Source of the DNA: an uncultured virus (IMG/VR IMGVR_UViG_2049941000_000050)
Taxonomy: Duplodnaviria; Heunggongvirae; Uroviricota; Caudoviricetes
Length of the DNA: 55,069 nt
Reading direction: 5' to 3' (one strand)
Virus record (IMG/VR): IMGVR_UViG_2049941000_000050
Shown here: positions 1-55,069 of the stretch, one piece after another
Numbering within the stretch: the first letter of the stretch is position 1
How the letters are laid out: every line of letters starts with the position of its first letter
The notes under the pieces: model-generated
The model's database searches: none
The model's input: the letters and a program-made list of their open reading frames with translations, nothing else
Told to the model about the DNA's origin: nothing
Translations under genes and position numbers: made by a program

Positions 1-1456
1 TGGGTTTATCGGAGGCCACACCCAAAAACGCCATCTGTTTCCTGGATTTTCCGTAATCAGACGCACTGACCGCGAAATTCCCGCTGGTAACGTTGTAGAC
101 GGTGCTTCCTATATTCACGGTTTTACCGATTCCGGAAGGTCTGCCGAGATATTTTCCGTACCCAAACCGGTGGTATGTGGTGCTTGTTAAATCGAACCTA
201 TTATCGAAAATAGCATCGGAACTGACCAGTGGGTTGAGAACCGTTTCCTCGTCAATGATTTCGTTCAATCCCGCTACTTCCGAAGAAATGTCGGAAAGCG
301 ACGTGAATTTCAGCAAAGAGAAGTTTCTGTTCCCGGAACCGTCATTTGTTGCGCCGTATTTGTCGTTAAACACCGAATCCGAGGAAATAAAAACGCAACT
401 TATCTGGTCACTGGTAATCGTGGTATCTTTATTGACATAATAATACCTATCATTAAAATTGTCCGCGAGAACCGTGGGTTTTGTGGAAGTCTAGTTGAAC
501 GGGACCGTTTTGTATGAGTTTCCGAGTGGGAACGTCACGTCACCCTTGGTTTTCCCGACAACAAAAACATCACCAGATTGCCACGGCTTTGTGGGAACCA
601 GTTTGTCGGCGTTGACGAAACGACCGCTGGTATTGATAAAACCGCGTTTCGTGATGGGTTTCTCATCGGAGACGTTTCTCTTGTCGATAGAGGCACGCCA
701 CTCGAAAGATTCTGTTCCGAGGGGCTTGTCGTTCATCGTCATAACGATGGAATTCGTACATCTATTGGAGAAATTGTTGCTTCCGTTGTTACTACAGAAA
801 TTGGAAGAGATATACGAGCTGTTTCCGCACTTTTCCAGCAACAGCCTTATTTGCGAACCGGCATAGAAAAACCCATGGAAATCCAAATCAAAAATAGAAC
901 TCCTGAGCGGTTCTTGACAGATGCTCTACCACCCATTTTCGGTAAGAACCTGGAGAGAGGCTATATCTTTGTAATTTACACCGCTGTTACTGGAATAATT
1001 AGCAAGGCTCAAACAGTTAAACGTGATATGGATATACGCGTTGGCGTCGGATTTGAAAGTATAAATTTCCGATTCCGCGTTCCCGTTAGTAGCACTAATC
1101 ATCGATGTAAAAGACGACGAAAGCGAGTACACCTTTCCAGAGAACACGTTCTACTGGGTCATCTTTATGTTGTTGATTGATTCGTCTATACTTTCCATAA
1201 ACTCTTCGCCGTCCCCTAAGTTCTGAATGTTGATGTTTGTGAGCTGGTTCTTCAGTATGTCGTTAACGATATACTGCCTTATCGTTTCGAGAGTTATGCC
1301 CCTCGCATACGACAACGCCTGTTGGGTCAAATCGTTGTTGTTTGTCTCGTGTGAAACAACAAACACATCACTACCCTTTACGGTAGTATCGTCTCTTCCG
1401 GTGTCCAGATTTAACTTGGTCAGGTCGTCTATGGTCTTTACTTTGATGTTTGACAT
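1..1456 (-). CDS. Putative tail fibre protein, 3'-truncated by the window edge (at least 485 aa, three TAGs)
   Basis: ATG 1456 follows GTAAATA; the frame continues through TAGs at 1151, 926 and 491 and stays open to the window edge. N-terminal TIDDL...DVFVVS anchor-like motif. Confidence 0.65.
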
Positions 1457-1477
1457 TTGGATTTACCTTACGAGAAT

Positions 1478-1484
1478 TATTTAC
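1478..1484 (-). promoter_or_regulatory. Putative late promoter GTAAATA
   Basis: Intergenic, between TGA 1490 and ATG 1456. Confidence 0.62.
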
Positions 1485-1489
1485 GTCTG

Positions 1490-3169
1490 TCAGATGGGGT
1501 ACCCGGTGGATTTTATCTTCGTCCACGGTTTCAAAACGTTAGCTGTGGTCTATTCCTAATTCATGTCGTTGTTGAGGTCGTACTGCATCGTTCCGACATA
1601 CTCGCCGTCAACATCGTTCAAAAGCCTCAGTAGGATGATATCGCTCTCTTCGATGTCTTCCCCATCGATTTCCAATTGGAGATACGGGCCGAAAAATTCC
1701 GTTTCGTCCTCTTTTAGGTACGGGTTCTGCTGGTCATTTACGATTCCAACTCCCTATAAGTCCAACGACAGAAGGTTTTTCTGAACGGTTTCCGTAATCG
1801 AGTAGAAATCCGGACTGGGGAAATCTTCTGGATTTTCCGGGGTGGACCAGTCCGCGCCGACGTCGTGTCTGTAAAGCGGGCCGTTCAGGCTTCCCTGTGC
1901 CCACCCGAGAATCCTGTCCCCGACCTTAAAATACTTTCCGTCCCCGTTGTTTGAGGTTAAAACGCCGTAAGCTATCCTGCTGTCGGCGGAAATATTCTCC
2001 CCGAACACAATCGGACCGTACTCGTACACCGCCGGATAACTCACGTTCCCGAAAGAATCTTTCGAGGAAAGGTTTCCGTAGAAAGTCCCGATAAAAGTCT
2101 GATGGTCGCCGTAAACGACGCTCAGAACCGTGTCGGCGGTAATCTCGTATTCCTTAAACTCGCTGAATTTTATGCGGTGGGTGGGATTGGAGACGTTGAC
2201 CACGTAGTTAAAGTATTTTCCGACCTCGACGTTCGAGCTGACCGAATCAATGCTCAGACCGGCTCCGCCGAAAACGTTCTCCATTGTGGTTCCGGACTGA
2301 ACCTGGAACACTTTCGAGCCGTAATAGTCCTTTTGAACGTAATAGTAGACGATTGCGACGTAATCGCTGAGACCGATGGACTCGGTGACATCCCTGACAC
2401 TCATTCTCAGGGCGTGGAAAACGTTCGGTCTGACCTCTTTCAGCACGAAAACTGCGCGTTCGCCGCCTCTCACGAGGTTGTCGAAACCGGATTCGGAAAC
2501 AAACTCCAAATTTTCTTCGGGGCTGTTTCTGTTGAAGAGAACCGCGCAGTCGTTTTGCGCCGACACGTCTATTATGAAGTGTCTGGAGAACTGGAGATTG
2601 CTCAGTTGTGAAGACAGATTGGACTGAAGCTTGAAAATCGCGGTGTCGTTACCATTCTTGCCGATTTCGCACTGCGAAACGAACGAGTCGCGGATGCTGT
2701 AAAAAGCGTTGTCTTCCCCCGGCACGACCGAAAGGCGGTCTATCTTCTGGAAAAACAGCTGTTCCGCCGAAATTGCCTGGGCTTGGCTCGAAAGCTCGGG
2801 AATCTGGTCGATGAGCAATTTTTTTTCGTTGAAATCTGAGCTCAGCTCGTCGAATTTTCCGCTCAGTTCGGAAAAATCGGAGGAAATCTTCGCGATATCG
2901 GCGGGGGTGTTTTNNNNNNNNNNNNNNNNNNNNNNNNNNNNNNNNNNNNNNNNNNNNNNNNNNNNNNNNNNNNNNNNNNNNNNNNNNNNNNNNNNNNNNN
3001 NNNNNNNNNNNNNNNNNNNNNNNNNNNNNNNNNNNNNNNCCCCGTAGGAAATCTTCTCGGACACGAACTTGTCGCCGTACTTTCTCGACACTATGAAAAG
3101 GTCTTCGGTCGAGAGGCTGTGGGAGGCGGAAAGCTCCTGAATCGACTGGTCTACTATGAAATGGCTCAT
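1490..3169 (-). CDS. Putative tail fibre-associated protein (~559 aa including a 126-N gap; three TAGs)
   Basis: N-terminal IQELS...EDLFIVSRKY...SEKISY motif; SRHFIIDV...GERAVFVLKEV domain. Reads through TAGs at 1754, 1556 and 1550 to TGA 1490. Confidence 0.68.
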
Positions 3170-3175
3170 TTCGGT

Positions 3176-3182
3176 TATTTAC
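3176..3182 (-). promoter_or_regulatory. Putative late promoter GTAAATA
   Basis: GTAAATAACCG, only 6 nt upstream of ATG 3169. Confidence 0.62.
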
Positions 3183-3195
3183 CGTCGAGTCATTC

Positions 3196-4218
3196 TTAAT
3201 TGTTAGTGTATTCTTCTGGAATTTCCGTCAGTTTTCCGGAACACGAGACAAAAAACTCGTCTTTCGCCACCTCTTTTATCTCAATCAGAACCTTCTCACC
3301 GCGTTTCAAAACCCCCGAAAGGCGGTCGTCCCCGAAACAGAACCTCTGTTTTCCCTCGCTCGCGAAAACGACCCTCGTGTCTGTCCCACAATCCACACAA
3401 ACGTAAAGGTGCCTGGAATACCCGTCTCTGAACTCGGGAATTCTAAATTTCGTGACGCTCTGGATGGCGAGAAAATCATTCTTGGCGAAGAGTTTTAGCG
3501 TCGTGTATTCGATTTCGGCGTAAACTTTCGAGATGGCGTCCTTTTTCAGGAACCCGCTTAGGTTTTCCTAGTAGACCGGAATATGTTCCCGGAGATTTTC
3601 TATCGGTTCCGTGTCGACATCGTCGATTTGTTTCCCAAGAACCACGGTTTTTTCAGAAAGGGTCGCGTTTTTCGCGCTAAGTTCCCCGATGTTCCGCGAA
3701 TTTTCCTCGACGCGCTCCCCCATCTCCCCGAAAGACAAATCTGCGGAAAGGCTGTCGAAAACCTGCGTCGCGGAAATATGCTGTGAGTAAAAGAGCGCGT
3801 CGGAATTTTCGTCATATTTCGAAATTAGGAAAATTCCGTCACCGTCGGAAGGGAATGGGGGGGTTGGGTCGAGCTTGCTTATCGGTAGGTCGTCAGAAAG
3901 AAACCTCGTCTCGTCCTCAAACTGCTACTGCGCCATTAGAACTGGCTGAATCTGCCTGAAAGTCTCGGAATACTCGCGGTTTTCATCCTCCAGTTCCCCG
4001 TTTTCCTCCTCGAGCCTCTGGTTCCATTCTCTCAGGAACCGGTTTTCCTCCCTCAAACGTTCGAGCTCCGCCCCGTAAAACGCGGAAACCACGTTAACCG
4101 AGTTATAGACGGAGACGCTGTCATCCCCGGAGGCGTAATCGGAAATTACCGCTCCCAGTGTTATGAACTGGCTGTCAACAAAACCGTCTGAAAAACTGCT
4201 TACCAAAACATCGGACAT
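3196..4218 (-). CDS. Coiled-coil fibre-associated protein (340 aa, two TAGs)
   Basis: The frame from ATG 4218 runs through TAGs at 3925 and 3568 to TAA 3196. Heptad LREENRFLREWNQRLEEEN; the C-terminal SRHLYVCVD...GEKVLIEIKEV domain is shared with the next gene. Confidence 0.7.
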
Positions 4219-4219
4219 C

Positions 4220-5368
4220 TCACACCACACCTATGTAAACCATTACCGGCATAAAAACGTGCGTCGGCTTGGATTCCACGTCCGGAGATGAGCCGCTCTC
4301 CATGGACTTCGCGTTCTCAATCTGCCCGTCCTCGAAACTGCCGTTTATCTCGAAATCTATTTTCCCGGTCGGGGTCGAAGAACTTCCAAAACCGCACATA
4401 TCGTAGTAACCACTGCCGCCGTTTCCGATTGGAAGCTCATTTATTTTCGGGGTTTTCGGTCTTCCGGAAATCGTTACCCCGAGTATTTCGTGGGAGTGCG
4501 GCGCAAGACCGTTGTTGTACCTGACGAATTTCATCGGGTCTTCCTTCTCCGTGCCGGGGTTCATCCTTAAAAAATTCCTGAGGTCGGGAACCTTAAAGCT
4601 CCTCTTCCCGGTTTCCTCCGGTTCTGTACCGTACAGTCCGAAAGCTTCCTGAAACCTGTTCCCGTCAACCGTGAAAACCGTACCGTTCGGGTAAACCCAC
4701 CCGTCGAAATCCTCAGAATCGATATCGACGTTAAAATTGTCCCCGTATTGCCTGACGACGCTCTCGTCAAACTTGGGTAGTGCGACGAATTTTAACGTTC
4801 CCACGTCGAACACGTTAAAGTCGTCTAAGTCGACGGCGGGAACGTTGATATCAACGGTTTTGACTGTCATTTTCCCGTCCTCGGTCCAGTTGCTGACCTT
4901 AACCGTCATTATGTTCCAGTATTTCTGGTTTTCGTCGCTCAACACATCCCCGATGTTGAAATAATCGTAAACGTCGTCGTGAACGTGGTCGACCAGCGAG
5001 TAGTCGTTCCTGTCCTCGAACGCCATGCTCCCGAGATTAAGTCCCTTTTTCACCCTTTCAACGGTCTGTGAGCAAAGGTCGTGGTACTCGATTGCGAAAG
5101 AGCTCATTTCCCCGGAAAGAAAATCCTTCCTTTCCTCGTTTAAGAGGAACGCACCGGCTTCCGCCGGGTCCAGCATAATTCTCCCGTCGAAATATTCCCT
5201 GAGAATGTAGGCGTCAGAACTCAACGACGAAATCTAGTCCGCGTGCGCGATTAAAAACAAGTCGTTGTCCCCGATTTTCTTAACTTCTTTGAGCTTCGAA
5301 ATCGGGGTTCCGCTTAGTTTTTCGGACAGTCCCAGTTCTTGGTATTTCTGCAAATCTAAATCGGTCAT
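4220..5368 (-). CDS. Short tail fibre with tail-collar domain, paralogue 3 (382 aa, one TAG)
   Basis: ATGA overlap at 5365-5368; TAG at 5234. VGTLKFVA...FDGWVYPNG...FKVPDL, PHSH, KPTHVFMPVMVYIG. Confidence 0.8.
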
Positions 5369-6339
5369 ACAGGGACTCCTATGTACATCAGAACCGGGAT
5401 GTTGAAATGCGTCGGGAAATTTTCACTGTCCACCGCCTCATTTTTGGTGATGTCGGCTGTTTCCACCTTTACCCCGGACATATCGAACCTAATGTCCGCC
5501 TGAATCGTGCCGGTTTTAGAATTTCCGGTGCCGTGGTGTTTTCCGGAGAAACTGCCGATTGACTTTCCGTAAGTCTTGATGTTTCCGGACAGTGAAAACG
5601 TTCCGTCTAAGCTGAACTGGGAAATGTCGTGGGCGTGGTTCTTCAGCGCGATATTATATGCGACCCTTTTCATCGGGTCTTCGGTTTCCACGAACGGGTT
5701 GGCTTTGAGAAAGTCTTGGATTCTCGGAATCCTGAATTTCCCCTCGGTCTCCGTTCCGGTCTGAATGGTTTTGAACGCCTCGTAGGCATACGGAAACCTG
5801 TTTTTCGAGATTTCTCTCCCGTCTGGGTAAACCCATCCGTCGAAATAGTCCGAATTCTCGTCTATCGGTGAAAGTTTGGGGGCGGCGATGAATTTCAGTG
5901 TTCCTATCCTTCTTCTCATAACATCCGGGGCGGATATCCTCAAAATGCTCGGAATGCAGATGTCTTTGGAAACCCCGTCAACAACGATATGCCCGAGAAC
6001 TATAACCCTGTCCTCGCTTTCGGGGACCGAATAGTTTCTGGAATAGTGTGGGAAAACCTCGACCCTGCTGTATCTGCCGAAATGGTTGTGGTCCTTTCTC
6101 GCGTAACCGTTTTTATCCTCGGTGGCCATCGTCCCGAGGTTCATATTCCCGAAAACCGCGCTATAAATCTAATCCCGTAGCATTTTGTAGGTGGTTTTTT
6201 GGGATTTATAAAAATTGGACTCCGATTTTCCGTTCAGTGGAACACTGACTAGAAATTTATCCCTCTCCTGAAGGTCCTTTACCTCCAGCTCCTCCTGAAT
6301 CGGGCATCCTTCCAGATACTGGACGTCGATGTCGCTCAT
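5365..6339 (-). CDS. Short tail fibre with tail-collar domain, paralogue 2 (324 aa, one TAG)
   Basis: ATGA overlap at 6336-6339; TAG at 6169. IGTLKFIA...FDGWVYPDG...FRIPRI, NHAH, FPTHFNIPVLMYIG. Confidence 0.8.
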
Positions 6340-7289
6340 TTTTTGGCACCCCCGATGTAAATCATGACCGGAATAAGGTTGTGGTTCGGATAAGTCTCGG
6401 AACTGTCGGACTGAACCTGTAATTCTCCCGTCGCCGAGGTTATGTTGATGCTCCCAACCACGAGTTCATACTGGTCTTGGGTCAGATATGAGTTGTTCAT
6501 CTGCTTGCTACCGCTGTGAATCGAGTTTGAGCCTCCCGTTTCGTCGTCGTTTGGGGTTACCGGAATCTGTGTGGAAACGTCAAGTTTGACGTCCAGTTCC
6601 TCGAACGAATCCTTTCTGATTCCGTGGGTGTGCGCCGGTATCCCCTCGGTCTTTCCCTCGGTTCTCGTTGTCCCGACCTGGGTCGGCTCGGGATTCGGCT
6701 TGAAAAACGCGGAAAGGTTCGGAACACGGAAGGTTGTGGACGAATCGCTTTCCTTGAACATTTCCCACGCCTCGAGGAACCTCGATTTCTGAAACTCCGA
6801 GCCGTCGGGGTAAACCCACCCGTCGAAATTTTCCGAATCGATGTCAATGTTCCCCAGACTCGGAACGGCGAGAAACTTCAGCTCGCCGATTCTCGGTTTC
6901 TCGATTAGCTTCTCGACGCTCTGCACCGGGGATTTCACAACATAGTCTTTTATTTCCCCGTCGGCGTCGCTGACCGTGAGCGTCGCCACGTCCAGATACG
7001 TTAAGGACGGGTCTTCGTCTCTCAGATAAACCCTGACATTCGAATACTCTTCGTGCCCGTGGTTCTTTCTCGCGTAATCATCCTTGTCCTCGAACGCCAT
7101 CGACGAAACCATAAGGTTCGCCGACACGGTGGCGTTTACGCTGTCGACAAAGCTCCCGAATGAGACTTTTTTGGAGAAATGGGCTTCCTTTTTCGGGTTA
7201 TAGTTCCGCGAAATGACGAGGAAATCCCCGTCATCGGCCTGTTTTCTTCTTTCAAGTTCGGAAATTCTTCTGCCGTTAAGAACAAGCAT
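6336..7289 (-). CDS. Short tail fibre with phage tail-collar domain, paralogue 1 (317 aa)
   Basis: IGELKFLA...FDGWVYPDGSEFQKSRF...TFRVPNL, IPAHTH, ETYPNHNLIPVMIYIG; ATG overlaps the previous TGA. Confidence 0.8.
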   Translation of the reverse strand: MLVLNGRRISELERRKQADDGDFLVISRNYNPKKEAHFSKKVSFGSFVDSVNATVSANLMVSSMAFEDKDDYARKNHGHEEYSNVRVYLRDEDPSLTYLDVATLTVSDADGEIKDYVVKSPVQSVEKLIEKPRIGELKFLAVPSLGNIDIDSENFDGWVYPDGSEFQKSRFLEAWEMFKESDSSTTFRVPNLSAFFKPNPEPTQVGTTRTEGKTEGIPAHTHGIRKDSFEELDVKLDVSTQIPVTPNDDETGGSNSIHSGSKQMNNSYLTQDQYELVVGSINITSATGELQVQSDSSETYPNHNLIPVMIYIGGAKK

Positions 7290-8203
7290 CAGATGCACCT
7301 CATGTAAACGTACCCGTCCGACGACACCGAGGGAAGTTTGAATTTTCCCTCCGAGGAAATAACCGTGTAATACCAGAACCTCCCGGTAGCGTTAACTATC
7401 TTCTCTATTTTGTCAGAACCCAATTCCGCCGTGAGAATTTTATGTCCGTCGTCGGACTTCTGATATTGCACGCTCAACTGGACTGTATCATCATTACTTA
7501 AAACCGTGTAAGTGTCGTTTGACGGCGAAGAGCTGTTCAAATCTCCGGTTAAGTGTTCGTAAACCTTCGGAAAAGATGTACCGGAAATCCAGTTTCCAGA
7601 GCCACTCGAGAGCAGAACATAACCGCAATCCGAACTAAGCGACTCGTTTTTGTAATCGAGTGAGATTGTGTTAAAAAGCGGGACGTTCGAATCGACGTAG
7701 CTTTTGTTCGCGAGCTGGTTTTTCGAAGAAACGGTTTTATCGCAAAACGGGGTTCCTTTAAACTGGATATTTTGCGTTTGGACCGTTAAATCTCCGTCCG
7801 ACTTAATGCTGACGCCGTTTTTTCCGGAAATTTGCGCGGTGTCGCCCGAAAGCCCGACGTTGTTTACCACCGCCTGAAAATCCCCGGAGCCGGAACTGTC
7901 CTTGAAAACCCCTACCCCTCCGCTGACCTCTATCCCGTCGGTGAAAACCGTCTTTAGCTCGACGTTCTGGCTCTTCCCGATGTTCAGAATGTCGTTAAAC
8001 GTGCCGACCGGGACCGCGAAGGACTGGTATTTCGCCTGACCGCCCTAATCCGGGTCGGCTTCGGAGCTAATCTTATACGAAAGCTCGACAAATGAGGCGG
8101 ATATCCTGTCTTTGAAAGCATTCTGGTCCGAAAGAACACTGAGATACCCGCTCATTTTCTGAATCTGGAAAATCGGCAAATCTGAAATTTTCTGAATGGA
8201 CAT
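7289..8203 (-). CDS. Putative tail fibre/collar-associated protein (304 aa, one TAG)
   Basis: ATG 8203 with AGGAG upstream; TAG at 8045. QLANKSYVDS and GYVLLSSGSGNWISGTSFPKVYEHL...FKLP are collar-like; TGA overlaps the next ATG. Confidence 0.68.
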
Positions 8204-8223
8204 GTCTTAAAAAACTCCTAATA

Positions 8224-8230
8224 TATTTAG
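8224..8230 (-). promoter_or_regulatory. Putative late promoter variant CTAAATA
   Basis: Intergenic, upstream of the AGGAG RBS and ATG 8203; one mismatch to the consensus. Confidence 0.45.
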
Positions 8231-8232
8231 TC

Positions 8233-10215
8233 TTACGGGGTGTCGAACTGTCCCGCTTCGTCTTCATCATCGGGCGGGTCGTCCGGAAATTCGTAATAAT
8301 CCGTGTTGTCCGCCAGAGGGGTGGTTTGTTTCGGGATGTAACCCTTGAAGTTATCCTCTATCTCTTTTTCCAAATCGAGATAGTAGTCCGCGTCTATCGG
8401 AACGGAATGAAGGCTCTTAATGTTTTTTAAAACCGTCCCGTCCTCTTTGTTCCAATAAAAAATGACCGCCGGGATGGAGGTTTTCCCGTCGCTCCACTGG
8501 CTTCTGACAAAATACGGCTGGGACGGGATTATGGAAAACTCCATCATTGAGGTGACGGCTACCGTGCAGAAGAAATACGGCTGTTCCCTGACCCATTCCT
8601 GGAATTCCTTGTTGTCGTACACGAGACTTTCGTAGGTTTTGCACTTCGTGCATCCCCCGATGTCGGAATACTCGACGAAAACCGGGACGTGATTCTGGTC
8701 CGCGAACTTTTTCAGCTGTTCCGCGTTGTAATACCAGACTCCCGGCTTGAAATCGCTGACCTCGTCTTTGTTCACTTCGGGAATATCGTATTCGTCGACC
8801 TTCTTGTCGCCGGTCACAGTGAAAAAATGCCCCGACTTGGAAATCATCTGGACGGAACTCAGAGGCGAGCCGAGCTTCGTTATATCCTAGACGTAATCCG
8901 AGTGAGTTTTGTATATCTCCACGTCAGCCCCGGCAAAAAACTGCTCGGCTGAAAGTTCCGGGGAAAAACACCTGCTTCCGCGATTCGTCTGCTTTATCTG
9001 GGAACTGGTGAATCTCGTAAAATACTCGTTTCCGTCAGACTTTTTCCAATACAGTGTCATTTTCGCGTATGTTCCGCTCGAACCGGAACTGAAAAACCTC
9101 GGGTCCGACTGGTGCGAAATCGTTTTCCAAAAACTGTACTGGGTTCTCGCATCAGCAAAGACGTAATAAACGAGACTGCTGGTCTGGGAAACGTAATCTT
9201 TCCAAGCCTGGCGGTTTAACACCCTTTCCTCTAACGCCTTGCAAATCGTGCACCCGGAATTCTGGGTCTTGTCGGTTATTATGACCATCGGGATGTTGCG
9301 CTTCTGGGCGTCGGACAACGCCTTGTCAAATTCCGCCTGGGACGTAATGTAGGTCCCGCTGGAAACAACCTGCGTGGAGCTTTTTTGCTCGAAGGTTTTG
9401 TCGTCTATGCCGAAAAAGCGTATCGAGGAAACCGAGCTCCCCCTCAAAAAGTTCGGGTCAATCTACGTGAACGAAGAAATCGACGCCGGGAGGGTTATGC
9501 TCTTTAAATTTTCGCACCCGTCGAAAACCGAGGAGCCGAGATAGTCCATGATTGAGCGGTTGTCGGCGGAATCCTCTATCGTGACGTTTGAAAGACTCGT
9601 GCAACCTTTGAACATCTCGCTTCCCATCGACCAAATCTGGGAAGGGAAGGTTATGCTCCTCAGAGAGGTGCAGTTCGCGAAAACCCCGTTGTACACGTAG
9701 CTGGTTTTGTTTGGAAGCTTTACGTCGGTGAGACTTTCGCAACCGTCGAACGCGTGTTCGGCGAGAAAAGACGACCTGGTCATCGTTACGGATTTCAAAT
9801 CCTTGCAGTCCGCGAACGCGTACGCCTCGATTCCTGTGTCGTAAACCGTTCCGCTCAAATCGAGCGTGATGTTTTTCAGCCCGGTCCCCGCGAAAGCGTG
9901 GTCCTCGATTTTCAGAAACGTCTGTGGGCTGGTCCCGAAGGCGTCGCAACCCGTGAGGTTTCTACAGCCCATAAACGCGCTCGCGTCCACAATCTGGGTG
10001 TTGGTCCCGAAGAAAACGTCGGTCACGGAAAGGGAATTGACCAGACATTTTTTCCCGACCTCCTCCACCTTGTTTCCGAACCTCACGGAAACCGTCTGGC
10101 TCTGAATCGGATTGTCGGTCATGTCCCCGACAATCGTGATTTTTCTCAGATTGTCGGAGATTTTAATCGTCTTAATCCCGGGAGTGTCGTACCTTTTCTC
10201 AATAAAATGCGCCAT
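8233..10215 (-). CDS. BspA-type leucine-rich-repeat (LRR_5) protein fused to two thioredoxin-like CxxC domains (660 aa, two TAGs)
   Basis: Repeats AFxxCxxLxxV/IxL/FP (AFDGCESLTDVKLP, FANCTSLRSITFP). The frame continues across TAGs at 9463 and 8887 into ...NIPMVII...GCTICKALE... and ...HVPVFVEY...GCTKCKTYE...; TAA stop. Confidence 0.78.
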
Positions 10216-10216
10216 A

Positions 10217-13200
10217 TCAATCTCCGTAGTCGATTACCGTCTGACCCGGGAAAATCTCCTCGGCGGAATCGACGTAAACCGTCGATTTCCCGTCGCTCCG
10301 GAACGTTATCTCGGTTCCGTTCACGGTACCGCTCGATTCCGTGTCCCAAACCGCGTACAGAACTATCCGGTCCGTGTTGGTGTAAACATCGGTCAAGAAC
10401 GTGGCGATTCCGGAATCGCCAAACTCCGCGACTCCGCCAATATCCGTTTTTTGCGTCGACCAACCGGCAAAAGCGAGACCCTTTCTCGAGAAAAGACTCT
10501 TGTTCAGCGTTATCGGGACGTCCATCAGAACTTTCTGTTCGGGCATAACCCCGGAACCCCCGTTCGCGTCGAAAACTATGGTTATGTACCTGGAGTCCTG
10601 GATATTCTCCCCGATGTACGTTATCTTTATCGACTGCTCGTCGGTTCCGAAACAGTAGAAACTGAACACGTTCTGTTTTTTCTCATCGTCGTGCGAATAC
10701 GGTCCGACAAGTGAGGGCGTTATGAGCGAGTTGAAAACCCCGTTCAGGTTTGAATCGGTTTCCGAAATATTTTCCTTATAAACCTTGAGCGGCAACGAAC
10801 ACCCGTTTATTTCCACGCCGAGATATTTCTGAATGTCGAACACGCTCGCGTTCAGCGTCACGGTTAACGCCGTGAAGTGGCTCCGGATGTCCGAATTCTG
10901 AATTCTTTTATCCTACTCGATGAGCGGGTTGTTCTCGAGATTTCTTCTCGACCTTTGCCTTTCGGAAAACTCGGTGTCTATTCCCGGCGCACCGTAAACC
11001 CCATTGAGATAATAGGTGAAGGTCGTGGGAATGTGGATGTAAAGCTCGTGAATGCCGCACCCGTAAGTTTTCAGAATGTACTCCGCCTCGACGTTTTTAA
11101 ATTCGCCGACGAAATTACTGACGTTGGCATTCAGCGAGCCGGAAGAGTTGTCCCCGAACTCTATGTCGTAGACCAAATCGTTGCGGACGTAAAACTCTTT
11201 TTGGTTGTCGGATTTTTCTACCTCGGTCCAGTTCTTATCGAGGGTCTCGAGGTCCACCGAAAGGGTTTTCTCGTTTAGAACCGTCATCGGGTCGGCGGAA
11301 AGATGGTATTCGCTAAGATGCTTTTCCAAATCGACCTGGTAACAGGTGTCGAGCGAGCCCGAAAGCTCGGAAACGAACTTCCTCATCTCGAAATCGCTTC
11401 TGGTGTCAAAATCGTTGATTAGCTCGTATGAGTACTCGGTCTTAAACAGCCCGGAATCCGTCGCGACGTAATATTCCGTGCGGTTCCTTATGTTGACGTC
11501 GTTTATCGTGTCGTTTTCGAAGGAGAGGAGCTGTTCCCACGAACCCAAATCACCCGAAGCTCTGAGGGTTCCGCCGTCGGAAGCCACAAAAGTCTCCCCG
11601 GGATTGCCGTATTCATGCCGTGTGAGGGTTTTCGCGTCCCCGAAGAACGGGACAGTGTCAAAAATCCCGTTCTCGTACTTGGTTAAACCCTCTTTTCCGT
11701 TTATGAGCCAAAAACCGCTGTCGGACTGGACTGCGCCGTAGACCGGTGAGGTTTTTTTATCGCTTGCGACCTTGAAAAGGTTTATAACCGCGTATCTGTC
11801 AAACGTTTCGATTTTATCCTCGGAAAACACGGCTTTTTTTCCTCCGACGCCGTAGGCGAGGAACATATCGTCGTCCAACCCGACGGAAAGCTCGGTTCTC
11901 TGTCCGTTTTCGTCCAGAAAATACTTTTTTTGGGGGTTTTCCTCGGTCACTAAAACGAGGTCGGTGCCCTGAATCGGGACTATGTTGGTACAACGGTCCT
12001 GGGAATACGTTTCCGAACCGTCCGGATTGCCGAGATAACGGTATTCGCCGTTTTTGTAAACGAAACACACCGAATTGGAGGTTTTTCTGACGTTTTCCGG
12101 TTCGCTTCCTGAAATTTTGGGTATCGGGGAGGCGTAATAGAACCGAAGCGGTCTGGTTTCGGCGTAAACCGCCAGGAAGGCGCGGTTTTCGATTGTCGCC
12201 ACGGTCGATGTTTTACCGTTTATCCGGACTTCCTGCAAACTGTCGGCGTAAACCCCGTCCGGAGCCACCGAAACCCACTCGCCGTTCCACCGGTAGGAGT
12301 AAAATTCATCCTAACCGTTCTCTTCCGCGCCTTTTACTATGACCGTTTCGCCGATTTTTTGCAGTCCGGAAACGATTTTCTGCTTATTTCCACCCAAATC
12401 GAGGAAAATGGACGAAAAACCGTTCTAATTGACGAATATTTCCCCGTCCTATTTCTGAAAACATACACCGAAATTGGTTTGAAACGCCTTTACCGCGTCA
12501 TAATCGCAATACGCCAGTTTGGAAATGGTCTTTTCCCCGTCCAGACTATCGTTTATGTAGCAACCCCGTCCGGTTATGACCACCGTTCCCGAGTAATCGT
12601 CGCCGGTTTTCAGGTATTCCCGTATCGTTAGGTCGTATGGTCTCTGTCTGAAGGCGTAATTTATGTCCGGAAGAGAAATTGTCTGGTAGGTCCCGCGGTT
12701 CGAGAGGAGGGTTTGGCGGTCGGAAGCCCCCCAGTAGAAAACCGCGTTGTCGGTGTTGATGTAAAACACCCCCTCATACTGGGAATACGAGATTCTAACG
12801 TCGTCCGAGTTATCAACGATGCCCTGTTGGGGCGTAATATTGACCGAGGACGAAGTTCTCACCGCCAAAAGCCTGTTGAAATCCAGATTTTCGGTCGGAT
12901 TTCCGTTGTAAAGGTAGTATTTTGTATGCCCGGCGGGCTTTCTTATTCTGAAAAACAGCGTTCCGAGAACCGACCTCACCCTATCGGCTTCGTAATTGAC
13001 ATAATTAAACAGTTGGCTTCCGTCGGCTATGAAAACCTTCCCGTCTGAGGAATAACAGACATATTCTCCCCATTTGCAGACGCCATCAACTGGTTTTCCG
13101 TTGTTATTAACCGCCTCTCTATTTTCAAAGCTCACATATCCGCCAGAAACATTTATGTGGTGCTTCCATAAGCCGGAAACGGTGCAGTTGTAGAGATAAC

Positions 13201-15211
13201 CGTCGATTATTTCCGCGTATTGGGAATTTCCGTCTTCCGAAAACTCCACCTAGCCCTGCTGAAGCGACGAACCTTTTACCAAAAGGGGTTTGTCCTTCCT
13301 AATAGCAAGCATAATCCCGTAGTTATCGCTGTAAGAAACGCTCTCAACGTTGTCAAAATCTTCGTTGTCGACCAGTTTGGTGCCGTATTCTTCCTTAAAA
13401 TACTGCAACACGGTGCTATTCTTGGTCTTTATGCCTAAAAAATCGGAATATCCGTAAATCCCGTCCGCCTTGGCGGCGACCCCGATATCCAAAACCCTCG
13501 GGTTGGAGTCGATATTCTGCCCCTCCTGGAACGAAAAGCAGTAAACCCGACCCTAATCGGTCATTATAAAGACGAAATTCTCGGTTTTTGCCATTCCAAT
13601 AAGCTTTTCCCCGCCCTGGAAACCGGTAAAGTCCCCGAAAACCTTCAAATAGTCGGATTTTTCGGGGTCCCCGTTCAAAACCGTCGCCTTTTTCTCGGTC
13701 AGAACCAGAATCTCCCCCCTAAAGGGGAAAGAATCCAGTATTTTCCTCGACCCGACGCTGTATTTCTTGTTTTTGCTCAAATCGTAGAGATAACCCCGCG
13801 TCTGGACAACCATGTTGCCGTAGTTGTCGAAAATTTTCTCGATTTTGTCCGGGATAACGCTTTCCACGCGGGAAATCGGGTCAAAATCGGAGATAAACGG
13901 GGTCTTTTCGGACTCTTTCTGAACAAAAACCGCCGAATAAGCCGAAGTTTCCGTGACATAGTACAGTTTGTTCCCGACAACCGCCAAATCGCGGATATTG
14001 TTGTCGGAAAGCACCTTGGAAAGCGAAAAAACGTCGTCAAGTACGTATATCTCGGTCTCGCTGGCGAGGAAAAGGTACGTCCTGCCGTTTAAAACGGTCG
14101 AGTCCATACTCTTGACCGTGAAATTTTCCGGCAATTTGTCGAAATGTTTGCAAATCTGGTTTCCGAGAAGCTTGTAAACGCCGTTATCGCACCCGAAATA
14201 GGCGCAATCGGCGTAAGTCCCGCAGTTGGCGGAGATTTTCTCGCCCCGGACCACCTTTTTGGGGTCGGAATAATCGAAATCGGTAACGTAAACGTCAGTT
14301 TCGGGCTCGTTCAGTCGGGGTCTGGCGACGATTACCACGGTATCGTCCCCGGAAACCTGGAATCTTGGGAACTGACCGTTTAAAACCGTCCTGTAATTGT
14401 CGTATTCCCAGCCTTTTCTTCTGAGAAACACGCCTTTGGAGGTGAAAGCCGCGACATCGTTACCCATCGGCATGATTTTGAATACCTTAGCCTCCGCGTC
14501 GTCGCCCACGTCCGACAGTTTAAGCGGAACATACTTGAAAATCCCACTATGGTCCGAATAACCGTCGTAATCTGCCTCGAAAACGCCCGTCCTGGTTCCG
14601 GAAAAGAGGGTTTTTGTGTTTTTTTCGAAGTGTACGGCGAAATATTCGCCCGAACCGCCGATTTTTTTGGCTGAAATCCCGTCCCCCTCGAAAAACGTGC
14701 GGTAAATCCCGTCTTTCGTCGCGAAAAACGCGGTTTCCCCCTGAATTTCGTAGGAATTCGCGCCGCAGTCTATGAAAACCGTCTTATTCCCGTCCCGGTC
14801 GACCCTTATCACGGAATTTTCCGTCCCCACGAATAGGGAATCCCTGAAAAACGCCGAAAAGACGACCTTCTGACCGGAAACTACCTCCCTCACTTCGGTT
14901 CCGAAGGGGTTTTCCTTCTTCCTGTATACCCTGAAGTCGGTTCCGTCGTCCCTCATGACCTTGAAACCGTCCGGAGCGTTGGATATTTCCGAATCCGAGG
15001 CGGATTTTGGACCGATAACCGTTCCCGCGTAGTCCCTAATCGCGTTCTCGACATACAAATCGTTATCCAACAGCTGTTTTAACGAGTTGTTTATGTTGGA
15101 AAAGTTGACGTTCTGGCTAAAATTGTACGAGATGTTGTCCCCGTAGCGATATGGAAGTCCGGAATACCGTCTGGTTTCGAGGATTTTGTTCTTCTGTCTT
15201 ACGTTGTTCAT
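10217..15211 (-). CDS. Large adhesin-like virion protein (1664 aa, six TAGs): beta-propeller-like repeats plus C-terminal InlB B-repeat (Flg_new-like)
   Basis: Five track ORFs are in one frame across TAGs at 13553, 13250, 12449, 12425, 12311 and 10913. Repeated (L/F)FxxTxxG(I/V)(Y/F) motifs; TIVFDANGGSGVMPEQ...FSRKGLAFAGWST...LYAVW; TGA stop. Confidence 0.75.
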
Positions 15212-16353
15212 ACCCTAGACCTCCCGACCAGCTTACAATGGAACGAGTTGGAGACCAATCCGCTTCCCGATACCCCCTAGGTGCCGGGTTTCGGGTAGGT
15301 AACGCACACCGCCGTGAGCATTTTCGACGACTTGTTTATAAAAACAATCGAGTTGGAGCCGGGATTAATCGACTTTTGGGAGACATCCCTATCCTGTGAG
15401 AGCACGTCGGAGCAGAAAACCATGTAGTTGTTGTCCCTGAAAATGAACTTCTGGTTGTCAAGCAGGTGCAGGTCGGCGTGGTAGACGTTGACAAAGGGCA
15501 TCCTGTTGGTCTGTCTTGACGGGCCGAGCTCGATTTCCCCGGAAGACTGGGCGTTGAATATCTGATAGTCGTTCGGGGTTTGGAAATACTGCTCGTTGTT
15601 ATTGTAGTCCACGTTCTGTTTGGAAAAAGTGCTCGTGTTTCTTACGTTAACCGAGTTCGCCTTAAGAATATTGGATGATGCGCCGTCGACGGATTCTGTT
15701 CCGGTGTAGGAAAGCCTGAAAATTATGTCGTATTCCAACAGTCCGTTATCGTATCTTCTAGCAAATCCGCCGAGAATCGAGTCATCCTGCGGAAGAAACT
15801 TGGTTTCGTACGGGAAAAGGTGTTTTTTTCTCGACTGGTCGCGGTTTGAGAGGTCCGTTCTGAGAATTTTTTTGTCTATGGTGGACAAATCCATTCTCCC
15901 GTACCGGTGTTCCGCGCTCTGACAATGACCGATAAGCATCGCGTTTATCTGACGCTTAATCATATTCTCGATTCCGAGCTCCACCAGCGAAACGTACCTG
16001 TTCTGGTTACTCCACCCGGACTGATTGAGTTCCGAATCGTCTGGCTTCCCATCGGAAAGAAGAACGATTTTCGGTCGGTTGTAGTTCCGGTCCTCGATTG
16101 ACCTGAGAAGGTAGAGGCTGTCGTTATTCTCCCCGTCGTACCAGACAAGGTCTCCGTAAGCGTACGCGGTCCCGTCAACCCACTGCTTTATGTTGAAACT
16201 GCCGAGAACCTCTCTCGCCACCTTGTCCAGCAGTGTGTCGTTCTATAACAATTTAACCAGATTCCGGTTAATCTGGTGGGTGTACATTATCTCGTTGGGC
16301 GACACCTCAAGGTTGGAGACGTTCTACAAAAAACTTTTCGGACTGGAACTCAT
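15208..16353 (-). CDS. Putative tail fibre protein with CBM5/12-like motif (381 aa, three TAGs)
   Basis: ATG 16353 follows GTAAATA; TAGs at 16324, 16243 and 15277; TGA overlaps the next ATG. INRNLVKLL*ND; QWVDGTAYAYGDLVWYDG; RRYDNGLLEY. Confidence 0.68.
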
Positions 16354-16362
16354 ACTGATAGA

Positions 16363-16369
16363 TATTTAC
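16363..16369 (-). promoter_or_regulatory. Putative late promoter GTAAATA
   Basis: Intergenic CCGTAAATATC, identical to the gp6 copy; 9 nt upstream of ATG 16353. Confidence 0.65.
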
Positions 16370-16381
16370 GGCTGGGGAACC

Positions 16382-17587
16382 TCACGGAAAGCGTTTGGAA
16401 ACGTTCACCGTAAAGCCGGAGGCGTAGTATGAGTAGTATCCGCAGTCGCCGTTTATAATAAAGGAAAACGACCCGTTGGTCATCGAAAACACTTCTTTTG
16501 TGTTATAGAGACCGTAAGCCTCGTTTATGTTCTGGTACGGTCCCCCGCTATCGTCGCAAAGCGGCGAAAGGCTGAGAAAATACCTAGGGTTATTCCCGAG
16601 CTCGCTGTCCGAGTCGTACGGGACAATTCCCTCCCCGAAGTCAATCTGGTTGTCGACGAAATGGAAATTCTCGAGGGAGTCGGATTGGAAATCGTAAACC
16701 GGGGACACGAGGTTGTTGTCGTAAAGCCAGTCGAACCGCAAGGTGTATATTTTCCCGGAGGTTTCGCCGTAAGATACGGAATCGTTTCCGAAAGGGTTGA
16801 TTGCGTCTATCACCCCGCCGTGCTCGAGATACCCGCTGGACCAGATTCTGAACCACCGTACGGATTTCCCCGCCCCCTGGACCAAAACAAAGCGTTTAAC
16901 TTTGTCAAAACCCTCCATCTGCTTGACGGACGGCTTGTTGTAACGCTGGTTGAGCGACGAGTTGGAGAAATCCGCCAGCATGTACTTCGAAATGTCGAAA
17001 CCCTCGGACGTTTCCGGGTGGTACGTTTTCAGATGCGTGCGGAACTGCTCGTCAGTCAGGTCCTGAAACTGCCCGACTATCTCCTCTCTCAATTTATCGT
17101 CGTCCCTGAGAACGAAGAAATCCTCCCACGAGTCGTTGTCTATCGGGAAAGTCTTGACCCCGCCGGGAATCTCTACCTTACAAACCCTTATCTGCGCCGG
17201 GAGGTTTATGTCCCCGAGCCAGTAAAGCTCCCCGGACGAAACTACACCCTTGAAAAGCTCCATCAGCTTGGACTGGTCGTTCTGGCACCTGAGAACCCGC
17301 TCGCGATAAGCCTGGTTGTTCACGAGGTAGTTAAAAATCGAACTTTTGTTTTTCGACACAAAGTCGTCCACGGTCTCGGTGTTCACCCAAACCGCGTCGC
17401 CTTTTTTATACCCCTCCACAGTGGGGTCGTTAAACCATTTCGCCTCCCAAACGTACGGTATCCCGTACGAGTCGGGGAGGATGCTGTTGTCGTTGGCGAC
17501 CAGCCTCTGGAAAATTTTGTTCAGAAGAACCGTGGATACCTTCGAACCCAATGTTACGTCCGATTCTGACGGATACGGGATTGACAT
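16382..17587 (-). CDS. Putative tail fibre protein (401 aa)
   Basis: LNKIFQRLVAND N-terminal motif; W...GYKKGDAVW; C-terminal WFRIWSSGYLEHGG motif typical of phage fibre C-terminal domains. Confidence 0.68.
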   Translation of the reverse strand: MSIPYPSESDVTLGSKVSTVLLNKIFQRLVANDNSILPDSYGIPYVWEAKWFNDPTVEGYKKGDAVWVNTETVDDFVSKNKSSIFNYLVNNQAYRERVLRCQNDQSKLMELFKGVVSSGELYWLGDINLPAQIRVCKVEIPGGVKTFPIDNDSWEDFFVLRDDDKLREEIVGQFQDLTDEQFRTHLKTYHPETSEGFDISKYMLADFSNSSLNQRYNKPSVKQMEGFDKVKRFVLVQGAGKSVRWFRIWSSGYLEHGGVIDAINPFGNDSVSYGETSGKIYTLRFDWLYDNNLVSPVYDFQSDSLENFHFVDNQIDFGEGIVPYDSDSELGNNPRYFLSLSPLCDDSGGPYQNINEAYGLYNTKEVFSMTNGSFSFIINGDCGYYSYYASGFTVNVSKRFP

Positions 17588-17597
17588 TACTGCTACC

Positions 17598-19037
17598 TCA
17601 TTTGTCGAAATAAACGTCGAAGAACTGCGTGTTCACCGGACAGATGTTCTCCGCTATGGTCTTTATCGCGTTTTTCACCTCGGCGTACACCGTGTCGTAC
17701 AAAACCGTCCCGTTCTCGTCGGCGACATCCTTCAGCCCGTTGACCATCTTGTTCTCCACGTTTATCGAGAACAGGTTGGACTTGTGCTTGCAGGCGGTCT
17801 GGAAATTGTTCGGGATGAAGGACTCTATTTTCTGGAACGGGTATTTCTTTCCTCCTTCGTCGGTTTCCATCCTAATTTTTTCGGGAACCCCACTCTCGGA
17901 GGAAACCTGAGAATAGACGGCGTTGTCGAAATACTTCAGGTAAATCTCGTTGCCGTCTGTGTTTATCCCGCAGTATTCCCGACAAAGAATTCCCAGTTTC
18001 CCGTACTCGTTCGCGGAAACCTGCATCGAGTAAAGCGAGTTATAGGAATTTTTCGCCATGTCGATTTGTTGGGCGTAAATGTCCCCGGTGTCGTAAACGC
18101 TGTCGTAATCCGTCTGGTCAACGGCGAGAACATAGTTGTGCCTTATCCCCCCGAGGCTTCTCTTCGGCGTGAAAAAGCTTGTTACCTGTCCGGAACCGCT
18201 CAGTTCCTGGTGGAAAGACGACACGCCGTAGTCGTTCAGCGACGAGTAAAGATTAACCCCGATTTCGCCGGAGCTCAGAAAAACCCCGTAATAGTCGTCG
18301 ACCTCCGGATTCATCCTGTCGGAGAGAAGCGTTGTGTTCAGATAATACGGGTATTGGGGGGTTTTTTCGGTGATAACGTAAGCGTCGTTGTTCTTCTGGC
18401 AGAAACCGATGGGATATTCGTGCATGTCCGGGAAATAAATGTCGACGAATTTCCCGAGATACTCCTCGTTTACCGACAGTGTGCGGTTTGTCTGGACTTT
18501 CTGGACGTAACTCTTTATCGCCACGTCCCGTATGTCGTAAATCGGGTATACCGGAAAAGACTCTTCGACATCTTCCGCGATGTTACGGTTTTCTTTGTCA
18601 CCCTCGATTACGAACGTCCCGTTTTTCGCGCACTTCCTAAAATCGGCGCATCTTTCCTCGACAGAAATCTGGTTGGAGCTGAGCTGTAAAAGAATTCTGA
18701 ACGCCGACAGACCGGTTTCGTATCCATACCTTTGGTGCTCGTTGAGGATTATACTGCTAACGTTGTCCTCCTCGGAAAGCGGTTCCGTCGCCTCGGAGTG
18801 GAAATCTCCCGGAACGGGTCTTTTGTCCAAAATCGGATGCTCTTTCTCGATATAATCCGTCGGCAGATAACTCACATCCGCCTGTTCCGTCACTATGTTT
18901 GAGAGTTGGTTCATTTCTCTCGAGAGAATGTACACGGTCCTCTGGCTCCCGTCCATAACCTGCGTATCCATGTTTATGAGGGTGCGCTTTGGACCGGAAG
19001 TCATATAGTTCAGCGAAACTATTTTGTACCTGGACAT
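17598..19037 (-). CDS. Hypothetical baseplate-region protein (479 aa)
   Basis: Long uninterrupted ORF tightly packed between structural genes; TGA stop. Confidence 0.75.
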   Translation of the reverse strand: MSRYKIVSLNYMTSGPKRTLINMDTQVMDGSQRTVYILSREMNQLSNIVTEQADVSYLPTDYIEKEHPILDKRPVPGDFHSEATEPLSEEDNVSSIILNEHQRYGYETGLSAFRILLQLSSNQISVEERCADFRKCAKNGTFVIEGDKENRNIAEDVEESFPVYPIYDIRDVAIKSYVQKVQTNRTLSVNEEYLGKFVDIYFPDMHEYPIGFCQKNNDAYVITEKTPQYPYYLNTTLLSDRMNPEVDDYYGVFLSSGEIGVNLYSSLNDYGVSSFHQELSGSGQVTSFFTPKRSLGGIRHNYVLAVDQTDYDSVYDTGDIYAQQIDMAKNSYNSLYSMQVSANEYGKLGILCREYCGINTDGNEIYLKYFDNAVYSQVSSESGVPEKIRMETDEGGKKYPFQKIESFIPNNFQTACKHKSNLFSINVENKMVNGLKDVADENGTVLYDTVYAEVKNAIKTIAENICPVNTQFFDVYFDK

Positions 19038-19049
19038 CTGTCGGACCCA

Positions 19050-20003
19050 TTAAGCGTTAATCGGATACCTTTTCACGGCTATCGATATGCCCTTTGTGAA
19101 GGCTTTGTCCGCCTGTCCGGCCATATCGACCGAAGCGGGCTTGGCTTTCATTTGCTGGAACAGAAGCGCGGTCAGCCTCCGGACCGGGATGTGTTGGATA
19201 ACCAGCTGGTTTGCCCCGACCGTAAGATAATAGAACGGGTAGAAATTCTCGTCTATGTCCGAAAGTGCCAGCTGTGCGTTTTCCTTCAGCTCTTTTAGGT
19301 TGCTCGACTCGAAGCACGACGTACAAAGTGCCAAAACCCGAATGTACTTCGTGTTAGTGGAAGAGTTGTAAATCCTTATTTCCGCAAGACTGTTATTCTC
19401 GACATAACACAGCCAATTGTTACTGAGGTCGGTGTCTGCCTTCTTGTCCAGCCACCCGTTTTCCTGTGCTATCTCGTCCTCCAGTCCATAAAGCGACGGC
19501 CAGGGCATTCCGTTGTTCATAACCTGGTAGAGCGACGAGTAGTTGACCGCTTTCTGGCTTTTGAGAAGATATTCGCTGGTCGGTGATTCTGGGGTCTGGC
19601 ACAACGGTCCGTTTTGGAACTTAACGCTACCGAAAACCGTCTGCTGGTCGGAAGAATCGGTTTTTAGGTATTTCGCGTTCTGGACCTCGCCGGTGTCGCT
19701 GACTATTCTGCGGTAAAGCTGTTTCGCTCCCGCCCCGGTCACCAGCGCGTCCGCGTTGTCGTCGTCCAGAATCCCGTCTATCGTGTTGACTTTTTTCGCG
19801 CTCTCGAAATCTTCGCCGATTATTCCGAGTTTGTTGACCACGCCGTCCATTAAATCGGCGGAAATGTCCGAATAAGCTATTTTTTCTGACTCGTAGTGGT
19901 CGTTGGATATGTATTTGGTTAGAATCAGTAAATCCTACGGCGACGCTTCAGAAGCTTGCGGCAACTCGCTAACCTTAACTTTATAAACCTGTTCTTCACT
20001 CAT
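19050..20003 (-). CDS. Tail fibre/baseplate-associated protein (317 aa, one TAG)
   Basis: ATG 20003; TAG at 19935. N-terminal KVSELP...DLLILTK...SEKIAYS anchor-like motif; YLKTD..QQTVFGSVKF and KADTDLSN are fibre-type motifs; TAA stop. Confidence 0.7.
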
Positions 20004-20024
20004 CTGTACAAAACTCCAATCGCA

Positions 20025-23000
20025 TCAGGAATGTGCCAAAATGACCCTGCCGTTCTAGTCAATTGCCACCTTTTCGTTCTCGAAAGTTAGGTAACTGCTA
20101 AAATTGTTCACAATCGTCAGGCTTCCGGACTCGGCTCTGATGTCCAGCGGGATTCCCCCCTGCGCTGAAATATTTACGTTCCCGAGCCAGATTCCGTACC
20201 TAAAATTGGAATATTTCAGCATATTCTGGGCAAGCTCCGAAGTCTCGAAAATAAGACCGAACTCGGAAACTTCCGGGTTTACGACGGATATTTCTAAAAC
20301 CCCGTTTCGGATTTCCCGAATTTGGTACCCGAATCCGGAGCGTTTCACAAACCTGACCGCGTCGTACGGATACTGGACAGTAAAACTTGAGCCTTTCGAC
20401 AGCATTTTCTGCGTCCAGAGGGAGATTCCGACCTATATTTCCTTCTTTCTGTTGAAATCCTCGGCTGTCATCTCAACCTCGGTGTCCGAAACCCTCAGAA
20501 CTCCGCCGGTGCTGACCCCTGCGGTAAGAGCTGAGTCTTTCTCGGCGGTGAAGATTCTGCGAATCATAAACTTCGGCTTGTCGTCCGATAGGTTGGTTAT
20601 CTCGTAAGATAGGACTTTCACGTTTCTGTACCCGAACAGTTTCCCGCCGTTATAGAACCTCACCTGAATCACTATGTCCAAAACCCCGGTTTCCCCGCTT
20701 TCCAACCTTAGGTAGGTTCCGTCGACGACATCGGTGTAAACGCGCCCGTTCTTGATTTTTACAAACGGCGAATTAATGTAGTTTTCGTAATTGAAGAACA
20801 ATGTTATCCCGCCATCCGGATTCTTCTTGTAATTCGCCTGGATTTTTAAAAACTCTCCGATATCAGCCGAAGTGGACGCTATGTCAACGTCAACGGCAGA
20901 CTGGAACTCGGAACCGATGTCGTCGTCCTGACCGAAAACCGAAAGTACCGAAATGGTCTGGTTGCTCAATAGGTAATCATTGACCGTTACCGCGCTGAGA
21001 CCGCTTTCGTCGACGGAAATCCCGTCGCCGGAAATATCGGTTCCAAAAAACTTCACAAACCTGAGGATGTGCGGGTCGTCCGGGCTGTAAAGCTGTTGGT
21101 TTTGGACGCTTACCGCTCCCGAACCGTCGCTCAGCGTGATTTCGGTTGTCCCCAAGAAATCCTCGTACGCGAGCACCGTCAGCTCATTCGAAATAACGTT
21201 TTTTGCCACCGGGACGGAAACAGTACCCAGAGACGAGAGAACGTTTTCGGTCTCGTTGGTGTCGATAAAGAACACGTTCCGGTTGTCGAAGATGGTTTTT
21301 CCTTGGTCGAACATCTTGGAATCCCCGACGGTGAATTTAAGGTGGTCCGCGTAATACTGCGCGGCGGTTTTCGGGAACTTCCGGTTCAGGAACGGATAGA
21401 AATACTCCTCATCCGAGAACGGGAACATATCCTCCTCGTTGTATTTGAAGGCAACCTTGTTCTGGTTGAAGATGTAAACGTCCGATAGGAAAGAGTATTT
21501 CGAAAGGTCGATGTCCTTCAGGAACACCCTTCCGACACCGTCAATCTCAATCGCGCTCTTCATACGGTCCGCGTCCGAATCGGAAATCTGCGTCTTCCCG
21601 TACACTATCTTCCACCCGGTTCCGGTCAGCTCGCTCCCGTAAAGCTCCCTGTTGGTGTAAACCTGGTAGGCGTTAACCACGCCGTAAGCGTCCAAAAGGT
21701 GGTAATATTTGAACTGCTCGATGTTCTTGTCGTCGAAAACGACCACGCGGAGCGTCCCTTCCTCGATAAATGTCGGGATTTCGGGGTGCTCGAGGAACAT
21801 TTTAACATTCAGTTTACTCTCGCCGCTGAGACAGGACACCGTGACGCAACTTATGTTGTCCAGCCGATTGGAATCGGTGCGGTTATTCTGGTCCTGGAGC
21901 TGGGTTCCGGCAAGGGAGAATTTTCCGTGCGTTCCGGAAATCGTCACTTCGCTGTCGTTTTCCTCGCTGTCGTAGGAGACGCTGATTTCCCCCCTGCCCA
22001 TTATGTCGGAAAACTGGCACACGCAGTACGGGTTTTTGCCGACGGATTTCGCGTTGAAGAAAACTAGGCTCATTGAACTCAGTTTCTCGGGTTCCTGCGA
22101 GAATTCGATGTCCCAGTTGAAATAGGTTTTTCCGTTGTCGGATTTCGGTCTGTTATCCTGATTAACCGCGTTGTCTCCGAACGTGTCGTTATCCACTATG
22201 CTGAGCTGGTCGGAAAGATTCGACTCGTAATCCTCGTAAACCCGACCGAAAAGCCTGTTCTGGAGAATGTCGGAAAGGTCGATAAACGGGTCCGCGTTAG
22301 TGTTGACCGCGTCTATCCATTTCGAAATGTCCTTGGAAACGCCAAGAAGCTGGATATTCTCGTAATCCCCGGCGTTGTTTATCGAATAAGTGAAGTTTTT
22401 CCCGGGGAAAAGCGGCTGGTAAGACATGTCGGCGTTAGCGTTGTTAACCGAAAAGCCGCCAAATTTCAGAACCCCGCCGTCAAAAACCGCCACGGCGGTT
22501 CCCACCGCCTCGACGAACGTGGCATAGGAGTTCATNNNNNNNNNNNNNNNNNNNNNNNNNNNNNNNNNNNNNNNNNNNNNGGAGTTCATCTCCGGGGAAA
22601 CCGGGTCTTCTATCGGGCTTCCCTCCGCCATCTCCGTTGGAACGAAGCTTTCGTCCGAATACTCGGGGCGAACCTAAGCGGAATCCTTCTCGACCACAAA
22701 CGCGAACGTAAGCGTTTCTTTCCCCGACTCGTCGCCGCTCGAGAAAATGATGTCCTGACCGAAGGCGCGGTAACCGGCACTAATCGCGACTTCCGAAGAG
22801 CAATAAGTTCCGGAGTCCTCCATAATCTGGTTCGCCGATTTGTTGAACATCGCGATTTTCACCACCGGGGTTTCGTCGAGCGAAACGCTGACGCAGTCCT
22901 GATTTCCGCTCAGAAGCCCCATGTTCTTCCGTGCGTAAACCATTCTTATGTTCGCCGCGTCCGGGGAATACATCCCGATAAAAGCGTCGTAGCTTTCTTT

Positions 23001-26000
23001 CCCGGATTCTATGATTTCCGTCGCGTTCGGATATTTCTCGGGGCGGACTATATCGTCAAACTGACCGTTATTGTTGCTGAAGGTAAGAAGCCTGCGCTTT
23101 TTAGACAAAGCGTCGTATTCCAGCTTCACCTCTGACATCACGACGTCCGAATATTCGTAGGTGTCAAAAGCCGGGTCGGAAATCTCGGTTCTCTTCGAAA
23201 CTAAAGCCATTACGGTCTTATCCTCGGAGAACCCGAAATCGTAACAATACGCCGTGTCGGCAATCGCGCCGTTGCAGACCGACAGCAGGTAACTGTTCAA
23301 CCCGCTACCGTCTATAGCCTGGACGTCGGAGACGCTCCCGTTCAGAACGGCGGGGAACGCTATCGGGTTGTGCTTCAGCCTGACCCAGACCTACCCGAGA
23401 GTGTCCCGCTTTTCCTTGTAGCTCGGGTTTTCGACGGAATAACGCTTCAGAAGAGAATACATATTCCCGTACGAATCCTTTCCATAACGGTAGATGTCGT
23501 ACACTCCGGAAATGTCGGATTTGGTCTCGGTTATGTCCCTTATGCGCTCAAAAACCGTCTCGTTCGACAGCTGGCTGGCTATGAACGCCCTTTCGCTGTC
23601 GTCCGTTTCCTCAATCGGGAGGTGGCTGTAATACCTTTCAAAGAATGTTTCCGGAAGCCTTTGCTGGACAAACCTGACAAAAGCGGATTTTGGTTGAATG
23701 TCGGACAGTGGGTACTCCGAATCGAAGCCCGAAATTATTTCATCCGCGTCTAAACCGACGTAAACGCCGTCAAGGATTCCCTGGATGGAGGTAAGCTGTT
23801 CCCTCGAGGACAGAACCGGGTATCCGGAAAGCGATTCCGTTATGAAACGGGAGACGTCGGTTTTCCGCAAGCCGCTAAGAACGGATTTCGCCGCGACGTC
23901 CTTATTTTTGACATAGTCCTCGACCGCCGGGGGATAAAAGCTCCCGTCGTAGTCCACAACTTCCGAGTATGAGACGTTTTCGTCGATGTGCTTGCTTATC
24001 TCGTATCTTGTCGTGTACCCGGAAAAGTCTATCGTGTTGTTTTCCCAAATGTTTATAACCTCGCCGAATTTTCCGACAATCCCGTCGATGTAACCGGCTA
24101 TGTTTTTCGACTCGAGCCTGTCGTTCTGCAAACTGTCGAAAGAGCGGGAAAGGATTTCCTTTATTTTCGAAGCCTCGACAAATTTCCAGAGGAACGGGTG
24201 AATCTGGTATGACGGATGGGTAACGTTTTTATAGTTGTAGTAGGGGGTGTAGGCGTCCGGGATTCCGGAGTACGTCTTGAAAATCTCGTAATTGGCGTTA
24301 TACGCGTCAAAAGCGAAATAATTCAGGCTGTCTATTTTATCCTGGACCGCATCTTCGAAATTTACCGAAAGGTCGAGGCTTGAAGAAACCGAGTTTTTCA
24401 GTATGTCGGCATAATACCAGACATCGTTCATCTTCGCGTCTATGGTCTGCAACGCGGATTCTCGGTTATCCTCGACGTTTTTCAGAAGGGCGTTGAGAAG
24501 GTCGGAAAGCTCCTGTTCCGCATTGGTGCTCTGTGGATAGTACGACTCTATTTTTTCATGAAGCTCGTTTCCGACGTCGAAATAATCCTGCTGGAGCTGG
24601 TAGTAGTCGATAAACGCCGAGCTGATGGTTCCGAGTATCTCGGACTTTGCGCGGGAGTCCAGGTTCTCGTTGAAGTCCATCATGTAGTTGATATTGTCCT
24701 GTGTGAGCTCCTGGTTGTAACCCTGCTGTTGGTTGAGGGTGTCATATTCTCTGCGAAGGTCGGAAAAACCGCTTCTCAGCGCGATTATTGTGTTCCTGTA
24801 TTCGACCATCTCTTTTATAAGCGGGTCGTGCTCATAATCCACAACAAGTTCAGAACCGACGTATTCCATGAGGTCTTCGATTCTGACCCGTATGTCGTTA
24901 TCGTCGGATTTAAAGGGATAGCCGAGCTGATTCAGTTCGTTGCAGACGCGGTTGAACGAATCCATAAGCTCGTTGAGCTGTCCGCGAATCGATTGGCACG
25001 CCGCCAAAACGCCTGGGTTGCAGAACCCGTAATCCATGCTGGACTCATCCAACTCGCACTCGCCGGTTTCGTCGTCGAAATACGCTATGGCTGAGGTTGG
25101 CTGGGACATCCATACCTCAACCTTGCTTATCTTATTCTAAAGCGGCGTGTTGTCGTCGAACTTACAGTCCTCGATTCCACCTTCGAAAGTGAATCGGTCG
25201 TATTTTGCCTTTTTGTTATCGTGTTTCTGGTAGAAAAAACCGTCCTTTACTTTAGCGTCGTCCTTCGTCGGCATCAAAAGACCATAAACGATGGAGTCCG
25301 TGACAACCTTACTGCTGTTCCGAAGTTTGGTCTCGCTCTTCTTGTTGGCGAAGAAATATTTCTCGCGGTCGCAACCGTCTTCTCCCCTGTTCTGGCACTT
25401 CGCGAAGAGGTTGTTTGTCGACTCGCCTATCGGGACGGACTGCTGGTTGTAGTTCGCCATCGCGTTGTTGAACGACATGTTCAACTGGTCGTAAGTTTCG
25501 CGGAGTGCGTTCGCCTGGGTTCTGATTTCCTGGATTTGCGAGCTTATGGTCTACTTTCTCTGCTCAATCTCAAGGTCGATGAATTGAGTCATGGAATCCA
25601 TTTCGGTTTCCATATACGGGGACTTAACATCAATGTAACCGTATTCCGAAATATTGTTCCCAACTTTGGAGACGAGATTGTCCGAAAGCGTCTGGAACTC
25701 CCCGTTGACGTAATACAGTGTGTCCATGACCTCGTGGTTAACGATGTTGCCGTCCCCCTCGGAATATGAGCGAATCTCGGTCAGTTTGTCGATGAGATAA
25801 TACGCCCCGTATTTTTCCGGGTTACCGACGTAAAAGTCGTGTCTATACTCGTTCCCGTAAACGTTATCCTCATACGAATACTTGCAGTCGGTAGAGACGA
25901 AATACTTTCCGTACTGTCCGCTCAGCAAATCATCGTAAACCGAGCTGATTGACTCAAGCTGTGAGGAAAGTTCGTCGTACTTCGGCTTAAACTCGTCATA

Positions 26001-27803
26001 GGTGTCGGAAATCGCGGAAAGATACTCGGATGAAAGTTTTCCGCGGATGTAAACGTTCACCGCGTCGGAAATCTGCTCACCGACCGAACCTTCCGGGTAC
26101 TCGTAATCCCCGGCGGAAAGGAACTCGCGGAATTTTTCGAACGTGTCAGAAAGCGAGGTTAGCTCCTGGTACATGTCGCTGGCGTAAAAGTCCGCCGAAA
26201 TCCTATACGAAAAATTGCCGTTCTTGTCGATAAAGGAATCGTTCGAGCCGGTGGAATAAATCGTGTCGAGGAACTTTATGAAATCATCCGTGGTGTTTCC
26301 GATTTTGGACGCCATGTTGAGCGAGCTCAGATAAAAACGCTCGATTTCCTGGAGCGAGAACTCCATCCCCTTCTGGAGAACGGACTTGTCGTAAACCCCA
26401 TCAGCGGTCTCCTTGAAATACTCATCCTTGAAATGCGGGTTGGTCTGGTCGTTTATGGAGTCCGTGGATGAATCGGTCTGAAGATTGAAGTATTCGGTCG
26501 TGTCGTAATACTCGATTACCTTCACGTCATCGATGTTGCTCGACGAGAGCCTGGAAAAAACGGAGAGAACCGCGTCGTTGGAAAGCCTGTCCTGGATTGT
26601 CGGGCTCAGTCGTGAATAATCGACCAGAAACTCGTTTATGACGTACGTGAGAAGGTTCATCGTCCCCTTCATGTAGTTTTTACGCATCTGGAGCTTGATT
26701 TTATTTCTGAGCTTCTGTAGGTAGACTGTGGTTTCAGCTAGGTATTCCGAAACCTTCTCGACCATCGTTGCGTTTACGGATGGGGTTTCCCGGGAATAGT
26801 CGAAAACGCGGCTCCCACCGGAGGAAATCTGCCCGTAGTTCGGGTCGAGAGCGTAAACCCCGTTGAAATTCGCGTCCTGCTGTGCGTAAACGTTGTCCAC
26901 GAAAGACGCGTATTCGAGGACCTTGGCTTTCCTGTAGTATGAATACCTGGTTTTATTGTAACAGGAAAGCGTATCCGTCTTAAGCGGCGTGTCCCCGACA
27001 TCGGAGGATTTTAAAACGTCGGAGCGTTTTGCGAAAACCATCTCAAGGAGAGCCAGTTCCGCGCCGGAATAATTCTCGAGCGAGTCCAGACCCTGCTCGA
27101 TTCTGTCGCATATCCCGTTTTCGTCGAAATTGACGTCTATCCCGTTCTGAAGCTTGAATTTTCTCTCATCCGAACCGAAAATCTGGTCGAAATACACCTA
27201 GTCCAGCTCGTACTCGTTTTTCAGATAGTGGAAAATCGGGTCGATTTCCTTCTGCTCAGTGTTGTACCTCAGGTTCAAAAACGAGGATACGAGTTCCGAA
27301 AAGACCCCGGCGACGTAGTTTTTGTAAAGGTTATCGTCGATTGTGGAATACCCGGGAGAAACGCAGTTCGATGAAATCTATTGGACAAGGTCATCCTTTA
27401 TCTTCTTGTTGTCCAAAAGAAATTTCTTGTTGATGGAGAACACATCCATCAGCGCAAGAATCTCTATCGGGTACTTATCGATATGCTTGACGCCTTTGTA
27501 GTTGACGCCGAAATTGTTCAGCATCGAATTCAGCGCGACCACCTTACACGTGTCGACGTTGGAGACCAAATCGATGTAGTTCCTCACGTTCGAGTACGTG
27601 ATTTCCCCCATTTTGTTGCCGATGGCGGAAATCGCGTTCCAAACGTAGGTGTCCCTATCCTCGGACTACCCCTGAACGGCCCTTTGGAAACCCTCACCGA
27701 ACTCGCGGTTGTTTATGAAACTGCCCAGCGTTTTCGTAAAGTCGAAACCGCCGTCGCACATTCCGACCACGCTACCTATGCTCTCGATTGTACTTAAACT
27801 CAT
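20025..27803 (-). CDS. Giant baseplate protein (~2,590 aa, nine TAGs; gp7-like position)
   Basis: One frame runs from ATG 27803 through TAGs at 27666, 27378, 27198, 25551, 25137, 23391, 22674, 20433 and 20055 to TGA 20025, and includes a 45-N gap (22536-22580). Follows gp6; contains ...MRKNYMKGT..., reminiscent of the wedge KGT motif. Confidence 0.72.
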
Positions 27804-27807
27804 GACA

Positions 27808-29748
27808 TTAGAACTTTATGGTGTTTACGTTGGCAAGCTGTTTCTTGATTACCCGTATTCTGCGGTCTATGGTATCGGACTGGTTCAGTACTGGGAACTG
27901 GAACTATTCAAGCTGTCTGGAAATGTTCCCGACGTCCATGTCCAGCGGGTAATACCCGTCGGTGAGAATGAACCGGTCGGACCAGGATGCCATCGATATG
28001 CCGTTTATGATTCTGGCGTTATTCGGGTCGAGCGTGTCGTCGATGTAAACCGTCCTGACGCTCTGGACGCCGTTCAACGCGTAAATCTGGTTGAGAATGT
28101 CGTTGAAATCGACAAACTGCCCGAGCTTGCACCTGCTCTTATCGAAATAGGTCTTGAATATATTGGCGATTACCTTCTACAGGTTCGGGTTGACGTAGGT
28201 TATCTCGTCGTCCATTGTGACCTCGATGTAAGAGCCTGGGGAATACTCGCCGTCGTCCCCGAACACGTACGGCTGGTTGACGGAGAAATCGGCTACCGCG
28301 TTCTTTGGCGCGGCGCAAACATCGAAATAAACGTTGACCGGCGTGAGAACCTCGACCTCGGTGGTGAGGGTTTTGAGTTGTTCGCACTGCTTTTTTATGT
28401 TTTCTTGGACCGCGCTTGAATCGCTCTCGCTCTTTACCCACAGATAAACGTTGTTCGCGTCTGCGGCATCGACGTATTTGCAGTTGTACCTGGTTATGAG
28501 GTCGTTCTGGATAAAATGCTTCCCGTCGCCGTAGCCGCTGACCCCGTACTGGTAAAGCCAGCGGTAGAACGTCGCCAAATACTCCCAGTTGTTGACGCAT
28601 TTGACGTCGATTACCCCGGTCTGCCGGTTCCTGACCCAGAACTCGTAGTCGCTTCGGGTTATGAGCCTGTTTCCGGTCTTAAACCAGTCTGGCGCGTTTT
28701 CCCTAATGTCCTCCACCGATTCCTCGGGTCTGGATTTGGAAACGTCCTGTCCGAAAGTCATCTGGTAATCGGTCTCCAGAATCTTTTCCGGGTCGTCCGA
28801 ATACCTTTCGGAAGCCGCGAGACCGCTAAGCTCCTCGGGGAAACCGTTCTCGCTCTCGTCGCTTTTCCCGAAAATCGAGAATTTCGCGTTTTCCTGTATA
28901 TCCTGGACGCTGATATTCCCCTCTTCGCCGTTCGTGTCCAGGTACGCGACAAAAACCGTGTCCCCCTCGTCGAGCTTTTTCCCGACGATTCCGTCCCCAA
29001 ACTTTATCTCGTATTCCTTATTCTGGTTCAGGCGGACGCTGTAAACCTTTTTCTGGTTGTTGTAGACTCGGAAAAGATTGGCGTCGTCGATGTTGTTCGA
29101 CATCCCGGCGAAAATCTCGTTGGTGTCCGGTATCCAATCCTGCTCCACGTACCGCTTGTCGGGCTTGAGAACGAAAACCTTGATAAACTCCTCGGCGACG
29201 TATTTCCCGCTATCGGAATCCGAGCCGATTCCCTCTAGAACGAACTCCTCGTTCTCCGCTCCCGAAGACGTGAACTGCCTGTCGTAAAATTTCCACTTTC
29301 CGTTGTAAAGCCTGACGTGGTGGGAACCCTCGCTGTTTATCTTTTCGTCCTCAGGACCCAACGAAAAAAAGATTTTGTCCCCGTTCTGTGTCTCCATCCC
29401 GGTATCAACATACGAAAACATCGGAATGATTTTCCCGTCTATGTACCCATAAACGTAGGAATCGATTTCCGAGGGTCTGCACCCGTGGGGATGGTAGCCG
29501 ATGAGGTTAACCAGACGGTTTATGTTCTCGTAAACCTGCGTGTCGGAAAACATCGACTCGGAGGCGGAATTGTTGAGCTGGTAAACCAGCACCTGGTACA
29601 TGTACGAGACCAAATCTATCAGAATGGCGAGGTTGCTTCCCTCGTAAATCTGGTCAGTGAACTTGGAATCCTCACTCATTTTCCGAGTGATGAGTTCCTT
29701 TATGCTGTACGCGTTGAACTTGAGAAAATCTGTTTTATTGGTCGCCAT
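27808..29748 (-). CDS. gp6: Baseplate wedge protein, gp6-like (646 aa, two TAGs)
   Basis: FTDQIYEGSNLAILIDLVSY, ESMFSDTQ, YEIKFGDGIVGKKL, ESVEDIRENAP...NRLITRSDYE. Read-through of TAGs at 28177 and 27904 restores a length close to T4 gp6; TAA stop lies 4 nt before the next ATG. Confidence 0.9.
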
Positions 29749-29772
29749 ACAAAATACCCTAGGACTTTAGGA

Positions 29773-29779
29773 TATTTAC
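29773..29779 (-). promoter_or_regulatory. Putative late promoter GTAAATA (gp6)
   Basis: Intergenic, 24 nt upstream of the gp6 ATG. Confidence 0.65.
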
Positions 29780-29807
29780 GGTCGGCGGACCGGCGGGAAC
29801 GGGATTT

Positions 29808-30284
29808 TTAGTTGACGCGGTCGTAGATGTAAGAATAGTTGTACTGTTCCTCGGAAAGCCCGGGAATCGTGAACTTTATGTCGAGTTGGACGGTGTTGTT
29901 CTCGGTGTCGTTCGGGTCGGAAACGTTGACCACGCTGATAATGTTGACCCTCGGCTCCCACCTAACGCACAAACCGCGAATTTCCGCCATTATCAGCTCC
30001 ACGTTCTGGTCGGTTATGCCTTCGTAAAGGTAGTACTGGAGCTTGGAGCCGAACTCCGGGTTCAAAATCCTCTCCCCCAGAATCCAACTGAAAATATTGT
30101 GGAGGGAATCCATAACCGCCTTGACGTTAACGTTTTTCGAGACGAAATACCTCACCCCGGGCTGTCTTTCCGAGCCGACAACGCGCTCCGAAACCATGGA
30201 AAGGTCTCTGTAAACCTCGAAATTATCGGTTTTTTGCGTGTTTTCCGACCCGGAATCGTCCAAAGATATCAGCATGTTAGCCAT
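29808..30284 (-). CDS. gp25: Baseplate wedge subunit, gp25-like (158 aa)
   Basis: AVMDSLHNIFSWILGERILNPEFGSKLQYYLYE...WEPRVNIISV is the GPW_gp25 signature. Confidence 0.92.
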   Translation of the reverse strand: MANMLISLDDSGSENTQKTDNFEVYRDLSMVSERVVGSERQPGVRYFVSKNVNVKAVMDSLHNIFSWILGERILNPEFGSKLQYYLYEGITDQNVELIMAEIRGLCVRWEPRVNIISVVNVSDPNDTENNTVQLDIKFTIPGLSEEQYNYSYIYDRVN

Positions 30285-30289
30285 TTCAG

Positions 30290-32266
30290 TTACTTACCCC
30301 CGGTCTGATATTCTTTCAGGTTTTTCTCATAGTTCTCTTTGGCGGATTTCAGGCTTTCCCTCCTGAACGCCGAGGGGATAAGCCTATCCTTTATGACCAG
30401 CTCGTCGGCAACGCCTATAGCGGAAAGCTGGTCCCGGTACATCGTGTACCATTCCCCCAGAACCTGCGAGGTTTTGTACAGTCGGAAATAATCCAGACCC
30501 GAGCTGATTTCGGACCCGGAAATAAGACCGTCGAAGTATTCACTGTATTTTTCCGGAGAGGGGGATTCCCGTTTCAGTGATTCCCATTTCAAACCGTACT
30601 GGACGTTTTCTGTCGGGGCGTTTTCTATCTCATTTTTACCGATGACGGTTTTTTTGCCCAGACTGCTGTTCTGCAAGGCCACTCCCGCGCCCACGTCGGC
30701 AAGACCGGCACCCGTTTGGTACACCGAGTTTACGGCGTCCGAGCCTATGTTAAGCGTCGATTTCCACTGTAGGTTCGGTATGTCGGATTTTTGCCCGTTG
30801 TTTTCGTAAGAAATGACCGAAATCACGGAACCGGTTTCGTTGTTGTTAATCGCACGATAGTTTTCCTAGACCCGTTTCAACTGCAACTCGGTGTATCCGT
30901 AGACCGAAAGCTGTGCGTACTTTTCCCTGGTAACGTCGGAATAGTCCAACGGAACGTTGGTGGTTTTTTTGGGTTCCGTCGGGTCGTCGTCAATCTGGGT
31001 CATCGTGTCTAGGAGAGAGGTTGGGTTTGTCGGAATCCCGAGCATCATAGCCTGCCACAGTTTGTCCTTTACGATTCCGACTATGAGTTTGGAAAACAGT
31101 GTAGGAAAGGTTTTTATGACCTGCGTCATTGCTGGGACGGTCGTCAGTGCGGAACTTATCAGGTTCAGCGGGAACATTCCGCCCAACGGGATGACCGAGG
31201 TGATGATTCTCAGCTTGGAATAGATAACGTTCAGCATCGAAAAAATGACGTTAATCATTATCATCGGCAACGTCATGGCGAAGAGCATCGCGTTGTCTTT
31301 CATCTCAACGATGGACTGCATCATCTGTGGGGGAATTTCCGGCTTGGGGTATTCCTTTTTTAACGCCTCCAGATTCTTGTCGTAAACGTTGTCCTTTTTC
31401 CCGCCGAGGGAAAGAAGCGCGATTATCTGGAGAAAATCTTCCAGAACGGGTATTTTCCCGACAACCGACTGGAGGGGGACGGCAGAGGAAATCAGCGGGT
31501 TTAAAACCGCGTTCAGCTGAGCGACTATGACGTCGGGGTCAAACTCGGGAAGTCTCGGGTTTAACGCCGGTATCACCGTGTTTCCCATTAGAAAATTCAA
31601 CGTGTCGTTAGCTTTGTTGACTGTTTCGTCTATCCGTATGGGAACATTCGCCAGTTCCTGGTTTATCGTGTCCTGGAGGTAGCGTGCGTTGTCGTTTTTG
31701 GAGAATAGATTCTGGAGATTTTTCAGCTCAGACCTGAAAAGCTCGACCCGCCTTATGAACATTTCCTCCGCGTCATTCAGAATGTGGTTGACTTCGTTGT
31801 CTACGCTCAGCTTTTTCCCGAATGAGGGGTTGGTTTTAACGGCGTCGGAAACATACTTTTCCACCCCGGGGCGCACCTTGTTGTTCACCTCGAGGGAAAT
31901 CTTGTCGTCCCGGTGCCCGTAAATCAACTTTTTCTGCTGGGTAAGTGCTGACTGATAATCATGACCAGACTAAAGAAGTACCTTTTTTGCCTTGTTATAC
32001 TGTAGAAACGCGTCCAGCTTCATCCCCGCGATAGTCTGTATCTCGGTTGAGCAAAAACCCTCGTAATCCTGTTTTATGACCCCCCACTCTGCGGCGGATT
32101 TTTTATCCTTGGCTTTTTTCTGGGATGACCTTTTTTCGTCCTTCGCCTTCTGGACGGAAGCCTCGTAAAGTATTTTCGCTCGGACTTTCTGTTCGGTGCT
32201 TTCCCCGAACGGATTTTTTATGTTTTCCGAAACCTGTTCCCACGCGCCGTTCAATTTGTCTGCCAT
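30290..32266 (-). CDS. Hypothetical baseplate-region protein (658 aa, two TAGs)
   Basis: Three track ORFs are in frame across TAGs at 31970 and 30866; TAA stop lies 5 nt before the gp25 start. The central part is hydrophobic and Pro-containing. Confidence 0.72.
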
Positions 32267-32273
32267 AGCTTCC

Positions 32274-33053
32274 TCACATAACCGTCACCGGGTCAAAATG
32301 GCTTCCGAACGCGATGAACATTCCGCGTTTCGCGTCCATGTTGATTGCCGGGGAGTCGACGTGGAACGTGTTGTCCGCCTTTACGCGGCATTCCTGTGTC
32401 GCCACCCCGATTTTGTCGTCGGAAACCACGTTTACCACCCTGGTTTTAACCTCAAAAAGCTCCCCGCCGTTGAAAGAGATTATCGGGGACTCGAACGTTA
32501 TCCTGTCTGTGGAAACGAAGCTTATCGAACCGTCGGAGTTTATCCTCACCTCCGACTTCGATTTCTCAATGCTCTCGTCGTTCGTGTCTCCCTCGAACGA
32601 TTTAATCGAGACGGTCCCGCCCTCGTAGACGGTTATCCTGTTTTTTCCTGCGGAGATTATGTGAACCTGGGCGTCCGTCCCGGTTCTAGTGGTGTCTTTC
32701 TTGGGATTGTCGTTTTGGGAAACGTCCGGTCTCGCCTCTTTGGACCTGTCGTCCGGGTTTTCCCCTCCAAGCGTGGACGCGAAATACACGGGTCTGGTCT
32801 GGTCGCCGTTCTCGAAAAAGCACCAGACGGTCGCCCCGATGTTCGGGTAAGAAAACATCCCGTTGCCCTTGTTCGCGCCGCAGAAAACCGGCGAAGCCTG
32901 CTCCGCCGACGGGAGTTTTTCCGGATGGTCCTTAAATCCGTCGGGATAAATCGACGGGATGAAAATCTTGCACCTGAGGTTGTCCTCGTGCCTTACCACG
33001 GTTCCGCGAAAAAAACCGTAGAGCTTTATACCCTGCTCGCTCTTTACCTGCAT
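32274..33053 (-). CDS. gp5: Baseplate central spike, gp5-like (N-terminal OB fold plus short beta-helix, no lysozyme domain; ~259 aa)
   Basis: YGFFRGTVVRHEDNLRCKIFIP...LPSAEQASP...GMFSYPNIGATVWCFFENGDQTRPVYF is the gp5/VgrG OB-fold signature; the C-terminus has beta-strand repeats. Confidence 0.85.
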   Translation of the reverse strand: MQVKSEQGIKLYGFFRGTVVRHEDNLRCKIFIPSIYPDGFKDHPEKLPSAEQASPVFCGANKGNGMFSYPNIGATVWCFFENGDQTRPVYFASTLGGENPDDRSKEARPDVSQNDNPKKDTTRTGTDAQVHIISAGKNRITVYEGGTVSIKSFEGDTNDESIEKSKSEVRINSDGSISFVSTDRITFESPIISFNGGELFEVKTRVVNVVSDDKIGVATQECRVKADNTFHVDSPAINMDAKRGMFIAFGSHFDPVTVM

Positions 33054-33092
33054 ACAAAACACCCAATACAAAAAAACCGTTTCCGAAAAATC

Positions 33093-33230
33093 TCAGTCTT
33101 CCTGAAGCTCTTTCAGTATTCTTTCCTTGGCCTTTTCCTTCAAAACGTTCTTCAGGTTTTCCTCGGCCTTTTTGTCTTTGCCGGAAAGAATGTTTCTAAG
33201 CAATCGTTTTATCTCTTTTTTTCTAGACAT
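33093..33230 (-). CDS. Small basic helical protein (45 aa), possibly gp67-like prohead core protein
   Basis: MSRKKEIKRLLRNILSGKDKKAEENLKNVLKEKAKERILKELQED*. Starts 1 nt after the previous TAA and fills the gap before gp5; absent from the ORF track. The gp67 resemblance is by eye only. Confidence 0.55.
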   Translation of the reverse strand: MSRKKEIKRLLRNILSGKDKKAEENLKNVLKEKAKERILKELQED

Positions 33231-33231
33231 A

Positions 33232-33870
33232 TTAATACCCAGTTAACGTGTACCCGACCTTAAAACCCACCAGCATTTTGTCTTTGTCGCCGATTCCACC
33301 GGTGTTGTTTTTATTGAACTTAAACTGCTTGTACGAGTTCTTGTCGACTTTCGAACCGCCGGAAGTCACAATCTGGTTGCCCTTAATCTGAACCCTGCCG
33401 TTTTCGTAGTTGGGGATAAACTCGACCAAATCGTCTTCGGAGTAATCGTTCTTGCCATCCCCGGAGAACCACCTGAAATACTCGTTTATGGCTTTCAGCG
33501 CGAGCTGTTTGGCGGCTTTGACATTGTTTTCCATTTTCTTCTCGTCCTCGCTGTAGTTGACCATAAAAACAACCCCGAACTCGAACTCCCCGGTTTTGAA
33601 TATTCTCCTGTCAATGTGCGTTCCGCTGAATTTTTCCACTTCCTCGACGTCGTCGGAAATGGTTCTCCCGTCTCTGCTCAGCCCCGTGTTGACGAAAAAC
33701 TGGTTCAGCTTCCCTTTCTGGAGATTTGTCCCTACGATTTTAGCGGCCTGTTTCACGGCGGCGTTGTGTAGGTTGATGAATGTTAGTTGGGGGGAAAGCG
33801 TGAGAAGCGTCCGTTTGTCTACGGCTCTTCCCTCGTTACCCTCGGCGTCTCTCATTCTGTTCGCGTTCAT
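33232..33870 (-). CDS. Hypothetical late protein (212 aa)
   Basis: Intact ORF with GGGAG upstream and a TAA stop. Shares the NLHN..., Y.K/R.F and terminal (I/V)G(Y/F) motifs with the upstream gene. Confidence 0.75.
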   Translation of the reverse strand: MNANRMRDAEGNEGRAVDKRTLLTLSPQLTFINLHNAAVKQAAKIVGTNLQKGKLNQFFVNTGLSRDGRTISDDVEEVEKFSGTHIDRRIFKTGEFEFGVVFMVNYSEDEKKMENNVKAAKQLALKAINEYFRWFSGDGKNDYSEDDLVEFIPNYENGRVQIKGNQIVTSGGSKVDKNSYKQFKFNKNNTGGIGDKDKMLVGFKVGYTLTGY

Positions 33871-33887
33871 CAGTCAAATCTCCCGAA

Positions 33888-35654
33888 TTAAATTTCCGAC
33901 GGCTTGTAGTCGCTTTCCCTGTCCGGATTCGTGACGACCGTGCCGTCAGACTTGATTTCGTCGTTGGATTTTCTCTTCACGTTTTTCAGATACTTGCTGG
34001 TGACGATGTACCAATCGAAAAAGTCGTTATCTCCGGTTCCGAAATAACCTCCGTAATTGCCGTTGCGACGCTCCGGAATTCCTGAGTACCTAAACATATT
34101 ATACAGATAACCGATAAAATCCTGGTTATCCCCCTCATCCTTTATGTATTGTCTAATTTTATTCTTCAGCTCGTCTTCACTCATTCTGGGCTTGGTGAAA
34201 AACTCATTTTCCAGGAAATCCCAAACGCCAACGGTAGCTATGGTGTGTCCGCCGTATGGGTTATCGGTCAACCACTCTTCTATTTCGTCTCGCGACTTGA
34301 AAATATTACTAACCCCGCACCTGTCCACAAAAGCGAGAACGTCATCGACTTTTCTCGGAGAGGCTTCGAACAGAAGTTCGCTACCTTCAAAAATAAAGTT
34401 TACCAGTCTCTGGGCTATGTCGGATTTCAGAGTTTCCTTAACTGGAGAAGGGGGGGATTGGGGTGAAGGTTGGGATTTCGGCATATCGTCTTGCGCGTTA
34501 TGGCGTCTCGAAATCGTCCTTTTATAAGAAGATTTGTAGTTGTAAAGCGACTGCAAATCCTCGATGTATATGACCTCGTCTTCTCTTACTTTGTGTTTGG
34601 CTAAGAAATTGAGCGACTGTCCGAAAGCCTTCGTACACACCTCGGCCACATACCGCCTATTGAACGAGTCGTAAGCCACGTCATCCCGGTTTACCGTTAT
34701 AACTACAGATTTCCAATTCTTCCTCGAACTGAACCAGGTCTTAACAAAATCCACTAAAGACTGGTCTTTTCCGGAAAGTTTCACCATCACGTCGGGGGTA
34801 AGTGTTCCTGCGGCGTTTAAATATTTCACCAAATCCGTGTTATCCAAAACCTCGACGTGGCAGTCGTTGTTCGGGTGGTCCTTGTCGATAATGTTCTGAA
34901 TGTAACCCTAAACCTTGGTGACATCTATTTCGTTAATTCCGAGAATGTTTTTCCACTCTTCAGGGGAGAAAATCCTTCCGACCTTAAGTTCTCCGCCGCC
35001 CTGGAATTTTATCTTGAAATTTCTGAGGTCGGCTATGCTCCCGCTCGCCAGATTTTTAAACGAGTTTCGGAAACCCGCCATTCTGCTCTGCTTCTTCGCG
35101 CCGCGAACGTAGTCGATGTAGCAGAAATACTGGTAGCCGATTACGCTCGGTCCTTTCTCCGGCAGTGCGGGTGGGGGAGACGAAACCGAAGAAGAGTCCG
35201 AACTGGAAGAAGACTGTGAACCGGACGGGGCATTTTCTGCCTCGAAAATGAGATTTACGGATTCCTCGACGTTTCTCAATAGTTTAGACTGGAAATATTT
35301 TTGGGTCTGCGATTCCTTAACCTCGATGGTGTCGGTTATCGGGTTTAAATCGTCCGGTCTGACCAGGTTGTCCTGTTCCGTGGAGAAGAAATATTTTATG
35401 TATGTCTTGAGGACGTTGAAATATTCCTCGCGGTCGTCGTCTGAGTCCAGAAACGGCTTTTCGTCTTTCGCGACCATCAGGATGCTGGTTTCCCCCCATC
35501 CGACCAGCTTTTTGTTGTCCTGTGAAAATGCGGAGTTTATAATGTTAACGTCGCTTTTTACTTTTCTGGCCTATTCCATCGCCACATTATGCAAATTCAC
35601 GACGATGTTTTCCCAGTCTATAACTTTTTTTCTGTAATCTACTTTATCAGCCAT
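33888..35654 (-). CDS. Hypothetical late protein (588 aa, two TAGs); N-terminal region paralogous to 33232..33870
   Basis: ATG 35654 lies downstream of a GTAAATA motif; the frame continues through TAGs at 35571 and 34908 to TAA. VVNLHNVAME*ARKV vs FINLHNAAVKQAAKI in the next gene. Confidence 0.75.
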
Positions 35655-35678
35655 TTCTAAAACCCGAAAATTCGAAAA

Positions 35679-35685
35679 TATTTAC
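35679..35685 (-). promoter_or_regulatory. Putative late promoter GTAAATA
   Basis: Intergenic, 24 nt upstream of ATG 35654. Confidence 0.65.
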
Positions 35686-35690
35686 CCAGG

Positions 35691-37031
35691 TTAAACGGTC
35701 ATTCTGGACAGCCGTAGGTTCTGTTTGTACGTTCCGTCCCTTTGGGACGGCTTTATTATGTGCCTGATTTCGGTAACGAACCATCGGCCCTTTATCTGCG
35801 AGTTTCTGTTCATCTGGCGGTTGAACTCAGTCATGTTTTTCGAAATCTGACCGGATTTGTCCGCCCTGTCGTCGATTGAAATCTCGACGATGTCCATCAG
35901 TTTTCTTTCCTGAACCCCGTCCAAATTCACGACCAAACTGTCGAACCCCATGAAAAGGTCGACGAAATCCTGGTAAACGTTGGTGTCGTTGTCCCACTCG
36001 CTGACCGACCTCTGGTAGTCGGTATTGTCCACATCCCTCAGTCTGCTGTCCTTACCGTATGATTCCCCGCCGAGGAAAAACGAAATTATTCTCTTCGAGG
36101 AATAGTCGTGCGGGACAATATCGTTGGTTTTCGGGTCGTAGGACATAACCTGGATTCTCGAGAGGCTGTTCAGAATGTCGGATTTCCTCATTTTGGACGA
36201 CGACAGCAGTAGAATCTTGCGGTTCTGGATGAAAAGCTCCATTTCGGTCCCGTTGAACTGCAATATGACCGGGTAAACCTTGGTCCGGGACAGGCTCTTT
36301 TTCGAGAAAATCCCGTATTTTCCTGAAATGATATCGTACGTGAGAAACTTTATCCCGTCGTCGACGTTTTCGGGGAAGAAAAACTGGCGGTGGAGGAGGT
36401 ATTTCGCGGCGGTCATCACGTTGTCGTTGACGTTGGAGACGTAGGGGACTTTTACGCCGCTCCCGACTTTGGAAAAACTCTCGTCGGTTTCCAAAACCTT
36501 ATGCTCCCTTATGACTTCGGAAAGGGTTTGGACGAGACTTGGCATTTCGTCCCCGGTTTTGTCCAGGTTGGAGTATTCCACCCGGTTGAGGAGGCTCTCG
36601 TACTCGATGCCCGTCAGTTTAATCGTGTACGGGATTACCGGACCCGAGTCGGTCCCTGTTTCGTCGATTTTAACGTTGTCTACAATGAACATGTGACTGA
36701 AATCCGGTCCGGAGGCTTTCTCCGAGCCGACGATTCCGTTGTTCTGGACCTCGCTCCTTCTGAAAAGTATGTGGCAACGGCGTTCCGAATACTGCGTGAT
36801 TCTCCCGAGATTGCCGAACTTGTCGTTGTATAGGATAAACCCCTCGGAGTACATCCTGTTCAAAGAGGTGGTTATCTCTATGTCGTCAATACAGTCGCTC
36901 TGAAGGTAAATCACCCCCTCGCTACCGTCGTTGTCAACGTAAATCAGCCTGACGTCGAGGGTGTATTTGTAGCCGCCCGAAAAAAATGAGTTCGGTGGGA
37001 GAGTGTCCTGTCTTAGCCTGGGGTCTTCCAT
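35691..37031 (-). CDS. Baseplate hub protein, gp27-like (~446 aa; GTG 37037 is an alternative start)
   Basis: N-terminal IDDIEITTSLNRMYSEGFILYND and C-terminal IKGRWFVTEIRHII...YKQNLRLSR are typical of hub proteins; follows gp53; TAA stop. Confidence 0.7.
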   Translation of the reverse strand: MEDPRLRQDTLPPNSFFSGGYKYTLDVRLIYVDNDGSEGVIYLQSDCIDDIEITTSLNRMYSEGFILYNDKFGNLGRITQYSERRCHILFRRSEVQNNGIVGSEKASGPDFSHMFIVDNVKIDETGTDSGPVIPYTIKLTGIEYESLLNRVEYSNLDKTGDEMPSLVQTLSEVIREHKVLETDESFSKVGSGVKVPYVSNVNDNVMTAAKYLLHRQFFFPENVDDGIKFLTYDIISGKYGIFSKKSLSRTKVYPVILQFNGTEMELFIQNRKILLLSSSKMRKSDILNSLSRIQVMSYDPKTNDIVPHDYSSKRIISFFLGGESYGKDSRLRDVDNTDYQRSVSEWDNDTNVYQDFVDLFMGFDSLVVNLDGVQERKLMDIVEISIDDRADKSGQISKNMTEFNRQMNRNSQIKGRWFVTEIRHIIKPSQRDGTYKQNLRLSRMTV

Positions 37032-37033
37032 TT

Positions 37034-37375
37034 TCACTCCCCGATGAGTTTAACTATTTGGGACACGGCTTCCGTCGGGACGTATTTAATTCTCGTCCCC
37101 GCCGGGACTATGTCAAAAATCGCGTCGGACTTGACGTCGTTGATTTTCATCAAGACCCACCACAGCCTGGGAGTTTCGTAAAGCTTGTAAGAAATCGTCG
37201 TCCAGAACATGTCCCCCGTGACGTCGTAATTTTTCGTTTTGACGTTTTTGAAATACACGGTGGAGTTTAAATTGAAGAAATACGGCTTACCGACCGTTTT
37301 TTCGTCGACGTAAACGTTGAAGAAGTTGTCGAGGTCGACCATTCTCGACGAACCGTCCAGTTCCGAAATTTTCAT
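37034..37375 (-). CDS. gp53: Baseplate wedge protein, gp53-like (LysM-like, 113 aa)
   Basis: YDVTGDMFWTTISYKLYETPRLWWVLMKINDV...VPAGTRIKYVP is the gp53/LysM-type signature. Confidence 0.82.
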   Translation of the reverse strand: MKISELDGSSRMVDLDNFFNVYVDEKTVGKPYFFNLNSTVYFKNVKTKNYDVTGDMFWTTISYKLYETPRLWWVLMKINDVKSDAIFDIVPAGTRIKYVPTEAVSQIVKLIGE

Positions 37376-38712
37376 GGTTTCGTCCCCCCGCCGTTATCGG
37401 TCGCGTTGGTGTTTCCTTCCGCTTTTTTCTTTTCCTCGCCGTACCCAGGGATTTTCTTGTTTATCTGTTCTTCTAGTCCGCTTATCGCCTGTTCCGCCAA
37501 ACCGTTGAACGGCTCCTTCCACCCGTTCTCCATATTGAGGTTTCCTGTATACTGGTAGAGGTAGTTGTTCATGCTGTTCGGAAGAAGAGACGTGAACGTC
37601 AGCGTGAAAGAGTAAATGTCCGGGATTTTTATCAGTTTATTCTCCTTAACCTTCTCGATATCCCCAAAAACGCTCATATAATAGGGGTTGACGAACCTTT
37701 TCAAGCATCTGAAAAACTTGTCCGACGGCTCTCTAGCAACACCCTTATACTCGCACTGCATCTTAGCCGAACACATGTAAAAACGGTTGAACCCCTCGAT
37801 TTTTATGTCGTAAACCGCCGGGTTGTATTGGAAAATGTGGTACTGGATAAAACGGTTCATCGGGAAAATCGTGTTCAGAAACAGGAAATTCTCGATTGCG
37901 CCGTCTGCGTCGTCGTTAAAAAGCTCGAACTGGACCTGTATTTCCGGAAACGCGGTTGTGGTGTTTCCGGTCCAGAGCGGTGTGGTGTTTATTCTTACCG
38001 TCGCGCCCACGAAATTCAGAATCTGCCCCAGCGCACCGAACGTTGTGGTTCCGGCACCGGCTATGCCGTGTTCGGTCCCCCACCCAGCCGACCCGTCGGA
38101 ACTGTCGATTATTTTACCGTTGTACGGAAGGGTGTAATAGTGTTTGGTTTTGCTCGACATTATCCCGTAATACATCAGGAAAACCAGGTTGAAAATGTAA
38201 GCCTTGACGGCTTTGCCGTTCGTTCCCCCTATCTATATGTTTCTGTCTATTACCCCGTCCATTCCGCTGGTGGGGTCCATCGAGGTAAACGCGGTCTTGG
38301 CGGCTTCCATTAGGCTTTCCCACCATCCTACATCCTGCTCTCTGGTCAGCTTGTAAAAGTCATAACCCTTTTTGACAAACGAAAACGCGTTGGCGAGCTA
38401 TTCCAGCCTGGGAGACTGTACGTACTCTCTGATTTGAATCCCCGGGATTGAGTTTAAGAATTCCTGAAACGGGTTACCGCCGGTTTTTTTGGCCAACATT
38501 TTGAACGAGGCGTCGTTTTTCAGACTTCCGCCGATTTCCCCGTAAACCGAGCGGGGGCAAATCCTGATTCTTTGGAATTTTTTCTGGTCCACCCCGGTTC
38601 GGTTGTTCCTGAACGAGTAACATTCGGCACCGGTAAAGGGAAGGATGTCCTCGTGGAGGGTGTTTTCTCCGTCAATTGAGAAAATGTTTTTTATACCGTC
38701 TAACACCTACAT
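37372..38712 (-). CDS. Baseplate tail-tube cap/initiator-like protein (gp48-like by synteny, 446 aa, three TAGs)
   Basis: ATG 38712 has GGAG 7 nt upstream and codon 2 is TAG; the frame continues through 38398 and 38233. Tube-like C-terminal half (FPEIQVQFELFND...NPAVYDIKIEG...IPDIYSFTLTF). TGA overlaps the gp53 ATG. Confidence 0.6.
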
Positions 38713-38732
38713 CAATAAACTCCGTTACTTTA

Positions 38733-41700
38733 TTATTTACGGGCTGTTTCCACCCTATTTTCGGCGGCGCGTTTCGCCGCCTTCTGCCTATAATCCGTTT
38801 CGTTAATGGTTACTGTGGTATTCCGGGTACCTTCTGTGGGTGGGTTTTCCTCCAGAAGCCTTTTCGGCGCGACGCCGATTTTTTTCCCGACGTCAGTAGC
38901 CCTCTATTCGAGAAAATCGTTGTCCTTGGAATTTTCTCTTCCGAACGCCTCTATACTCTACCTTATGCTTTCAAGGCATTCCTTTTTTTGAGCCTAAATG
39001 TCTTTTCTCCCGTCCTTCGAGATAATTTCCCTCGTCTGTTGTTCTAAAAGCGTCGACCAATATTTCATGCTGTCGGTTAGATTGCTGAAAACTTCCCCGA
39101 TTTTATGGTCTGGGGAAAACTGGCCCACGCCGCTTCTGGTCTGGATATTTTTCTCGATTGCCTGTTTACCCCTATCAAACACCTCAAGAAACGGTCCGAG
39201 ATAGATTTTATAAAACTCCTCGGCGATTCTGTCAAGAAATTCCTCCTGGAATTTTTCGCGGTACCGATATATGGCGTATGGCGGGGTGTCCACATCTGAC
39301 AATTTATTCTCGCAAATAATGAAATTCTTGTCTCCGTTCGCGGCGGTTTTTTGGTCCAACTGGGCCCATGTGTAGGTTTCTTGCGTTATCCGTCGGTATT
39401 CTGGAAGATATTTTTTAAATCTCTGTTCCGCCATAGCCACCGTCCATAGTTTGGATTTCGGGTTGGTGACGCACACGTTGAATTCTTTCGAGGGGCAGTC
39501 CCCGTCCAGACACACAAAATAAAGACGGTCGGAAACTCTCCCGAAAAACAGTTGGCGCAGTTTTTTTCTCACGTTGCTCCCGTAAAGGGTTGTGTAAAGA
39601 AGCGACTTAATCGCGGTTTTATTTTCCTCGTTGAATTCCCGGTATTTGTTGTTTCCCTTTCTCTTTACTATCTTCTTGGTTCTTTCCGCCTTATACATCA
39701 TCTCCAGAGCCCAGGACAAATCGGAAACGTTTACGCGACCCCGATTGACGCTGGTCTTTTTCCCGAAATACATGTTGACCATAATCTGTTGCATTTCCTG
39801 CTATTCGCACTCGCTGAATTGGGACAACTTCTTCGTTTTAAACCCTACATCGGCGTTTTCGAACTTTTCCTGGTCCCTGACAATCTGCTCTGCGGTGAAA
39901 TTTAACGCTTCCGCCACTTGGTCCGCTTTGGTGAAATCGACATTGCCGGTGTTTATTTCCGGCTCATATCCGGTCGTCAGTTTTTCATCGGCAAAAATCC
40001 CGGACGAAATATATCCCTCCTCGAATTCCTTATACTGGCCCCTCTTGTAGAAATTAAACCCGCCGCGCTCTTTCAGCAGTTTATCTATTTTATCCCCCAG
40101 CCTGTCCCCGACTATTCCGACGTTGTTCTCCGTGCGGATTAGGTTTTTGACCGCCTCACTATACTCTTTTTCGTCTATAAGGTTGCCTTTTAGGAACGTC
40201 AACAGTTTCAGCCTGAGAAGAACGGCACGCATTCTGGTTTCCGTGGGGTTGGAAACATCGAGCGTTTTCCCATTTTTACCGTCGACAAAGGTCTAATGTC
40301 TGAAAACCCTGCGGTTGACCGCATTGTCGAGGGAATCGATTATAGCGTTCCGCTCGCTCTGTATTAGTTTTGTCTCGCGGTCCACGATTTTCATTACCTA
40401 TTCATATTCCCCCCTACTTTTTTCCCTCTGCCCGGCTTCGGTAAACGACTCGAGAATGTCCCTCACGTCCTAATCCCCACCTTCGCCGATTTCTGACAGT
40501 TTTCGAATAAGGGATTTGTCCCCGACGTTCAAAAGATTCGGGATATTTCCAAGCTGGAACGGGTTTTTCTTTTCTGAAAGTTTCAACACGCTCCGTTCGT
40601 ACTGACCTCCCATCTCATTATGCGCTCGAACACCCTGAACGTTTTCGATGGTTTCGGAAAGTTTTTTACCCATCGAGACAAAAGCCGCCACGGAAACCAT
40701 CGACAGCATCGTAGCCGGGTTGAAAATCGCGGCTCTCGGGATAAAGTTCGCGCCCCAGCCGAGGATTTTCCCAGCCGCCCACGAGGCAACCGTTATTTTC
40801 ATATTTTCCGGGCTGAACGCCTCCACGACGTATTCCAGTATATCCCCGACAACCCCGGAATTACCGATTTTCTCGAACGCCCGCTGTATGTTTTTAAAAT
40901 TTACGTTCTTTACCGCCTTCTGGATTTTATAAACCACGCTGGCGACCGCCAGTTTAATCTCCGACATCCTTTCCATTCCCTCTGAGTTTTTCCCGAAATA
41001 CTCCTTGAACTTTTTTTCCAGCGAGGCATAGAGTATACCGAGGAAAAACTGCCCCTGCGGGGTCATCATGAAAAGCGTCAGCATCGGAATCAGGGGTTTG
41101 GTCAGAAATTTCACGGCTTCGCCGACGTTTTCGGTCACAAAACTGGTTATTCCCTTTATCCCGCCGATAATTTTTCCCGCCACAAAGGATGTCGCCTTAA
41201 AGAGGGTGCCGAACACTATGGACGCCAACCCAAACGCGGAGGTTATCGCGAGCGTTCCCGCCATCCCGATTTTTCCGAGAAGCGACTTGGATTTCCACAA
41301 CGCCTAAATTTCGGAAACCCGTTTCCGTATCTTGACTATGTTTTTCAGCGTGTGAAGTTTAAAGAATCTGACATTTTTGTAAATCTTCGCGGTTTTGGAC
41401 GAAAAATCAGAAATTCCCCTTACAACCTTGGAGGATTTTTGTAATTTTTCCAGCTGTTCCCGCACGTCCTTGTTTCTAAGAACCCGACTAAAAACGTCAG
41501 ACGGTCTGGTTTTGGCTATCTTTAGCGCATTCAGTTGTATGTTGTTGTACTTCGCGTATTTCTGGTCGAATTTTTTTACGGAAATCTTTACCCTCTCTGC
41601 GGCCCTTTTGACTGCGTCGTTTTCCAACGCCTCCCTCTTCCGCTCAACGGAAGATTCTTCATTTTCTACATTCTCTTCCGGTTCCGGGGTTTTATTTTCC

Positions 41701-42149
41701 TTTGAGAATTCTTGGACAACCTTCCCGAAAATCTCAAGAACACCATCCTTTATCTTTTTGGTGTCGTCACCCGAGACGAGTTTTACTATCTCATCCTTTA
41801 AGTCGTTAAAAATGAGGTTTCCCAGATTATCGACCGAAGTTATCTCATTTATGAGGTCGGAAATTGCCGAGAGCGCGGACTCCCGGTTTTTCTTGAACAA
41901 CTTTATGAACTGCCCGTTGCCGTCAGCTATGTTCTTCAAAAGAAAATAAGACTAAAGAAGGTTTATGTTCTTATCGTTTTTAAACTGATTACGCTTATAT
42001 GCGACGAAAATACTGGAGAGCAACCTTTTTAGGCTGTCCTTCATTTTTTTCTGTGAATCGCTCAGGTTGCCGAGGTCGATTTCAACCCGGCTTTTCTCCC
42101 TTAGCTACCCTATTCCGTACCTTCTTCTGACCTATACTTCACTAGCCAT
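38733..42149 (-). CDS. Tape-measure-like protein B (1138 aa, 11 TAGs)
   Basis: ATG at 42149 overlaps the previous TGA. One frame runs through TAGs at 42132, 42105, 41952, 41304, 40470, 40398, 40293, 39801, 38994, 38958 and 38904 to TAA at 38733. Gly/Ala-rich hydrophobic segments (IGMAGTLAITSAFGLASIVFG). Confidence 0.65.
38734..38740 (-). promoter_or_regulatory. Putative late promoter GTAAATA (gp48-like)
   Basis: Overlaps the end of tape-measure-like gene B, upstream of the GGAG RBS. Confidence 0.6.
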
Positions 42150-45057
42150 CAGTTAACTTCCGCTAAATCCCCCAGAACAGAGCCTTCTCCCTGGTAGAAA
42201 ATGAAATTGTTGTTGTGGAACATATTCGCCACGAAATTGACCATCTTTTTCCGTATCTCCCGATTCTCGGCGTATTGGTTATCAATCAGTTCTTTCAACT
42301 CCAGAATCTTGTCGAGGTCGGTTTTACTCGTTTTTTTGACCAAATTCTCTATCTTCTGGTGGACTTCTGGGTCCAGTATTTTATTCTAACCGTTTATCGC
42401 GATTTCTGGATTAACGGATGACCACTCGCTAAACTTCGCCGATGCCCAGTTGAACGCGGCGTGGAGACGGCTGGTGTTGGTCTGTTCCGCGTAACGTCTC
42501 CTCGCGTAATCTGAAATGGCCTCGCGGTTTTTGGGGGTGTCGGCAACACCGCGGTCGTAAACGATATAACCGTACGCCGCCCCTACAGTAGTCTTTTTTT
42601 CGGTAAACATTTCGTTTTTCTTGAGAAAACGGTAAAAATCGGTCTGATTCTGTTTGGAGACATTTTCCGAAATGGAATCGAAGAGTTTCTCCCAATCCTC
42701 GTTGGTGTCGATATTAAATCCGGGAAGCCTTGAATCCGTGGAAAGGGTTATATTCGCGGCAAAATCCTCTCCGACCTTGACCATTTCCTTGGCCCCCTAT
42801 CTTTCCCCGGTATATTTAATTTCGTAAGGTTTTAGCATCTGCCTATAGGCTATGTCATAGCGGTCCACGTTTTCGGAATTGTACATGTTTGCCAGTTTGG
42901 TCAGATACGCCAGCCTTATATTCGCCAGCCTGTTCAAAGCCTGGCGTTTCTACTGTTCGTCCAGATTTTCGAAATCGGTTCCAACCCTCGATTTCGAAAT
43001 CTGCCCCAGAACCGACTTAAGGCTTGCCTCGTCGAAAACCCTCCCGTTGGAAGTTAAAGCCTGTTTAGCTAAATCCTCGACGTCTTCAGAATAATCGTCC
43101 AGCTAGTGGAGTAGCCATTCCATATCGTTCATTTCAATGTGGACGTTTTCCACGTTTTTCTGGTGCTGAACCACGGTTTTCTCCCCGAGTTCCCGGTCGA
43201 TGTGTTCGGACAGAATCTACTCATGAATTTTGTCCCGGACCTGGCTTTGGATTTCGGGAACGGTTTTCCTCTATTCCTTTTCCGCCTCCCTGAGAATCAG
43301 CGACTTTTGGTTTTCTGAGTCGACGTTGTAGATTTTAGCCATCTAGAAACCGCAGTACTGTGCGGCAAACATCATCGCGTTCACGAGAAATCCGTAGTTG
43401 TTGGAACTGGTGAACGCTGTCATAAACCTGTTCTGTCTCATCGCGATTATGGCGCGGACTATTGATTCTCCGTTTGCGGACAAAAACCGCAGTGTTCCAA
43501 TTGACAGCATATTGACCCCGTAAACCATTTTGTAAAGGTTGTACAGGACCGTGAGAACAGAATTGGAGGAACCTTCTACGGGACTGAAAAGGTCGTTCAA
43601 TAGCTTAAGTGGGTTCTCAACCATTTTCGTGAAGCCGTTAATCGCCTTGGCTATGCTCCCTTCCGGACTCAAGTGTTTTAAAAAGAAATCCACCGACTTT
43701 NNNNNNNNNNATTCAGTAGCTTAAGCGGGTTCTCAACCATTTTCGTAAAGCCGTTAATCGCCTTGCCTATGCTCCCTTCCGGACTCAAGTGTTTTAAAAA
43801 GAAATCCACCGACTTTAGTAGGGGCACGGTTATGAACCGGTCCACTATCGGTGAGATAAAGCTCCCCACGAAGTCGGTTATGGCTCCGACGAAAAACCCG
43901 AACATAAACTGGTTCGNNNNNNNNNNAAGGGGCACGGTTATGAACCGGTCTACTATCGGTGAGATAAAGCTCTTCACGAAGTCGGTTATGGCTCCGACGA
44001 AAAACCCGAACATAAACTGGTTCGCCGGGTTAAGCAACGCGATTTTGGCTACATTTGAGAACCAGCTTTTCGTAACCAGACCGGTCAAGACCTTCACCGG
44101 GTGCTTAATCAGCCACATCGACTTCGAGAGAAGTAGCGTTATCGGCGAGAACGCTATCTTAACGGCTTTCCAGAGCGTGGTGAGCGGAATCGGTTCGAAC
44201 ACGCGGTTCATTTTCTTTCCCGTGTCGATAAAAGCCTGTCCGACCTGCTTCTGGGCGTCAGAAATTTCCTTTTCGACTCCGTTGAGGTTTTTTTCCTCGA
44301 TTTTCCCGAGGTTTTTCGTGTTTATTTTTACCAGGCTGTCGCCCGCGGCTAGATTCTGGTCAAGTATTTTCCTTACGTTGTTGGAAATGTCCGCTCCGAG
44401 CAGTTTACCGGAAATCTGCTTCAGTTTCGGCTGTTCGGTCTTGTTTGTTCCCCTGCTGGCAATCTCCTGCTTTTTCTCCGCGACGGTCTTTTCTCGCGAG
44501 TCCCCGAGAATTTTCTCGAACCTCCTCACGGTGTCCTCGATGAAGGCTTCCCTGGACTCGGACTTTTTCTGCTGTTTTTTTCTGCCGCGCTTTTTCTTCG
44601 GCTTTTTATCGTTCTTTCCAAAAAACTCGGAAACGATTTCTCGGATTTTCTCTCTCGACTTATCGTCAAGTTCAATTTTTTTCCCGGGAGGGGAAATTTC
44701 CGAAAGGCACTTTCCGAACTCCTCGATGATTCTGACTCGGATTTTCTCGCGGACAGTCTCGTTCGTCTCCTCGAAGTCAGACTTTTGGATTTTCCCGTAC
44801 TTATCAAGAATTTTCGCGACGACGTTCAAAAGGTCCGTGAATTCCACACGGTCAAAAACCACACGGTTGTGGTTTTCTTGGTCGGATTTTTCCCTGAGAA
44901 TATCGTCAAGTGCGTTGTAAACGCCGCGCACGGCTACCTTTACGGAATCGTCCTTTGATTTTATCGGATTTTTATCCCAATACTCATTGAACGAGCCGTG
45001 TATGCTGTCTTCCGTTTTGAAATTGTTTCGGTACTTGTTGTTAACCGGCGCGGTCAT
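42149..45057 (-). CDS. Tape-measure-like protein A (~900-970 aa; two 10-N gaps; at least 7 TAGs)
   Basis: Charged, helical-looking protein with a central hydrophobic stretch, following the chaperone genes. After the gaps the frame continues through TAGs (43343 to 42386) to TGA at 42149, which overlaps the next ATG. Frame across the gaps is inferred. Confidence 0.6.
43601..44023. repeat. Two ~100-bp near-identical duplications, each abutting a 10-N gap (probable scaffolding of allelic variants)
   Basis: Sequence left of gap 43701-43710 is repeated right of it with a few SNPs (e.g. ttggctatg vs ttgcctatg). The same occurs at gap 43917-43926 (gctccccacg vs gctcttcacg). Confidence 0.7.
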
Positions 45058-45065
45058 TACTCACC

Positions 45066-45293
45066 TCAATTATTCGAGACTTGCTAGAACGTCATATAGT
45101 TCAAGATATCCCGTATCTGGACCAGCGACTGCATCAGTCGGTCCTGGACCTTGTTTTTCTACTCGTCCTGAAGCCTATTAGTCAGGGTCTCGGTGTAGAA
45201 CATTATGTCATTAACCGTCACGTCCCTCAGCATCGAGAACGGGTCGATTTTGTATCGCATCCACAGCATCATCTCTATGTTGATTATGGACAT
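45066..45293 (-). CDS. Small baseplate/tail assembly chaperone, gp51-like (75 aa, two TAGs); possibly made as a -1 frameshift fusion with the gp26-like gene
   Basis: MSIINIEMMLWMRYKIDPFSMLRDVTVNDIMFYTETLTNRLQDE*KNK...; reads through TAGs at 45159 and 45084 to TGA at 45066, 8 nt before the next ATG. It lies between the gp26-like gene and the tape-measure-like genes. Confidence 0.6.
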
Positions 45294-45322
45294 ATACGTA
45301 CACCTGTCAATAGACTTCAGAA

Positions 45323-46201
45323 TCAGAAAAAATCGATGAGGCTCCCGATGCCCTCCGAGGATTCCGCTCCGCAAAAGGCGCACTTCTCGTACTGGAACAC
45401 GGAATTGAGCCGTTCGATGAAATTCTTGGTTATGTAGTTTATCACCCCGTCCTCGGAAAATACGACGTTCTGAGGGAACATGTCGATTAGCTTTTCGATT
45501 TCGGAATACGTCATAAGGGTCAAATCCGCGGAAAGTGCGGAAGCCGGGTCGTCTTTGTCGATTACGTCGATTCGCTTAATGAAAAGGTTGACGTACTCGA
45601 TATTCCCGAAATTGTCCAGAATCTGCATTTCGGAGTCCGTCAACCCCTTGTACTTCTTCATGTAGTCCTTGTAGAAGTTGGAGACGGTTCTGACCAGCGG
45701 GTAGTTCAAAGTGAACTTAAACACGCGGTTCTGGTCCTCGATTGAAAGGATTCTGTCCGAAAGGTCGAACTTGTCGAACCGGTCGATTATCCGCTGGAAG
45801 TCCAGCTTATATACGTTCTCTTTCCCGCACTCCTTACAGACGTACTTAATCTCGTTCTTGAAATAGTTCGTCTGGTAAAGCTCCATCAGGAGGCGGATTC
45901 GGTCGAACTCGGTCAGCCTGTAAACGCTGAAACCGTCCTCGAGGCAGAGGGAGTTGATGAGCTGGCACTGCGTGTCGTAAACTATATCCTTCCGTCTCTC
46001 GTTCTGTATGGTCGTTTTTGAGAGGGTTTTCTGCTCGTTGACCGTAACATCGCGGAAAGCCACCTCGCGGTCGAGGGAATTCACGCGGATTTTATACACG
46101 GTCGTGGAGAACTTTTTCTGAAACGCGCTGAAAATCGCGTTGCTGTCCTGTAACGGGTTCCTGACTGCGGAAACCTGTGCGTTTTCTTCGGTTTTATCCA
46201 T
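45323..46201 (-). CDS. gp26: Baseplate hub assembly chaperone, gp26-like (292 aa from ATG 46201; TTG 46228 is an alternative start)
   Basis: YKIRVNSLDREVAFRDVTVNEQK...LTEFDRIRLL...CKECG...LNYP...CAFCG...SLIDFF*. Two CxxC motifs and the terminal DFF are typical of T4-like gp26 homologues; GGAG lies 6 nt before ATG 46201. Confidence 0.75.
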   Translation of the reverse strand: MDKTEENAQVSAVRNPLQDSNAIFSAFQKKFSTTVYKIRVNSLDREVAFRDVTVNEQKTLSKTTIQNERRKDIVYDTQCQLINSLCLEDGFSVYRLTEFDRIRLLMELYQTNYFKNEIKYVCKECGKENVYKLDFQRIIDRFDKFDLSDRILSIEDQNRVFKFTLNYPLVRTVSNFYKDYMKKYKGLTDSEMQILDNFGNIEYVNLFIKRIDVIDKDDPASALSADLTLMTYSEIEKLIDMFPQNVVFSEDGVINYITKNFIERLNSVFQYEKCAFCGAESSEGIGSLIDFF

Positions 46202-46236
46202 AAAATACTCCGGTACAATGTTACTCAATACCGAAA

Positions 46237-46243
46237 TATTTAC
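46237..46243 (-). promoter_or_regulatory. Putative late promoter GTAAATA (gp26-like)
   Basis: Lies in the short intergenic gap after TAA 46248. Confidence 0.65.
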
Positions 46244-46247
46244 GGCT

Positions 46248-47492
46248 TTAGAGCGTCTCGATGGTCATAAAATCGAAGGAAAACTGGACTTGCCTGGTCA
46301 TGTTCTGCTCGGGGGACTGCGACGGGTGGATTAAAACCACCTGCGATGGTCTGCACCCGAAGAAATGGTACCTCACGTTCGAATGCTCCGTGAAGTCGAA
46401 CGTCACGGTGGCGGTGGTGTACGGTTGAGACTCGTATACCCATTTCGGGAAGGTCACCTCCCTCATCCATGGGTAAAAAACGTTCTCGATTACCGGCTTC
46501 TCGAGGTTTAGAACCTCTATCTGGAAACGGTTGTCCGAGGTTTTGACTATGGTTCCCGGAACCGGGAACTGACCCATATAGGTCTGGGTGTCGTCACCGC
46601 CCTGCTCTATCGTCGGGAAGGTCACTTTCTAAATGTAAATCCCGAAATCGAGGAGAAAATCGTTGTTTTGGAAGCGTTGTTTAACATATTCCTACACCAA
46701 GTCTTCCTCTTTATAAGACTCACTACCCATATCCTGACGATTTATAATGTGTCTGACGGTTCCTACTTCCCCGGAATCAAATTTATTGACATGGCTTTTA
46801 ATGAGGGACTGGTTAATCCCGAAATCTACAAGCTTGTTTATGACGTTGGATTGTGAGGAAAACGTTTCTCTACTGGAAAGCGTATACTGGAGTCCCAATT
46901 CTAGATTTTCTTGAAAATCACCCCGTCCGTATACGGCGCGACGCCCTTCCCAAGTTTGAAAAAAATCAGACTCAACCACGTTCGGGTAAAATTTGAACCG
47001 GCATTCGAAAGTTACCAGCGGGTCAATATGCTCGACCATCCTTTCCGACGAGAAGAAATCGTAAAAACCCTTCATACCGTCGAATTTTTTATGTTCGTTG
47101 GTCTGCTCGTAACTTACGCCGTTGTCTCCGTTGTCGCCAACCCCCCGGGCGGTTTCGGATTTGGACAGTCTGGAAAGGCTTTTCTCGTTCTTACTCCCCC
47201 CGAAGGCGTACCTTATGTTGTTTATGGTCCCGGAAACCGTTTTCCCGAGGTTTTGGACGACGGTGGAACCGACGGCTTTCGCCCTCCCGAGGGTGCCAGC
47301 CGCCCTCGCGACTATGTTCCCGGAGGTGGAAATGATGTTGGTGGCGTTCCTCTGCAACCCGGTTCCCTGGTTAATCAGTCCGGAAACCTTTTTGGGTTTG
47401 GACATCACGTCGTTGAAAGCCTTCTGGGAACTACTCCCGAGGTTTCTGTTGACTTTCTGGAGTCTGTCGGTTATGTTATCGATGGCTGACAT
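46248..47492 (-). CDS. Protein with C-terminal tail tube-like domain (414 aa, two TAGs)
   Basis: ORFs 46692..47492 and 46248..46625 join in frame across TAGs at 46692 and 46629. YI*KVTFPT parallels FCQGVSVPG; C-terminus ...FYPWMREV...YHFFGCRPSQV...QVQFSFDFM; TAA stop. Confidence 0.7.
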
Positions 47493-47505
47493 TTTCTCAC
47501 CCGGG

Positions 47506-48132
47506 TTAGCTGATTATTTTGACGGCGTTCGAGGACCGGGTTTGGGTTCCCGGCCCCGAGGTTCCGGATATTTTGGACCAGGGGGCGTAGTCCATGTAGG
47601 AGGCGTAGCAGTTGACAGTGAAGATTGACATCGAGTTATCTGTTGGGGAAAAATCCAAATTGGAAACCTGGTTTATCCTGACGCCGTAAAGGGCGATGTT
47701 CATCCCGGAGGTGTTGACGAAATCCGACCTTGCCTTAATCGTGAGGTTCCTGGCACCTCGAAGAACCCTTCCGTTCTGGGGGTGTTTCGGTTTTCCGTCC
47801 ACCGGATTTCCATTTTCATCCTTCTGGAGCCTTCTGAGGTAGTCGTTTATCGCGGCGGTCCTGAACTGGTTAAAGGTCATCCCGGAAGCGTCGTTTATCA
47901 CAGTCATCTGGAACTCGTGCTCCTGTTCGGAGACTATCGGGACCTGGAAAGACCTCCCCCTGAAAAAAACCTCCCCGTTGGCGGTCTTTATGCCGGGGAC
48001 GGACACGCCCTGGCAGAAAAACTTAAAATCCTTGAACTCCCCACCGCTAAACACGGCCTCGAAGTTCGACTTGATTTGGACGCCGTACCTGTCTATCCCC
48101 TTAAGGAATTCGTTCAGACCGGAATAACTCAT
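47506..48132 (-). CDS. Tail tube-like protein (gp19/gp54-like, 208 aa)
   Basis: KSNFEAVF...FFCQGVSVPGIKTANGEVFFRGRSFQVP...FQMTVIND...LDFSPTDNSMSIFTVNC resembles the tube fold; adjacent to the tail tube; TAA stop. Confidence 0.75.
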   Translation of the reverse strand: MSYSGLNEFLKGIDRYGVQIKSNFEAVFSGGEFKDFKFFCQGVSVPGIKTANGEVFFRGRSFQVPIVSEQEHEFQMTVINDASGMTFNQFRTAAINDYLRRLQKDENGNPVDGKPKHPQNGRVLRGARNLTIKARSDFVNTSGMNIALYGVRINQVSNLDFSPTDNSMSIFTVNCYASYMDYAPWSKISGTSGPGTQTRSSNAVKIIS

Positions 48133-48140
48133 AATACGAA

Positions 48141-48180
48141 AAATACCTCCGTTTTATTTACGGGAAAAACGGAGGTATTT
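48141..48180 (-). promoter_or_regulatory. 15-bp perfect hairpin with a late-promoter motif in its loop and the GGAGG RBS of the next gene in its 3' arm; also terminator-like
   Basis: aaatacctccgtttt (48141-48155) and aaaacggaggtattt (48166-48180) are exact reverse complements. GTAAATA on the - strand is at 48155-48161; the T-run continues after the stem. Confidence 0.75.
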
Positions 48181-48208
48181 GGAAATTTTATCCTTTTTAA
48201 AAAGAAAA

Positions 48209-48778
48209 TCAGACCTGACCGACGAGTTTACCGTCGGCGGAATCCTCGATTTTCCAATAAACGGACTTGAGCGAAACCTCGAAGGTTGCGGCGGCGGAAT
48301 CGTTGTTGCTCATCGAAAAACCGCCGACGTTCCCAACCTTGACGCCAACCAGTTTGATGACCTCGATTACGGTCTGCATGTCGCTCGCGAGGAGCTTAAG
48401 CCGGACGCACGCGGTGGTGTTAAACGTGCGGTCACCGGCGAACACGGAACCCGCCTCGATATCCGGGTCGGCGACTTTCGCGGCCCAGGCAAGGAATGCG
48501 CGGCGGATTTCACCGGCTTGGTCGGAACGGACGGTGAGGGAATGGTCCTGCTCCATCTTCATTACGGTGGGAACCGGTACGGTGAAACCCTTAAACCCGA
48601 CGTCGATGTACTCCTGTGACCTGTTCGGTGCCTGAAAACCCTCGGCGTACATGGTGATGTGTTGGAAAACGTCGTCGATTTCCGGGTATCCGGTCGTAAT
48701 CTCCAGCTCGTACATGTTCTGTGTGCGAAGCTGGTTTGTCGACATCTGATTCAAAAACTGGTTGAGTGGAATAGCCAT
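48209..48778 (-). CDS. gp19: Tail tube protein (189 aa, no TAG)
   Basis: LRTQNMYELEI...APNRSQEYIDVGFKGFTVPVP...IRRAFLAW...TFEVSLKSVYW matches the T4 gp19 tube pattern; lies directly after the sheath genes; TGA stop. Confidence 0.88.
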   Translation of the reverse strand: MAIPLNQFLNQMSTNQLRTQNMYELEITTGYPEIDDVFQHITMYAEGFQAPNRSQEYIDVGFKGFTVPVPTVMKMEQDHSLTVRSDQAGEIRRAFLAWAAKVADPDIEAGSVFAGDRTFNTTACVRLKLLASDMQTVIEVIKLVGVKVGNVGGFSMSNNDSAAATFEVSLKSVYWKIEDSADGKLVGQV

Positions 48779-48808
48779 GTTAAACCCTTTAAAATTCTGT
48801 TACACGGT

Positions 48809-48815
48809 TATTTAC
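48809..48815 (-). promoter_or_regulatory. Putative late promoter GTAAATA (tail tube)
   Basis: GTAAATAACCG downstream of the terminator and 30 nt upstream of the ATG. Confidence 0.7.
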
Positions 48816-48897
48816 TGCGAAACCATCTTAGGAGAAGACGCACATCGGGAGAATGGCGTTTTTGTAAGGAAGATAGTTATATCCCTCCCTTGAAGCT

Positions 48898-48924
48898 GGC
48901 AACCTCTGAAGAAGGTTGCCTTTT
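48898..48924 (+). terminator. Hairpin/terminator-like element on the + strand
   Basis: ggcaacct-ctgaaga-aggttgcc followed by tttt, in the sheath 2 / tail tube intergenic region. Confidence 0.5.
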
Positions 48925-48939
48925 CTCGGCATAAGAGCT

Positions 48940-48975
48940 ATAAAAAACTCGGGGAGAAATCCCCGAGTTTTTTAT
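48940..48975. terminator. Bidirectional intrinsic terminator after sheath 2
   Basis: Perfect inverted repeat ataaaaaactcgggga-GAAA-tccccgagttttttat, giving a U-tract on both strands, about 22 nt downstream of the sheath 2 stop. Confidence 0.85.
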
Positions 48976-48997
48976 TTTTATTTTTTTTTCCTCAGAA

Positions 48998-51900
48998 TCA
49001 GAGTTCTGTCCAGCTTCCGCCGGAAGGAAGGATGACGAAATCGACCATAATGAACTCAATCGCCTTGACCGGTTTGATTCCGATTTGGGCGTGAAGCTCG
49101 TTGTTATCGATTGTGACCGCCGTGTTGTTGGTCTCGTCGCACTTGATGGTGTAGTCGTAAAGTCCGCCGCCCAGCTTAACCTCGTTGAAGTACGGGGTAA
49201 GAAGGTCGACCATCCTCTGACGGTTGTAAGCGGTGTTACCCTCGAACAGCATATAGCGTAAAACGTTGTAGGTTGCGCGTTCGAGACGCAGGCAGAGCCT
49301 CCGTACGTTGACCCTATCCAGCGCGGTGGGTTTGGTTTGGAGCGTTTTCTGACCGTCGATGACGATGCCGTCCCTCGGGTAGTTTGTGCAGTAGTTCCAG
49401 TTCTTGGTGTATATCTGCCCAGCTTGCTTGTTGGTGGGCGAGAATGCCAGGTCCAGCGCGGAAATGCGCCCACGGGTTAACCCCGCCGGGGCGTCCCAGT
49501 AGTTGTAGTTGAGGTCCGTGAAAATATACGAGCCGCAAATCTTGATGGACGGAGGGCACCAGAAGTAGTCGCCGGAGAACTCGTCCGTCACCTGGAACCA
49601 GTTGCAGTAACCGGCACCGTAGGAGGTGTTGATTCCGGTCAGGTACTTCATGAACGGGAGGATGTCGGACTCGATGCTGTTCGTCGGCTTGGACGGACGG
49701 ATAATCTTCCGTTGACCCTGCAAGCAGAACGGGCGGGGACCGTCGGCGATGAACATGCAGTCGCGGCGGACATTCTTGCAGAAGTTGTCAAGCTTCTGTA
49801 TGACCGTCTTCCACATTTTGACGTCGCTATCCTTTCTGCACTTCCAAACCGCCGCCTCGGGGGAGGCAGGCTCATACTTGCCGCGACCGCCACACACAGT
49901 TCTGATATATTGGGCAATGTTGCTCACGCCGCCGTCGACAACGATGTCAAGCTCGCGCTCGTTGATGTCCGAAACCTTGTCGAACATAATATCCATACCC
50001 TTGAGAATCGACTCGGAGATATCGATATCCTTCTGGCACATGTCCTTGAAGAAACCGAGCATTCCGACCTTCGCGTCATCGTGCGGAATGACCAGAATGT
50101 CGACGTTCTTGTTGAACGCGTCTTTCATCGCCTCGGTCGGAACGCAGTTCGAGAAGAGGTTGACATACTCGGAATTCTCGTTAACGACGGTGTCGATGAA
50201 CGTGTCCGCGTTCGTATTCGGGTTCTTGGAGCCGCGCTCGAGCGAGCCGACGAAAGACTCCAAAATCTGGAAAGAAATCTTGTTCCCCTCGCTAGCGTCG
50301 AGGTAAGCCTGAACGACCACGAGACCGATTTTCCTCATATTTTCGCGGTCGAAACCGCCGTCCGCCTGGAGGGTGATGGGCGGGAAGAACCCGTCGGCGT
50401 CAATCGCCAGTGAGTCGAAGAAATCGTCCTTGTTATCGTCCTCAGTCTTTTCGTTGTTGATGCGCTGGGATATAATCGCAACGCCCGAAAGGTCGGACTT
50501 AATCTGGTTGGTCTTAGTTCCGTCGTCGTAAGCGAGTGTCGTAACGTCCTTAATCGGCTCGTAGTCGGTCACGCCGTCTTGCGCGACCTCAATGAGCTTC
50601 TGGGCGTAGAGGGCGTTCGCGGCGGTGGTGACAATTGGGATGATACCGATAATCTCACACTGCTTGTCTTTGCGGTTCTTGTCCTCCGGGACCTTCACGT
50701 ACTGGCGGCGGGTCTTATCGATGATGACGATTTCGTTTGTTCCGACGCGGGATTCTTCGGTGCGGTATTGGTCAACCTGGTCCATCGAGACCAGGAAAGG
50801 CGTCCCGTTCGAGGTAATCTCGCGGTATTTTTCTACCGTGGGGTCGGCGGCCTTGATTTCGGACCATTTCAGAGTTTCGTCAATCGTCTTAAGAATGCTG
50901 TCATTGAAGAGCTAACGGTCTTCGCTCAGCTCAGAGAAGAAATCGTTCGCCGTTTCGTCGATTTCGTCCGGCTCGCACTGAACAAGGTCATACTTACCGT
51001 TCCTGATTACGTCGAGAATCTTAGCGTAAACCGCCCTCTTGTCCTCATCGGTGGAACAGGTCTCGTTGCACCCATCGACCCCCATGCGGAGCTGGATGGC
51101 ATCATAACCTTCCTGGTATCGGACGGAGAGACCGTTGATGTTCTCGTAGCGGACCGTGTTGACGCTCTTACCCTTCGCGGCGAAAAGCGCGAAAACGTCG
51201 TCTGTGTTATCATCTTCGGTGCCGGGGTCGGAAGCGACCAGACCGTCAAGCTTATCAATCAGGAAATCGGAAAGCTGTCCGGAGCCGACGTTCACCTCGT
51301 CGGACTTGGCGGTCAGAATCGCGAAGTGCGCTTCGGTGTCGTACCCGAGGTAAACCGAGACAGTCTGCTCATAACAGTCGGTCAGAGCGGTTTCCTGGAC
51401 TGTGTCGATGGAGTAAAAGGCGGTCAGCTTCGGCATAATGCCGTCGAGATTGGTAATAATCTGCCCGCAATACTCCAAAAGCTCGGACTTGGAGATGGTT
51501 TTGTCAAAATCTTCGATGATTTTTTCTAGTGTTTCGCCCTCACCGGCGTAAACCTCGATAAAGGACTTGCCGCTAACGTCTTCCCTGCCGTCGCTTCTCT
51601 CGACTGTGTTGACGTTATCATTTAAAACCGCGAAGTTTTCGGCGTCTTGAAGGGTAACCTTGTCCACGGAGTCGGTCACGGCGTAGGTGTTCAGGAAAAA
51701 CTGGATTAAATCGCGGTTGTATTTCTGGCATTCCCCGTCGTGAAGCTTCTCGGCAACCTGACCGATGTCCGATTCTGGGTCCTGAATCTGCTCGAAAACC
51801 GTGGAAATGGTCTTTTCCGACGCAAAATTCAGCTTATACTTCACTGCGGCGAATTTGTTCCTAGACTCGTTGTCGTAGGGGAGTTTGCAACAGTTAACGA

Positions 51901-52141
51901 CGCCGTTCTGGTCGATTACCTCCATGGAAGCCGCGTAAAAATACCGCTCCGCCTCATTTTTCGGTTCGCCGTAGTAGCTCAGCCAGGCGTTTTTCGAGGT
52001 GAAAACCATCGGGATGTAATCTTCGCCCGAGTTGGCGAATCCGGTAACCAAAACCTTCGTCCCGGTCATGACCGGCGAGTACTGAGACTTGTCAATCTCT
52101 TTTATCTCTACGCCGGGGGCGTCAATCGTTCTAATAGCCAT
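48998..52141 (-). CDS. gp18: Tail sheath protein, paralogue 2 (1047 aa, one TAG)
   Basis: N-terminus AIRTIDAPGVEIKEIDKS; WDAPAGLTRG, GQKTLQTKPTALDRVNVRRL, KCDETNNT...IKPVKAIEFI. ORFs 50912..52141 and 48998..50785 are in frame across the TAG at 50912. AAAGGA RBS upstream; TGA stop. Confidence 0.94.
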
Positions 52142-52184
52142 GTGGGTTATCCTTTATCTGAGAAAAATTCTTAGGTCTTTCCGT

Positions 52185-52191
52185 TATTTAC
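52185..52191 (-). promoter_or_regulatory. Putative late promoter GTAAATA (sheath 2)
   Basis: Intergenic GTAAATAACGG upstream of the AAAGGA RBS. Confidence 0.7.
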
Positions 52192-52242
52192 AGAAACGGG
52201 ACGAGCTCGGAATTCCAGACAACCCAGACTGTTTTCGGGTCG

Positions 52243-54969
52243 TCATACCCCGAAATCGCTCATAACCAGCTCCTGGACGTCCACGGTCTGGTTAGTTACC
52301 GTGAAATTGAGGACTATAAACTCAATGGACTTTACCGGTCGGACGTAAATCCCGACGTGGAGTTCATTGTTGTCGATTGTTTCGGGGGTGTTGTTCCTGT
52401 CGTCGCAGACCACTATGTACTGGGAAACCCCGTCGTCGGACTGAATCCTGTCGAGATATGAGGAAACCGAATCTCTCACTCTCGACCTCAGGTACTCGGT
52501 ATTACCCTCGTAGTTGAAATACTTTAAAATATTACTGATATCTCGCTCTATCCCAAGCATCAGCCTCCGTACGTTAACCCTGTCCAGCGCGGTTTTTTCG
52601 GTCTGGAAGGTTCTCTACCCCTCGACGACTATACCCCCGACGGGGTAGTTCACCGCGTAGTTCCACGAATTTACGTAAATCTGACCGGCTTCCTCGTTCG
52701 TCGGGGAGAACGCCAGGTCGGTGGTGTCGGAAACCACCCCACGGTTCAGCCCCGCCGGGGCGTACCAGTACCTCCCGTATGTGTCCGTGTACAGGTAGAC
52801 ACCGGCGACCTTGATGGATGGCGGCATCCACATGTAGTTTCCGCCGTCGTGGTCGAGCGAGTAGAACCAGTCCAGGTACCCGGCGGAATAAGAAGAGTTG
52901 AAAATCCCGGAAATAAGCCTGATTTTTGGAAGAATAGAGTTTTGGACGGTGTTGGACGGGTTGGTCCGTCTAACGATTTTGCTGTTTCCGGTCAGACAGA
53001 GCTGTCTCGGACCGTCGGCGACGAAAATAACGTCCTTTCTGGTGTTTGAGGCAAAATCGTCGAATCTCTGGATAACCTTCCTCCAAACGTTTATCTGCCC
53101 GCGGTCGCCCATTTTGAACAGGTGCGCCGTTTCGGACGCCAAATCGTAGAAACCGCTCCTCAGAAACTGGTCTTTCACGAAATTCCCGTTTTTGTCGGTC
53201 TGGCACGTCGACGCGACGAACTGGGCGATGTTTGATACCCCGGCGTCCTCGACCACGTCGATTTCAAGGACGTTCTTGTCCCCATTCCGGTTGAAAATTT
53301 TAAGCATCGCCTCGTAAATCGACTTTGAGACGTGGATTCGCTTCTCGGTGTCGGCTTCGTAGAATCCCATCGAGCACCCTACCTGGTTGTTGACGGCGAG
53401 AATCGACGCGTTTTTATACCCGTTTTCCCCAACCGGAACGTTAGAGAAAAGGTTCACGTACCTGGAATTCCCGTTGACTATGTCGTCGATGAAAACCCTT
53501 TCCCCGGTAACCTCGTCCACGGCTTCCGGGTCGAGCGAGCCGACGAAGGATTCCACCGGGAAGAAGTTCATTTTCCCGCTATCAGCTGTGTCGCGGTAAA
53601 CCTTGAACACCACCAGCCCTATCTGCTTGAGGTATCGGCGGTCAAGCCGGTCCCCGACAAAGGTTACCTCGGGAAAATACTCAGCGGACCTCTCGGAAAG
53701 CGTGTAGTCGTTTACCGTAACCCTCCAGCCATCTTTTTCCTCCTGACCGAGGTACTCGCCCATCCCGACGAAATCCCTTTTGGTGCCGGATAAATTCTCG
53801 ACCGTCGTGTCAAGGGAATCCACCGGGCGGACGGAATCCTCCGGGAGCCCCTCCCTGTGCGAGTTTCTGACCTTCCCGATTACGTTGTAGTCCGAAAGGA
53901 CGCTGTCGCTCTTCTGAATTACCTCCTGGTAGAAAACGGCGTTGGCCGGGGAAACGATTACCGGCATAATTCCGAAAACCTAGTTCCCGAACTGGTCGGT
54001 CTCGTATTTTCCCCTGGTCTGGTCGACGATAAAAATCCTGTTTTTTGGAACCTTCAGCTGTTTAATCAGAAACTTGTCGTAGTTTTCGAAGGAGAGAAGC
54101 TCCTCCGAACCGTAAACCGAAGAATTTATCCCGAGATACGACGAAACCGAGTCGTCCACCGTCCTGATTTCGGAATACCTGTTCCCGGAGAATTTCCCGT
54201 AAACTCCGGAAAGGCTTGAACTGCACTCGTCGCCGTAAGCTTCCTCGAAGTAACCCCTCAGCTCGAAGAGGTATTTGGTCCTCAGCCAGGTCCCGAGAAG
54301 CGTTTTCGCGTCGATTTCGTTACCGAAAGCCTGCCGTATACTCTCCGCGATTCCGCCGTAGGCGGAAATTTCCCCGCTTACCGGCGAAAGGATGACGTCA
54401 AAAATTCCCGGTGCCTCGTTGACGTCGGAAAACGCCTCGTCGTAAATCTCTTGGTCGGAAAGCTGGAAATTCGCCATGTCCCTCACATAGGAGACGAAAT
54501 CCCGAAGGGAACCGAGCTGTTTTCCGTCCAGATAGTCGGATATGGTGTTTTTGTCCGGGTACAGAAGGTAGTCCGCTATGGTTTCGTCAGACAGATTCCC
54601 GAACCCGACGATTTCCTCGACGGTTTTAATCGGTACGGGCTCCTGGGAAACCTCGTAAGACGTATAGACGAATTTCTCGAAGGCGTTGTTGTGGTATGGG
54701 AGCTTGGCGACGTAGCAGATTCCGCCGCGTGAAACCGTCTCGTAAGCGGCGTTGTAAAGGTAGCGTTCCGCCTCTGTCTTCGGTTTCCCGTAATTTTGCA
54801 CGAAAGTGTTCATCGTGTTGACCCACCTCACGGTGTAATCCTCACCCTTGTCGGCAAAGCCGAGGGCGAGCGTCGCGGTTCCTATGGTGGAATTGTCTGC
54901 CGCTTGGTCGTACTGTGAGCGGTCAATCTCGTTTACTTCGATACCGGGGGCGTTGATTCTTCGTGCCAT
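52243..54969 (-). CDS. gp18: Tail sheath protein, paralogue 1 (908 aa, TAG read as Gln)
   Basis: N-terminus ARRINAPGIEVNEIDRS; C-terminal YWYAPAGLNRG, G*RTFQTEKTALDRVNVRRL and VVCDDRNNTPETIDNNELHVGIYVRPVKSIEFIVLNF are T4 gp18-family motifs. Three track ORFs join in frame across TAGs at 53980 and 52615; true stop is TGA at 52243. Confidence 0.93.
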
Positions 54970-54994
54970 AACTACAAAAATCCTGTCTTTCGGT

Positions 54995-55001
54995 TATTTA
55001 C
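54995..55001 (-). promoter_or_regulatory. Putative late promoter GTAAATA (sheath 1)
   Basis: Intergenic, 25 nt upstream of the start; same motif recurs before 11 genes; resembles T4 TATAAATA. Confidence 0.7.
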
Positions 55002-55069
55002 GAATTTTTCGGGGTTATTCCCCCAGATTTGTTCTTTTCTTTTAGGGGGGTATTTTCTTTATATATTTC

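Follow-up and report, generated by a model that had tools for sequence, protein, structure and literature searches.

Gut and rumen phages, among them jumbo phages, have already been reported to reassign the stop codon TAG to glutamine. The TAG-to-Gln clades described by Borges et al. (bioRxiv 10.1101/2021.08.26.457843) comprise the Lak megaphages, Jade, Sapphire, Agate, Garnet, Amethyst and Topaz; in that account the recoding clusters in the genes for structural proteins and lysis, in-frame stops occur in 26-71% of the genes, and a route of recoding through low GC and TAA-dominated stops is proposed. Alternative codes were reported for 8.75% of rumen jumbo phages (Anim Microbiome 2026, PMC13037316), with hallmark structural genes that are fragmented in code 11 and whole in code 15, and with a tRNA(CTA) and RF2 in some of the genomes. 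The same reassignment was confirmed by metaproteomics for crAss-like phages (Nat Commun 2022, PMC9523058), which is the sole protein-level proof that we found in the literature searched.

We analyzed a stretch of viral DNA of 55,069 nt (hereafter the window) and consider it highly probable that it represents the late tail, baseplate and fibre block of a contractile-tailed cattle-gut phage, in which TAG serves as a sense codon and most likely stands for glutamine. The window resembles the clades of Borges et al. as described there in several respects: the TAGs in late structural genes, the position of TAG on glutamine columns, the partial share of affected genes (21/33 ORFs, or 64%, which lies within their range), the existence of close standard-code relatives with rare TAG stops, and an animal-gut habitat that includes cattle. 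It differs from the proposed route in its GC content of 49% and in its commonest terminator, TGA (19/32); no suppressor tRNA or RF2 was seen in the window. The clades were defined on the large terminase, a gene that the window does not contain.

All 33 ORFs are located on the minus strand and, with TAG as sense, they span 98.4% of the window. Within their 18,029 codons we counted 66 in-frame TAGs, spread over 21 ORFs, and not a single TAA or TGA (0 and 0), close to the approximately 65 TAGs in 21 genes given in the preliminary description of this DNA. The 32 complete ORFs terminate in TGA (19) or TAA (13) and never in TAG, as had been stated before (the 33rd ORF leaves the window at its left end), and 10 of the 32 gene junctions overlap. 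In the two off-frames all three stops are found (TAA 339/309, TGA 416/244, TAG 175/80). When we compared coding density by our own greedy tiling of ORFs (not Prodigal), the coverage rose from 88.9% in code 11 (63 ORFs, of which 10 lie on the wrong strand) to 97.7% with TAG as sense (32 ORFs, minus strand only); the controls in which TGA or TAA was taken as sense showed no gain (87.4% and 89.4%, respectively). The longest stop-to-stop frame grew from 746 aa to 2596 aa once TAG was taken as sense. TAG makes up 66 of the 713 glutamine codons (~9%) and its use is roughly even over the genes (permutation p 0.06), as is expected for a minor synonymous codon. The effect is specific to TAG: the codon never serves as a terminator, and intact conserved genes are read through at it. 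Every test that we ran supported the earlier claim that TAG is sense throughout the window, with glutamine as its best-supported meaning; since the window contains late structural genes only, this 'window-wide' recoding does not extend to a genome-wide statement.

The TAGs could in principle be undecoded, and then mark either genes that have become pseudogenes in a decaying element or systematic errors of sequencing or assembly. The window, a scaffold, contains four N-runs and has duplicated gap flanks, and the assembly is therefore imperfect in places, which speaks for such a reading. Decay, however, predicts all three stops together with frameshifts, and in frame there is only TAG; moreover, read-through yields products that are still collinear with homologues of full length, of which the sheath has 101 and the 2592-aa protein 15. 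A Logan contig made by an independent assembler (22,898 nt, depth 88), which may share its sample with the window, matches positions 23701-43594 except for one difference, located at 27000, and because that difference is not at a TAG site the contig reproduces the 32 TAGs of this region. A contig from another study (X6) is identical over 41265-41548 (0 differences) and retains the TAG at 41304-41306; the strain comparison concerns the 40 differences listed of 255, and TAG versus CAG in this contig and in X5 was scored only in the 0-difference pieces. In public collections the standard-code gene calls of the tape-measure-like protein are pieces bounded by TAGs (P0117, P0118, P0119, P0130), and the near-identical variant fragments P0118 and P0262 (211 aa each) are found again in other sources. 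The present results thus already contradict undecoded or erroneous TAGs, to which we attach practically no credence.

The genes that were recognized (Table 1) share with the T4 tail module the families gp6-like, gp25, gp53, T4_baseplate/hub, gp5-type OB spike, sheath C-terminal domain and tube. The module differs from that of T4 in that the sheath is tandemly duplicated and much longer (908 + 1047 aa) and in that most other proteins of the 33-ORF window are without a family match. A tblastn search with the sheath gave 2692 matches among 50,697 phage records, mostly T4-like phages and cyanomyoviruses, all below 60% identity; the best 25 of the 2692 had 24-28% identity, and in none of the records did the match extend over 80% of the sheath. 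The label T4-like of the preliminary description therefore holds for the tail and baseplate families, and not in the taxonomic sense (Straboviridae), as what is shared is no more than the tail architecture at the level of families. CrAss-like phages have podovirus-type virions and are not known to carry a contractile sheath; the window has genes for two sheaths, for three tube paralogues and for a T4-type baseplate, and membership of the Crassvirales is therefore ruled out. The inverted repeat that follows the second sheath gene showed sub-threshold Rfam His_leader matches on both strands.

Table 1. Features of the window, in the order of the minus strand (L161, closest DNA relative).
Feature	Position	Strand	Length (aa)	In-frame TAG	Basis and remarks
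Tail sheath paralogue 1	52243..54969	-	908	aa 330, aa 785	Pfam Phage_sheath_1C, E 9e-13
Tail sheath paralogue 2	48998..52141	-	1047	aa 410	Pfam Phage_sheath_1C, E 2.6e-13
Perfect 16-nt inverted repeat, A/T runs each side, terminator-like	48940..48975	-			Directly past sheath-2 stop
Tail tube paralogue	48209..48778	-	189	0	PHROG 45, E 2.4e-17; 50% identity to L161
Tail tube paralogue	47506..48132	-	208	0	PHROG 45, E 9e-13
Tube-like protein	46248..47492	-	414	2	PHROG 45, E 1.1e-4
Baseplate hub-type protein	45323..46228	-	301	0	Pfam T4_baseplate, E 2e-7; PHROG 150 baseplate hub; 56% identity to L161
Small ORF, start uncertain	45066..45383	-	105	2	tblastn L161, 32% identity
Tape-measure-like protein, N-terminal part	43678..45057	-	459	0	3' end spans two 10-N gaps with duplicated flanks
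Probable continuation of preceding protein	42149..43693	-	514	7	Repeat of upstream end (first 33 aa duplicate end of upstream ORF); frame arithmetic
Tape-measure-like protein	38733..42149	-	1138	11	Public code-11 fragments bounded by TAGs
Structural protein	37372..38715	-	447	3	No family match (Pfam, PHROG)
gp53-like baseplate wedge protein	37034..37375	-	113	0	Pfam Phage_gp53, E 6e-5
Unannotated ORF	35691..37037	-	448	0	
Unannotated ORF	33888..35654	-	588	2 (one 35571-35573)	
Unannotated ORF	33232..33870	-	212	0	N-terminus weakly similar to 33888-35654
Spike / gp5-type OB-fold protein	32274..33071	-	265	0	Pfam Phage_base_V, E 1.6e-5
Unannotated ORF	30290..32266	-	658	2	
gp25-like baseplate wedge protein	29808..30284	-	158	0	Pfam GPW_gp25, E 3.6e-11
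gp6-like baseplate wedge protein	27808..29748	-	646	2	PHROG 219, E 7.6e-31; Pfam Gp6-like_1st below cut-off
Giant structural protein, spans 45-N run	20025..27803	-	2592	9	15 homologues, 2200-3050 aa
Unannotated ORF	19050..20003	-	317	1	
Unannotated ORF	17598..19037	-	479	0	
Unannotated ORF	16382..17587	-	401	0	
Unannotated ORF	15208..16353	-	381	3	
Large protein, C-terminal Listeria-Bacteroides (InlB B-type) repeat	10217..15211	-	1664	6	Homologues mainly InlB B-repeat proteins; Pfam Flg_new below cut-off
BspA-type LRR + thioredoxin-like protein	8233..10215	-	660	2	Pfam LRR_5, E 2e-53; Pfam Thioredoxin_7, E 1.8e-8
Unannotated ORF	7289..8203	-	304	1	
Fibre-like paralogue	6336..7298	-	320	0	Paralogy
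Fibre-like paralogue	5365..6339	-	324	1	Paralogy
Fibre-like paralogue	4220..5368	-	382	1	Paralogy
Coiled-coil protein	3196..4230	-	344	2	
Unannotated ORF, spans 126-N run	1490..3169	-	559	3	
Unannotated ORF, leaves window	2..1456	-	at least 485	3	

Judged from the aligned homologues, the most likely meaning of TAG in the window is glutamine. The one TAG of the window that sits in a conserved column, aa 785 of sheath paralogue 1, falls on a column in which 80 of 89 homologues have Q. In the DNA of related loci the corresponding codon is CAG (86) or CAA (84) in 170 of 239 cases and never one for E or K; in the same alignment the sheath carries the identical residue at 124 of the 125 columns conserved at ≥90%. 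The three TAGs that had been placed opposite Q in alignments of paralogues (52615 in the sheath, 35571 in ORF 33888-35654 and 46629 in ORF 46248-47492) were all recovered as TAG codons opposite Q, where the alignment of the two sheaths is solid (E 1e-141, 38.5% identity) and the other two are weak (E 0.009 and 0.008). Most TAG sites fall in variable columns in which E, K or D is as frequent as Q. Summed over 16 TAG sites, the log-odds placed Q first (Q 2.21, E 1.36, K 0.74, remaining residues negative) with a small lead over E of 0.85 nats; in calibration draws of 16 sites, Q was called in 472/500 cases when Q was true and in 13/500 when E was true. The IMG/VR relatives L002-L081 added no further columns, because their recognizable similarity comprises just the sheath, plus gp53 or the hub in 1-2 loci. 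The homologues of the 1664-aa protein were useless for its 6 TAG sites since 80 of the 82 match the C-terminal InlB-type repeat alone, and a HMMER full-library search with the 1138-aa tape-measure-like protein returned 23 matches, mostly its own fragments or short/weak ones, that yielded usable columns for 4 of its 11 TAG sites.

Glutamate and lysine come second and third when the 16 sites are scored, and E or K is favoured at aa 330 of sheath 1 (E 49, D 15, S 10, Q 8), at aa 1471 of the giant protein (E in 11/15 homologues) and at aa 66 and 584 of the tape-measure-like protein; the rumen furthermore contains microbes that use pyrrolysine. A sense codon TAG that is decoded as one of these residues instead of glutamine is nevertheless very unlikely in view of the conserved sheath column, from which E and K are absent, and of a second recoded phage, the relative L082. 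This relative has 8 in-frame TAGs and 0 TAA/TGA in 391 codons, with only 5 CAA/CAG, and three of its TAGs are on columns assessed as >90% Q (80/89, 80/86 and 82/84 homologues); hydrophobic residues fill the column of one other TAG (L 55, I 17, V 9). The phage TAG reassignments described in Borges et al. (10.1101/2021.08.26.457843) and in PMC13037316 are, in addition, all to glutamine.

The preliminary description saw no suppressor tRNA or release factor in the window, and we recovered none either: ARAGORN found 0 tRNAs, Rfam gave no match at threshold, and the 33 proteins showed no match to the Pfam families of release factors or GlnRS. The 15 related loci that were scanned contained 0 tRNAs, and a search for the 2592-aa protein in five MAGs with related contigs gave no match. 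As the window itself holds no such genes, we infer the decoding machinery from published recoded phages: the host would use the standard code and the phage would supply a glutamine-charged tRNA with anticodon CUA, encoded outside the window, possibly together with RF2 or some interference with RF1. Because decoding would then need phage-supplied machinery, completion of the TAG-bearing late genes would probably have to await its expression.

Alternatively, the host itself might read TAG as glutamine or carry a suppressor, in which case the phage would mirror the code of its host and the codon would have no role in a phage switch or in timing. We know of no bacterial lineage in which TAG stands for glutamine. 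The nearest relatives (L161-L165, L007, L013 and L003) use the standard code, which places the switch inside the phage clade and argues against a host code, whereas the even spread of TAG over the genes and the machinery not seen in the window would fit it. Suppressor tRNAs were detected in just 40% of the TAG-recoded phage genomes of Borges et al. (10.1101/2021.08.26.457843) and in 60.78% of the alternatively coded jumbo-phage genomes (PMC13037316), which likewise leaves room for a host contribution, and for the remaining genomes the jumbo-phage survey proposes tRNAs of the host or of competitors. Phages that match a recoded host, however, are reported to carry the recoded codon in ~90% of their genes (10.1101/2021.08.26.457843), compared to 64% here, and overall we consider a recoded host unlikely.

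No in-frame TAG occurs in L161, the closest relative at the DNA level, and in the standard-code relatives TAG is also rare as a terminator (5/98 ORFs). The IMG/VR contig L001 (32 kb) is 100% identical to the window in the sheath, consistent with the nearest virus record, which shares 56% of the sampled words of the window. The relative L082 belongs to a different branch of the sheath tree and uses TAG for 8 of its 13 glutamine codons. The sheath family displays a graded series: none in L161, 9% of the glutamine codons in the window and 8/13 in L082. In the sister cluster of sheath 1, the gene-call fragments that are 98.6-100% identical to the full-length P0001 all stop directly before its Q907, and near-identical strains in this cluster appear to have glutamine or a stop as alternatives at one site. 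Among the public contigs that carry exact proteins of the window phage, the longest measures 40,523 nt; the large size claimed in the preliminary description is deduced from relatives, as sheath homologues occur on contigs of 250-338 kb, in the manner of the recoded gut and rumen jumbo phages (rumen, pig, human). Tentatively, and with more doubt than conviction, we suggest that the lineage might have made an independent and fairly recent switch from amber to glutamine within a mostly standard-code, probably jumbo, clade of animal-gut myoviruses; its 49% GC and its main terminator TGA would imply that it bypassed the low-GC, TAA-only state that has been put forward as the normal path.

The understanding of TAG recoding as a phenomenon is not changed by the window phage. 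It adds to the recoded phages a mid-GC cattle-gut member with a tandemly duplicated sheath, the essential tail genes of which are split by standard-code gene calling, and whoever interprets these contigs for function or host range needs to read TAG as glutamine. Its relatives, one with the standard code and one far more heavily recoded, provide material for studying the capture of a stop codon by phages and the reasons for it. If the suggested history of the lineage is true, the range from L161 over the window to L082, together with the sister cluster, would constitute a natural series for the stepwise capture of a stop codon.

With TAG read as sense, the window (49.2% GC over 55,069 nt) resolves into 33 ORFs that all lie on the minus strand and together tile 98.4% of its length. 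These ORFs contain 66 in-frame TAGs, distributed over 21 of the 33, and not a single in-frame TAA or TGA, while in their two off-frames TAA occurs 339/309, TGA 416/244 and TAG 175/80 times. The 32 complete ORFs terminate in TGA (19) or TAA (13) and never in TAG (the 33rd is open at the left end of the window), 10 of the 32 gene junctions overlap, and the use of TAG is roughly even among the genes (permutation p 0.06). TAG is a sense codon throughout the late module in the window, and termination proceeds via TGA or TAA only. The preliminary description had counted the TAGs and the genes they interrupt and had placed three TAGs at 52615, 35571 and 46629; the counts and coordinates are correct.

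The effect is specific to TAG. In a greedy tiling with ORFs taken from start to stop and no shorter than 60 aa, cover increased from 88.9% under code 11 (63 ORFs, 10 of these on the plus strand) to 97.7% with TAG as sense (32 ORFs, minus strand only), and amounted to 87.4% (62 ORFs) and 89.4% (59 ORFs) in the controls with TGA and TAA as sense, respectively. The longest stop-to-stop frame grew from 746 to 2596 aa once TAG was sense. In public protein collections the tape-measure-like gene (38733-42149) is split into pieces (P0118, residues 71-281; P0130, 586-618; P0119, 640-782; P0117, 790-1051) that are bounded by its TAGs, and the fragmentation of this gene is thus an effect of code-11 annotation.

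The TAGs were also recovered by other assemblies. A Logan contig of 22,898 nt (depth 87.8) from sequencing run X1 covers 23701-43594 with one difference, at 27000 and outside any TAG site, so that each of the 32 TAGs in this interval is confirmed; X1 may be the source sample of the window itself, and the confirmation is thus by an independent assembler and not from an independent sample. In run X6, from a different study, the piece 41265-41548 showed 0 differences and kept the TAG at 41304-41306; for the related strains in X5 and X6 the check concerns this piece, with 40 of the 255 strain differences listed. A second X1 contig (depth 7.8 vs 88) matches 26896-29748 in short islands with many differences, within the giant protein (20025-27803) and the gp6-like gene, which indicates that a diverged relative co-occurs with the window phage.

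Four N-runs interrupt the window. Those at 2914-3039 (126 nt) and 22536-22580 (45 nt) have lengths divisible by three and the frames run on through both, so that they behave as masked stretches and not as gaps of estimated size. The two 10-N gaps (43701-43710 and 43917-43926) are flanked by near-duplicates (43596-43700 vs 43712-43816, 96%; 43820-43916 vs 43928-44024, 97%); Logan contigs stop around them and two variants occur at 43565-43680. The duplicated flanks look like strain variants that were left unmerged where the scaffold was joined. The duplicates are spaced 116 nt apart (2 mod 3), which matches the shift in frame from ORF 43678-45057 to ORF 42149-43693. These two ORFs are therefore probably parts of a single tape-measure-like gene, which would bring the true number of ORFs to 32.

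Gene identities were assigned on the basis of Pfam and PHROGs and characterise the window as the late module of a contractile tail, its baseplate families being of T4 type.

Tail, baseplate and repeat-containing genes of the window
Feature	Position	Strand	Basis
Sheath 1 (tandem pair)	52243-54969	minus	Pfam/PHROGs
Sheath 2 (tandem pair)	48998-52141	minus	Pfam/PHROGs
Tube-family protein	48209-48778	minus	Pfam/PHROGs
Tube-family protein	47506-48132	minus	Pfam/PHROGs
Tube-family protein	46248-47492	minus	Pfam/PHROGs
Baseplate hub-type protein	45323-46228	minus	Pfam/PHROGs
gp53-like protein	37034-37375	minus	Pfam/PHROGs
gp5-type OB spike	32274-33071	minus	Pfam/PHROGs
gp25-like protein	29808-30284	minus	Pfam/PHROGs
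gp6-like protein	27808-29748	minus	PHROG 219, E 7.6e-31
BspA-LRR + thioredoxin-like protein	8233-10215	minus	Pfam/PHROGs
1664-aa protein, C-terminal Listeria-Bacteroides / InlB B-type repeat	within 8233-15211	minus	Pfam/PHROGs

The module is far from any catalogued phage: the sheath matches 2692 records, all at less than 60% identity and none covering 80%. The sheath paralogues (908 and 1047 aa) are 38.5% identical across the C-terminal 646 aa and are followed by the three tube-family paralogues. Between sheath and tube genes, 23 nt past the sheath-2 stop, two perfectly complementary 16-nt arms enclose a 4-nt loop, with A-runs and T-runs at the flanks (48940-48975); in form, this inverted repeat corresponds to an intrinsic terminator that works in both directions. 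Rfam returned nothing at threshold for the window, and its sub-threshold hits, to His_leader on either strand of this hairpin, are explained by the repeat. The bacterial surface-protein repeats (BspA-type LRR/thioredoxin-like; InlB B-type) in the two large proteins of 8233-15211 make these candidate host-binding parts. Three successive paralogous genes at 4220-7298 (382, 324 and 320 aa; 28-32% identical, C-terminal ends conserved) probably encode alternative fibre or tip proteins.

The identity of the inserted amino acid is best read from the sheath. The column of TAG785, within the motif EG-x-(K/R)TFQ, holds Q in 80 of 89 homologues (H 4, D 2, gaps 3), and the aligned codon in 239 related loci is CAG 86, CAA 84, GAT 40, GAC 27, AAC 1 and TAG 1 times, a count at the DNA level that removes the gene-calling of homologues as a concern. 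Of the 125 columns of the same alignment with at least 90% conservation, the window sheath agrees with the consensus in 124, and position 785 is therefore almost certainly Gln. The remaining TAG sites fall in variable columns: sheath residue 330 aligns with E 49, D 15, S 10 and Q 8 times, and in the giant 2592-aa protein the columns are mixed, with E, K, D, Q or a hydrophobic residue. The 16 TAG sites with at least three aligned homologues were scored in the manner of Codetta, the substitution frequencies being estimated from those alignments themselves; Q ranked first (2.21), followed by E (1.36) and K (0.74), the remaining residues all being negative. When the score was calibrated on draws of 16 sites, it returned Q for 472 of 500 draws from true-Q sites and for 13 of 500 from true-E sites. 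Given the small margin over Glu, Gln is favoured rather than proven by these 16 sites alone. Among the paralogue alignments that the preliminary description had put forward for Gln, the one of the sheaths is statistically sound and the other two are not. TAG makes up ~9% of the Gln codons (66/713).

Considering all TAGs of the window, the following base is a purine in 55 of 66, versus 361 of 532 after CAG (Fisher p 0.010), and T follows directly in just 4 of 66. In E. coli amber suppression, read-through is favoured by certain following contexts, and the purine bias may reflect selection for a context favouring read-through.

The closest comparison is provided by L161, a 12.8-kb contig (44.7% GC) that shares synteny with the window over two sheaths, the tube genes and a hub gene (39-56% identity). 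Its six genes contain 0 in-frame TAGs and end in TGA (4) or TAA (2). It is binned in a Sphaerochaetaceae MAG, which is weak evidence at best for that family as the host. In eight related loci TAG as sense brought no gain and TAG was the stop of 5 of 98 ORFs, which argues that the neighbourhood of the lineage uses the standard code and rarely ends a gene with TAG. The tandem sheath duplication is also found in standard-code L161 (174-6692; 974 + 1159 aa), and is old, as each window paralogue shares a major branch of the sheath tree with one of the two L161 copies.

A distant sheath relative on a 1,177-nt metagenome contig (L082; 46.9% GC) has 8 in-frame TAGs in 391 codons, 0 TAA/TGA and just 5 CAA/CAG, which makes TAG its majority Gln codon; three of the TAGs fall on Q columns (80/89, 80/86 and 82/84 homologues) and one on an L/I/V column. 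To judge by these codons, L082 is recoded far more heavily than the window phage. In the FastTree topology of 92 sheath C-terminal regions its branch differs from those of both window paralogues. The cluster sister to sheath 1 contains JGI gene-call fragments that are 98.6-100% identical to the full-length protein P0001 (1051 aa); the fragments P0222-P0231 end directly before Q907 and restart at M948, which looks like near-identical strains that differ by a Gln codon versus a stop at one site. Sheath homologues (35-58% identity) occur on metagenome contigs of up to 338 kb, and the members of the clade are therefore probably jumbo phages; among public contigs that carry the exact proteins of the window phage, the longest measures 40,523 nt. 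According to the run labels, the habitat is cattle gut.

As the preliminary description had stated, no suppressor tRNA or release factor is visible in the window: ARAGORN found 0 tRNAs, and Pfam found no RF or GlnRS family among the 33 proteins. The mechanism suggested by Borges et al. (bioRxiv 10.1101/2021.08.26.457843) and PMC13037316, from which we infer it here with none of its machinery within the window, is a phage tRNA(CUA) with Gln, sometimes plus RF2. Such a Gln-charged, phage-encoded tRNA(CUA) would reassign UAG in the course of infecting a host with the standard code; until then, late genes with TAG could not be completed. This timing model rests on a contrast between early and late genes, and the window covers only late genes.

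TAG-to-Gln recoding is established in Lak, crAss-like and several further gut phage clades. For crAss-like phages it has proteomic support (PMC9523058), and PMC13037316 reports recoding in 8.75% of rumen jumbo phages. The window shows all defining features of recoding that can be assessed on a 55-kb fragment. Its contractile tail rules out a crAss-like identity, and placement in a named recoded clade needs the terminase, which is absent from the fragment. The recoding itself is already known in gut phages, to which the window adds a member. In the pattern published by Borges et al., recoding goes with low GC and TAA-dominated stops; the window, at 49% GC and with TGA as its main terminator, deviates from it in composition.

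Follow-up and report, generated by a model that had tools for sequence, protein, structure and literature searches.

Phage attachment is understood as binding, sometimes with cleavage of glycans. Here we describe a gene in the tail module of an uncultured virus, located in the window (the whole stretch of 55,069 nucleotides that was analysed), whose product combines BspA-type LRR_5 repeats with two thioredoxin-fold domains. BspA-type LRR_5 surface proteins have been solved (4fs7, 4gt6 and TpLRR 6mlx), and the target shares with them the LRR_5 profile and a sequence match to 4fs7_A. However, the cellular members are exported or anchored, whereas the target has no signal peptide and carries added thioredoxin domains; BFVD contains viral LRR matches, none of which was recovered with the thioredoxin tandem as the query. 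On the thioredoxin side, the exported Thioredoxin_7 group (DsbH 2ju5, DsbD gamma 1vrs_D, AGR2/AGR3 3ph9 and the Bacteroides proteins 3f9u and 2kuc) has the same fold, with Z of 9.4-11.0 over 111-127 aligned positions, and likewise places CxxC at the N-terminus of helix 1, while domain B of the target also has a candidate cis-Pro before strand 3. Unlike this group, the target uses a G-C-x-x-C motif without the usual Trp, its family has signatures of its own ('GVWY.N' and 'YWKK.DG'), domain B finds no sequence-level match in the PDB, and the domains are arranged in tandem, fused to LRR, without a signal peptide and in a phage tail module.

PDI, ERp57, ERdj5 and QSOX carry, as does the target, two CxxC thioredoxin domains and a separate binding module in one chain. 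Foldseek with the target returned such multi-thioredoxin proteins (PDI, ERp57, QSOX) as its top matches, with E from 1.6e-6 to 1e-4, and also DsbH, but the TM-scores were low (0.18-0.27, and 0.18-0.25 against PDI) because the domain arrangement differs. PDI is built as a-b-b'-a' with CGHC, whereas the target lacks b and b', carries CTIC and CTKC, and has a small beta module between the CxxC domains; unlike in the PDI group, its binding module is an LRR region and one of its two domains has no cis-proline. A further comparison is offered by giant surface proteins, namely the P0062 cluster ('thioredoxin family protein [Kiritimatiellia bacterium]') and P0053 in L005 (uncultured bacterium isolate RUG11875), which carry the same thioredoxin subtype and motifs at the exposed end of a long adhesin-like chain and whose domains adjoin the phage domain-B clade in an unsupported midpoint-rooted FastTree tree. 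These proteins are cellular, exported and equipped with Calx-beta or RTX repeats where the target has LRR_5 instead, and they contain a second, classical W-C-x-x-C thioredoxin domain as well. Through this shared thioredoxin subtype, the family links phage tail proteins to an uncharacterised class of surface proteins in bacteria that carry it at their tip.

Gut phages with genetic code 15 (Lak, crAss-like and other clades) have in-frame TAG in late structural genes and use TGA and TAA as sole terminators, and the target phage does the same. Recoded stops are described as marking late structural and lysis genes in such phages in the available part of bioRxiv 10.1101/2021.08.26.457843, in which neither 'thioredoxin' nor 'leucine' occurs. 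In the 32 minus-strand gene models of the window we counted 64 in-frame TAG among 17,924 codons, with TAA and TGA absent in frame, and the 31 complete genes terminated in TGA (18) or TAA (13) and never in TAG. The in-frame TAG and the lack of TAG terminators identify a recoded phage, of gut or rumen type, that reads TAG as an amino acid, putatively Gln. A selenoprotein was rejected because no in-frame TGA is present. With TAG read as glutamine, the target gene is the single 660-aa ORF that the original prediction had expected after TAG read-through, and it and its two neighbours, all on the minus strand, comprise the following features.

10217..15211, minus strand: upstream protein of the tail module, 1664 aa, with a Flg_new repeat at its end; a homologue precedes the LRR genes in L002, a second TAG-recoded contig.
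8233..10215, minus strand: whole target gene, 660 codons plus a TAA stop (8233-8235), TAG read as Q.
10099..10215, minus strand: N-terminal segment, residues 1-39, with a conserved 'G.K.I(K/R)IS.N' motif.
9367..10098, minus strand: BspA-type LRR_5 repeat region, about residues 40-283.
9463..9465, minus strand: in-frame TAG at residue 251, in the last LRR turn.
8989..9357, minus strand: thioredoxin-fold domain A, residues 287-409 (AF2 and VIA-align), with CTIC at the N-terminus of helix 1.
9241..9252, minus strand: CTIC motif, residues 322-325; C322 and C325 are invariant in alignment A1.
9064-9066, minus strand: cis-Pro position of domain A, occupied by Ala384.
8761..8988, minus strand: linker and small beta-sheet module, residues 410-485, with a conserved 'FGS.LS...(I/V)SK.G' motif.
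8887..8889, minus strand: in-frame TAG at residue 443, in a low-confidence linker (pLDDT <50 at 437-441).
8341..8760, minus strand: thioredoxin-fold domain B, residues 486-625 (Pfam Thioredoxin_7), with CTKC at the N-terminus of helix 1.
8641..8652, minus strand: CTKC motif, residues 522-525; C522 is invariant and C525 at least 90% conserved in 36 sequences.
8470-8472, minus strand: cis-Pro candidate P582 of domain B, just before strand 3.
8236..8319, minus strand: acidic, predicted-disordered C-terminal tail, residues 633-660 (pLDDT <50).
7289..8203, minus strand: downstream 304-aa putative fibre gene, the first in a run of fibre paralogues.

The repeat region matched Pfam LRR_5 (PF13306) in four stretches (E 2e-53) and the PDB sequences 4fs7_A (2.3e-37) and 4gt6_A (3.7e-26), and AF2 modelled it as a beta-solenoid with pLDDT mostly >90, identifying it as BspA-type LRR. 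Behind it, Pfam placed Thioredoxin_7 (PF13899) in two stretches, the best at 494-561 (E 1.8e-8, 34.9 bits against a cut-off of 27), while domain A alone gave a weak profile match (Thioredoxin_2, E 0.64). The two domains are 24% identical over 97 residues (pairwise E 2e-6), and the layout that had been read from the letters, LRR_5-type repeats followed by two related C-terminal domains, was thereby recovered, together with all of the motifs quoted for domains A and B (NIPMVII and HVPVFVE, SGCTICK and GGCTKCK, LYWKKSDG and FYWNKEDG) and with CTIC and CTKC at exactly the predicted positions. Longer homologues carry a third thioredoxin-like domain at the position of the C-terminal tail, which the target lacks. 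By inspection, we found no hydrophobic leader in the target N-terminus MAHFIEKRYDTPG, and no signal peptide in 21 LRR-family N-termini either.

The AF2 models (whole protein, pLDDT 86.2; tandem, pLDDT 81.6) showed the order beta-alpha-beta-alpha-beta-beta-alpha in both domains, with CxxC at the helix start. In VIA-align, domain B matched DsbH 2ju5 (Z 11.0, rmsd 3.3, 124 aligned) and domain A matched thioredoxin h 3d21 (Z 9.3); further matches were DsbD-gamma (Z 9.8), AGR3 (Z 9.6) and a B. fragilis exported protein (Z 9.4). These results and those of Foldseek agree with the claim that the CxxC domains are thioredoxins, and the thioredoxin fold of both models excluded a zinc ribbon. At the sequence level, domain B gave only a chance-level match in the PDB search (E 0.12), NCBIfam gave only far sub-threshold matches (e.g., the VPGUxxT seleno-thioredoxin family, 19 bits against a cut-off of 350), and the target was unmatched in PADLOC. 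The tandem model retrieved from BFVD only generic viral thioredoxins, at E 7.6e-4 or worse.

In the window, the strand that carries the target also encodes two sheath paralogues, tube and baseplate-hub proteins, and wedge proteins resembling gp25 and gp6, in line with the tail context that had been proposed. The target ATG begins one base past the TGA of the upstream gene and has a GGAG Shine-Dalgarno motif, and promoter-like or terminator-like sites showed no excess. From its position, this coupling and the synteny with L002, the target belongs to the tail module and is transcribed together with tail genes. The same position and coupling, with the conserved neighbourhood, also suggest that the product may be displayed on the virion. 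However, the N-terminal motif of the fibre paralogues of the window is not clearly shared by the target, which counts against such a role. The target matched no named tail-fibre, spike or receptor-binding family, and its PHROG hits were of 'unknown function' and covered the LRR part only. BLAST with the full set of collected homologues matched none of the other 16 window proteins (2-32266), and therefore showed no gene-fusion link to the neighbours.

The architecture is not unique to this gene. LRR_5 and the same thioredoxin domain occurred together in 25 of 62 scanned homologues, which are encoded on contigs of 27-306 kb in the case of these 25, showing that it defines a recurrent metagenomic family. 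On L002, a 941-aa gene of this type with 28 in-frame TAG lies downstream of a homologue of the 1664-aa protein (26% identity, E 6e-29), with one LRR gene between them, and adjoins a gp25 homologue (47% identity, E 1e-47). LRR_5 proteins as such are common in uncultured gut phages. By contrast with this metagenomic recurrence, residues 285-660 were unmatched by tblastn in 50,697 phage records, IMG/VR scans with P0001, alignment A1, P0012, P0017, P0050 and P0013 found no relative, and neither did a GTDB genome scan with alignment A1. The lineage itself is nearly absent from IMG/VR, where it is represented only by G001, a 32-kb fragment estimated to be 15% complete and identical to window 22581-40000; its coverage starts at about window 22,481, and the target gene is not in it. 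Literature on thioredoxin together with phage tail fibres, receptor binding or stop-codon recoding yielded no description of this architecture. The suspicion that it was unreported in phage tails was thus upheld by the literature and by the phage records, and the LRR_5 and tandem thioredoxin combination in a tail module is real and undescribed.

To account for these features, we favour, tentatively and at somewhat less than even chances, a late accessory protein of the distal tail that combines LRR binding with thiol-disulfide exchange. The target would be expressed late and sit on the distal tail of a large TAG-to-Gln recoded myovirus, with the BspA-type LRR solenoid as the putative binding module. 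Because it has no signal peptide, it would be synthesized in the reducing cytoplasm, and the thioredoxin dithiol would then be carried on the particle. A single use of this dithiol is proposed because of the reducing cytoplasm and because we know of no reductase outside the cell that would recycle the site. The LRR would dock on a host-surface (or mucus) component, after which the thioredoxin module would perform one thiol-disulfide exchange, with a disulfide reduced, a mixed disulfide formed or a tail component of the phage unlocked as possible outcomes. In this reading, the place of the protein on the virion, its catalytic role and the nature of the component acted upon are our inferences. 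Strict anaerobes tend toward few surface disulfides, which counts against this reading. We consider unlikely the more specific version of it, in which the particles bring along a redox charge for single use, with both thioredoxin domains loaded as dithiols in the cytoplasm. Once the LRR has docked, domain B would reduce or open a disulfide of the host surface, the mucus or the phage's own tail, and domain A, without its cis-proline, would stay in a mixed disulfide and act as a covalent tether. With a conserved thiol-disulfide active site on a protein of the tail module, attachment would gain redox chemistry or covalent capture. If particles do carry such a redox charge, thiol-disulfide exchange would for the first time be known as a step of phage attachment, which would suggest the same chemistry for giant adhesins with a thioredoxin tip in gut and rumen bacteria.

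The conservation of the active sites bears on whether the domains act as enzymes. Both cysteines were kept in 129 of 153 related domain instances at 20-40% identity, i.e., much better than their surroundings, and the conservation of the cysteines among homologues that had been anticipated was thereby found; Pro occupied the cis-Pro column in 96 of the 114 instances having a residue there. Among 26 LRR proteins, with domain types assigned by the analyst, B-type domains had CxxC in 21/23, the thioredoxin-type C-x-P-C in 19 of those 21 and Pro in the cis-Pro column in 20/20, while A-type domains had CxxC in 18/19 and Pro at the cis-Pro position in only 8/18. The label 'redox-active' used in the original prediction finds good support in domain B alone, with its CxxC and candidate cis-Pro; in domain A, Ala replaces the cis-proline. 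Cis-Pro substitution abolishes DsbA turnover, as stated in the available part of PMC13269488. Judging from sequence and model, domain B is most likely a working thiol-disulfide oxidoreductase, whereas poor turnover is predicted for domain A because of the alanine at the cis-proline position, and this domain may instead hold a partner cysteine or a metal. Two details of this pattern count against the favoured reading: none of the three closest sequences has the cis-proline in domain A, and the target's own CTIC and CTKC dipeptides deviate from the C-x-P-C of the family.

The same loss in domain A would suit a virion receptor-binding or decoration protein whose thioredoxin-like domains are structural or ligand-binding, with CxxC as a stabilising disulfide or a metal site and no catalysis. 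Thioredoxin folds without catalysis are common, the fold matches include calsequestrin, PDI b domains and UAS domains, and an extracellular reductase that would recycle the site is lacking to our knowledge. Moreover, loss of the cis-Pro is reported to permit metal binding, according to the part available of PMC2757866, which cites Su et al. 2007. However, CxxC is retained far above the surrounding conservation, and the cis-Pro and C-x-P-C pattern of domain B leads us to expect catalysis rather than scaffolding. We regard a purely non-catalytic protein as an improbable explanation, although one to be taken seriously.

A somewhat smaller chance is given to an intracellular morphogenetic factor, a PDI-like foldase or holdase whose LRR grips tail or fibre subunits while the thioredoxins manage cysteines during assembly. 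Tandem thioredoxins with a binding module echo PDI, PDI and ERp57 being top Foldseek matches, the gene is placed between a large tail protein and fibre genes, and action would be cytoplasmic unless the protein is packaged, since it has no signal peptide. Nevertheless, disulfides normally do not form in the bacterial cytoplasm, the neighbouring tail proteins are not cysteine-rich (0-2.1% Cys, with the target among the highest), and 660-1400 aa is large for a chaperone. The cellular relatives of the domain are also exported: in 22 of 27 inspected non-LRR matches, a signal-peptide-like start was followed directly by the same domain subtype, and these proteins were adhesin-like, 1000-1850 aa long, with Calx-beta, RTX or AIDA. 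These starts indicate that the subtype is used outside the cytoplasm.

Equally doubtful is an effector whose LRR selects a host protein for modification, e.g., for the reduction or trapping of a defence or envelope protein. It would either be injected after packaging or act late inside the cell, and its C-terminal module would be an exchangeable enzymatic payload. Two sibling proteins with the same N-terminal LRR chassis, L002 1245-3029 and P0079 (Peptidase_C14, 1e-11), carry a caspase-like domain, and the 'G.K.I(K/R)IS.N' motif is common to phage LRR proteins with differing C-terminal modules. The chassis swaps enzymatic C-terminal modules, thioredoxin versus caspase-like, and an LRR-targeted effector therefore fits this observation as well as an adhesin does; LRR-enzyme fusion is also the layout of several secreted bacterial effectors. 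Against this, PADLOC left the target unmatched, the domain's nearest relatives outside phages are surface and not cytoplasmic proteins, and the target does not resemble known internal virion or ejection proteins.

That the TAG codons are true stops, leaving three genes (LRR, Trx A and Trx B) or one decayed gene, would agree with the three ORFs seen under table 11 (9463-10215, 250 aa; 8887-9447, 186 aa; 8233-8847, 204 aa), with the occurrence of the target in public protein sets just as the fragments P0004 (194 aa, 99% identity) and P0005 (103 aa, 97% identity), and with a window in which the search for a suppressor tRNA found no tRNA of any kind, but it is extremely improbable in view of the in-frame TAG spread over 32 genes and the lack of TAG at the end of any complete gene. 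Both TAG positions are bridged by contiguous homologues such as P0002 (912 aa), and the AF2 model is continuous and confident across residue 251. The TAG positions of L002 aligned with Q in 43 of 84 aligned cells, in homologues that are possibly code-15 translations themselves. Standard-code gene calling hides the proteins of recoded phages, and the target is public only in such fragments.

Translated with table 11, the standard bacterial code, 8233-10215 (-) gives three ORFs of 250, 186 and 204 aa, and translated with TAG as Gln (code 15) it gives a single 660-aa ORF with the following features.

8233-10215 (-): LRR-thioredoxin gene (the target), 660 aa
9463-9465: in-frame TAG, residue 251
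9241-9252 (-): CTIC, residues 322-325, in domain A (residues 287-409)
8887-8889: in-frame TAG, residue 443
8641-8652 (-): CTKC, residues 522-525, in domain B (residues 486-625)

The readthrough is not a one-gene exception, since 64 in-frame TAG are found among the 17,924 codons of the window's 32 minus-strand gene models, in which neither TAA nor TGA ever occurs in frame, and the 31 complete genes terminate in TGA (18) or TAA (13), none in TAG. Together with the TAG=Q translation, this window-wide recoding bears out the 660-aa ORF that the original prediction had seen on TAG read-through. Three separate genes with TAG as a true stop, as the three table 11 ORFs would have it, are scarcely credible against this pattern. 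Gln is the probable assignment by convention and from the alignment of L002, a related metagenome locus, in which Q fills 43 of the 84 aligned cells at TAG positions, the homologues possibly being code-15 translations themselves. One study describes in-frame recoded stops in recoded phages as a mark of late structural and lysis genes (bioRxiv 10.1101/2021.08.26.457843). Both TAG codons of the target lie near domain borders, residue 251 in the last LRR turn and residue 443 in a low-confidence linker after domain A, so that incomplete suppression would yield LRR-only and LRR plus domain A products; with n=2 only, this placement may be due to chance. Public protein sets hold the target solely as its table 11 fragments, P0004 and P0005, which partly accounts for its going unnoticed.

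Pfam identified LRR_5 (BspA type; E 2e-53) and, in two stretches, Thioredoxin_7 (E 1.8e-8, 34.9 bits, curated cut-off 27), and the LRR part matched solved LRR_5 proteins in sequence (e.g. 4fs7_A, 2.3e-37). CTIC and CTKC were found where the original prediction had placed them, and the two C-terminal domains are related, as it had held (24% identity over 97 residues, pairwise E 2e-6). An AlphaFold2 model of the whole protein, built from a 36-sequence alignment, had a mean pLDDT of 86.2 and a pTM of 0.63, and a second model of residues 285-660 had a pLDDT of 81.6; both C-terminal domains showed the thioredoxin strand and helix order in both models. P582 of domain B directly precedes strand 3 in the model, which is the conserved cis-proline position, and Ala384 fills this position in domain A. 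Foldseek against the PDB matched the multi-thioredoxin proteins ERp57, PDI, calsequestrin, QSOX and ERdj5, as well as DsbH. VIA-align, a fold search independent of Foldseek, matched domain B to DsbH (2ju5; Z 11.0, rmsd 3.3, 124 aligned), DsbD-gamma (1vrs_D; Z 9.8), AGR3 (3ph9; Z 9.6) and a Bacteroides fragilis exported protein (3f9u; Z 9.4), and domain A to thioredoxin h (3d21; Z 9.3). Structure prediction thus yielded the thioredoxin-like folds that had been proposed for the CxxC domains, and a zinc ribbon is ruled out by the models and both fold searches. The C-terminus is predicted to be an acidic, disordered tail.

Each module is of a known kind, LRR_5 on the one hand and, on the other, the Thioredoxin_7 of the DsbH, DsbD-gamma and AGR group, whose members DsbH, DsbD-gamma and AGR3 gave fold matches to domain B. 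Joined in one protein and placed among phage tail genes, they are new as far as searched: LRR_5 plus thioredoxin was found in none of 50,697 deposited phage genomes, the IMG/VR scans or BFVD, and full-text literature searches, supplementary files aside, gave no description of such a protein, in agreement with the view that this architecture is not known in phage tail modules. No PHROG family of named function was found for the target.

With residues 285-660 as the query, exhaustive HMMER searching retrieved 91 cluster representatives at E <= 1e-3, 39 of them at <= 1e-10. The Pfam scan covered 62 of the 91, and 25 of these 62 (489-1393 aa) had LRR_5 and a thioredoxin-like domain together. Many homologues of ~900 aa possess a third C-terminal thioredoxin-like domain, without the N-terminal CxxC and with a 'VYHGCS.C' motif, which is absent from the 660-aa target. 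Iterated profile searches over 94 proteins defined 153 domain instances. The cysteines are conserved, as the original prediction required, both being kept in 129 of the 153; both columns were gapped in 9, and in the other 15 one or both Cys were lost or a single column was gapped. At the cis-Pro position, 96 instances had Pro and 18 some other residue, and 39 were gapped.

Table. Active-site features in 26 LRR proteins. B-type and A-type domains, classed with domains B and A of the target, are our own assignment by domain order and tree position.
Feature; B-type; A-type
CxxC retained; 21/23; 18/19
C-x-P-C motif; 19/21 CxxC-bearing (exceptions: target, CTKC; homologue P0040, CSTC); not typical
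Pro in cis-Pro column; 20/20 having a residue; 8/18 (non-Pro: Ala 4, Val 5, Ser 1)

In sequence and in the models, domain B shows every hallmark expected of a functional thiol-disulfide oxidoreductase. Domain A retains the CxxC and lacks the cis-proline, and instead of cycling it may bind a metal or keep hold of a partner cysteine: in DsbA, turnover is lost when the cis-proline is substituted, and mixed disulfides are trapped with the P151T variant (PMC13269488), and the cis-proline is also thought to block metal binding (PMC2757866, citing Su et al. 2007). The target would be synthesised without a signal peptide in the reducing cytoplasm, and no reductase would be available to it extracellularly, which makes a single-use dithiol the simplest mechanism. 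In this tentative proposal, the dithiol would be borne on the tail and used once, the LRR docking first and one exchange reaction following. We infer both the activity and the location of the protein, and the potential for new adsorption chemistry is real but unproven. It is unlikely that the thioredoxin-like modules are instead structural or metal-binding on a virion protein, a reading favoured by the missing cis-proline of domain A. We also regard it as improbable that the protein is an unpackaged assembly factor of the PDI type.

A signal-peptide-like start directly followed by the thioredoxin subtype was found in 22 of 27 non-LRR matches with N-termini examined, and no such leader was seen in 21 of 21 phage LRR proteins inspected at the N-terminus, signal peptides being judged by eye. 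These exported relatives from outside phages (1000-1850 aa, with Calx-beta, RTX or AIDA repeats) have the motifs 'GVW..N...A...hP', 'GC..C' and 'P....YWKK.DG' in common and frequently carry a second, classical W-C-x-x-C thioredoxin domain; one cluster bears the NCBI name 'thioredoxin family protein [Kiritimatiellia bacterium]'. Domain B also matched L005 (2379-6380), L006 and L007 on contig C78 of uncultured bacterium isolate RUG11875 (G002), which has two giant matching proteins; P0053, from L005, shows the signal-peptide-like leader followed directly by the thioredoxin subtype. On a FastTree tree of 103 domain instances, without support values, the phage B-type domains formed one group adjoining a group of exported N-terminal domains, and we claim no donor or direction.

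Two related loci, L001 and L002, came from the JGI/ENA metagenome scan. L002 is heavily TAG-recoded (28 in-frame TAG within its 941-aa LRR_5 plus thioredoxin ORF) and shows synteny with the window: the ORF upstream of its LRR_5 plus thioredoxin ORF matches the C-terminal 400 residues of a 1664-aa protein of the window (26% identity, E 6e-29), and a gp25 homologue in the neighbourhood shares 47% identity (E 1e-47). A further LRR_5 protein, caspase-like at its C-terminus (1245-3029 (+); PADLOC caspase, 3.5e-5), is encoded between the upstream ORF and the LRR_5 plus thioredoxin ORF. The homologue P0079 likewise carries a caspase-like domain on the same N-terminal LRR chassis (Peptidase_C14, 1e-11), such C-termini replacing the thioredoxin domains or being added to them. 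Sequence comparison points to enzymatic C-terminal modules that would be exchangeable on this chassis. These caspase-like siblings speak for an LRR-targeted effector, to which we nevertheless give little credence. The ORF of L001 (1-1842 (+), 9 TAG, open at both ends) has a single thioredoxin-like domain of the target's subtype (LLGCKPC) and no LRR in its 614 residues, indicating that recoded elements encode further large proteins with this subtype.

The target lies within a tail gene cluster, as originally predicted, with contractile-tail genes upstream and putative fibre genes downstream. All window genes are on the minus strand and make up a contractile-tail module, which includes two sheath paralogues, three tube-like genes, a baseplate hub, wedge proteins resembling gp25 and gp6, and a 2592-aa protein without family matches. 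The 1664-aa protein, which has a Flg_new repeat at its C-terminal end, precedes the target, its TGA one base before the target's ATG, which follows a GGAG; the next gene, with its own AGGAG, starts 29 bases beyond the target. Promoter-like and terminator-like sites in the window showed no excess over shuffled controls. The nearest virus record, G001, is identical to 22581-40000 (partial match from 22481) and does not extend to the target gene; its CheckV completeness of 15% at 32 kb suggests a phage genome of roughly 200 kb.

Putative fibre genes with the N-terminal motif 'IS.L ... D.D(F/L)(F/L)(I/V)S' are as follows.

2-1456 (-)
1490-3169 (-)
3196-4230 (-), motif internal
4220-5368 (-)
5365-6339 (-)
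6336-7298 (-)
7289-8203 (-), motif weak
19050-20003 (-)

The common motif suggests that several of these fibres may plug into one attachment site; it is not clearly present in the target. Three tandem paralogues at 4220-7298 (-) (382, 324 and 320 aa) have a common C-terminal half, 'FDGWVYP(D/N)G ... F(R/K)(V/I)P ... NP ... H.H ... PV..YIG', which we take to resemble a phage tail-collar domain; Pfam gave no match for them at E <= 0.01. A 2592-aa ORF with 9 in-frame TAG (20025-27803 (-)), directly after the gp6-like wedge gene, had no Pfam or PHROG match. At about 43680-43930, around N runs 43701-43710 and 43917-43926, 'NQFMFGFFVGAITDFV.SFISPIVDRFITVPL' occurs twice in translation, and the C-terminal end of the 43678-45057 product also equals the N-terminal start of the 42149-43693 product; either the sequence is duplicated in tandem here or the assembly is at fault beside masked bases. 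The two sheath paralogues (1047 and 908 aa) and the three tube-like genes follow consecutively at 46248-54969 (-), a duplication that is unusual for contractile tails.
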